Shown here one piece after another: positions 1 through 55,673 of a DNA stretch of 55,673 bases; position 1 is the stretch's first letter, and each line of letters starts with the position of its first letter. Both the position numbers and the translations under genes were made by a program. The DNA is taken from contig JAPEUG010000005.1 of NCBI GenBank assembly GCA_026025795.1, positions 62,001-117,673 on the forward strand, given 5' to 3'. The notes beneath the pieces were generated by a model. The model did no database searches, had not been told where the DNA came from, and was given only the letters and a program-made list of their open reading frames with translations. Origin of the DNA: Thelocarpon superellum. Lineage: Eukaryota.

Positions 1-39
1 TTAGCCTCTATCAAGGATTGTTCGTTTCCCCCCTCCCCC

Positions 40-2359
40 CTACTCCTCACTCTCCTCTTCCTCTTCATCTTCCTCCTCGCTTCGCTCCGCAATCACCACC
101 TCCTCTGCCCCATCCCCGACCTCATCCTCATCCTCATCATGCTCCTCAGCCAAGTCTGCGGGTTCAGGAGGAGCAGCACGGACCCCCAACCAAGGAAAGG
201 CCCGAGCCAAGAGGGCCTGAAAGGACGATTCGAGCTGTACGCGCGCGTGTCCCCGGGCTGCACGTTCGGCGGCGAGTCGCTCTTCTTCTTCTGGGTCCAA
301 TCTGGCCTCGGGTGCTTCTGCGTCGCGGGTCGCTTCGTCGAAGACGGAGGGGCCCCTTCCACCCCCTCGGACTTCGCGCTCGTTGAAGTCACCCCAGTTG
401 GTTGCAGCCTCGTCGGAATCATCCTCGTCGGATCTGTTCCCGCCCTGTCCGCGTCCAAATGCAAGTCCAAGCCGTTGCGTGGCGTTGGTCGCGACCGGAG
501 AGGCGCTGTAGGACGGGATGGAGTCGGAGGGCGGAAGGGGATCAGATGCGAAATTGACCTGGTCCGTCAAGGCGCGCGGGAGGAGCTGGATGATGGTTGG
601 GTCGTCGGTGAGGAGGGCCTGGCGCGCTTCGAAGACCAGGATGGCCGAGGGCTCTCGGACCGGCGCCGGCGTGAGCACCGTCTCCGAGATCCCCGCCACC
701 TCCATCAGCAGCGCCGTGGCCTCGGGCGGCGTCCAGAGGTCCTTGGCGCTGCGCACGTACATGGCTGCGAAGAGCTGTTCGTTCTCCGTCCGCGGCTCGC
801 AGCCCCATACCGACGGCGGGATGCGCGTGATGTTCAGCGCACGGAACAGCTGCACGAAGATCCACGGCGCGGCGGTCAGCGCGTTGAAGAGCGTGCGCCG
901 GCTAGTGTCGTGGTTCTCGAGCTGCTGGTGCGCGAGCGCCAGGGAGATGTTGACGCTGGCCGCGGCAATGGCGGGCGAGTCGCGATATAGTCGGCTCTGC
1001 GCGAGCTCTTGTACTTGCCGCGGCCGTCGTGCCCGCAGCGCCATCTGGTCGATGACGAGCCGCAGGCAATAGGGGTCGTGGATCGGGTCCAGGCTTAGCA
1101 GCAGCTTCGTCCACTCAAACGCCGTTCGCCATGTCCCACGTTGCCCGAGATTGCCCACATATCTCCATCCCGCCAGCCAGAACTCGCGGTTCTCCGGCCG
1201 TCGGAAATCCAGGCCCGCCTTGCCTTGCGAAAGTTTCGATGCGAAGCTCGAGTGCACGGCGCGCCCGAAGGAGAAGAGGGCTCGCTCGAGCAGATCGCCC
1301 GAGGTCGAGTAGTCCTGTTCTTGCTTGGCGATCTCGGACACTTGTAGCAGCGTGGAGATGTGGTATGCTTCAGGGCGTCAGCGTACCAGCGCGGGCGTGC
1401 CTGCGTGAACGGGTTGGCTCACGGTTGAACTGAAGTAACTGGACCATCCTCTCCGGATCCAACGACTCCACACAGACCTCAAACTGTCGCTGTACATCTT
1501 GGTACGCGGAGTTGTGCACGAAGCGGTATTCGGTGTATCCGTCGTCTTCTTTGGCCACCACCTCCATTCCCAATCCACCCCCGGTCCCTCGAGGCCATTC
1601 CTCCTTGCCGGCGATGAAGATGTTTCGCCGTAAGCCTAGTCCTGCAAGACCCCGACCCCCAGCCAGGTGCTGTCCACCCACCGCACCCGCCAGGCCGGTC
1701 TGCTGGCCGCCTCTCCCCCGTCGTCGCCCCACGGGAGCACCACCTCCCCCGTTGCCATCTGACTCCAGCGCAGCTCGCCCAAACAAGCGGCGCATCTCAT
1801 TGGCCACGTTGAGGTGCTGTGCCTCCACGGCCAGGAGAGCGGACAGTTTTTCCAGCTCCGGGTCCAGGGGAGTGATCTCCACGCCTTGTTCGGATGGTTT
1901 GGTGCTTTTCGTCCGAAGGGACCGTAGAGCCAGGTCGATGTCGTCGAGCTGTGAGCCGGACTTGATGGACGTCGTCTCTGATATCCGCCCATGACCAGTT
2001 GTCTGCGCTCCGCCTTTCGTCCCCTTCTTGCCCGCACCTTTCTTCTTCTTTTTCTTCTTCGCTGTGCCGCTTCGACCCTGAGCTGTTGACGTCTGCTCTT
2101 GTTGGGGGGTCTTTGTAGTCCTCGATTCTCCTACTCCCTCATCCTCATCCTCATCCTCATCCTCATCTGCCTCGCCGTCCTCCTCGTCTCCTTCGCCACC
2201 TTTCTCTTCCCCGAGCACGAGGAAGAGACTCGATTTGGCGGCAAGCGCCGGCTGGACATCTTCTTCGTCCGATGCCCAACCAGCCGCCTCGCTACTATGT
2301 ACTTTTGCTTGTTCCTCTTCTCGACGGCGTTGCGCCTTACGCAGAGCTCGAGAAGACAT
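40..2359 (-). CDS. RQC1: Ribosome quality control complex subunit Rqc1 / TCF25 (Nulp1) family protein, 2 exons
   Basis: ORFs 1370..2362 and 40..1341 join through a GTGAGC...GCTGAC...AAG intron (1368-1422), giving NPYHISTLLQVSE. Motifs MSSRALRK, KEEWPRGTGGGLGMEV, F.H...YQ.VQ.QF and RGTWRTAFEWTKLLLSLDP..DP are typical of TCF25/Rqc1. Confidence 0.9.
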
Positions 2360-2526
2360 CACGAAGGATGTCCACTTCTGAGATGCTAATATGCGGAAAT
2401 GAGGGACCCATTTGGATGGGTCTTGTGGAATGTGTCACTATGTGTCACTGCATACATGGGGATATGCTCTGCGGAAGTACTTCCGTACACAGTTCAGCCT
2501 TATCCGAGTCCGAAGTAACATACTCG

Positions 2527-2616
2527 TGTAGGAGCGCGCACGTGATCTGGTCACGTGCCCACTCCTATTACTATCCCGACTACGCGTAGGTTAGCAATAC
2601 AGCTCTGATTCCTACA
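2527..2616 (-). mobile_element. 90-bp miniature non-autonomous element, copy 1 (inverted relative to copies 2 and 3)
   Basis: Ends TGTAGGA...TCCTACA. Flanked by direct repeat CTCG (2523-2526 and 2617-2620). About 89% identical by manual alignment to the reverse complement of 19041-19130. Confidence 0.85.
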
Positions 2617-2993
2617 CTCGTACATTTATCTGTATCCGTGGTCCGGGTACGTGAATTAGGCGATGGACCAATACGAGACGAGACAAGCCAATGACATAAT
2701 CACTCCATCGCGGCATTCCAGCACCTTGGAGACCTTGAGCCTCGTTCGCTGGAGAATCGAAGACCGACCTGTCGCGCTCAATAGATCATCTTGCCGGTAC
2801 ACTGGCCTGTACACTGCATAGCTGGAGATTTTCATGGTCATTTGAACTCCAAACGTAGGTGGACATGCACCGTGAGCGACCGTCTCCAACAGATACAGCA
2901 GCGATCAGCGGTCTCGAGCCACCTCTCTTTCTCTGATCACACCTGTTTCCGAGCTTCTCCTCCTCCAGAACCTCAGCAACGTCCAGTCTCCTG

Positions 2994-5033
2994 ATGCGTC
3001 GAGCAACGGTCCAAGCCTTTCGGACTGCTCGGCGATCATATGGACGGAGATTGATCCACCATCGTCCATCCGTCCCACGACCGTCCAGCTACTTGTTAGC
3101 TTTCCGATCTGCCTCGTCGTCCTCCCGAAGAGAGCATGCCGCACTATCCACCAGACCGTCCATGTACTTTCGAAATTTCTCCGTCGCCCTCGTGTCGACG
3201 TTGGTCGCGTCGGGAGCCTGGTACGCTTACCGTGACGCCTCTCCATCCTCGGCGAGCGCCATCTTCAACCTGACCAACGCCTCCGTCTCGCACTTTACCG
3301 AGCCGAAGAAGGGGTTGACGTCGAGCAGCGTCTATTCCACCTCCGAGCAGGCGACTCCAGGGGGACCGACCGCGGAAGAGGCAGCTGGGTCAGAACGGCG
3401 TGCGCTGGTGGTGGAAAACGACCAGTTCTACACGGGCACTGTCGTGGGCAACGGACCCTTGGAGAAAGCCACGGACGATGCAGGGCGCAAGGTGCTAGAG
3501 ATGTTGACCCCGGAGCAAGTCACGGCGAAGCTCCGAACGAACGAAGAGTCATATTTGGTGGGCCGAGGACGGGGCGTGGTGCGGTATGACGTGGTGCAGA
3601 TTCCCAGCAACGATCCGATCGAGGACGATCATGCCGAGAAGATTGTCGAGGTGCCGCCAACCGTCGCCGCCGCGGAAGAGGGTATGTCCAGCAGCGATTG
3701 GATGTTCTGGGGGGTGTACGATGGGCACAGGTAGGGAGGTCATCGACGGTGGAGGTGCAACGCTGACCTGGCGCAGCGGATGGACCACCTCGGCCAAGCT
3801 CCGCCAGGTGCTGATCAGCTTCGTGGCACGCGAGCTCAACGCGACATACAAGGCGGCGCTTGCTGACCCGGCCGTGACGGTGCCCACCCCGGAATCGATC
3901 GACGCGGCAATCAAGAAGGGATTCGTACGGCTGGACCACGAGATCATCCACGAGAGCGTCGACAAGGTGTTGAAGGCCAACTCCAAACGGGTGGCCGCCG
4001 AGCTCCTCGCCCCGGCTCTCTCGGGCTCCTGTGCCCTCCTCTCTTTCTACGACAGTCGATCCAGACTGCTCCGAGTCGCCTGCACGGGTGATTCGCGCGC
4101 GGTCCTGGGCCGACGAGGGGCAAGCGGGAAATGGGTCGCGACGCCGCTCTCGGTCGACCAAACCGGCGGCACAGACGAAGAAGTGGCACGACTACGACGC
4201 GAGCATCCCGGCGAAGAGAACGTGGTACGCAACGGCCGGATCCTCGGTGGTCTGGAGCCCTCGCGCGCGTTCGGCGACTCCTTCTACAAATGGACGCGCG
4301 AGACGCAGGAGCGAATCAAGGGGTCTTTCTTCGGCCGCACGCCCTCTCAGCTCTTGCGCACCCCCCCCTATGTCACCGCTGAGCCAGTGGTCAGCACGAC
4401 CAAGGTGGATCCAGCCAAGGGCGACTTTGTCGTCATGGCCACGGACGGGCTGTGGGAGATGCTCACGAACGAAGAGGTGATTGGCCTTGTGGGCCAGTGG
4501 CTCGAGAAGCAGGCCGCGGGCCAGATCAGCACCGAGAGCACCAGCGCCTCCTGGCTCCGCAGCTGGTTTGGCCCGTCCAAGGGCGGTCTTCCCGTCGAGA
4601 AGCAGGGTCAGGCGCCTCTGGGCGACGGCCATGGGCCGGACAACGGCCAACGCACGCCCATCCGCCAACAGCAATGGGGCGTCAGCGGGGACGAAGACAA
4701 GCGCTTCGTGGTGGAGGATCTCAACGCCGCCACGCATCTGGTTCGCAACGCCTTGGGCGGCAGAGATCGCGACACGGTGTGTGCGCTTTTGACGCTGCCG
4801 AGTCCTTATTCGCGACGGTATCGGTGGGTTCTTGCCTCTTAGCTATGATGAGAAATCTCGTCCCCTCTTGTGCGTGACTTGGGGCGAGGCTAATATACAT
4901 GGGTGATGACAGGGACGATCTGACCGTTGAAGTGATCTTCTTCGGCGAAGGCGACAAAAGCGGAAACGTGGTGGTGAACCGTGAAGCTAGTGCTTCTTCG
5001 TCTGGAGGTGATCCGATCAAGGCGAAGCTATGA
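2994..5033 (+). CDS. PTC5: PP2C-family pyruvate dehydrogenase phosphatase (Ptc5), 3 exons
   Basis: Arg/Ser-rich N-terminal presequence plus a hydrophobic segment. PP2C motifs SNDPIEDD, FWGVYDGH(S)GW, VACTGDSRAVLG, LEPSRAFGD, MATDGLWE and RDDLTVEVIFF. Introns 3731-3776 and 4824-4912 restore the frame. The protein ends ...GDPIKAKL*. Confidence 0.92.
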
Positions 5034-5122
5034 TTAGGGCAGGATAAGAGTGTGGAAGAGAGTAGATGATATACCAAAGCAAGGAGGAAGCAAGCGAAAT
5101 CTCTCTACAAGTCGTCCGTAGA

Positions 5123-7488
5123 TCATTCCTCGCCGAGGATCGAACAGGGTGGTGATGACAACAGCGATGGTGGTGGAGGTAGGAGTGGTGATGATGATGA
5201 CGGCCAGCGTGAAGCGTCATCCCCGCCATCGTCGTCGCCGTCGCCATCGCCGAGAACAGACATGGTCTCAGAAAGCGCGCAACCTGTTCCACTCCCTCTT
5301 GCACCCCTTCTCTCGTCCTCTTCTTGTTCTGCGTCGGCCCAAAAGGACGACGGAGTCGACAGAGGCATTTCGCCCAGGACCGAGAAGGAGCAGGGACTCG
5401 CGCGAGACCGTGGACCATGCCCGTAGCTCGTTCCCAGCTGCGCCTCCCCGTCCACGCCCATGTCCATCTCGCTGTCCCCCCTGAGCTCAGACATGGAACT
5501 ACTGACATCATGACCCGAATCCCGTCCTGAGCTGGCTTGCGACGTCCATGAGAGAGAACACGAGAGCGCCATGTCTTCGGCTAACTGGGACAGCGAGGTC
5601 GTGGACGTATGGCGCGAGGGGAATCGGGATCCTCCGGTTGATATGCATCGCCGCGTCGTAGTGGACTGCAGAGTGGAAGTTGGTTGGTGCAGCCATTGAT
5701 TCGTGCTAGGTCTGGATATGGACAGTCCTGAAGCCGAGGCGCGGTCCGCGGAAATATGAGGCCAGATTCCTGTCGTTTCTTCTTCGAGATCCGACAGGTC
5801 CTGCATGTCCTCTGAGGCGTTTGTGCCCTGTGAGATTGTCCGTTGTTCTGGAAGCTGCTCGGTGGTCTCCATACGTGTCGCTTGTGTCTGCTCTTCCTCC
5901 ATCTCCTGCGCATCCTCTTGACTTCGTTCTCTTGCTCTTTGCCTGTCGACAGCGATTCGCATCGCCAAGTCTCTGCTGATCTCGTTGATGTTCAACTCGT
6001 CTCGAGACCAAGTCGTGTCTGCTCCATAGGAGGGTGATGACGACGACGATATTAAGCCGGTAGACATCTCCCGTCGTCTCGTAATTTTATCCTCCTCTCG
6101 TAGCACCTCAAGTGGTTTCAGGCTCCGTGCGGTCTCGGGATTAAACATGCCCTTTTGCAGAATCCGCCATAGACGCACGCGAAGCACCTTTCCTAATCTC
6201 GCGCTCGTCCTCTGACCCGCTCCTGGCACAGTCTCTTCTTCCTCGTCCTGCAATCCCTCGCGTAGGTGGCCGATTTGCAGAATTTGGTTTCGTAATGAAG
6301 CTGAGCTGGTTCGCCGACTGACGCTCTCAAGAGCGTGCGAGATCAGTGGGATAAAAGGAGCTCTTTGCGCAACAGCCTTTCGTCACCCTGGTATCAGTCA
6401 CGCACCAGCGACATATGGTCCGGTGGACTCACCGGTAGGTACTCCGGGCTCCACAGTGCTGGAGCAATGACGGGTAGCTTGCGCCCCTCTTCACCTCCCA
6501 ACACCCTTATGTTTCGCGCCATCTTCCTCGGCCGAATGGTGAACAGGCTTCTGAGTCCCGCGTCGACCATGCTCATGACGCTTGATGATGTTTCCCACTC
6601 GGCCGGGCGTTTCCCCTGGTGCTCCTCATGGCTATTTTCAGCCGCGTCCATACCCAGCTGCCGCTTCAGAGGCCGCAGCTCCGTGTGCCATTGACGTGGC
6701 CCCGACGTTGCCCCTGACTGTGAGGTAGCTGGAGAGCCATATTCCGTACTATCCCCTGACTCCGACGTGATCAATGGTCGTGTTAGGTCTGCCACGCGAT
6801 CAGAGCTATTCGGAGACGAGGCTGACGACCGACGGCGACGGATACATCGCTGAAGGTTGGGCCTCGTCCTCTTCAGCCGCTGCTCAATGACCGGCGAGGT
6901 CGTGAGTTGCAGGTGCATCCGTACTTGCAACTGGGTCATCTCCACCACGGAGACTCCTGGTGGAGGTACCACATCACCAAACGTGGGGGGCTCATGACCA
7001 TAGCATTTTATCTTCCCTCGAGGTCGTCCGTCATTGTGGGATCCTTCTCGTTCGGCGTGACTCAGGGAGATGATGATCTCATTGGATCCCGCCTCAGAGA
7101 CGATCTCAGGACTCCTCGACGATGGTAAGAGGTATAGCTGTGTCCAGAGCTGGCAATCGTCAATGCAATATCGACCACAGCCCAGGTGAGCATACCCTAC
7201 CTTGGCCGTCATAAGCATCTGAGTCGTGCGTGCGATAAGACCCGGGGGGGGCTCATCCCCAGTTAGTAGCTGAAGACGGACATGTAGACCGGCACCCCTC
7301 TTCACCCACGCTTCTCCCGAGGTCAGCACATCGCTGGAAGGGGCGACGGTCGGAGCACCATGGGCCGCCGAAGACGAAAAATGGGCACGGGGAATGAGAT
7401 GGAGGGTATGTTTAGATTGGGCGTCATAGATCGTGAGCCTCCCCAGCTCGAGAGAGAAAGACGCCATGGAGGCGAGAGCAATGTGGCA
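5123..7488 (-). CDS. Conserved fungal hypothetical protein, multi-exon; 5' end uncertain
   Basis: Long ORFs 6394..7728 and 5123..6253 are joined by a GTGAGT intron starting near 6432, giving APALWSPEYLP/AVAQRAPFIPLISHAL. C-terminus is low-complexity. The start was chosen at MASFSLELG because the upstream part of the ORF overlaps the TatD 3' end. Confidence 0.55.
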
Positions 7489-7667
7489 CCAAGGTCCACG
7501 GAGACTGACCCTCATCGTATGGGAGACGGGCAACACGCGGATTCGGTACCGGAGAGAACTGAACATGACACCTACCATCGTACCCGGGCATGCACAGCTA
7601 TGGACCGTGACTAGGACCTGATGTCTTTCTTCGGTGAGATGTTCGATATTCGCCTTGGCTTCTGCAT

Positions 7668-8810
7668 TCATGCTGCTTCCTCCACCACCGTCTCGCCGAG
7701 ACCAAACATCTGGACCGAATTCCGCCACGTCGCCTCGGCCACCTGCTGGACGGGGACGTCCTTGATCCTGGCCACAGCCTGCGCAACGCGGACGATCATG
7801 GCCGGCTCATTACGACCTTTGACCATCAGGCCACGCTCGAATTTTTCCTTCTTTACGGCCTTGACAAGCGGCGGTGCTCCTGGATCATTCACGTAGCTGG
7901 CCGACGCATGGCTGGCTCGGATTTCACACTGTTCTCGTCGACGTCAGCGAGGCTCTACTGCCGCGATGAATCAAGATGGATTGTCCTCACCCATGGCCCG
8001 TCCGTCTCAATCTGCATGCGATCTAATGGAATTGCTTTGACCACGGCCACATTCTCCTCGGTCTTCATGCTGCATCCATTGACACCAACATCCAGGCCCA
8101 GATCCAACATCCGCTGCATCTCGTCTAAAGTGCCAGTAAAGCTATGGACGAGCCCTCTCTTTGGAATCTGCGCCAGCTTCGGACCCAACAATCGCTCGAA
8201 ATCCTCGCTGGCGGCTCGAGAGTGCAGGAAGAGGGGCAACTGTAATCGGACGGCCGCCTCGAGCTGCTTCTCGAAGTACTTCAGTTGTAGAGGCTTGGAG
8301 GCCAAGGAGAGACGATCGTAGTCGAGACCAATCTCGCCGAAAGCCACGGCGGCGCCTGATGCGTGGGCGTCGCTTGCCAGACGTTCAAGGTCCCGAAGCA
8401 TGGCGTCAGGACCAGCTGCGCCCTCGTCGAACTCTGCGGTCGAGCAGGGATGTACGCCAATGGTGGCATAGCAGAGTCCAGCTAGAACATGGTCAGACGG
8501 GGTGCGGCGAGGGGGGTAGAAGGCTGACGGTGCTGTTGGGCAAGTGCAACGGCTTTCTGTGACTCCTTCAGACTAGACCCGGTGACCATGAGCTTGGTGC
8601 AACCGACGTCGAGTGCGCGTTTGAGGACATCTTCCAAGTCGTCCTCGTGTGCTCGTTTTCCGTGATAGACGCCTCGAAAGGTGGGATCCGTCAGATTGAT
8701 CGCGACCTGGCTCTGGGTGTTGGTGGACGTCAGAAGCAGACGGGCGATGGACCTACATCTGCATATCGGAGCTTGGGAGATGGCTCATCCGGAGGGGCAG
8801 CGGCAATGCT
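7668..8810 (-). CDS. TatD-family DNase, multi-exon; start codon not resolved
   Basis: Exons encode KLRYAD/VAINLTDPTFRGVYHGKRAHEDDL, VAFGEIGLDYDR, LPLFLHSRAA, GLVHSFTG, MQIETDGPW and VKGRNEP, all TatD amidohydrolase motifs. Confidence 0.9.
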
Positions 8811-9342
8811 CACTGTCACAGGAGGAGATCAGTTATTCGCCATAAATCCATCAGGTTACGAGTGGGTCGGCATACTCCTGGAGGCCGCAATTGGCCTTGT
8901 TGTCGGATTTGGGCACCGGGACGGCCTTCCGCCGAACGCACGCACTACCAGAGAAGGCCTGGCATGGCAGCGAAACATCTACGCATTATGATTGGTGTGG
9001 TTGGATCGGAGGAAAGAAGGAGGTACGAGACGCTGTGCTGCGACCGTATGTCATCTGCGTCGCAGCTCTCACCGCCTTCGCCTGGCCCAATCACCGCCGG
9101 ATCGAAATCTTCCCACGTGGGCTTCATGCCGCATCTGAGACGTTCCGGCGGAGTACTTGCAAGGTCACACCCTGTTCTACGAAATCCGTGTCTCGCTCCA
9201 CACTCATGTAATACATATGGAAGGATGGTAGGTGGGTATGACTGGACGACGTCGCGTCTGCCCCGGCAGTGAGCATCTGATTGGATTTGTCATGCGTCAT
9301 CAAGCGCAGAGAGGAAAGTGGAAAGGACGTGGCACGAAAGGC

Positions 9343-10273
9343 CTAGATCTCGGTCTCGTTGGCATCTGCGGCGTCCTGAGTCTCCGTCTCCTTTCCCTTC
9401 TCCTTGTCCACCGTGCCTTTGGCGACTTTGGCCGTGCCGACGCCGTCTTTGCGCGTGGCAGGACTCCGGGCGTCGGAATCGTCGTCGTTGTATTTGCGTA
9501 ACAGCTCGGCCACGTCTTTGTTCTCGTTCTTCTCCGTCACCAGATTCTTCAGCCACTTATTCTCCATCTTCAACTGGTGGATGATGATTTCCAGCTGTGT
9601 GTTTTTCTCCGTCTGCTCCTTGACCGATTGTTCCAGGGCCTGCTCGCGTTGCTTCTTCTTCACCCGAAAGCGCGCGCTCGCTGCTGTGTTGCGCCGACGC
9701 TTGTCCTCCTCCGCCAACTGTCGCGATTTCTCGTCGCCGGACGCACCGTTGGGGTCGAGCGAGGTCGAGTTTGCCGGGCCCAGACCGAGCGGAGACGACA
9801 TCAGGTTCGTCGTGGGCGAGGTGGCCGTCGACGACGACGTGTTGGGGGGTGGGTAGGGGGCTTGCTGAAGGCCGGGGCCCATGACGACCTGGTCGTCATT
9901 CAGGAGATCTTCGTAGCCGGAGAAGTCGGTGAATGGATAGGACCCTGCATACCCGCCACATCGTCAGTCGGGCGGCGTGGCGAGGAGAGATGGCGACGAT
10001 TGGCATGGGAGACATACCTGCGATGTAGTGCATGCTCGGCATCCCGGCGCGTGGGCCTACGGGGCCGCTGCGGCTAGAGCGGCCGGGATGGTAGGGCACG
10101 GAATTGCCCGCCATACCTTCGGGCATCTCATTCAGATCGAAGAATTCGGTATTGGTGAACTTGGCCAGCTCATCATCTAGATTGAAGGTCTCTTGCTGCT
10201 GGAGCGCCAACTCTTGCGGGGTAGGAATGGCGTTGAGGTCCGCGATGTACGGGCGATTGGCGGCTCCAGACAT
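9343..10273 (-). CDS. metR: bZIP transcription factor, sulfur-metabolism regulator MetR/CYS-3 type, 2 exons
   Basis: Basic region EEDKRRRNTAASARFRVKKKQREQALE plus a zipper ending ENKWLKNLVTEK. N-terminal DDELAKFTNTEFFD motif. Intron 9945-10017 (GTATGT...CAG) puts both ORFs in frame. Confidence 0.85.
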
Positions 10274-11446
10274 GTTGGTGAGATCGACTCGACCCAGGTC
10301 GTGGTGCCTCCGGCGATGCGCACGTGTCGCGACCTGGACCTGGTCGCAGTGCTGCAGCCGAGGTGTCCAGATGGTGCGAGTGGAATGGACGAGAGTCGAA
10401 TGTCGCTCGCTGGACCGACGATCGATGGGTTCTGGATGAGGGGGAAGGATAGATGTGATGGAGGGATGGATGGTTGTATGTCGAGGGCGAGGTGGGCTAG
10501 TGACGATGGTGTGATGGTGTGATTCCGCTACCAGTCCGTCGCTGGGTGGTGGGGGTGGGGAGCGTACTCTAGTGGAGTGTGGAGTGCGCAGCGGGGGTCT
10601 CTTTGCTTTTGCTCATGCTCCTCCTTCGCGGGCAATTTGCGATTACACCCTGCTACCGGGCCGAGTAGCGGGCGCCTCAGGCTCTGGGGAAGAAGGCGGC
10701 CTGCAGGCCGGCGTGACGGCGTGACGGGCGTGAAAGGGAAGTGTAAAGCCCCACCTCGGCTCCAACGTTGCCTGGAATGAGCCTAGCGCAAGGATTGAGT
10801 GATTAGTTAGTGACTCCCGCTCCGTCGTCGCCCGTCACCGTCGCCCGTCATCGGCGCCCGTCGCTTCCACCCGCTGACATATCTGGGTGGACGGTGAGTG
10901 CGACTCGGTCAGCACCTCATACCGTTGGACGTTGCTTTCCACTCTGCCACTGACTCCGCTGGCGGCCGTCAAACTCTTGAAACGGAAGTAGGTCATCTTC
11001 CGTACGGGGTTGAGTAATCTGACGCATGGCTTTCCTGGATGGGATTCCAGCACCTCCACCACGACCGTTCAATGCCGACGTGCGCGGTACAAGGAACTTT
11101 GTACGTACAAGTACATCGTACCGTTTCTGCCTGACCCCCACCCTCAGCGACGACCGGCTGCATGGTCCGAAGCTACCCGAGCCTAGGCGCCGGAGAGTGT
11201 CACGGCGGGATCAGACACGGGTCACGTGCCGACGTCTGTTTGTCGCGTCGCCTGTGCGTGGTGGATCTCGGTAGGGCTGCGGGTAGGTGCGCGACGTGGG
11301 ATAGACAATCGGGTGGGATCACGGGCATCGGAATCAAGGGTCAACACGGATCGCTGGGGCAGCATGAGGCCAGCTCGACCACGTACTCGTTCCAATTGCA
11401 ATCGCGTTGCTCTCGGTGAAGGCCGCCGGTCCCGGAGTCGTGCGCC

Positions 11447-13201
11447 ATGGCGAACCACCGCCAACGCGTCATCGTGCCCACCACCGCCGCCCTGCCCAAC
11501 GCGCATCGAGTGCCGCCGACGCATCCCCACGTAGCCAAAGCGATCAATCGAGTGTCACGAGAGGCTTTGATCGAGCTCGTGCTAGACTGGCTGAGCGACG
11601 AGAACCAAGCTCTGTGTGCGCCGCTGCTCCTCGAGGACGAGCACGACGAAGAACTGGACTACGGCGGGTACCCACCCTGCTCGACGTTGAAGGAGCTGCG
11701 GAGACTCTACGTCGATTTTCGTACCAGAAAGGGGGCGAAGCGCGAGGTAGCCGATCGAGTGCTGGAGGGAGACTGGGTGCGCATGGTCCTGCCGTGACGC
11801 GTGCGACTCGCTGACCGTGACATTCAGCGGCATGGCATTTCCCTATTCCAACTGGCCCAGACGGACATGCGATATTTCTTGGATCACCCCACCTCTCAAC
11901 GATGGACGGCGATGAAGCTCGCATCAGAGCGGCCGATTGCTGATGAGACTAACTCCGACAGCAAACGCACCGAGGCGCCAGGTCCGTGTCCTCCAACGAT
12001 CAAAGCCCTCCTTTCTCACGAATGCCAGATCTGCCGCGTTTTCACGCTCCCACTTTCCTCCAGAATTTGCAGCATGAGATTGCGCCGGTCGTCAAAGCCG
12101 TTCGTGCCCCGCCCTCACCGGACCTGGCCGACACTGACCCGTGGTAGCATTACTATCTCACGCGTACCCCCGCCCTTCGAGTCGCCTTCCTCCGCATCTA
12201 CATCCTTGACTCGCCCTACAACACGCCCTCCATCTTCTCTGGCAACGATAAGTCTGGCCCGGAACAACCCAAGACTCTCTATCTCGCTTTTCCCGACGGA
12301 GCACCATATGTCTATCTCGCCTTGGGCTCGCCCGGGGGAGAGGGCCGCAGTTTGAGAAAATACGTCATTGACGTGAGTACCGTATGCTTCCAACCTTCCG
12401 CCTTACTGACTATATTGGCAGGCACTCCCCAAGGCCTTGTCACGACCACAATCGCGATTGTGCCTGCAACCGACGTCGTTGCACTCGAAATCACTCGCCA
12501 CGCTGCTAGCCCTGCGCGGGTCTGGACCAAGCAATGGTGCGACGGGGGGATGGAGTATCTTTGCCGACGGCACAGTGGACGTGACGCCGCTGGAGCTACG
12601 ACCGGCGGAACTTCGCAAGAGGACGACGCGAGACGAGGAAGACAGAGAGAGTGGGGACGACGCCGAGGGAGGGGCAGAAGCAAGGGCAAACGCAGCATCT
12701 GGCCGACACGACGACAACAGCAACGACAACGAAGGATGGACGAAACGACGACGAGCGCTAGCCGAAGGACGATTCGGAAGCTACGGCGTCGAAAGCGACG
12801 GCCAACCCATGGAGTCATTCACCGTGACGTTGGAAGAGGCATTTCCGCCTCCCCAGGCGCAGAGCAGGCTCAACGAGGCCATTGACTCCTCAATCCAAGA
12901 CGTGAACGGCCCTCCGCCCACCAAACGACGACGCGGCCGGCCGCGGAAAACAGGAACGCCCGAGGGCACAACATCCGCTCGTTTACCACGAACGCATGGA
13001 GGGCAGAACGAGGAGGACGGAGACCAATGGACCCCTCGCGTCCGCGTCGTCTTCCACGGCAGCCACGTGTTTGCGGGGATACGGCATCTGTGCGAGATGG
13101 GCGTCGTCGACGTCGCTCGCATGCCGGGCTGGATGACGGGCGAGGCGGGCGTCAGTGTCGGAGTGGTACGCCATGGTCGGATGCGGGGACTTTATGAGTA
13201 A
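11447..13201 (+). CDS. CHL4: Kinetochore protein Chl4/Mis15/CENP-N, about 5 exons
   Basis: N-terminal SREALIELVLDWL and KREVADRVLEGDW/RHGISLFQLA, plus C-terminal FHGSHVFAGIRHLCEMGVVD..RMPGWMTGE, match fungal CENP-N. Short GT-AG introns start near 11777, 11982, 12100 and 12373. Confidence 0.85.
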
Positions 13202-13467
13202 GGGAGTGACAGCATCTGATCTGATCTGTAAGCCTTGAGGCTTGGGTGGGCCCTGGTGTATTCTACGCATGCTTGCACAAACATCCTACCGTGGCGATGG
13301 GCGGTGGTAGGGGGTATCCATATATGACGAAGTGATGACGAGGTATGATTCTCGAAATATTTCTCCTATATTATATTCCTGGCCCAACCAAGTTTGTGAC
13401 TCCGCTCACACAGACCCTGGACCCCCTACCCTTTCCTCCCTCTGCTCATTTACTCGTTCCTCTTTCC

Positions 13468-14844
13468 TCATTCCTTCGGAGGTAAACCAGGAGGCGGACC
13501 ATGGGACTGCATAATCCTCTTCACAAAGGCCTTCAACGTCGCGCGCGAGGGAAAGTCAGGCTGGAAGAAGAAATCATGCATGTTGTGTTCCGTCTCTTCC
13601 GTGATGGGTTTCATGCGCTCGTGCATGGCGCTTTCGTAGCTCTGCACCGCTTTCCACAGCCTCTCTTCTTCGTCTCCCTCGCCCTGGCCCTCGCCCACTT
13701 CATCCCAACCGTTCACCGCCGACACGATCCCCCGCGATAGCTCCAACGCATCCTGCATCGCGGCGTTGACGCCCTCGCCTGCAAAAGGCGTCATGAGATG
13801 GGCGGCGTCGCCGACGAGCGTGAACCCCTTTTTCGACGGCCACGTATGTCCCACAGGATGCATATAGAGGTTCCGTGGCACGAAGGCACCATCCGCGTGG
13901 CGGATGAAGTCCCGCAGTTCAGGCGCCCAGTCGGCATATTCCTCCAGGATGGCGGCGTGGACCTGCTCCAGGTCCTGCAGGTCCGTGGTCGCGTACGGGC
14001 CCTTGGATCGCCAGTCTTCGTCGCGCACGCCCCACGCGTACACGCGGAGGCTGCCGTCGCCGAGGCGCTGTGCCGAGATGGTCTTGCCGCCGCCGTAGGC
14101 CGCGTAGGTGCCTTGGCCAACCTGGGCGGCCTGGGCGGGGTGTCGCGTGTCGGCCAATGGGATGGTCAGGTCGAAGCCGCCAATGCCGCTGTAGAGCGTC
14201 TTGGTGGCGGTCAGGAGCGGCCGCACCTTGCTCCACGCGCCGTCGGCGCCGACGACGAGGTCGAAGTCGCCCTCGGGAGTCCCGTGGGAGAAGTGCAGTG
14301 TGCCGTCTGCCGTCACGCTCTGAAGTTTGCACCCCCATCGGATGGTGTTGGGGCGGACGGCGGAGAGGAGGATGGCGCGGAGCTGGGCCCGATCAATCTC
14401 GGGTCGAGCTTCCTCTTCTCCGTCCCCTCCTCCTCTACCTCCGCCCCTTTCTCCCTCGGCATCACCGCCGTCGGGCGGATCTTGGCGGGTTGGCCCCCCG
14501 GCATCGTCGGCATCGTCGCCGTCGTCCAGAAACTGCCATTCCCGCATCCACGTCTTCCCGGCCTTGTCGGCCACGATGTACACCAGCTCATCGTACCGCG
14601 CATCTTCTCGGAACTCCTCCCAGAGTCCGGCTTCGCGGATGGCCAACAGGCCCGATTCTTCGTGCAGATCGAGGGTGCCGCCCTGTAAGCGAGCCGTGGA
14701 CGACGTCTCGCTCTCGAATACGGTCACATCAATGGGGCGTGCTGTCGACGGCGTGGCTCGCTGGAGGAGCGCGGCCAGGGTGAGTCCTGCGGGCCCGGCG
14801 CCGATGATGGCAACACGGACTTGTTTGGTATCAGCAGTAGACAT
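13468..14844 (-). CDS. FAD-dependent monooxygenase, TetX-like group A flavoprotein, intronless
   Basis: Motifs IIGAGPAGL (GxGxxG), QGGTLDLH, RPEIDR..LR.ILL, DLVVGADGAWSKVR and LVGDAAHLMTPFAGEGVNAAMQDA. Confidence 0.9.
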   Translation of the reverse strand: MSTADTKQVRVAIIGAGPAGLTLAALLQRATPSTARPIDVTVFESETSSTARLQGGTLDLHEESGLLAIREAGLWEEFREDARYDELVYIVADKAGKTWMREWQFLDDGDDADDAGGPTRQDPPDGGDAEGERGGGRGGGDGEEEARPEIDRAQLRAILLSAVRPNTIRWGCKLQSVTADGTLHFSHGTPEGDFDLVVGADGAWSKVRPLLTATKTLYSGIGGFDLTIPLADTRHPAQAAQVGQGTYAAYGGGKTISAQRLGDGSLRVYAWGVRDEDWRSKGPYATTDLQDLEQVHAAILEEYADWAPELRDFIRHADGAFVPRNLYMHPVGHTWPSKKGFTLVGDAAHLMTPFAGEGVNAAMQDALELSRGIVSAVNGWDEVGEGQGEGDEEERLWKAVQSYESAMHERMKPITEETEHNMHDFFFQPDFPSRATLKAFVKRIMQSHGPPPGLPPKE

Positions 14845-15405
14845 GGTGGAGAGTCAAGAAAGCATGTATGAGCATGGGAGATTCGGTGTCCTTGTCACTC
14901 CATCTCACCATCACCTCCGCTTTATACGCAGGATCCTTGGATACCACGAGGCCTGGCATCCGAAGCCATAGGTAGACAGCTATGGGGGCCCCCGAAAGCC
15001 GAATGCTCTCCGGCAACCTACTCCCGTAAGGCTGAAGCGTACGGTACTAGGAGCTCCGGGAGGACTAAGAGCACCAAGAGGATCATGACTCCAATCGGCA
15101 GATTGGCGTCAGCTCGGAAAGCCAAGTTGTTCGGGCGCCGGTCGACCAGTCAGACGAGCCCATCGGCCTTTCGTAGTCTCGGAGCCGGAAAGAATCTCGG
15201 ATCCGGAGGCCACCGACTCTCCGATCGCCGAGCTACCCCACGAGCCTCTCCATACGAGTTCTGCAGCTGTCCGGTAGAACAGCGGCTTACGGTGATGACT
15301 TGCCTCAAGCCATTCCGAGAAGGACAATAACGTCGCTACGATCACCTACGAGCTACCTGCCACGCCATCAATCACCCAGTTCACCCACATCACCCAATCA
15401 CTCCA

Positions 15406-18287
15406 TCACCCAAACTTCAGCTGCCGTGACGCATCCCATGCCTGCCCCGGCGCCGGCGGCTGCGAAGGCGGAGGCGCCCCGCCGAATTTGATGCCCATCT
15501 CAGGCGTCCACATTCCCGGAGCGGCCGGCGGCATCACCGGACCCAACCGCGTAGGCGTCGGTGCGGCGAGCGGCTGGCTTGCTGGAGCGCGTGCTGCATA
15601 TGGTGGGTATTGTCGATCGTCCTGCCGTTGTCGGCGCAGACTGTCCGTCTGAGCCAGGCTAAGAGAAGCCATACTGTTCGTGAGGTCACTGCGGGCGATC
15701 CGTGTTAGATGTGCCACGGTCCAAGATGCTTGGGGCTGGCGAGGTAGACCTGCCTCAACATGTGTTCGGCCTCGTTCCGTCGTTGCTGCGTGAATGCTTT
15801 GCACTCGTCGCGGAACACAATCACGATCTTGGCCAGGTCGTTGTAGAACTTCCGGCCAACGTCGAGGTTCGACACGATCTCGCGATACTTGAAGTAAGCC
15901 GTCTCGAGCTTCTGCAGCGCCTGTTCTCGCGCCTTGTTCGACGTGTCGCCCCGTCGTGCGCTGTCAAAGGTCTTGGTCGCCTCGCGGAGCCGGGTGGCCA
16001 CCCGCTCTTGCTGCTCGCCTTCGTCCTTGAGCATAGCTTCGTCGCTGCCGTATTGTTGGAGACGTCGCGCGAACAGATCTTCGAAATGAGCCGGCTCGAT
16101 CTTCTGCAGAGGATATTCTCGCTCGAGGCGAGCGGCCTCGGTCAAGATGACGGGATCTGTGACATGCACACCACACGTCAGGCTTGATGCAATCACCCCT
16201 CGGGTGGGCGGGTCACCCACTGATGTCATCGGCTTTCGCCTTCTCTTTCAGCGCCTCCATCTTCCGCCGTCGCCGGCTCTCGATGCTGTTGATTTCGTTC
16301 AGCACGCCTCGGAGTCGGCCTGCTGCCCGCTGAATGTCTGATCCCATCGCCGTGCGCCCGCCACTCGGCACAAACGCGCGAAGATCGGCGTCGCTGCCAG
16401 CGAGCACGCGCATCGTGCCTTCATGCTCGCTCAGCTTCTGCCGGACCAAGTCGTCGCTGGCCGTCGCCGACTTGAAATAACCGTCGATGCCTCCCACATG
16501 GTCGTAGAGTCCTGGAGCCTCTTCGCGAGACGGCAGGCGCCGCCACCGATCCGTCCCGTACTTGGCACGAGCCTGTTCGTCCTCAAATGCCTCGGACTCA
16601 AGGATGCTCACGCCGTCGGTGTAGATGGCCCGATCGTTGCGCTTCAGCTTGTCCACGTCCTCGATGGTGCGGTAGATCCGACTGAGCCCGTCCTGCTGCC
16701 GGATCTCCTCGGCGTGCGACACCAGGCTGGGCGGCGGGCCCAAGGGCTTCTCCAGCGCTTGCAGTGACCCCGGCAGATTCAACGACAGGAGAAGGCTGAG
16801 AGAGTCACGAGTCAGCGGGGCGCCAGCCGATCCAGCTGCCTCTGGAGCGTGGCGAACCTATGTAAGGCGGCGGTGAGACTCTCCAACTCATCGATGATGG
16901 AATGTCGGACCAAGCGATCCCGTCGCTCTTCGTAGATGCTGGCCGCCACATGGACGGCAAAGGGGACCAGTTTCACAAACAGCGGCTGCCCCAGCTCTCC
17001 CCGCTCACCCAGCAACGTGGTCGGCTCGGAAATCTCCTTGGGGACCTTGACCGTCGCCATATTCGCGCGATCCAGCGTTTTCAACTCCGATTTGGGCGGG
17101 ACCGGGACTGGACTCCTGCGTCAGTCGTCCGCGCGACCGAGGAGGCGAGAGCCATACCGAGGTAGATGATGTCGTTGTCTTTTTCCGCCCGCTTGAGGTC
17201 CTCCTGCACGCGCTTCTTCAAGCCTTGGAGATCCTCCAGCACCGACTTGTTGATCCACCGAGACTCCTTCAGCGCCTCGTTCACGCACGTCAGACTGTCT
17301 CGCAGCCGGGCCACCTCCTCGCCGTACTTTCGCTTCTCCAGGCAGTCCCGGGACGCGCGATACTGGGCCGCGGCGGCGAAGTGATGATGTTTGGCCGTCA
17401 TGTGGTGCAACCATTCGGTGCTGATGGCGTCAGACTTGACCCCCCAATCGCCCGCGGCAGAATAATAATCCGACACCTTGGCCGCCAGCTTGGCAATGGA
17501 GGCATCTTTGAGCCCGTCGAGGACGGCCTTTTGCCAGAACCCCTCTTGGGCCTGCGCCAGCAGCAGCTGCTCCACGCTTTCCAGCGTCATCTTGTCCATG
17601 TCATCGGACGGATTCGATCGCATGTCATCGATCACCTGTGATTTGAGGTAGGAGATGACGCCGGCGGCGAGGCAAAAGTAATTGCACGCGGACTTCAGGC
17701 CCTCGGTCGTGCTGCGGTTGAGCGCCATGGCCAGCTGCGAGTAGAGAGCCGCCAGATTAAAGAGGATGTTGGACATTTCAAATCGAAGATTATTCTCCGA
17801 TACTGTGAAAGCGTCAGACCCCATCCGGGCACGCGTCGGACCCGGCGTACCCACCTGGGGTCTGGGTGTGATATCCTAGGGCCGGGTACCACGTAAAGTC
17901 CGCTCCGATCTTTCCAGGGACCTCAAGTCAGCGGAGATGGCCCAGCGTCCATGGTCTGGCCCGCTCCGGCCTGCTGCCCACTCACATCGATGGGAAACTT
18001 CCCACTGATCCACGCCACTTGCGCCGTGTACCGGGTGATCTTGCGGATTCCACTCACATGCGGCTCGCGCACGTTGATGGCCTCGGCGCGAAGATGGTCG
18101 ATCGTTTCGAGGTCATGGGCGAACATATCGGGGTGCTGGTCATACTTGGTGGAAATGTACTGCTTGATGGCGTCGGCGAGCGAGACGGAGTGCGTCCGCC
18201 GGAAGGGGAGGTCGAGGATGTTGCTAGGAGCACTTCAGTACGCCGCGGAGTCAATCTTTTTCTCCGACGGAAGACGTACCCAGACAT
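15406..18287 (-). CDS. palA: pH-response regulator PalA/Rim20 (BRO1 + ALIX V domain), multi-exon
   Basis: Exons encode NILDLPFRRTHSVSL, KFPID, FTWYPALGY, NNLRFE..NILFNLAALYSQLA, AEKDNDIIYL, LNLPGSLQALEKP, NLDVGRKFYNDL and a C-terminal PGMWTPEMGIKFG...WD.S..LKFG. Confidence 0.92.
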
Positions 18288-19040
18288 GATGACGCTCTCA
18301 ATGCCTCTCAATGCCTCTTAAGCTTGGTCGCGACGCCGTGAGCTCAACGGACTTGGGCGACGTGGTGCGTGGAGTGCTATTGTCATATCTGACGTAATGG
18401 CGAGCAACGGGTGCGGGCCGAGGGATAAGGTTCACCCAGTCCTGGGACGAGCAGGGTCAAAGGTCGACGTCAAATGCCATGGCATGCATCTCCATCACAT
18501 GCTATGCCGATACAACCTCGGGACTGCCCGGTGTACGGATGCCTACACATTCGCACCCCTCTGTATCTCTCGAATTACGTTCCTTTTTTCGCCAGGGAGT
18601 TTAGGGAGTGGATGGGGCGGTGGCATTGAGGCTCAAGATCTCATGCAACTGCTCCTTTCACCTTCTGGAGCGCTGCAGCAAGCGTTCCTGAGTGATATTC
18701 GTTCGAACATGGTTTGGTAGACGAAAACATCGAGCAAACGAGGAGCGGAGGATGATGGGTCTTACCGTATCGGCACCAATGCCATCCGTACCAAATCCAG
18801 AAGTAAAGAGAAAGAGCACCACGACGGTAATGGTGATCCACTACGCCACCATCGGCGCCAGGACATCTACAGTGGTAACGACAGCGCGGAGCCAGGCATG
18901 CAAGCAAGAGGTGAGGTTGCGAAGGGCTAACCTGCAGCATGGGAGATAGTGGCAAAGCCCCCGAATGACCAGGCCGAGTCAGCAATTGACTGACGCAACG
19001 CCCACCAGATGCCTGCGGGCAGAGCTCGATTAATCACATC

Positions 19041-19130
19041 TGTAGGAATCAGAGCTGAATTGCTAATCTACACGTAGCCGGGATTGTAATAGGGTTGGGC
19101 ACGTGACTTGGTCACGTGCGCGCTCCTACA
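19041..19130 (+). mobile_element. 90-bp miniature non-autonomous element, copy 2
   Basis: Ends TGTAGGAATC...GCTCCTACA. Direct repeat CATC at 19037-19040 and 19131-19134. Internal palindrome GCACGTGACTTGGTCACGTGC. Confidence 0.85.
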
Positions 19131-19625
19131 CATCGAGTAAGAGACTGCGGCGAGGAATTGACATAGCTAGAAGTAACCGGTAGTGAAGCATTGGTAGTGC
19201 TTCACTGCCGTGTGCCCCATGAGCTGATTACGTACGAATACTCGACACAGTTGGCTTCGACTGAATTTATCACAGGTACTTCATACCGGAACAGTTGCAG
19301 TGCCGGTGGGGGGTCGCGGCGTGTGGCGACCTTCGTCGCGGGCAACCTCGCTTGGCCGGGAAGGGTGACTGGCTTCCTTGGAGGTCTGGTAGCGATCAAG
19401 GTAGCCAACTCGCTAGTCATAGCGATAGCTTCATCAACCGGGACTTTCCGTTATCGTCATTACTCAGGCCCCCAGGACCCCGAACAATGCCTGGTCCCGG
19501 TCGATGATATGGTACGAGTACCGTCCAATGGTCCCAACCAACACTAGGCTAGCAGCCCAGTGTCACACGTCGCTTGGCAACTTCGCCCCAGAGCAACTTC
19601 ATCTGTTCATTTCTTCACCTTAATC

Positions 19626-20599
19626 TCATGCAGCTCGTCGTCTTCCTTGCTTGACTTGCTCCTGCTCCGAGGATTGGTATAGCTGTTCGCTCAGTATCCA
19701 TGCCGAGACGCCTGGTGTGACGAGGCGGTGCAAAGTCTCCTCGTCGCCCCGCGCCACGGCGTCTCGGACTTTGGTCGAGCTCACCGTTTCCTCGCCCTCC
19801 GCTCGACCCGCCACCAGTTCAATCCGGTCGGCCCACGCTCGCTGGCCTCCCTCGTGCTCTCGCTTGCCCTCGGCGAGATCCTTGACGTACTGCGCCTGGT
19901 CGGCCAAGGACCCCCACGCCGCGTCGGTGCGATAGGTGACGCGTAGCCGATGCCGCTTCAAAAACGGCGCCAAGGGTTCCAAGTTATGATGAGGCGGATA
20001 ATATTTGGGGTTCAAGATCCGAATCAGTGTATCATATCCGATCAGATGCACCTGCGGCGGACCCGCCGAGGCCGTCGTAGCATAGACTGGCAAGGTCGCG
20101 ATGGCCTCTGCCTTGTCACGGAAGTATGGTAGCGTCGTCACCGCGACGTCCACCGCCGGTAGCTCGGCCTGGGGCGGAGCGTCGTGGGCAAGATGCTGAC
20201 GACAGTCATGAGCCAAGGCGGACATCATGGCGAGACGATGCTCAAACGGCGCCGGGGTCGGTGCTTGAGGCCTGGTCAGTGGGTGGGTCAGGGCACGCGG
20301 GGGAAGGAGCACGGGAGCGGCTGCTGGTACGGTGGACTACCTTTGTCCGCATTCTGGGTCGCGAGCAGCAATAGCAAGCGGCTCGCACCATATCCCGGGC
20401 CTTGCTTCAGGGCCGACGTGGCAATGCGGAGGTGTGCCTCTGTGGGTGGGTTGAAGGACGAGTCCAGCACGAATACGGTCGTCAAGGAGGAAGGCGATGC
20501 TGCGGCCGCGACGTCTGGGACCGTGTGGATGATGCGGAAGTCAGTTTCCATGCCTTGATCAACTTCGCTATATGGGTTTGGCATGTTTAATTTTAACAT
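19626..20599 (-). CDS. POF1: Nicotinamide mononucleotide adenylyltransferase / cytidylyltransferase-like protein (Pof1 type), 2 exons; start at 20599 or 20551
   Basis: Motifs VLDSSFNPPTEAH (HxGH-like), LLLLATQNADK, HRLAMM, PYFRDKA, HLIGYDTLIRILNPKYY and VSSTKVR. Intron at about 20264-20340. Confidence 0.8.
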
Positions 20600-20852
20600 A
20601 TCATGCTCTTCCCAAAATCAGCAAGCTTTTCGGCAAATGAGATGTGGGCCTATACTAGGTCCATCATTATGGGACAGGTTCATGCTACACGACAAGTCTG
20701 ATCGAAACTTGAAAGTATAAGTAGAGACAGTGGACGCCACTCTTATCTTCATCAGTCTGTTCCTAAGACCAACATACTCTCTTTCTACCGAATGTGCAAA
20801 CCTGAAGTATCAGCTCATACATTTCCTCTTTACCCATCAGTTCTTTACAGCT

Positions 20853-21366
20853 ATGGCTTGTTTGCCTACCTTGCTAGCAGTGTTGCTCTACGCTATATAT
20901 GTTAATGCGCACCCTTGGCGGCATACAACACCTTTTAGGTAAGATCTGGACTCTGTTTGAGTGGGCTGAAGCTAAAACTAGTACGATCAGTGCGTGGGAA
21001 AACAAAAGCTGTGGTTATGTTCCTGTTGGGACACGAACCTGCACTTATGGAGGTGAAATCGTTGTCTGCAGCAGCCCCACCGTTACCTGGTTGTATGATT
21101 CCAACCAAGACCAGAGTATGATTCTCCTGCAGACATCGCAAAGATGGAAAATTGAACCCCAGCTTACTAGTGCCCACAGCGATTTGCAATGGACCGTCGA
21201 TCTCACCAAAGGTGTAGAGGCAAATGATATCCAACTATTCATCGATATTGCAAACACTTCCCATTCCATTCCAAGGTCCGAATCCTTTTACTCCCTGTTT
21301 GTTATCTCTAGGACCAATAGACATGCCTACCACCTGAGCGAACGAGAACGGCAATTTTCTTTTTGA
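20853..21366 (+). CDS. Putative small secreted Cys-containing protein, multi-exon; 3' end unresolved
   Basis: Signal-peptide-like MACLPTLLAVLLYAIYVNA, then a GTAAGA donor near 20939 and a downstream Cys-containing frame (WENKSCGYVPVGTRTCTYG). Lies in a locally AT-rich block. Confidence 0.4.
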
Positions 21367-23912
21367 GTGTAGTGGGGAGGTGTGAGGGGTGTTACAACAA
21401 GGAGGGACATCAAGAATAGGGTTAGGGGATGAAGGAGTCAAGGGAAGATTTCAGAACGGCCAATGGAGGGATGCGCATCGGCTCGATCTCGCCGATCATG
21501 ACGCGGGGCACGTCAGACCGTGGACACAGTGGGGGAGGCACAGGTGAGACATCTGGTGTGGCGGCATGGAAGCATTCCTGGATCCCTCCCAACGCGCCGA
21601 CTAAGCGGCGCCCCACGCGCCCCGCTCACGTGTTTCGCACGAGCGTCCACCAGGAATGCGGTATGGTCGAAACGTGGGAGGTGCCATGGTGATCTCAACC
21701 CGGAAACTTTCCACGGTCTCAAACATCCCCATCAATCCTCGGAAATGATCGTGACGAGATCATGAGGAGCGTTGACGCGTCGTCATGGGCGGGATTGCTC
21801 GGTCATGCATTCGGTCCGTATCCGGTGAATGTGACGCATTCAACCGATGTGCATAAAGATCCGCACAGGAGGATGTGGGGAAAACAATGCTGGTCGACAT
21901 GCGTCGGAGCTTCGGAGCTCCTTCTAGAAGAGCCGCCTCCAATACAGTAGCTCATGGGCGGCGAGCGGATGGGTTTGGTGGTGTCCGGGATGAACAGGCA
22001 CCACTGGGTACGAAATACGGAGGATCCAACCTGCGTGCTCTGGTACACAACCTGTGCGAGAGCTGGCTGTGGTCGACGTACCGCTCCCGTCGGACCAATG
22101 GTAACGAGGTGACGTGAGCCAAAGCAGGAGCGAGAATTGCGTGGGCGCTTCGGGCGGCGCGTCGCTATGTGGTACTCTTACCTCGAAATCTGCGAGCCCG
22201 CAACAACAATTGAGGTAGAGCGACTCGCTCTTCAGTCGACGTACCAATCGCGATGCGCGTTGTGGTCGGCGTCGGAATCACTTCACAAGACGTCGAGCTC
22301 GATTCCCCAGTCCTCGTACCTACACTCTGGCGTGATTACAGCGGCATCGTGGCCCGTTTGGTCGTTTTGGGTGATGTGCAACGGCGCGGAGATGAAACGG
22401 ACTATCTGCCGTTATGAGCACACCCGGCGGTGGGATTGGTCCGTGCTGCGGCTACGACGCAGCTCCCCTGTCCTTCTACCAGCATCGCTTGACCGCTGCT
22501 GGCCGTTGCCCGCATCGGCTCGCCTCAGGGCCAAGGAAACAGGGGAATGGCCCGGGGCCAGACGGGACCGGCCACATGGTCCGCGGCCGCCAGAGGTTTG
22601 AAACGGAGAAATCAACCGGGCGATCCCACCGCCCAGTCCTCGCCGATACCTGGCACAAGATTACACAATCTCATGCCGAGGTGAGGGATCAAGATCGTAG
22701 GCCCTACGTGGTGCACCAGAAGATGTTGGACACGGCGTGCCAAGGACAGTGACCACCGCGGGCCACTGTGGCCGTTTGGGTGGTGCATCAAGGGATTCTG
22801 GCGGCGTGCGCCAGCCGAAGAGTAAGCATGAGCGGTGGTCATATGGCTGCGGGTGGCGGAGGCCGCTGACCTCATCGGACCTTGGGCGGCGAGCCTGTTT
22901 CAAGCACTGCGCGCAGCGACCGAGGACCTCGATATATCCTCAGCTAATCTTGGTCCATCCTCAATCTCCCGCAGCATGGTTGTCAAAGCGCCGAGGGTGC
23001 AGGTGGTGATCCAAGCATCCTGGCCCGATACGCGTCCTCGATCAGTCCGAGTGGGTGCGGTCGGCGTCTCGCGAGGGATTGCGTGCGAGGTCGAGGGTGC
23101 CGAAGCACTCGGCAAGTGGGGCGTTGCCATCTGGCCGCGGCTGTGTTGACGGCTTACCGCCCAATCGTTCGCCCGCGGGTCTCCGACGCTGCGACGGGGC
23201 CAGGTGCAGCAGTGCTGAACCCGACCAGCCAGCACCGTCACTTCACAGCCCAAGTCCACCGAGCGAGCGTCGTAATCCCACTTGTAACGGAGAGTATTCG
23301 TGGGCGTGCGCAGTGCGACGAGGTGCTCCGGTCGGTGGACCAACGACAATGAAGCATGGCCTGTCGCCCGCGTAATGAGGTCGGAATCTGGTCCAGGGGC
23401 AGTGACGGGTGATTGGCGGACGGGTGACAGCGGCGTGGCGGCGTGGAGGCGTGGGCGCAAGAAGCTCGGCGCCCCCCCTGTCCAGGCGAGCGGGCACCCT
23501 GGCAAACCAAATCAGTCACTTCGCTTGCTCGCTTGGCTCCTTTTCGCCTAAGCGTCATCTCCCATTGTGATCGCTGGTCCCACCTGGCCCGCGGGTCCTT
23601 TTCTATCCCACCTCGCCGCAATTTCTTCATCCTTCCTGCTCGCACACTCCTTCCGCGCGCTTCATTTCTGCACACACTTTGGCTCTCTCGTAGGCCGTTC
23701 CTTTCCTTACGGACCACCGTCACTCTCTTTTCGCTCGCACCCACGGCTTCTTGCACGACCTCACCTTCGCTTCTCGCTCTCGAAACCGTCAACAAACAGC
23801 GTCTCAGGAGGCGTCGAGTGCCACCCCGATATCCGCAGGCTTTCCGGATTTTCCGTGCCCGTCTTATCGCATCGTCTCTCTTTCCCCGCTCTCCAAGCCA
23901 CGCTTCATCATC

Positions 23913-25006
23913 ATGCAGATGCTCAGCAAAGTCACCCTTGCCCTTGTGGCGGCCCTGGCGACGGCGTCGCAGGCGCGCTCCCACAACGCCTTCCCGCAGC
24001 GCCACCACTTCCCCCGAGGCGCCAACGTCACGGCGGCGCCCGAGTTGACCACCTTGACCGTCTTCTCCACCTCGACGGCGACCGTCACCAGCTGCGCCTC
24101 GACCGTTCTCAATTGCCCGGCCCGCTCGACCGTGCTCGTCACCTCGGTCATCGCCGTCTCCACCACCGTGTGCCCCGTCGCCGAGGCCGAGAGCGCCTCG
24201 TCCGCCCTGGCTGCCGCCAGCAGCCCGCCCGCCGCTCCCCTCGGTACCGGTGCCAGACCCGCTGCGGCCTCCACGCCGAACGCGCCCGGTGTAGCCGGCC
24301 CGACCGGTAGCTCCGCCGGTAGCTCCGCCGCGGCTGTTGGCTCGTCGCTGCCGCCTGTTCCCGTGGGTACGGGCAGCGGGGCTGGTGCCGCGGCCGCTCC
24401 CACCGGCCCGGTCAGCGTCATCACTGGCAATTCGACCCTCACCTATACCTTGGGCTCCGGTTCCTCCACCACGGTGGTGACGACGACCATCTCCTACACC
24501 TCGACCGTGACCTCGACCTCGTCGGTGTACGCGACGTCCCCGGCTGCCGCCGCGGAATCAGCCGCTGCCGTGGGATCGGGAGAGACGCCCACGACGACGT
24601 ACCAGTCGACCTCGACCTCCACCAACTTCGTCACCGTCTCCGCCGTTCCCACGGGCGCCGGCGAGGGCGCCTCGCCCGCTAGCGGAGCCGAAGAGGCCGC
24701 GGGCTCGGGCTCGGGCACATGCGCTCCGTCTACGGTCACAGTCACGTCCGTCTCAACGCTCACGGTGGTAAGTACCCTGGCGCATCTGCTCTGCCTCCCC
24801 GCTAACGATGACCGCAGACGGCTAGCCCCAGCTCCGTTGTCGCCGCGGCGGCCGCCAGCACGCCTCCGGTCGTCGGCGCCGTCCCGTCATCGGCTCCTTA
24901 CGGCAACGGCACCTCGCCAGAGTCGACCAGTTGCGCCAGCACTGGCTTCATCACCATCACCCCGTCGGGTTGGGCCTCGCCCACCGGCTCTCGGAGACGC
25001 CATTAA
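23913..25006 (+). CDS. Secreted Ser/Thr/Ala-rich (mucin-like) cell-wall or adhesin-like protein, 2 exons
   Basis: Signal peptide MQMLSKVTLALVAALATASQA and a TVTSC....NCP...TSVIAVSTTVCP motif of fungal cell-wall proteins. Intron 24768-24817 (GTAAGT...GCTAAC...CAG). Stop TAA at 25004-25006. Confidence 0.8.
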
Positions 25007-26972
25007 GCTTGACGCCGGTCCACAATGAACCTTGCGGATGGCGGTCGGATCCGACGATGTGGAGCGCGTTGGAGTTTGATCCATTTGGATTGTTTCTGGC
25101 AATCATGACTTGTCCATACATTGCCCCCACCCCTTCAAGCATCCCCCGGCTCTTCTTGCCCTTTCTGCCCTTTCTTCCCTTTCTTCCCTTTCTTCCCCTA
25201 CGAGCGACGAGTGGGCGGACCGTGGAGCGATCATCTTCAATTTCCGTGAAATGACGGGGATCTGCTCTGAACCCACCGGCCTTCCTATCTTCCCCCATTT
25301 GTTCCTCTCGCACGCATGTTGTGTCCCATCTTCATCGGACACGGTCATACGACTGCGCTTCACTTCTGTATAAATAACTAGACAAAAACGACCTTCAATC
25401 GGCAGGATGTCATCTGGCCCAACGTCCGCAGGCGATGTAGTAGAGCAGGTCTCACCATGAACCCGAACGACGTGGCGCTGGTAGCTTCCCGGGTAGATGG
25501 AGGTGCCGGGACGCTTGGCACGTGGGTCGCGCATCACGAGCAAATGAGCGACGAGCTTCCTTCTGGCGGGGAGAGGTTGAGCGTTTGATGGTCCTCGGAC
25601 AGGATGGAGATCCGCGTTGGGCAAGGATCGACGTTGCGTCTCATGCACGAAATTGATCGACATGCTCCTCATTTTCTCTTCTTCATGCCACGTTCTCAGC
25701 CTCGGGTTCAGCCCGGAGTCGCGAGAGGTGGCGGCACATGGATCTCCGAGTCTTACCGTCCCGAGGCATTTGACAGGCTCAAGGCTGCGGCAAAGGTACT
25801 AGGAAAGAGGTCTTCTGGGGGTGCTGTCATCTTTGACGGATGAGCGTGAAATAAGGTGAGGACTTGCTGCTCGCTTCCACCAAGGCCGACGATCTCCACG
25901 TCGACGGCCACGGGAAGCGACGACGATGATACCCGTCAGATCTCTTAAGGCTGGAGCGGTCGACGGGAGCGCCGCTTTTCCAAGACAGGGTCTCGCTGGC
26001 GAAAGATGTGACTGTCAATCGCGTCGGATACTGCTCCGTGCTTTTGGAGATTGAAATCGATTACACGTCGAGAAGATGCCAACGCCGTTCCCACGCCACC
26101 GAACGGAATGAACACTGATGGGAATCAGGACAAGAAAGAAGGGCAGGTAGCTACAGAGGCCAACTAACCAATGGGCTATTCCGGAAGCCCCTCCGGACGC
26201 TCCTCCGAGGCCTCTGGATGGGCGACAGATGTAAACACGCCACCGCTAGGTGGAGGGGCGTCAAGAGGCTGGGGTCAGGGAAAGTCCTCACCCAGCCGCA
26301 GTCTATGCAAAGGCGGATCTTGACCTTCAGGGTCGATGATCGAGCGTCGGGATGGTGGAGATCTGGCGGGTACGAGGGTCGTGACTCCGTGTGCTAGCGC
26401 GTGGGTGAGGCTGGCGTGATCGCCAAGCCAAGTGGCGTCCAGCGAGCAGCCCCGGTCGGTGGCATACCAAGTGGCACAGTGGTGAGTGTCCGGTGTGGCA
26501 CCACCGCTTCCGGGTGCTTCGATGCCTGACCACCGCTACCCCACCGTCAGCGTTCCCTGGTCACTGGACACTGGTCAGCCTTCGTCCGTCATCAGCTCCA
26601 GCCTCGCTGATTTCCAATCGCCCTTTTCTTCTTCAACGTCCTTCCTGTAAGCGCTCTCGCGTAGTCCGGCAGGCGTTAGGCAAGGCAAAAACGACGACGG
26701 AGCGCGACCGGAGCTACCGACGGCTCCTATGGAACGTGAGCTGGACCTCGCCCGACACATGATCCCGAACCCGAGCCTGATTTCAACCCGAGCCAAACCT
26801 CGGACCGCGACCCGTCACCAGCACCCTCTCTACCAACAACTTCTCCCACCGTCGTCAGTTCCGTCGGGAAAGTCTCACATTCGTCGCTTTTGGCTTGCGC
26901 CGTCATCGGCTCACGACCATCGTCGCCTGGATCGATCGGTGAGGGTCCCGACTCGGGGGCGCGATCGGAGTC

Positions 26973-29900
26973 ATGCCTCGCCTTCCATCGGATGACTACC
27001 TGTCCGAATCGCTCCAACCCTCCAACTCCGGCATTCCCGAGGATGGCGATCTCATAATGTCCTCCGATGATAATCCCCCGGGATACACCCCGCCGCCGCA
27101 CATCGCCGCCCGCTTTTACCGGCCCTCGAACAACCGACGACGCTCGTCCGCGGCGTCCTCGCGTCGTAATTCCATCTCTTCAGCACATTCCCATCACTCC
27201 CATCACTCCCATCACTCCCATCACTCCCATCACTCGCACCAGTCACACCATTCCTACCACGGCCCGCAGAGTAACCACGTGGCCCAGCACCTGCGGCGTG
27301 CCTCCATCCTCGAGAGCCGCAAGGCCCGCCTGGCCGATCGAGCCGCCCATGCCGAGAAGGTCCGTCTGCGCGCTGCCATGGCCAAGGCGGCCCCTCGGCC
27401 CTCCAACAGCGAGGAGCGCGCCTTGGCCGCCCAGCACGCCCGGGAGAAGTACCTGGCCCAGGTCACCGCGGCCTGCGCCGAGGAGGTGAAGAAGGCCAAG
27501 CGCGTGGCGGAAGACATGAAGGAGAAGCGGGAGGCGGAACAGCGGAAGCTACGGGGCGAGACGGAAGAGAAACTGGCCGAGGCCGAGAAGCGGAGGGTGG
27601 AGTACAAGCGACACCTGAAGCGGGGGCGAGGGCCCAGTCCGGCACGAGTAGAGGAGAAGAAGATGGCGCCTATGGCGTCGGCGGTACCGGACGAAATGGC
27701 GGCGGTCCGCCGAATACAAACGGCGTGGCGGCGCCGGCGACGGAGAGCGAGCTTGATGGCGTTTCGGGCTCTCGGGCTCTCGCTCGAGACGGTGCGGAAC
27801 GCGAGCTTCGAGACGCTGGGAGACCTCCTGGCAGAGGATCGAGTGCTCCACAGCACCGCCAAGATGCTTGACGTCTGTGGCCTCCATGACCGAGAGGCGG
27901 GTCCGGTCGAGGACCGTACCGCTGTTCGCACCTTTCTCAGCGCCTACCTGATCGCCGGACATCCCGAACATGTGCTGAGTAGCCAAGAGGAGCAGGAGCA
28001 GGTATGCGTGGCCCCGCCAACGTCCCTCGATTCAACCGCTGACCCCGGCCCAGGATCTCATCACAAAGTCGCGAGACGTGCTGCTTGCATTTGAGCAGCT
28101 CATGTTGGCGATGGAGCGGATGCATTATCAGCTTCCGCATGCCCGCGTTCGGGTGCTCGCCGAATCGTACAGTACCTTCCGGGCGGCATTCACGGCATGG
28201 AAGGCGCACGATTCAAGTACGTTGGTGCAGACCATGATCGCTCAATATGTCGAGTTGGACTCGATCTGGCAGACGGTCAAGGATGCCACGGAAGACGTGG
28301 TGAAGATGGAGTACAAGGAAGGCATCCAAAACAACCAGGTGTTGCTCATCGTACGGATCAAGCGGTTGGCTGGGCCGGAGAAGGCCAAGGCCATGATTCA
28401 ACACGCCGTGCGCCAAGCCCGGCGACATCGCGGTCACAAGCCGACGGGCGATGCCCGACCTCGAGCCGCGTTGGAAACGTCCGCCGTGGCTCCGGACGTG
28501 AATCTAGCCTCTGCGAGTTCCGCTTCGGTCGACTCGCACCTCCCGACGCTCACCCCGCTGCCACAGGTCTCGCGCCGGCTCTCACCGCAAGCGGGAGAGC
28601 TGCTGAAGATGACGTCGGCCTTACCAGATAATCGGACGCTGGTGCATGAGCTGGCCATCAACCGAGACTACCGGATTGGGGCAGGATCGAGCAGCAAATC
28701 GGAGCTACGGAATAGCTTGCACGCCGCCATCTTCGATCAAATGCGGCGAGATATTGACGTGGGTCAAGGTGATCAATGGATCGTCGCCATGGCGGAGAAC
28801 ATCCGAGAGAAACTTCTTCGTCTCCTGACGCCGGGCAACTCGTTGCACACGCTGATCTCCGAAGCGCTGGACCCGGTCGTGGTCCAACGAGAATGCTCGA
28901 CGGGGAGCTTTTCGTACGAGCGATTCTTCTCCTTCATGGCCACTGTTCTCCCCCGACTCTGCGCTCCGTTCCGCGACGCCGACGTCCGGACGATCTCGGA
29001 GGACCAGAGTGGCGACGTGATTGATCGGCTGGCGAGACTGATGCAAGTCATTGATCTGTTGTCGCTCGATTACGCCAATTATATCCTCCAAAACTCCGCG
29101 CCGCGGCTGATCAGCGAAGCGCCTGGGTACGAAGAACGGAAATTCGCTCACGATCTCGAGAGGAACGCGTTGGGGCTGCAGCGGACGGAGCGATGGTGGA
29201 CCAAAGCACGCGCCAAGGTGTTTGAAGAAGCCCAGCGACGAGATACGGAGGGGATCGGCCACCCGGCGAATCGGCCAACGCTGGAGAAGATCTATCTCTA
29301 CGCACTTCACGATCTCTCAACGAATCCGGCCGATGTGACGGTCGAGGATCTCCCCGAAACCCTCTCGCTCGACCAAGAACGCATCTCACGCATGCGCGCC
29401 GACACGCTCCGCATCATCACCATCGGCTCGATGCTACTGACGGCCAAAAACCTCCTGAAGCGCGACGTTCGCACGGCGTGGAAGAGCGAGGCGTCGAAGA
29501 TGTGGGACATTCTGTCCCACTCGCCGATCCAGTACGCCCCGGGGCTCTTCAACGCGCTGCTCGCCACCGTCGAATCCGCCCACGCCCTCCCGTCGAGCAG
29601 CAAAGCGCATCTCAGCGCATCCATCACACGGATCCTGTCACAAGCGTCGTGCCGGCGCCTCAGCGACCCGGTGCTCAAACTCCTGCACCACCGCCTCCGC
29701 AGCCACCTCTTCGCGCGTCTCACGGCCAGCAGCGCCGGTGACCGCGTGCGACTCGCCAGCACGGCGTCGGAAGGTCTCGCCAACAGCGGTCTGCCTGAAT
29801 TTGTGGCCCGCATGGGCGTCATGGCTGACGAGCTTGCGCGTGTCGGCAACGTCGATCGCGAGGCTCATGGGAAATGGTACGACCAAATTGAAAGTCGCGT

Positions 29901-30051
29901 GGCTGCGGCGCAGGCGCAGGCGCAGACGGGCGAGATGGTCTCGGCGGCGGGAGCGGGAGGAGTCGCGGCTGGGGCGATAGGATTAGGTGGTGATGTTGCA
30001 GCTACTACGACGACGACGACGAAAGAGGTGGCTGGTACGCGACTCGGTTGA
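26973..30051 (+). CDS. SOK1: SOK1 / T-complex protein 11 (TCP11) family protein with an IQ-like motif, 2 exons
   Basis: Motifs IQTAWRRRRR (IQ-like), RTFLSAYLIAGHP, LVHELAIN.DY, LCAPFRD, DLLSLDYANY, GYEERKF and LPETLSLDQERI. Intron at about 28002-28053. Confidence 0.8.
27187..27258 (+). repeat. Coding 9-bp tandem repeat (CATCACTCC)n encoding (SHH)n
   Basis: Directly visible; translates as SHHSHHSHHSHHSHHSHQSHHSYH in the SOK1-like frame. Confidence 0.9.
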
Positions 30052-30496
30052 TTAATGAGTGGTTGACTGATTGATTGATTGAGTGAGTAAGTGAGAGATC
30101 GATGGGTCAACTTGAGGTGTCGGTGTGTGCGCGTATTGGCGTGACGGGTTCCATACAACCATGTACATATTGACATGTATCTCTTGCCTGTTGACCACGG
30201 AGGCACTCATAGTCTGGAATTACTCCTGTTCCAGCCGCATGATTGTCAGTAGTATACGAGGTTCAAGTGGCTGGTACATAACGGCAAGAGGTAGGTGTTG
30301 TGCGCCGACTCGGTTTCGCCGTTTGATTGGATACATTGCGTGGACTGGGAGAAGGAGGTAGCGAGGGACGTGAACTAGTGACGCAATGAATGTTCCTATC
30401 TTTGTGCTTTGTATCGTTATATCTGTCTTTACGTCTCGATGAATATGCGTATACGCGCGCGTGTATGTATGGCAGGACGTCGTTCGAATCGTAGCT

Positions 30497-32209
30497 TTAT
30501 TCCTCCTCCTCCCCCCCCTCCTCCTCCTCCTCCTCCTCCTCTTCTTCTTCAGCCTCGTCGTCGTCAGAAGAAGAACCACTACCTTCGCTTTGACCCTCTG
30601 ATCCAGGATCATAATCTTCTTCCTCCTCGTCCTCTTCGTCGAATGCTCCCCCGCCTGCTCCTGCTTCCCCTGCCCTTCCGTTCATTCCGCCCATTGCTAC
30701 GTCCCCCTTTCCTCCCATCTCCCGTCCACCCTCCCCCTCAACATTGCCAGTCATCGCACCGGTTGTCTTGGACCAGGCGCCGCTCTCTGCGTTTGCGCCC
30801 GCGCTTGTATTCGCCCCTGCATCCGCGTGCGCACTCGCGACCGCCCGGGCCCGGCGCTGCTCGGCCATACTTGCGTCATGCAAGCCGTGTCGCTTCACGT
30901 ACTCGTCTATTCCCGGGAAGTCGGCCTGGTCCAGCATGCTGAATTCGAGCTCTTCGTTGTCCTTCTCCTCTTCCTCCGCCGCCCCTCCTCCTCCTCCCCC
31001 CTTCGTATCTGTGGTGGAATGATGGCTGATCTCGATATTGAGGTTGAATGTTCGCTGTAGCACCGATGTGTACGAGATGGAGTTTATTCGGTCAAAGGAG
31101 AAGAAGAGCAGTGGTTTTTTGAACCCCCAGAGGATCCCTGTCGGTAGGAAGTAGAGGTATCCTGAGCCACAGTCTGTTAGCCCTGCATCTTTTCCACGCC
31201 CATTTCCATCTCCGGTCGGTCGACCTTACCCTCCTTGCTACCCCGGAACCCCTTCACATGTACCGCCTTTTCGTCCTTCCGATGCGCCTGCACAATGGCA
31301 CTGACAAACTCCGCTTCCGATGGCTCCACCACTCGCTTCCCCGATCCCAGCGGACGAAGCTGTTTGTTTACGAGCCAGATCAAGAGGCTGCGGAGCGTAG
31401 GTTCACCCGTAATGCCTTCGTTTATCATGGATTGTTGCATCTCGATCCCGGTTGCGGTGGTCGGAAGGAGTGCCGACTCGGGAACGGTCCACACGATCGC
31501 ATCGGGCTCTGCGCCGTCGCCATCTTTGATCCCGTTTGCGCCGCTCGGCCGTGTCCGTCGGGGGAAGATGCAGAAATTATGTTGCGGCTGGACCTTCTCA
31601 GGCACCGGCGCGCAGACGACATGTTCTATCATCATCGTTAGACTCATCCCATGTAGATTAACTCGCGACTCGCCCACCTATATCCTCCCAGCGAACAGCA
31701 CACTCCGTGGCGGCGGAGAAGGAAGGGCTCCGGCCCACCAGCCCATCCGTTGTGAATTCCAGTCGTAGTTTCTTGCGGGGAATCGTAAAGGACAGGTCGC
31801 CTGCATCGAGGATGACGGAAGCAAGAGACGGCGTGGATGATGGTGGTAAGACAGGGGCCAGACTCTTGCTCGCGCTGCGGCCGTCAATGACAACTTCGAG
31901 TCGTCGTTTCTTCGCCGCCGGTTCGGCGCCATCTCCACCAGACGCTTGCTGCTGCTGCTCGAGCCTGGTGCACTTTTCTCGTAGGTTGATGATATATCGG
32001 GCGACATCGATAAAAAGAGGATTCCAGTCATGATGACGCTCTGCATGCCATCAATGCAATGGTCAGTGGTGATTTTAGTTGAGCTGCCGTGGTCGCGGAG
32101 TGCTCATACCCATTACTCCTCCCATAGCCGCCCTCAGCTGGGGGTTGTCGGGAAAGGCCATGGTCATGAGCTCCTCATTCTTGCGGAGGACGGTGGCCCC
32201 GGATGCCAT
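30497..32209 (-). CDS. RTT106: Histone chaperone Rtt106 (tandem PH domains, acidic tail), 4 exons
   Basis: Exons encode [92 protein letters not shown] and a long Asp/Glu tail. Confidence 0.9.
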
Positions 32210-32878
32210 GTCAACTGTCCAAAGCACAGAAGAGCAACTGATCGACGTGTTGATGATGGGAGGATTGGTGTTGTCGTTGAGGACACGACCAGATCTTCGA
32301 GTCGTCTCTCCCGATTAAACGACAAGATCGCCGTTCCGCTCGAACAGACCATCAACCCTACGCCACACCAATATCGCAGTCTTCCTGCTACTACAGCAGG
32401 TCATTGTCCATGGTCACTCCGAAAAGACGAATCTATGGATAATTTGTATGTTTATATTGTCATTGATCGTAGCAAATTGCAGAAACTATACAGGGTGATC
32501 GGTCAACATTGAGATACGGCTCATACTCATCCACTCATTTTTTCTGATTGCGATGCTCAGATATCGTTGACATTTCCGAAGTCGTCGATCCATGGATGGA
32601 AGTAAAGAAATCGTGGCTGAAGAGCCGTGAGGTCATTCAATGGTCAGGGTAACGATCGTCGTGAAGCGTGTTGATTGCGTGTGCGGTGCGTGCGGCGACA
32701 TCGCCGGGGTTCGTTAGTGACAGTCGTTGTTCGTGGTCATATCGTTCAATGTCTAGGCTGATCTCAGGTATCCGTCCGCCAGTCATGGCTAGAGGTGCGT
32801 TGATGGGAAAATGGGTATGTGAAAGGAAAAGAGCTCGAGACAACGGAACGCGACCGTAATGGATGCCGTCGTGATTCG

Positions 32879-34663
32879 TCATGAGATGGTCCGACTCCGG
32901 CGGAAGCGAGTGCGTCGCTCCCACGATTTCGCCGGTCGCTCGGCCCAGGAGCGAGAGAAGGGGATGGGAGGTAGCTTCACGTCGTGGATGAGCTTCAACA
33001 AGCTGGCCTTCTTGGAGAGCTTGGGCTGGAGCTGCGATGCGATCTGCACCATGGGCCCGACGATGACTTCGTCGCCGAGCTTGGGAAACTTGCCCTCGCA
33101 GCGCGGGTCGTTTAGCCAAGGGATCTCCACCACCGTCGTCGTGGTTGCGTCCGGCGTCGTCTCGCGTAAGGTCTCCTCCTTGACCTTCTCATCTTCATCC
33201 GCAATGGCAGAGATGGCCAGATCACGATTCTTCCGCCACAGCGCGTCGATCTCATTCCACTTCTCTTCCGTCAGCTTGTACGTCTTGGACGTCACGCCAT
33301 AATGTTCGCCCGTCCGCACGAGATGCTTGGTGAAGTTGCAGCGCGCCAGCTCCCAGTTGGCTCGGATCTGTCGACAAGCCTCGACGTCGAAGACGTCCGG
33401 AGCATAGGGCGCCGGATGGATGTCGAAGTTGGCGTGGCCAAGGGTCCGAGCCCAGTGGTCGTCGGGGTCCGCCAGCCGGATGCTCGGGATCTCGTGCGAC
33501 GGCACGAGGTGGGCGTTCGCTCGGTGTCGCAGTGACGACATGGATGGTTTGGTGGAGAGCGGTGGCGATGGCATGCCCGACGTCTGCGGCGTGCACGGCA
33601 CCTCGCGCGGGTCTGGCGTCAAGGAGAAGGGTTCGGGTCCGTCGGCCACGGTCGGCGACTGCAAGGGTGACTGAGTCGGAGTCGCGTCGTGGCCTTTGGG
33701 ACGCTCCAGGACCATCAACGGTGGCAGGAGTGGCGTCGTCGCCTGTCCGGCGCGACTGTCCGTCGGCTTCTCTTTGCCGTCCTCCTCCTCGTCTTCGTCC
33801 ATCTCGAGGGGGCTCGGCTCGGGGGTCTCATCATGCTCGCTCAGGATGCTGCTCGGTGTGGGAGGATATTGGATCTCGTATCGGTCGGACATCTCGACGA
33901 CGGACTGAGTCATGGACGAGGTGCGACTGGACGAAGGCCCAGAGCGAGAGCATTCTCGTCGCGCGTCCGGCATCGCCGCGCTGCCGGCTTTCTTCCCCTT
34001 CCATCGAGGCGCGAACGAGGGTAGTCGGCGGCCGAGACGAGAGGCGATGCCGGTCATCGGCGAGTCGGAGGACGAACGCTTGCGCAGATACGGCAGGGCG
34101 AACGTGTCATTGTCGCTCGTAAAGCCGTCGGCCAGGTCACAGCTCTCTGGATGCGCGAGCGCGACGGACGAGAGGGTGAGCGTCTCGTCGCGGAAGTCGG
34201 GGAGCTGGTCGAGGCTCAGCTGGCCCGCCATGCTTCGGTCGAGCTGCATCGGCGCCACGCTGGGAGAAGGCTGATATGGGCAGTCATAGGACTCGGCCGA
34301 ATCGTCATACACGTGGGCGTCCTCCTCGCGTTCCAGTGGCTCCTCTTTCACGTCTGGCAGCGAGCGCAAGGTCAATTGATACGTCTCGAGCGCGTCGATG
34401 ACGGATGGCGGCGAGGGAAATTCCTTGGGGAAGGGGGGAAAGGTCGTGACGTCGACCGAAGACGCCGGGCTATCATACCGCCCGAAGCCGCGCAGCGAGA
34501 AGGTGGGCGTGACGGGCGAGGGAATGTCCGAGGACGTGGATTTGGGTGTGTGGAATGAGGCGTAAAAGTCGGGGCAATCGAACTCGAAGCGCTCCTTGCT
34601 CTCTTCAGACCTTCGGGCCTCCACGAGCTGAGGCAGCAGCAACGGTTTCAACTTGGTCGGCAT
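32879..34663 (-). CDS. Conserved fungal Pro/Ser-rich hypothetical protein
   Basis: 594-aa uninterrupted ORF beginning MPTKLKPLLLPQLVE. Globular-looking C-terminal block DHWARTLGHANFDIHPAPY...WELARCNFTKHLVRTGEHYGVTSKTYKLTEEKW...GKFPKLGDEVIVGPM. Confidence 0.8.
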   Translation of the reverse strand: MPTKLKPLLLPQLVEARRSEESKERFEFDCPDFYASFHTPKSTSSDIPSPVTPTFSLRGFGRYDSPASSVDVTTFPPFPKEFPSPPSVIDALETYQLTLRSLPDVKEEPLEREEDAHVYDDSAESYDCPYQPSPSVAPMQLDRSMAGQLSLDQLPDFRDETLTLSSVALAHPESCDLADGFTSDNDTFALPYLRKRSSSDSPMTGIASRLGRRLPSFAPRWKGKKAGSAAMPDARRECSRSGPSSSRTSSMTQSVVEMSDRYEIQYPPTPSSILSEHDETPEPSPLEMDEDEEEDGKEKPTDSRAGQATTPLLPPLMVLERPKGHDATPTQSPLQSPTVADGPEPFSLTPDPREVPCTPQTSGMPSPPLSTKPSMSSLRHRANAHLVPSHEIPSIRLADPDDHWARTLGHANFDIHPAPYAPDVFDVEACRQIRANWELARCNFTKHLVRTGEHYGVTSKTYKLTEEKWNEIDALWRKNRDLAISAIADEDEKVKEETLRETTPDATTTTVVEIPWLNDPRCEGKFPKLGDEVIVGPMVQIASQLQPKLSKKASLLKLIHDVKLPPIPFSRSWAERPAKSWERRTRFRRSRTIS

Positions 34664-37600
34664 TGTGTCGCGCGTTGGTCGCGTGGAAAGTGGGCGAGAT
34701 GTTCAGTGGTAGGGAGGGATGGGTCACTGAGGCGCATTCATCCTCGTCGCGGTCTTTAATGGCGATCTCATCACCGCTTCGTCGCTCGATCGGGAAGTGC
34801 TTCGTGAGCCTGGTCGTGGGTGTGGGCGTGGGCGATACGTGGATGGGAGTGAGGCGCGGTGCTGGCGGAACCAGGTGCTGCGATTGTTGACGGTCCACGT
34901 ATTGTTTGTATGCACGGCTGGGCGATCGTCTCGTCGCGAAACCTTGCTCGCGGAACGTTGGGTACTGCGCCCAGGTACCAAGTAGCCAGTACCTGCCCAC
35001 CGCGCCCGCCCACTCGCAGGCGCTTGGTAAGCGTGACTCGCAAAAAGCAGAAGTCGCAAGCGAGCCCGATTGGCGCCCAGGCACTGGCTTCACGTGTGAA
35101 AAGGGCACTACCGCAGACCCGGGACAGATATCGAGCGCTCCGAGAGCACTGGGAGCACCGAGAGCGCCGCGAGCACCGCGTGCATCGAGAATGCTCAGTC
35201 CGTGTGGGCTGTCTCAGCGGCGGGGCGGAGCGAAGATGGTGCCGCTGATGGTGCAAGAGTGGAAGCAAAGGAATGGCAATTCTTCAGCCCGAGGTGACCG
35301 CACGAGTGGTTTTGTTGGCTAGATAAAGAAAGAGAGAGGCAGAGGGCGCGGGAGCATGAGGACGAGGACGAGGGCGAACGGTGTCTGACAAAGGTAGCAC
35401 GAGAGAGAGCTGAACGCGGCTTCTGTTCTCGACTCTGCTCGCCTACCAGGCTGACCCACGTCGTAACCGCGTCACTACGTCCGTCCCTTCTCGGCGACGG
35501 GGGGGGAGGGTAAGTCGCGCAGGGTCTTCTGGCGACACAGCCAAGAGGCCGAGAGAGGTAGCTAATGGAGTCCCAGCGTGGATTTTGGTCCGAAAAGCAT
35601 CTGAAATTGAAAGTGGTGCAAAGTACCTCACACGCTGTACGAGTGCAAGCATATAGTGCAAGGCTTTTCGTCTCTTTGCCGAAGCAGACCTGGGCAGATG
35701 GGTGCTTCCCACTGCGGTTACGGGTGCCGTCGTAGTACCGTCGTAGCAGTGTAACTTCTCGTGAGCCTTGCGCATCGGACGAGGGCGAGTACCAGGCAGA
35801 CGAGTACGAGTCCTCCCACCGACGAAGTTCCCACCCTCTGAGCCGGCTACAGAAAAACGGTGTGGAAGACGCCCCGGTTTTCCCGGACGACGGAACTTTA
35901 GTAGCAGCGAGCTACTCGATCTCGAGCTTAGTGACCGCGGGCCGCCCGTCGGGCGGTTCCTCGCCCTAGGCCATCCAGCTTTTCGTCGCTGGCGCCACGT
36001 CCGAAGCTACGAGGACGCGTATGGCGCTCGTGCGTGAAAGAAGGCAAACGTCAACGCGATCTGCACTTCGTCCGTCGCCCTCGCTCGCATCTTGAATGTG
36101 CCTGGGAACAGAGACGGGGGGTGACAGGGCACGGCATGATCCATTTTTCAGGCCCCGCCCACCACCGCTCCCATCCCGATCGTTGGCTCTTCCTCAGCAT
36201 CGCCGCCCACCCACGGTATCGGCCGGTCCGCGGGAGTGCTACGCCTGGCCCAGGGCGCGCCCGTACCAAGTACAAGCACCGCACCCATCGCGCGTACCTA
36301 CAGCATGCTTCATGTTCGACGTCAGCTAGCCTCGCACCGAGATGCTTGTCCACGTCTGCTCCAATCGTGCTCGCTCCCGACAGGTCTCTCCCCGTTCTTC
36401 CATCCCCCCCCCCCACCCTCCCCACTCCTCTTGGCCTCTTGGGCCGCCGAAAACTCCCATCACAAGGAGACGAAAACTCTGATTGCGCCATCGTCCATTG
36501 GGCGTAAGTCCCAAACTGCCTTTCATCAACGTCCGCTGGCGAGCTTCAGGGAACGGAAGCCCTGACCCGATCTCTAGCGGGCGCCGTCGGCTCTGTTCAG
36601 GAACGGGGGCGCCCACTACGGCAGCACCCCTGGTCTGCTCCGTCCCCGATCTAGACCCACTGGCTCCACCACGGAGCACGCCGCGCGCCAGCAGGCCTCC
36701 ATGTCTCGCCGTGGCGGCGGCGCAACGGTGACGTTGGTGCACGACGTCATGAATATACTCGTACGAGAAGGTCCAGGAACCCAGGAGCCCAGGAAGTCGT
36801 AGACGGATCCAGCACGTTGGCGCGATGGGCCAAGACCTCATCCCACACCATGTGCCTGACACGCCAACGACAGTCCGCCAACGTAGATGCTCACGCTCGT
36901 CGCCTGCTGCTCGTGCCCTGCGGCCTGATGCCACGTTTCCCATCTGGACCGTGCAGGTGGATGGCCTTTGACAGGAGCACAGCTTTCCTCTGGGTCCAGG
37001 CCCAACAGCGGTCATCCTGGCAGCCATCCTGGCAGCTGCACATATCCTCGTCGCACCGGGCGCCCTCCCCCTGTCGTTGCCCATGGCCGCGGTACTTATT
37101 TGGGAGGGCTGACTCGCGCACGATGCAAGTCACGCACAACGTCGCTTCCTCCACCAATCGATAGGCCTTGCTATGCTAGGGTCATCCTCGCCACGCCTTT
37201 CCATCCCAACCGACAGGGGACTGACGGCACTACGTAAGGCGCGGCCGGCCTCCCATGTATGGTGGAAGCGCCCAGCGTAGCGAGCCGAGCACCGGCAAAC
37301 CCTAACTGTTGTTTGCAATCAGGTATCCTTTGTTCTTCCCCAAGGAAGGGAAGGATCAGGATCAAGACCGCGTGCGGATGACATACCCGCCCGAGCTCGT
37401 GCTTGAGCTCGTGCTCGGGGCTGCTTGCCCGGGAGCGCAGTCTCAGCGCTCGGGAGACTCCGCCCGGAGCATTGCCATTCCTGCCTCCGCGCCGTCCTCG
37501 ATCTGAAGGAATCAGCAACAGAGAAAGGAAATCCTTTGGCCATCTCACGTGTCACGACGTGTACAAGGACGGACGGACAACGACATCGAAGCGAGAGCGT

Positions 37601-37733
37601 CGGCGAAGTGCTTGTTGGGTCGGCTTGCTTGCTTACTCACCGGCTTGCTCGTGCAAGTGGGCATTCCCGCACTGCCTCGCGTGAGGAAAGCTCTGCTGTG
37701 CTGTGAGATCGCGACCTACGTTAATTCGGCGTC

Positions 37734-37842
37734 GGCCAGCGACCAGCGGCCAGCGGCCAGCGACCAGCGGCCAGCGACCAGCGACCAGCGACCAACGACC
37801 AGCGACCAGCGACCAGCGACCAGCGACCAGCGACCAGCGGCC
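37734..37842. repeat. 7-bp tandem repeat (G[AG]CCAGC)n, about 15 units, intergenic
   Basis: Directly visible: GACCAGC GGCCAGC GGCCAGC GACCAGC... Confidence 0.95.
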
Positions 37843-38442
37843 CAAGACACATCAGAGGAAGAAATTCGCCACCGCCGCGCTGCAGCAGCAGGAGCAGCAG
37901 TAGGAGCAAGTGCAGCTTACCTAGCCTCCCAGACAAGGACGCGGCCCCGTACGTGGTAAGAAATCGGCAGCATCTAGAGGGTAGGTATGATGTGTCATGC
38001 GCACAACGTGCAGTCGACAAGTCAAACACAACCAATCTCACGCCACGCCTCCCCTTTCGACATTTTGCTTTTTTGCAGGCCAATACCCTCGCTGGGCCAC
38101 GCGACCAGAAGACAGCCTCTCGGCGCCTCAACGAACAGTCTGTGATGATGTAGGGCGGCAGAGGGGTGCGTGTGCCTCTAGCAGGTCGACGTAAAGCACA
38201 ATTAGGGCCGGGGAGGGTTGGCAGTCAGGCCGGCAGCTTCGTACAACGGTAGTGGCAGTGGGAATAGTGGTAGTGGTGGTGGTGTGGCCCCTTGTTGTAA
38301 TCCCGATGGCGCATTGCATCTCTTTCTCCTCTTGCCATGCCACCCCCCACATCACATCTCATCACATCACCGCAGGTGCGCTCATACGACTTCGGGTTGT
38401 TTTTTCCGTCGATGAGCTGGCTGACAAGCGTTTTCGGTCGCC

Positions 38443-38492
38443 CTCCGCTTCTGCTTCCGCTTCTGCTTCCGCTTCCGCTTCCGCTTCCGCTT
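38443..38492. repeat. Hexanucleotide microsatellite (CTTCYG)n
   Basis: Directly visible run ctccgcttctgcttccgcttctgcttccgcttccg... Confidence 0.9.
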
Positions 38493-39622
38493 ACTGAGAC
38501 ATGACCGACATCAGACCCCACACCGCCCGGAAGGTCCGGAACGTGTCGTCCCGTGTCAGGTTGTATTGGCCCTCCGAGACCTTCTTCTCTTTCACTCCCA
38601 CCCTGCTGTGTCTCTACCTTTTGTGTCCTCCCACCCCGCTCTGTCTTTGTCTCTTCTGTCCTCCCCACCCCGCTCTGTCTCTATCTCTGTCTCTTGTACC
38701 CGTCCGACATGCAGAGGCTGTGGACAGATGGATATTTGAGACATGCTATGTGTCAGAATGCCGTGGGCCATCTCACCGCCCCCACGGCGGTTCATTTGAC
38801 CTTATTGCTTGCTTGCTTGCTTCCTGCATGAACCAAGCTTCGTCGTCTCGCAACCCCCACCGCATCATCCCACACAACATGCAAGTCTTTATACGACGTA
38901 CGTCGTCTCCGGTGACATCAATCTTTGACGCAGCGTATTATTACACCCCAAGAAGGAAAACTCACCTGTTCGTACGTCCCTTCTTCAGGATGGAACTCGT
39001 GGTGGTGTTTCAGAGGGTCCGAAATTGGCATCTCGACCCTGTCCCATCCCCATCCCCATCCCATTCCCTCGACATGCTATTCTTACCTCGTACGTCCGTC
39101 CGTCCGTCCGTCCGGCTGTCCTGCAGGTCTTGCCAAGCTTCTACTACTAGAAGTTACTTACTTGGCTTAACTTCCGTGGGTGCTACTGCTGCTGTGGTGC
39201 GGAACACCTCTGTAAACGAGTTGTAGAACATGTATGAACGCCTTACTCGCCTCACCGTTGCGAGGGCAGGACGATATCGGAACAATCTCTCCGCATGACG
39301 CTGCGTATGTGTATGCCGCGCAGCACAGATAACCAGACAGATGCACTGTCAGAAAGCCGCAGTTGCAACAACAATATCGTCTCATGTACGCAGTGAACGT
39401 ACATACCTGACAAGAGAGAGGGGAAGAGGGCATGGTACGGTTCACTGGAAACGACAGGATGATGTCTCTCACGTTTCATCGACCTGACTCCATACCAAGG
39501 CCAATGTGATGGGACGCAAAGCAATGCGACGCAGCGCACCGCAACGCAACGCGCGCTTGCCGTTCAGACACCTTCGCCCGGCCCAGATCCAAATCCAACA
39601 TCTACTCCACACGGCATGCTAA

Positions 39623-41595
39623 TCAAATCCAATACCGGCTCCATATCTCGCGCTCCTCGTCCGTGCCGCGGAACTAAACCATCGGGAGACATCATTAGTC
39701 TCTGTCATGAAACACGACCCAGCGGGGGCAGCGAAAATGATGTCGCTTTGGATAAGGGGAGGGGGGCTCATGCCTGGAAGACGACTGGGATGATCTCCTC
39801 AAAGCCTTCCTCCAGCTTCGGTGGCTGGAATCTCGACAAGTAGTTCCGAAACGCTGCACTCGGTAACATCGTCCGGGATTCCGGGTTCATCTGCCATCCG
39901 GGCCGCATGTTAGACCTCGGTGTGCGTCACATTCTACGCAGCGTCGGCTTCCCGTGGGCTCCGCCCCACAGGCTTCGCGTAGAATTTCCAAGGTGTCACG
40001 ACTTACTCGAGGCCCATTGAGCGCGCGGACAGCGTCGTTGTGCTGACACACGAGAGGAGGGGCAGTAAAGTAGATGCAGCGAATCGGGACCTTGAAGTCA
40101 TGCGCTAGGCCCACCCATTTCGCACGTACGTCGACGTCTGCATTGGTATTGTCTGCGAAAAATCCGGATCAGTAGCTGCGTCGTGCAGCGAAGCCGTCTG
40201 ACGTACCGACGGCGACGGATTTCCCGTTGGAGAGATGGTCTGACGCAGCTGCCAAGCATTTATCTCTCTGCAATCGGCGTGAGTAACATGTACCCGGTAG
40301 AACAGTGGAAACAGGCACGCACTGTTTTCAGGGTATCCTGGTTCACCCGCTCATAACCGTGGGGTTTAAGATACTCTCGGTAGAACGTCGACTTTCCCGC
40401 GCCTGGTGAGCCGCAGAAGAGCACTATCTCAAGACCGTGTTTCGGGGCAAAGGCCGACGCTGATAAGGAGGTCAGTGACTCTGAATAGCCCATATATCCA
40501 GCATCAGTGATAGGTACCCGCATCCTTAGACGTAGCTGTTGCCTTCAAAAGATACGCTGCTGGATCAAATGTTCGGGTGAAAGGCCTGGCTTCCTCTTGT
40601 AGGAAATACTCTTCAGGAGTGTGAAACGATATCCCGATGTTGGCAGCAAAGTCCCTAGTTTGCTTAGCCTGATTGGAAATACTTCCAGTACCGTCGAGCG
40701 GGAGCACTGGATGTACCTATCTGAAGACGAATGATCTTGGGTCGCGCCCGTCTCAATGGAACGTCCACCAGCATCGCCCACGAAGAAAGACTTCTCCGCA
40801 TCCACGGATTGAGCCATATCAAGGTCGAACTCCTCCAGCATCTCCTTCCACATGCCGAGGCGAGGCTTGCGGTATCGGTCACGGCTTGTTGCGGCGTAGA
40901 CGTTGATGGGGAAGTCCAGTTGCTGAAGAATGGCTGACACCTTCTCCTTGAACGTCGTTAATCGTTTCATATCCCCTTTGAGGGTCTTTGGGTTGTTCTT
41001 CAGACTGATCCCGCCTTGATTGCTGAGAACAACGACTTCGAAGCTGCAGCGACGCAAGCAGCTCCTGATCAGCTTCGTTCTGGACGACCACAAGTACTGA
41101 GAGTCACACCCTTTCTCGTGCAGATCCTTCAGCTTGCCAGGCACGCCGGGATGCCACCACGTCCAGTCAGCCGCATCTCGAGCATGAGGTTGGCCTTGCT
41201 TGGTCTTGATGAGGGTCGAATCCTGTTCGTTCCCTGGCTTGAGTGAACTCTTCTCCCAAGGCGGACGGATGGACTAACGAGATCAAAGCCAGCAATCGGC
41301 AGTGGCCCGTTTTCACGAGAGCGATGTGTCTGGCCAACTCGAGCAAATCGCCCAATCAACAGCGAGTCGTCAATTATGTGCCATGTCAGTTTCTCCGGCT
41401 CCTTCTTTGATGCTGGCGTGAAGAAGCCCGCCACTGCCGTTTCTGTGAGATCAATGAGCTTCACGTCCGATATGGGCCATGATCAGACAGACTGGTCGTC
41501 GTAGACAAGATCTTCCGCTTCCCTGGTGGCGGTGAAATGGATTTGTCGCCCGTAACCAACGGCCGCTTGAGCGTAGGGTTCGTGGTGGAAGACAT
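39623..41595 (-). CDS. pnk1: Bifunctional polynucleotide kinase / 3'-phosphatase (PNKP), multi-exon
   Basis: HAD phosphatase motifs IAGFDL/DSTLI, SNQGG, RKPRLGMW, FFVGDAGGR, DHSSSDR and FHTPEEYFL. P-loop kinase motifs FCGSPGAGKST, VNQDTLK and DNTNAD. C-terminus EGFEEI...FRGTDEEREIWSRYWI*. Confidence 0.92.
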
Positions 41596-42091
41596 TATCA
41601 GGGCCCGACGAAGAGCACATCTGCGAATGACGGTAGCCGCCACTATGTCTTTCGATGGTCACGACTGACCCGAGACGTTCTAGGTGGACGCATCGTACAG
41701 CGACCATCTGCGAGCCCTTTTTCTTACCGTTCATCGACGAATGCGACACCTCTCGCGTGAAGTCGTCGCCAAACGCGACATCACCTGATCTGGCGGCCTG
41801 CCTTCCGTTGCCAATCCCCCCGTCAGCTCCGAGAAGTCCTGGAGCTTGTCGGTACCCCAGTGTACCAAACGTTCCTCGTTCTGGTCTCGCCGAAGTTTCC
41901 GATGTCCCCGATTCCCGCTATTTGCCTACTTCTATTCCACTCCCTGACACACACACTGTCTACGAGGAGGAACAGATCGAGCGGATACGTATCGTAAGCG
42001 CCGATGGTCCGCAGAGCTTCCTCACTTCCGAATCAGCCGCTCTGAGAGCTGGTGGAAATGCAGGCACCAGGGGCGCGATCGGCCGCCCACT

Positions 42092-43038
42092 TCATCTCAT
42101 TCGGGTATCCAACGCCAGACGATCTCCGACCTCAAGATCGACTACCCCTTTCATCATGTCCTTGAATGCTTTGAGCTCGTTGATGCCCAAAGTCATGGCT
42201 TCTGGCTTGCTCCCGTCCTGAACGCGTAACGATGCTTGTAATAGATAGGTTCCCGTTGGGTCCAATGCTTCCAAGGACTGAAAGTTGGGCAGGTGTCGCG
42301 CGGGGCCTGAGGAGGGGCCGGCTGACGTGGAGTCCGCAGAGGACGCCGTCCCTGACATCGGGAGAAGCATCACACGGTGCAACAGCAGGACGATGTTATT
42401 GTAGATGAGCCGGTGGCCCTCAAGCACGTACTCGGACAGATAACTGCATCGTCAGCCTCTTCTGTCAGGTTGTGGGTCTTCATATGGGGGGCCTACTCGT
42501 AGCCGAAGGCATCCATAAAACCCATCCCATCCCCGTCCACGATCTCAACTCCGGAGATGGCCCGTGATGTCACCGGCCGTCTCCCGGCTACTTCGGGGAG
42601 ATCGTTGAATCGTAGTGTCCAGCTTTGCCTTTCAAAATCGTAGGACTGAGCAGCGTGGACCCCGTTGGTCTCTCCAGCCTGTTTTTCTCCGGACGTCTCC
42701 CTTTCCTCACTCACGTCCAACATCACCGTGTCTCCTCCCGCAGATGGGTGCTTTACATCGCCTGCATCGGGGAACTGCGACTCCTCGACCTCTCCCACAA
42801 GCTGCAGGTAGAAGAGTTCCCCCTGTAATTGACCTTGCAGTGCCTGCGCTTGCTGGTTGGCAATACCTTGGGAGCCTCCCACGAGCCCGCTCGTTGATCC
42901 GGGCGCTCGTTTGGGCTTAAACAGTAGATGCCGTTCAAGGAGACGCCGGGGTTGCATGCCAGCCACGCCGGCGATGATCTTCAGAAGCTGTTCATGGCGC
43001 GTGGCGGGCACCTGGGCGAAGAGGAGGAGCTCATGCAT
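42092..43038 (-). CDS. MED18: Mediator complex subunit Med18 (Srb5), 2 exons
   Basis: Motifs MHELLLFAQVP..RHEQLLKIIAGVAGMQP, WTLRFNDLPEVAGRRPVTSR, LEGHRLIYNNIV and MKGVVDLEVGDRLALDTR. Intron at about 42444-42497. Confidence 0.9.
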
Positions 43039-43895
43039 CGCTGTGGCTCAGATCGACGTGTCGCGGGAGCTGCGGAGAGAGGTTGCCGCCATTGTGTGAG
43101 AGGGACGTTGATGGCGGCACGCCGCAAGCTACAATGCTGGAGCGTATTGAGAAGGGTCTGCCCAACGACAAAGTCACCGGCGATATCACTCTCCCATCAA
43201 CAATTGCCTATCAGTAAGTGACAGGGCCGTGGTTGGCTGAAGCAAACGCCGCCCGAAGCTATAGGGCTTCGGCTAATCCCACCTAGGTAACTCAGACGAG
43301 GTCGTCCAAGGTGGTACTCGTGCAAGAAACGTCGGGCGTGCCAGAGCAATGCTGGATGTCCCGTGCTACCCAGATCCTCAAGAATGTGAGAAGAGTATCA
43401 CCCGCTATAGTCGTCCGGCCATATCTCCAGTCTCAGTCGTCCCTGTGTCCATCTACTCCCGGCAGCTTAGAGCGTGGTCAGGCTGGCGCGGACAGGGACA
43501 GTTCCGCCACTCGGCGGCTTCGGGCAGATTCGGAGGAACTCTTTGACTAACCACGCTAAGCTACCCCACGGAGAAAATGCTCGGCACCAGAGTTGGAGGT
43601 GCGCAGGGAGGCAGGCAGGGTGAGCCGGAAGAGCGAATTCATGTGAACCTCCTCCAACCCGCCTTGCTACCGCCTTGCTGAGAAAACGACGGGAGCTGTG
43701 GTCTGTCGCCCATCTACTACCTTCTGTCCACCGCCAAAGTTCACATCATCCTCATGGCGCTCAGTGTCTAAGGTGACTCTGCCATCCGTCATTCGTCTGC
43801 AGATGTCTCTGTGAGTCGATTCGGCGGGCGGAGCCAAACCGAGAGCCTTCATCACCAGCGCCTTTGAGGTGCGTCTCGGTCCTTGCGGAGCTACC

Positions 43896-44326
43896 ATGAA
43901 TGCAACGCGCGTGCTTCGTCAGGCCGCCGTGCAGCATCGCACCCCTTTGATTCAATTCCTGGGCAAACGATCCACTCCCGGTATGTTCACGCGAAATATG
44001 GGATAGCTCACTGCTGACGGGCCGATGCAGCCTCCGTCGACCACACGCCGCAGGCTCATCCGGCGTCTCCGTCGGAGACTTTGCCAGAATCGTTTGCGAC
44101 CTATCGCTCCAAGGCGCAGCAGCATGGACCGCTGAACCACCGTTCGGCCAGCTCATCAAGCCACGGCGCCATCGGCGGACATCCCGGTGGATCGCTGGGC
44201 CCCGTCGATCCTCCCCAAGGTCAATACTTTGACCGCACCGAGCTTCCTCCGAGATTCCAGCAGATGCCGTGGACCCAAGCGGAGATTGATGCCGTCGAGA
44301 CGGGCGGCGCAAGCCTCTTCACTTGA
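43896..44326 (+). CDS. YMR31: Mitochondrial protein Ymr31/Kgd4 (MRPS36 family; alpha-ketoglutarate dehydrogenase adaptor), 2 exons
   Basis: Presequence MNATRVLRQAAVQHRTPLIQFLGKR, intron 43981-44030, and C-terminus ELPPRFQQMPWTQAEIDAVETGGASLFT. Confidence 0.85.
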
Positions 44327-44877
44327 GCTCTTCACCGGAAGCATTCGCCAAGTGGTTATATCTTCTCGGACTCAGATGCTTATGAGCGGGCGTGCTGGGC
44401 AGAGGAATACGTGTGTAGACGGCGTGTTCGATGGGAGCTTCTTCGTCAGTTGATTGACGTTCAAATGATGTCACATGTAGGGTTCCGATGGTGGAGAATC
44501 CGACGACGGAGGATGATGTCTTGAGTTCGTGAAGCCTGCTTGGATGGCATATTCGTTGCCACCACCCAAAGTAGCCGGTTTAAGTCTGAACGCAAATACC
44601 TCTCATCGTTGATACGATCTGCCCAAGTGTCCCTGCAGCTTAGTTTCTGTCAGCGTTATGAATGTTCACTTCGCGTTAGAGTAGATAGCCGCCGGAGAAA
44701 ATGGAGAGGACAATCAGCATTGCTCAGCGTTCGGCGATTCTGATTGGTGGATGAGAGCGCGATCGGCGTTATAAGGTCGCATGTCCCCAAGCTCATCTCG
44801 ACACCAACAACAGACGTCGTGATAGCGGTGAATGAACCATTGCCTCCCACGTTTGGGTGGAATTGACCGTCATCAGC

Positions 44878-46795
44878 ATGAATGAAGTCGTATTGAAGGT
44901 GTTGGAAAAGGACGAGGCAGGCAATATCAACGCAACATACGTCCAGTCAAGGTCGAACGACAAAGGCCAGAGCACTAGAATTGATGTCCTTGTGAGCTTC
45001 TCCCGTGCCGTTGCGACCGGTCCAGCCAGGCGTCTGTTGACATCATGCCCATCAGGCGCCAGAGAAGCCGACCCGCCCATGGCGGAGCGTACTCAATGTC
45101 TTTCTTCCGGCTGGTTATCCACATAGCGTGACCGACGACTATCTCGAGTCTGTCTTCCCCGTGCATGCAATCTCGCCCTTCCGCATTCTTCAGTCCACCC
45201 ACGTCCATGTCGAGCCATTGGCTGTGTTACTGATTAGAAGATCCTTTCAGATATCAGGTCTATGTTGGTGTCTTCGCCAACGCATATGCTAGGAGCGCTG
45301 AACGAATCTCTAGGATTCGCTCCAAGCTTTCACAAGCTCCATCGCCCACCTCCTCTCATCCAGGGCGGTTCTGCAGGGTATGTCGGCACGTACCTGCCCG
45401 CCACTCAGCCCGTGTGTACGAGTCTCAACATGTCGAGCTGACGTGTTTTACCAAAGGCATTGGGGTGGGAGATGCAACGGCGTCAACGACGGGCGCCATC
45501 CTGCTCACGGTGCTTCAGGAGAGCATGGGCCGGGTAGCTACGATTGCGTTTGCTCACAAGCTCGGCACCTCGCTGGAACCGGAGTGCAAGATGTATCGGC
45601 TTGCGGCTGACGTGTTCAACGACGCCGCCATCGTCCTGGACTGCGTCTCCCCGGCCCTGCCGAAACTGGCCAGGGTCGGGGTCCTGAGCCTGGCGAGTGT
45701 CCTCCGCGCCTTGTGCGGGGTCGCGGCAGGAAGCTCCAAGGCCAGTCTGAGCGCACACTTCGCGAAATGGGGGAACCTGGGAGAGCTGAATGCCGTACGT
45801 CCCTCCCCATCATCCCGCCCTTGACGACGTCGTCAATCCCTGCATCTCATATGCCGTGCCGCTCGTCAATGTCAAGCATGGATATCTCCATCCGCCCTCC
45901 GGCCGAGAGCATGTGGAGCCCGACACTGCTGACACACACCACAGAAAGATTCCAGTCAGGAGACCATCATCTCGCTCATGGGAATGCTGGTACGTCGCAC
46001 CATGGGGCAACTTGACATGCGCGCGGCGAGGCTGAAAGGGTGTCTTAGGCCGGCAGTGTCGTCGTCTCCTACGTCTCCTCCCCGATGGCCGTCTGGTCTT
46101 GGCTCGTGCTACTGCTCTCCATCCACCTGGCCACGAATCGTGCCGCCGTCCAGGCCGTCAGTATGCACACGCTGAATCGGCAGCGCGCCAACATTGTGCT
46201 CAGCCATCTGGTGGAGGATGACGTGGTACTGCGGCCAAAGGACGTTTCGAAGAGCGAGAGAATCTTCGAATGGGACGGAGTTCTGCGGTGGAAGGCATCG
46301 GCCGTGCTGGGATCTGCCCGCATCGGGGTGCAGCTGCGAGAGGTAATCGCGAGCACGGCCGGCTACGACTCACGGCCGGGCTCCATCCATCCCCGTCCCG
46401 GGGCCCGGGTGGATATGGATGAGTTGGCGCGCGTGTATCACCAGGAGCAATATCTGCTCTGGTGCGACCAGACACGTAATCGCGTGCTTATTGTTCTCAA
46501 GGAAGGCGCGACGCCCGTTTCACAGCTCAAAGCTTGGATGCAAGCCCTTCTCACCGTCCGCTATTTCACGCAACGCGCGCGAGCGGCACTTGGAAGAGAG
46601 CCGAAGGTTCCGGACGATGACAATGATGCGGGAGCAGCAGCAATCGTGGGCATACTGCGTGATCAGCTGCGAGCCGTGGATAAGGACTTCGATGGCTTTG
46701 TTGCGCGTCTGCGCGAGGCTGGATGGGACGTCGATGCGGCGGCGCTTGAAACACGATCTGGATGGCGCGTATGCATTTCGCCAGGGCCGTCGTAA
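44878..46795 (+). CDS. RUS1 family protein (DUF647, vitamin B6 photo-protection/homeostasis; C16orf58-like), multi-exon
   Basis: Exons encode VFLPAGYPHSVTDDYL, DSLQAFTSSIA.LLSSRAVLQG/IGVGD, LEPECKMYRLAADVFND, GSSKASLSAHFAKWGNLGELNA/KDSSQET and TLNRQRANIV. Confidence 0.88.
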
Positions 46796-49700
46796 TCCGG
46801 GCAAGAATGATATTGTTGTGCCTCTCGTTGCGCAAAACCCCCACGTACGGCTGAAAGGTAGAACATCTCATTCCTTGCTAGAACAGGCAAGTAATCCTGG
46901 TCTTTGCGCTCTCGACATGCCATGGATGACGAGACAAGGTTTCGTCTACAGCATCGATGCCGGGGGGCAGAGGATCGCATGTCACAGTTTCAAGTGTGTT
47001 CCGACATGACGGGCATGACAACCTCCGCGCACTGGCGCCACATCTGGCGCAGCACCGTCCGGGCGGGGGTCATGCGGCCACTTTGGACGACACCTACCGC
47101 GCCGACATTGATGACAAAGTATGGCGCAGGTGACTGGGTGATTGATGGTGGTGACGTGGATGGCTTCCGGCGTTGACAGCCCCCATTCAAGCGCGTGTGG
47201 CTGCACTCGCGGCCCCGGGTTCGGCTTCCGCCCAAAAAGCCGCTCACGTGTAGCCGAACTGGGAGGCGGCGGACGGTCGATTTCACACTCGGCCCAATTG
47301 ACTCAGGGCTCGCCCGGATCGCTATGGCGAGCGCGACCGTGGCCGAGGACGCGAGCGGCGATGACGGCCGATCGAGCCCTATGGAGGGAAAAGGGCCTGT
47401 CGGTCCATCATGCTATTATTCCTCGCTGACTTGAGTCAAGAGCCATCGGCCTTGCGGGACTAACCATCTTACCATGCGCCGCCTCCAAGCGGGCTGCATT
47501 GCGACGAAGCGGGCGAATGGTGGGCGGGTGACACGCGAGCGAAGCCTGGAGGAACGATGCCGCGGGGGAAGGGGGGTCAACGGGCTAGCGGCTGCGACTC
47601 TCGGTAGTGCCGATGCCGATCATGTCTGGTAGCGACGCGCCGATTGATCGATAGCGTCGGGGCGAAAGGGGAGGGGGGGAGGACAGCCCTCCGCGCCGGT
47701 ACGAGTCGTTGGTTGTTTGGGGGCCAACACGACCTTTACGCGGCACGACGGAGGTGGAGGGAGGAGGAAGCACGCGGGGAGAAGGGCCTCGACGTGGCCT
47801 GACAAACGTCCGGTACGCCGGTACGGTATCCCATACGGCGGCACATCGTACAAGTTCGCCGCCTGCCTGGCGCCGCGCGCACAAAAGTAGCTACCAGCAT
47901 GCACGCGTACTCTGCACGAAGGACCAAAAAAGAATGATCACGCCCGTGTTCCATGCACCAATGCCATCGCGCGTGCTCTGTCGGTGACCATGTCCATAGC
48001 GCCGGCATACGCCTAGGGCCAGGCAGCGTCATCCGATCGCCGTCGAGGCGGTCTGCACCGACCAAGCCCGGGCGGCACTGCGGGTGGAAGGTTTGGCATA
48101 CCCCGTAGAGGGTGAAGAATGTCGCCGGCCACGAGGACAGGCTGCGTGTGAGCAGCCATTGGCTGGCACAATTCCCCTGTGGACAAAGAGTAGTCCGTAG
48201 AGCCGTGCGTCCACCAACTCGGGAGGTCCTGAATAATCTACAATACTGCGGGGGTCGAGGTGTGGGGGGATGGGGAAAGATTGTACTGGCCAACCGTTGA
48301 AATCGGAAATTGCAGGTGCCACCTCGTGCGAAAGTCAGAGTCGGCCCTCTGACACGCCAAGTTGTTGGTTTGGCCGCGCTCGTTGACCGGACCCTCCACT
48401 ACCGCTGTGCACCTGTCACGCCGGGACAGAGGACACACAACCAGGCCACTTTACCTCCGCGAAACACGCCGGCGCTCTTTGTCCACGTTGCCGCCATCGG
48501 CCGATGGTGGCCGCCGCGTGACGCCGGTGGTTGAAATGCAAAAGTGGCTAAGCCACTGAAACCTCCGGGTGCAGATCGTCGTGTCGCATGCTCGTCCGAC
48601 GAACCGCGAGCATGATGGACCACGCATTCCCTCTGTATCCCTCTCACGCGTGTGGTGGCTACGGTCGCTGCTCTTGCGCCTGCCGTGGCTGCTGCAACAT
48701 GCTCTCCCATGCGAGAGGTGGGTCAGCGTGATGCAGGACGCCACCCTCTCGCTACCACTGGCTTCCATTCTTCGCCGGCGATGCGGGTGACTCCAACTAC
48801 TAGTTGTCGAACAACGGTACTTCGTACCAACTGAAGCAAGAGGGAAACTCTCGTCCAGAATGATCTCGACCCACCCAACCCACCAGACCCCGGTTGCCCT
48901 CTCACCCTTTTCGGCCCACCACCACCGCCTATCGCTTTCTGGCAGCAGGAATAATCTGATCGGGCGAAACATCCGTTGGTCCTCTTAGCGCACCCGACAA
49001 CTTATGCCGGTCCTCGTTGTCAAGCCTGGAGCGCCTGAGATTCCGGCGGGCCGGGGAGGGGTTTGCCGTCCGACGGAGCGGTCGTCGGCATGACGTCTTG
49101 GACTGAACCGTGGTCACGGAAGGGAGGAGGAGGCGACGGTGAGGCTTCAGGCGAGGGTGCCACTGCACACGCCACGCCGTCGTCGGATGGCGCTCTCTTG
49201 CATCATCCCCAGGCCCAAAGCAGTCTTCCGGTCATGCTTCCTTCGCAAGCGAACGCGAGGCGCATGAGGGCGAGGGCGTTGGAATGGTGTTGGTCCGTCC
49301 GGCCGCAACGCACCCACCCCCCCTCTCATCCCCCCCCGGTCGACCCACGCCCTAGGCCGTTTCCCTTTCTTCGCCAAGATGGAGAAAGGTGTTGCCGCCT
49401 GAAGACACGCGGATGGTAGCGCTTGAGCTTGTCGATCGATCGGGCCTTAGTGGCGCCGTAGTGGAGTCCTCGACTTCTAGAAAAACTGCGCGCGCAGCGT
49501 GGGACGCGGAGAGGGAACCAAGGAAGCCGCTAGGTTTCTGTCGGCACCCTACACTAGCCCGTCGCCCTGGTGCCCCTCGCCGCCTCTCGTCCCCATGGTC
49601 GCGCGCTGTGGCGCCGGTGGCCCAGGGTGTCTCACGTTTGGGCCCATTGACCGGCGCACAGCAACGCAGCGCAGCCCAGCACGCGCGCAGCGCAGCAGGT

Positions 49701-50924
49701 CGGCATCAGACACGGGATCTGCAGTTGTACTCATCCTGTTCTCGTCCGGGTGTCGCTTGAACGTAGCGAGCGAGTCATTGGCGGTGCCCGTGGGCGAGGG
49801 GGACGGGGGATGGGAGGCAAAGCGCCTGGGCAATGCCGTGAGCACACCCACCGTTCGCCCACATTCGCCCACCCGCCAACCAGCGGTGCCTTTCCGCCGC
49901 CCGCCGCAGGGCTGCGGCCAAATCCTCGGTCGCTTCAGGCCGGATAATAATCCTAGACTTTCCCTCCCACACACGCACCACACGCACCTGGACGGGTAAC
50001 ATAGCCGTAGCATCCCAAACGAGTCGCCTACACGCAGGTGGAGGTGCCGTGTGGTGTGCGCCACGAGTCGTGCCCATTACTCGTGCTCATCGGCCCAAGC
50101 CCGCCGCGCCCATCACTCGCCTCGTCTCGTCTCTTCATCAGCCCGCGCACCCGCTCGCCGCGACTTGGGGGACCGTGGCGACGTTGTGGCCCTACAACCC
50201 TCATCACTTTTCTCTCCTTCCTTCCGTTCGGCATCGTGGAGCGTCATCACCCCGTCCACACCTGCTCCTGAATTGTGGAATTTCCTTTCTCATCGGCTCT
50301 CCAGCACGCCGTCACTCGGGTCGTTCGTCGTACGACTCTTCTAGCCCATCGTCGCCCGCGAACCACGCCACGGTGCACGCCCTGCTCCAGTCTCTATTCG
50401 GCAGGTCGGCGGCCGTACATGACCTTTTCTTGCCACTCTCGTCCACTTCCTCCGACGGTCGGCCTCCGCATCACATCAGCCTGCGCGGCCTTGCCTCCAT
50501 TCACGCTGGTCCAGCTCCATTGACTGGAGAGCCCAGGCCGTCCCGACCCGGGCCAGGATCGCGGTCCGTTATCCGGAAACCACTCCCTCCTCCTCGCTGC
50601 CCGCCCCCACCTCTCATCTGGTGTAACGCTGCACCAGGTTCGGGCTTGCCAGCGTCGGCGGTCGACACCAGCCTGCAACAGGACCTCATTGGTCTCGCTC
50701 CACGTCCATCACACGAGGGGCAGCGGACAACTGCCGCCGCTTTTCGGAGCGATTGGGCCTCGTCCCACTGCATGCGACGTGAAGAGGCAGGGCGAACGTC
50801 CATCCTCGGGCTACGGGCTACGACCGGCGGCTACGGCTACGGCTACAAAGCTTCGGTCCTAGACACGGCGACTCGACGCTCACCCACGGGAGCAACGAGT
50901 TGGCTGCTTGGTTGACCGGGCGCC

Positions 50925-52037
50925 ATGATCAGTCGGAGGTCACAACGCCCCTCCGCACGAGACTTCTCATTCTCTCCCCGGGAGACCTCGCCCGGCCTCT
51001 CGGTGTGGTCCGATTGTGACGCCGACGACGAGAGCACCATGTCGTCCGAGGACCAGACCTCCGCGCGGTCCCTGACCGTCAACATCCCCCAGTTTCCCCT
51101 CTCCACTCAACGCCCCACCTTGGCCGAGATTCTATCGAACACTGCCCCACCGCCATGGACGCTGTCAGCCTTCATGGCCTACCTGTCACAGAACCACTGC
51201 CTGGAGACGCTTGAATTCACCATGGATGCCTCCCGATATCGACAACACTTTGACCAGATGGAGCCTTCGGGCCCGGCCAGTGCCGAAGGCTGCGAATACG
51301 TCAAGATGCTATGGCGACGCCTGCTGGATGCCTACATCATCCCGGACGGTCCGCGCGAGGTCAACCTGCCCAGCGACGTCCGAGACCAATTGCTATCCCT
51401 CTCGAACAGCTACGTGCCGCCCCCGCCCGACTCGCTGGAGCCGGCGGTCAAGATCATCTACGACCTCATGGACGAGTCCGTTCTCGTCCCCTTCCTCAAC
51501 CACGTGTCGGGGTATCGGGCAGCGACCTCGTCGCCCAGCCTGGCGCGGAGTTCGGACGAGGACATTGAGATGCAAGGGAGCGGAGACGAGGCCTCCAATG
51601 GTCGATCGTCACGAACGCGACGGGGCCGTCGCGGCTCGTCGCCGCACTCGGCACATTCGGTCATGGAGTTCGTGGCCAATTCCTTCTCGTCGTCATCGAG
51701 CGGTCACCAGAAACGGCCGTCGCGGACGTCGAACGTGACCCCATCCGGCTTCGGTCGCAGCAGCCGGCTCTCGCCGCGTCCCAGCAACAGCTCGGATAAC
51801 CTCACGGAGGATGTCAGCAGTCCTGGGAGCCCCGGGCACGAGCCCATGACCCCGCCGACGACGCCGCCGACGAGCGACGCCGGTGGGGTCAGCCCAACGA
51901 TGAGTCCTCGGTCGCGGGCCGACGTGACGTGGAAGCGGATGACGGGCAAGCTGGGGTTCAAGAAGCCATCGCGCAATGGGCTCCACCGTGACGGGCGCAT
52001 GCCCGGCATCGACAATGACACGGGCGCCATCTTATAG
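50925..52037 (+). CDS. rgsA: Regulator of G-protein signalling, RgsA/Rgs2 type
   Basis: RGS domain RPTLAEILSNTAPPPWTLSAFMAYLSQNHCLETLEFTMDASRY...YIIPDGPREVNLPSDVRD...LMDESVLVPFLN, followed by a Ser/Pro-rich tail with PMTPPTTPP. Confidence 0.88.
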   Translation: MISRRSQRPSARDFSFSPRETSPGLSVWSDCDADDESTMSSEDQTSARSLTVNIPQFPLSTQRPTLAEILSNTAPPPWTLSAFMAYLSQNHCLETLEFTMDASRYRQHFDQMEPSGPASAEGCEYVKMLWRRLLDAYIIPDGPREVNLPSDVRDQLLSLSNSYVPPPPDSLEPAVKIIYDLMDESVLVPFLNHVSGYRAATSSPSLARSSDEDIEMQGSGDEASNGRSSRTRRGRRGSSPHSAHSVMEFVANSFSSSSSGHQKRPSRTSNVTPSGFGRSSRLSPRPSNSSDNLTEDVSSPGSPGHEPMTPPTTPPTSDAGGVSPTMSPRSRADVTWKRMTGKLGFKKPSRNGLHRDGRMPGIDNDTGAIL

Positions 52038-53059
52038 CGTGAGGAGGTCGCAGTTGCGACCGCCACCATGAAACGACTGGCCGTGTCCCCGCCAACATCA
52101 GAGATTGATCTGTCACGGCCGTTAAAACGACGAAGACTGCTCCCACTGCTCTTCCGACGGAGCTCATCCTTGGGTTCCAGCCACCCCTCCCTTCCGTACT
52201 GAACGACGTCCGATGAACGCTTGTCAAGTCCCGCCCATGAATTCTACGATCTACCCATCTACCCATCATTTAGTCTGCACGACGCAGATGACGCACACGA
52301 ACTAATCATTGTCCAAACTGTGACCATCATCTCCCCGCCCACACCACCGACATCCGCACCCCGCTCATCTCGAGCGACCATCTATCATCACGCACGCTGG
52401 CGTTTTACTCATGGTGGGAGTGATTTGATTTCGACATTGAGCTGCATTGATATTCGAGTCGGGCTAGGGAGAGCATGTTCTTTTGAACGATTGATCGTTT
52501 GATTTGATATTACGAGGCTAGATTGGGAAGGATATTGTGATTTCACGCGTGACGCGACGTTTTGCGTGGATTTTTGGAATTCATCGGCGGCGCGTTGCAT
52601 CATCTCGTCATTGTCATCACGGCTCCTTTCAACACAACTACCACCTACCACGTTATTACTCTTATTTTTCGCGTCGCCTGAGAGATCAGAGGCCCAAAGG
52701 CCAGAGGCTAGATGCCAACGGCCGGGGCCGGGGCCGGGGCGGCATCTGATCACATGGTTCCCTTCCGTCATGCGTTTTGTCCTGTCCTTTTTCTCATACT
52801 CCTCATTGTCTTTTACCCCCTCGACCTGCCTTTCGAGAGAGTGGCATGGTGGAGGAGGCACGGAGGTACACGGGGGGATGCGAGACTGGACTCGAGCATC
52901 ACCATGACTACATGTATAATCATCCACAACCTCCTTTAACGAATTGACGGGAATGACGCTTGAGAATGAATGAGCTGGACCACAAACAAGTACGAGCTCC
53001 GTGGGTATGAATCAGTAAATATCTCAACGTGGCATGGCGATATCTACGGACGCTACAGA

Positions 53060-54704
53060 TCAAGGCGTACGAAACACAATTTCCAAAACAGCCATGCCAC
53101 TTCCAGGCGGCACGTTGGCCGCGACGAAGTGGAGCCGCGAGTCCGCGGCGTGGAAGAGCGCCCTCCACATTGCCAACGTGCGTTCGTGCGCGTTGCAGAG
53201 GACGAGCGTTTGCATGTCTGATACCCTATTTCTCTCTCACCGTCGCATCAGCATCGGTCGCTTCGATATTATTGATCATTATAGGTGAGGGGCATCCAAC
53301 GGAGGGTGGAGGGTGGAGGGTGGAGGGTGGATGGTGGAGGGTGGATGGTGGAGGGTGGATGGCGGAGGGTGGAGGGAATGGCAAGAGGGGGATGGGAGGA
53401 TAAATGAGGACGAGGAAGAAATCCCCAACCAACCCACCCACCTCTTGAGCATACTGAGATGATCAGGCACTTCATTGGGTTCAGGCAGGACGAGTTCGGT
53501 AACGATGATACGATCGCCGTCTCTGAGGGCTGGCAGGAGAGCGTGGATCATCTTGACGCAGTACGGGTCGCTCCAGTCGTGGAAGATGGCGCGGAAGAAG
53601 AAGACGGCGGCGTCGCGCACCGGTTGTGGCTGGAAGAAATCGTGCGCCATGAAGCTTATGCGGTCCTTCAAGTCGCTGGGGATCAGCGCGGCCGCGTTCG
53701 GCTCCACCTGTGGCATGTCTTGCACGACGAAAGTCAACAGGGGAAACTCTTGAGCGAGCGAGATGCTGATGTGCCCGCCTGAGCCGCCGACCTGGGTGAA
53801 GTTGGGGTCTTTGGAGGCGCCTGGGTGGGGAAGGAGTGGGGGGGTGGGAGGGGTTGGGGAGAGGGAGATGATGCGGACCTACATCGACCACCTTGGCTTT
53901 TCCCAAACTCGCCCAGTCGAATCCACGATTGACAACACTGGAGTTATATGCGAAGCCCGAGGCAAGAAAACCCATGGCTTCGCTGAACCGCTAGGCACGA
54001 GCAGGTTCCTCGCCGTACGACAGCCACAAGGTCCTGCTAAAGGCCACCTTGTGAGCAGTCTCTGCGGGCTCGATGGAATTTTCGTAGGTCTTGAATGCCT
54101 TGAGGAGCTTGAGACTGGCTGGCGCGGCCTCGTACAGATTGTGGTCCAGCCACGCCTCGGCCAGCGGATTCAGGATGACCTTCGACGCCGCCGTGTGCGC
54201 CACTTGACCTGGTTCCGGCTCAGCGAAGATGCGTGACGGCACCAATACTCGGATGACGCGGTGAAGACGGTCAACGTCCAGTTGAGCATGGTCGGCCAAT
54301 TTCTCAAAGGAGATGGTGCCCGAGAGCGGGACCAGTTCGGCGATCCCGTAGTCACTGATAACTCGTAACGCTGCTAAAGTGTGCTCCATCTACGACATGA
54401 TCAGCCTTGAGAGATCTCCCACCAGGAGTGATCCGGCGTTGGGTATGCGCACGAGAAGGGGAAGAAAGGCAATGGGGTCCTTGCGTCCCATTGCCAGGTC
54501 ATAAAGGGCCGTGCTGGCCTCGAGCAGTTTCAATCGGTTCTCCTGTAGGCCTGGATCTTGTTCCACAATGGGAAAACTATCTGGGCCGTCGGCCGCGAAC
54601 GTGGGACCAGGCACGCCATGCTCCTTGAGAGACCTTTCGATCGACGACACGCTCGCCGATACTTGCGATGCAAGATCCGTCACTGAAGGATGTGGAACAG
54701 CCAT
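53060..54704 (-). pseudogene. SAM-dependent O-methyltransferase (class II, secondary-metabolism type) with an in-frame TAG; probable pseudogene or null allele
   Basis: Four exons with canonical splice sites. Motifs FDWASLGKAKVVD/VGGSGGH, FVVQD, AHDFFQPQP, FRAIFHDWSD and DMQTLVLCNAHER. Exon 2 reads EEPARA*RFSEAMG, with TAG at 53991-53993. Confidence 0.8.
53301..53377. repeat. 7-bp G-rich tandem repeat (GGAGGGT/GGATGGT)n inside the last OMT intron
   Basis: Directly visible; makes this intron about 215 nt, against 45-100 nt for most other introns in the window. Confidence 0.9.
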
Positions 54705-55185
54705 GGTGGTCCAGGAATCAGAGTGCGGATACAGAAAGAAGGAAAATGTCCAAGGGCAGCACTTGTATCGAACAGGACCTCCTCGTCGTCTCTATGTGCC
54801 CCTCCACCCACGGCTCCTGCGTGTCAGCCGCCGAGTCGACATTGCCCACGGCCATACCTACGGTCGTTGGCGAGTAAGCACCATTCAGGAGGGGTAAGAA
54901 CCGGTGGTGAATGGGCCTGCCCGCGTATGCCGACCAAGGATTGGAAGCCTTACTAAGGAGCATTAGGCATGGTTCCATCTCGTGCTTGGCGTGATTGGGT
55001 GAGGCTGATGTCATGAGGCGGCAACGGCACATTCAGCCATAGACGGACTGGAACTGATGAGCAGAAAGTAACGTTCCTCGGGGACGTTTGGCTACCCATT
55101 GTATTAGTAATGTTGGTACTTTGTACCATGATCCCGCCACAGCTCGTTCTGTGCTGTTCAGCGAGATATGCGAGTGAATTAATAT

Positions 55186-55274
55186 TGTAGGAATCAAAGC
55201 TGAATTGCTGATCTACATGTAATCGGGATGGTGATAGGAGTGGGCACGTGACCAGATCACATGCGCGCTCTACA
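55186..55274 (+). mobile_element. 89-bp miniature non-autonomous element, copy 3 (1-nt deletion in the right end)
   Basis: Ends TGTAGGAATC...GCTCTACA. Direct repeat ATAT at 55182-55185 and 55275-55278. About 88% identical to copy 1 by manual alignment. Confidence 0.85.
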
Positions 55275-55336
55275 ATATTAGCATTTCTCCCTGATGTTTT
55301 CATTGGCCCCATTCATGGCATTCAGGCGATTATGAT

Positions 55337-55673
55337 TCATCCACTCATCTTATATCCAACCTTGCCAGCGCTCAAATCACCCATGACTACGGCAACGACA
55401 GCAGAACATTGATCCCCACCGCATTCCCAACATGAGTCATCATCGGCGAGAAAAACATTGCCGTCACACATCCCGAACAGACGAAACCAATCGGTCACTT
55501 CCAAAGGGGGTGGGCTCTCCATCCTCGTGTTCGTCAACAATCGTTCCGCGTCCAAGACCCAGTAGATCCAGAAATCCATCAGCCCAGTGGAAAGACCTCG
55601 ACTCAGGTCGGAGATGATGTGGGATGCATAGTGGCGACCAAGGTGCTGGCCACCTTGACTCGTTCCTCGTAGA
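55337..55673 (-). CDS. Possible 3' end of an unidentified gene running off the window
   Basis: The reading frame is open from the window edge to TGA at 55337 (...LMDFWIYWVLDAERLL...). No recognisable motif. Confidence 0.35.
   Translation of the reverse strand, partial: LRGTSQGGQHLGRHYASHIISDLSRGLSTGLMDFWIYWVLDAERLLTNTRMESPPPLEVTDWFRLFGMCDGNVFLADDDSCWECGGDQCSAVVAVVMGDLSAGKVGYKMSG

Follow-up and report, generated by a model that had tools for sequence, protein, structure and literature searches.

A high-copy, recently mobile 90-bp element with TGT...ACA ends in a Pezizomycotina fungus

Three short repeats are dispersed over the window, i.e. the whole 55,673-nucleotide stretch of Thelocarpon superellum DNA analysed here. 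Are they copies of a mobile family and, if so, does a copy travel as a unit of its own or is it what a longer element left behind? We found that the three repeats are copies of a genuine element of a Pezizomycotina fungus, non-coding, high in copy number and recently mobile. The family is new, of a kind already known. The copies, their flanking duplications and the palindromes of copies 1 and 2 are as follows:

2523..2526, no strand: left 4-bp target-site duplication of copy 1 (CTCG on the plus strand)
2527..2616, minus strand: copy 1, 90 bp, TGTAGGA/TCCTACA ends intact
2529..2567, minus strand: 39-nt near-palindrome of copy 1 (hairpin arm pair with two CACGTG boxes, 3' part)
2617..2620, no strand: right 4-bp target-site duplication of copy 1 (CTCG)
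19037..19040, no strand: left 4-bp target-site duplication of copy 2 (CATC)
19041..19130, plus strand: copy 2, 90 bp, ends intact
19090..19128, plus strand: 39-nt near-palindrome of copy 2 (two CACGTG boxes)
19131..19134, no strand: right 4-bp target-site duplication of copy 2 (CATC)
55182..55185, no strand: left 4-bp target-site duplication of copy 3 (ATAT)
55186..55274, plus strand: copy 3, 89 bp, the most diverged of the three
55275..55278, no strand: right 4-bp target-site duplication of copy 3 (ATAT)

The identity of 88-89% given in the first-pass annotation held for copies 1 and 2 (88.9%), whereas the pairs 1-3 (86.7%) and 2-3 (83.3%) fell below that range. Likewise, the 7-bp inverted termini it described were found in copies 1 and 2 and not in copy 3, in which one base of the right end was deleted (TCTACA). 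The flanking 4-bp duplications were perfect in all three copies and different in sequence at each; the chance of three 4-bp matches is ~(1/256)^3. A 31-nt probe with up to three mismatches matched exactly 3 sites in the window, against 0 expected from 100 shuffles, and a profile search with filters off found no fourth copy there. The base before the left duplication was A in 3/3 copies, identical to the last base of the element, and therefore a 5-bp duplication is also possible (ACGAG, ACATC and AATAT, which would leave an element of 89 bp that ends in AC). From the sequence of the three copies we would prefer the 4-bp reading, because it leaves the 7-bp inverted repeat perfect and keeps TG and CA at the ends.

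The 90-bp unit had no coding capacity, and its interior was asymmetric, without a long inverted repeat. On reading, the 90 bp held no clear TATA box or AATAAA signal, which is weak evidence against an LTR. The first-pass annotation had suggested that the element may escape RIP by being so small. Differences among the three copies were few and not of the CpA-to-TpA (RIP) type; the private changes of copy 3, at few sites, were for the most part transitions, including two at CpG and none from CpA to TpA.

Contigs of public run X1 were placed on copy 2. The bins outside the element carried single-contig depth (122-150), so that nearly all of the remaining contigs, out of 290, lay on the 90 bp. Summed word depth, which does not equal true copy number, was 42,959, 71,976 and 16,590 in the element bins and 89,809 at position 19072. 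This hundreds-fold depth on the element, together with unrelated flanks, points to hundreds of genomic copies, as the first-pass annotation had expected. Among the best 9 of 29 loose-end groups, the similarity of other genomic copies started at 19041 (14 contigs) or 19040 (10 contigs), with further loose ends at 19039 (4 contigs) and 19036 (4 contigs), and stopped at 19130 (11 contigs). The loose-end consensus agreement was only 0.42-0.66, meaning that the flanks of the other copies are unrelated. No shared internal sequence adjoined the unit in these best-supported groups (9 of 29 loose-end groups, 14 of ~298 contig pieces), a sample in which a minor share of copies with an adjoining internal region could escape notice.

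One contig, with depth 49.4, joined 19034 to 19129. The 94 bases that it skipped, with 6 ambiguous letters, correspond to the element plus one duplication, and the contig thus represents a precise empty site, of the sort that the earlier annotation had proposed to look for. The copy 2 insertion is lacking in part of the sequenced material, and the family is still polymorphic. Run X2 gave no contig spanning the filled or the empty junction of copy 2, and runs X6 and X7 (other organisms, same study) gave 0 contigs matching copy 2, which is no proof of absence. Copies with other flanks also occurred in the metagenome run of a second study. The mobility of the element, its exact boundaries and an empty allele are hereby established; with the different perfect duplications and the unrelated flanks, they bear out the earlier description of three independent insertions.

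All three copies were intergenic and upstream of genes. Copy 1 was located in the divergent intergenic region between a Tcf25-domain gene and a PP2C gene, ~170 bp upstream of the inferred ATG of the former (2359, minus strand) and ~380 bp upstream of that of the latter (2994, plus strand). The neighbours of copy 2 were a minus-strand BRO1/ALIX-type gene, whose first coding exon it preceded by ~0.75-0.8 kb, and an unnamed minus-strand ORF, whose stop (19626) it followed by ~495 bp. Copy 3 preceded a minus-strand O-methyltransferase gene, at ~480 bp from the inferred ATG (54704). The target sites were far more AT-rich than the surrounding DNA (n = 3 sites): the reconstructed 28-bp pre-insertion sites had 36-39% GC, compared to a window mean of 59%, and only 1.3-3.3% of all 28-bp windows were equally AT-rich. 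An introner or introner-like element was rejected for these copies, as 0/3 interrupted a Pfam-matching reading frame and all were intergenic. Within 18900-19300, Rfam returned only a sub-threshold snoRNA match (13 bits, gathering score 45), located outside the element.

The 39-nt palindrome of copy 1 was predicted to fold as single-stranded DNA with -21.4 kcal/mol (z -4.5). One CACGTG box was mutated to CACATG in copy 3, and the family consensus also contained an ACGCGT box. The word TAGGAG was common to the 39-nt 3' palindrome and both element ends. A hairpin-loop inversion in copy 2 was considered and found unconvincing, with 2 differences from the flipped form versus 3 from the direct one.

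The generic features of a MITE were all observed, i.e. small size, no coding sequence, inverted ends, duplications in 3/3 copies and many copies, with a 7-bp repeat that is unusually short. We favour a non-autonomous, stand-alone MITE-like unit over solo LTRs and give it roughly an even chance. Against it stand the short 7-bp repeat and the fact that the window, with 68 long ORFs scanned in Pfam, yielded no transposase or integrase. We infer movement as a single unit, the class of the enzyme and the role of the palindrome. The 90-bp unit would move alone. An enzyme whose gene lies elsewhere in the genome would recognise the 7-bp ends with their terminal TG and CA and join these to the target at a cut staggered by 4 bp, and repair of the stagger would create the 4-bp duplication. 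Targets would be short AT-rich patches in gene-upstream DNA, with A before and often T after the 4 bp. The likeliest enzyme would be either a Ginger-, IS481EU- or IS3-like DDE transposase, akin to retroviral integrases, or an integrase supplied by a resident LTR retrotransposon, and the 39-nt 3' palindrome may be a putative subterminal binding site. More tentatively, a unit with hardly anything beyond LTR-type integrase attachment ends may transpose alone as DNA, reach hundreds of copies and spread its boxes into promoters, moved by a Ginger-/IS481EU-like transposase so far unreported from Pezizomycotina or by a borrowed LTR integrase.

Several known groups were compared with the element. Target-site duplications are TTAA in piggyBac/Kolobok, TA in Tc1/mariner, 8 bp in hAT and 9 bp in Mutator. 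We rejected all of these on the 4-bp duplications of varied sequence, in agreement with the first-pass annotation for the last three. The mimp elements of Fusarium and Guest of Neurospora are likewise short, non-coding and gene-upstream, but they are of Tc1/mariner type, with TA duplications and longer inverted repeats, whereas here the 4-bp duplications vary, the ends are TG/CA and the inverted repeat is shorter. In the literature searched, a 15-letter stretch of the element had no match and no description of such a family was found (Repbase and Dfam lay outside the comparison). The 5' and 3' patterns of the element had 0 exact matches in metagenome contigs and prokaryote genome contigs, and the 5' pattern had 0 in viral contigs.

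The ends and duplications had been taken as the signature of integrase-type enzymes. The ends, here TGTAG, do fit the TGTNR reported by Bao et al. (2010, PMC2836005) for Gypsy LTRs and Ginger elements; nevertheless, TGT..ACA is not exclusive, as it occurs in PlavakaA of the CACTA group, in which the part of the source used here gives 2-bp duplications (PMC12730594). PlavakaA itself was rejected by that length, against 4 bp here. In the passages of PMC2836005 drawn on here, Ginger1 and Ginger2 share with our element the TGTNR ends, the 4-bp duplication (4 or 5 bp in Ginger2), non-autonomous copies that have only the ends in common and, for Ginger2, a preference for AT-rich targets. The same passages give inverted repeats of 40-270 bp for Ginger1 and Ginger2 (50-180 bp for Ginger2/TDD), compared to 7 bp here, and targets of CCGG/CCGT for Ginger1 and RTATAY for Ginger2; 0/3 duplications were CCGG/CCGT and 0/3 sites RTATAY, though all three are AT-rich. 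The Ginger-type affiliation raised earlier therefore disagrees with both the repeat length and the targets (PMC2836005). As far as those passages report, the only fungal Ginger is a Ginger2 vestige in Malassezia, a basidiomycete yeast, with nothing in Pezizomycotina (PMC2836005).

According to the sections used of Kojima (2023, PMC10045372), IS481EU elements resemble ours in their TGT..ACA (TNT..AYA) ends, inverted repeats mostly <50 bp, 4-bp duplications in several families and hundreds of copies, and they include non-autonomous families without a known partner. Unlike our element, they are known there only from parabasalids, and many families also have ~15- or 25-bp duplications (PMC10045372).

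The strongest competitor, which we consider possible and less probable than the stand-alone unit, is that the copies are solo LTRs left by LTR-LTR recombination after an integrase had inserted a reverse-transcribed element, which would be either a very small TRIM/SMART-like retrotransposon or an autonomous one of the Gypsy/Copia kind whose LTRs are unusually short. In the sources used, TGT...ACA ends combined with a short, perfect inverted repeat and a 4-6-bp duplication make up the standard signature of LTRs; the 7-bp length is typical of LTR ends, the asymmetric interior agrees, and the A preceding the 4 bp in 3/3 sites would allow the usual fungal duplication of 5 bp. A precedent in size comes from the small LTR retrotransposons SMART/FRetro129 and TRIM: according to Gao et al. 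(2012, PMC3281118), SMART has 85-bp LTRs and 79-87-bp solo LTRs, and it shares TGT...ACA ends, near-gene insertion and lack of coding sequence with our element. SMART copies, however, are mostly complete, two LTRs enclosing 122 bp, and have 5-bp duplications (PMC3281118), whereas all copies observed here stood singly, had 4-bp duplications and lacked an internal region. Moreover, its complete elements outnumber solo LTRs by 3.4:1 to 50:1, hence a family almost wholly of 90-bp solo LTRs would be unusual (PMC3281118). In the window, 0/3 copies were paired with a second copy or adjoined a primer-binding or purine-tract sequence, and Pfam detected no transposon or retrotransposon domain in the 68 long ORFs. 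The first-pass annotation had also envisaged longer elements with the same ends; a window scan for these with matching duplications within 20 kb returned only the three 90-bp units. The heterogeneous flanks at both ends of other copies, in the best 9 of 29 loose-end groups, argue in the same direction. Some families of Helenus, a tRNA-bearing TRIM, persist only as fragments and solo LTRs, but Helenus was rejected here: ARAGORN found 0 tRNA-like genes in the window, and fungal Helenus duplications are 5 bp, not 4 bp.

A rather improbable alternative is that the MITE belongs to a DDE superfamily with no relation to integrases, such as AcademX, Sola or Chapaev, with ~4-bp duplications and TGT/ACA ends by coincidence. 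Matching ends suffice for a MITE, and Sola and Chapaev make ~4-bp duplications. AcademX, compared by duplication length alone, has 3-4 bp in the sections used of PMC10045372, where a reference title places the Academ lineage in animals and fungi. PlavakaA, as noted above, has such ends outside the integrase group, with duplications of 2 bp and not 4 (PMC12730594). Finally, an immobile dispersed regulatory or structural repeat under selection, or an assembly artefact, is very improbable: the paired CACGTG boxes (one CACATG in copy 3) and the position of 3/3 copies upstream of genes would suit the former, but the boundaries are exact, the flanking duplications differ between copies, the empty allele at copy 2 is precise, and hundreds of copies with unrelated flanks occur on independent contigs, with other flanks again in the second study's metagenome run.

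By default, common LTR finders require LTRs of at least ~100 bp, and for MITE finders an inverted repeat of 7 bp is short. Standard annotation easily overlooks elements of this size, and hence hundreds of gene-upstream insertions in a poorly sampled ascomycete lineage would go unannotated. Its continuing polymorphism makes the family usable as a population marker. If the copies were solo LTRs, they would be among the shortest known. For the stand-alone unit that we favour, an integrase-type DNA transposase as partner would extend that group into filamentous ascomycetes. The element may be a live source of promoter variation, because each copy brings two CACGTG boxes (one of them CACATG in copy 3); if the unit indeed moves by itself as DNA, the CACGTG pairs and the consensus ACGCGT, delivered into AT-rich promoter DNA, could rewire gene regulation.

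Three members of the 90-bp family were located in the window, all in intergenic positions (distances to genes use start codons inferred from ORF translations):

Copy 1, 2527-2616, minus strand: 90 bp, starting with TGTAGGA and ending with TCCTACA; in the promoter region of a divergent gene pair, upstream of both: ~170 bp to the inferred start of Tcf25, ~380 bp to that of PP2C
Copy 2, 19041-19130, plus strand: 90 bp, starting with TGTAGGA and ending with TCCTACA; upstream of BRO1 (by 0.75-0.8 kb) and past the stop of the next ORF (by ~495 bp)
Copy 3, 55186-55274: 89 bp, with the right end short by one base; upstream of the O-methyltransferase gene, ~480 bp from its start

The likeness among the copies extended from the first to the last base, and the sequence outside differed. 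Perfect 4-bp direct repeats flanked the copies, namely (on the plus strand) CTCG for copy 1, CATC for copy 2, and ATAT for copy 3. The first-pass annotation had placed three copies with different perfect duplications at these coordinates, and we found them as described; its identity of 88-89% held for one pair (88.9%), the other two being slightly lower (86.7% and 83.3%). A 31-nt probe allowing at most 3 mismatches matched these three sites only, with 0 matches expected from 100 shuffles. A profile search of the 55.7 kb with all filters off recovered no additional copy or fragment.

The base preceding the left repeat was A in all three copies, identical to the last base of the element; hence the sequences could formally be read as a 5-bp duplication around an element of 89 bp that ends in AC. 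We kept the 4-bp reading because under it the ends remain TG/CA and their 7-bp inverted repeat stays perfect. Under this reading, the target was A-NNNN-T at two sites and A-NNNN-G at one, a weak symmetry of the kind left by staggered-cut enzymes. The reconstructed pre-insertion sites (28 bp) had a GC content of 36%, 39% and 36%, compared to 59% for the window, and only 1.3-3.3% of all 28-bp stretches in the window were equally AT-rich.

The surrounding genes were ordinary eukaryotic ones, encoding Tcf25, PP2C, TatD, bZIP, CENP-N, BRO1/ALIX, Tcp11, Rtt106-like, PNK3P, Med18, RGS, and an O-methyltransferase. None of the 68 long window ORFs scanned in Pfam carried a transposase, integrase, or reverse-transcriptase domain. 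With low-complexity sequence and tandem arrays set aside, the 55.7 kb contained a single dispersed repeat, the 90-bp family; the region is gene-dense and, apart from this family, without recognisable transposons. The tandem repeats included an array of ~150 bp at 37712-37863 (7-bp unit CGACCAG/CGGCCAG, with 14- and 21-bp registers) and two short arrays, one at 27168-27266 with the 9-bp unit CACTCCCAT, directly upstream of the Tcp11 ORF, and one at 53287-53377 with the 7-bp unit GGAGGGT, within or adjoining the O-methyltransferase ORF.

Copies elsewhere in the genome were observed in X1, the public sequencing run best matching the window, which contained 91% of the sampled words from 18400-19800, the stretch around copy 2; four moss-metagenome runs contained parts of it. 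Exact element patterns had no match in public metagenome, prokaryote-genome, and viral contig collections. At a likeness of at least 80%, 290 X1 contigs aligned to 18400-19800, of which 86 were at least 99% alike to the reference, 60 were 95-99%, 94 were 90-95%, and 50 were below 90%. Off the element, the depth was 122-150, equal to that of single contigs, and the summed word depth in the three bins touching the element was 42,959, 71,976 and 16,590 (89,809 at position 19072). The resulting figure of several hundred genomic copies is a rough guide, as summed word depth does not equal copy number; it bears out the high genome-wide copy number expected in the first-pass annotation. In the best 9 of 29 groups of X1 contigs, the left match broke at 19041 (14 contigs), 19040 (10), 19039 (4) and 19036 (4), and the right match at 19130 (11), which confirms the element boundaries. 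The flank consensus agreement at these points was 0.42-0.66, so the flanks of the other copies are unrelated, and the same 9 groups held no shared internal sequence next to the unit. These data show that dozens of independent loci carry the element. X6 and X7, runs of other organisms from the study of X1, gave no aligned contig at the same threshold, which is no proof of absence.

One X1 contig (depth 49.4) connected 19034 to 19129 and skipped 94 bases, with 6 ambiguous letters. Since 94 bases equal the element plus one CATC, this contig represents a precise empty site; its lack of a footprint is explained by an allele that was never occupied. Its depth was about a third of that of the flanks, so both filled and empty alleles were present in the sequenced material. 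The copy 2 insertion has therefore not gone to fixation, a sign that the element was recently active. Other element copies lay in X1 contigs of depth 34-135, and the X1 material seems to be a mix of genotypes or haplotypes of the fungus.

In X2, a moss metagenome run from another study, two flank pieces of copy 2 (18798-18984 and 19158-19331) showed zero differences at a depth of 2.3-2.6, and four contigs carried the element within other flanks. The fungus and the element family were therefore present in that sample, and this fungus, or one nearly identical to it, lives on moss. Among named sequences, the Tcp11 protein (27979-30051) was closest to those of lichen-allied Pezizomycotina (61% identity to Thelocarpon impressellum), and two unnamed database proteins reached 66-67%; such distant relatives indicate an ascomycete host from a thinly sampled lineage. 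The collection compared for Tcp11 contained no close sequenced relative of this lineage.

Apart from the 7-bp ends, the element halves were not mutually inverted. The 3' 39 nt formed a near-palindrome with arms of ~17 nt and one CACGTG box per arm, predicted to fold into a strong single-stranded-DNA hairpin. The whole-element fold scored -21.4 kcal/mol (z -4.5) for copy 1, z -3.3 for copy 2, and z -1.95 for copy 3. The TAGGA(G) word occurred at the 5' end, at the palindrome start, and inverted at the 3' end. At 19072, G was the family majority in X1 contigs (86,588 of 89,809 depth units); it gives the 5' half a perfect 10-bp palindrome containing ACGCGT, a feature shared by copy 1. ARAGORN found no tRNA-like part in the window, and no Rfam family matched in the element (18900-19300 searched). 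The internal features were:

19068-19077: ACGCGT palindrome of the family consensus, from X1 contigs
2539-2557, 19100-19118 and 55245-55250: CACGTG boxes in the elements

The window has 17 CACGTG boxes, five of which sat within the three elements, as inverted pairs.

Bao et al. (2010, PMC2836005) report ends of the pattern TGTNR for most Gypsy LTRs and for Ginger1 and Ginger2, with duplications of 4 bp in Ginger1 and Ginger2 and 5 bp in TDD. Kojima (2023, PMC10045372) gives 3-6 bp for LTR elements and describes several IS481EU families with 4-bp duplications, TGT..ACA ends, and short inverted repeats. The ends and duplication of our element fit the whole integrase-related group, the signature to which they had first been ascribed. 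TGT..ACA ends also occur outside this group: PlavakaA shares them but has 2-bp duplications instead of 4 bp (PMC12730594). Membership in its described DNA-transposon families failed on the inverted-repeat length and targets tested: Ginger inverted repeats measure 40-270 bp, compared to 7 bp here, and neither the Ginger1 target CCGG/CCGT nor the Ginger2 target RTATAY occurred at any of the three sites. IS481EU is known from parabasalids only (PMC10045372), whereas our host is a fungus. Unlike our element, Helenus TRIMs of fungi have 5-bp duplications and tRNA-like LTRs.

We favour, with middling confidence, a free-standing MITE-like unit, mobilised by a DDE enzyme that recognises TG/CA. A serious alternative, possible though clearly less probable, is that the copies are solo LTRs. 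A 7-bp inverted repeat is typical for LTR ends, and the SMART elements of grasses have LTRs of 85 bp that begin with TGT and end with ACA, and solo LTRs measuring 79-87 bp (PMC3281118). However, SMART families there are mainly complete elements (complete-to-solo 3.4:1 to 50:1), whereas our three copies all stood singly, no larger element with these ends, flanked by matching duplications, turned up within 20 kb, and other genomic copies had heterogeneous flanks in the best 9 of 29 X1 groups. A MITE of an unrelated superfamily is improbable. To a non-mobile repeat we give almost no weight.

The data show that the unit inserts into AT-rich intergenic DNA, duplicating 4 bp, that it has multiplied to hundreds of copies, and that it is polymorphic. 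For the favoured MITE-like unit, an enzyme from elsewhere in the genome would bind the 7-bp ends (and possibly also the palindrome with its TAGGAG word), expose the 3' CA ends, and join them 4 bp apart into bent, AT-rich DNA. Multiplication would need either copy-out/paste-in, the mode of IS3 and IS481, or cut-and-paste with repair from a sister copy.

The literature searched (Repbase and Dfam lay outside this comparison) contained no description of the sequence or of such a fungal family. The family is new, and the kind of element is already known; with its partner enzyme missing, it is not yet a new class. The combination seen in this filamentous ascomycete is unusual: a stand-alone unit of 90 bp, ends of LTR type, and a high copy number. 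The paired CACGTG boxes match RTCACRTG, the type of site to which Cbf1-like bHLH factors bind. We speculate that the copies might influence adjacent promoters via these boxes, and could in this way disperse putative transcription-factor sites into promoters.
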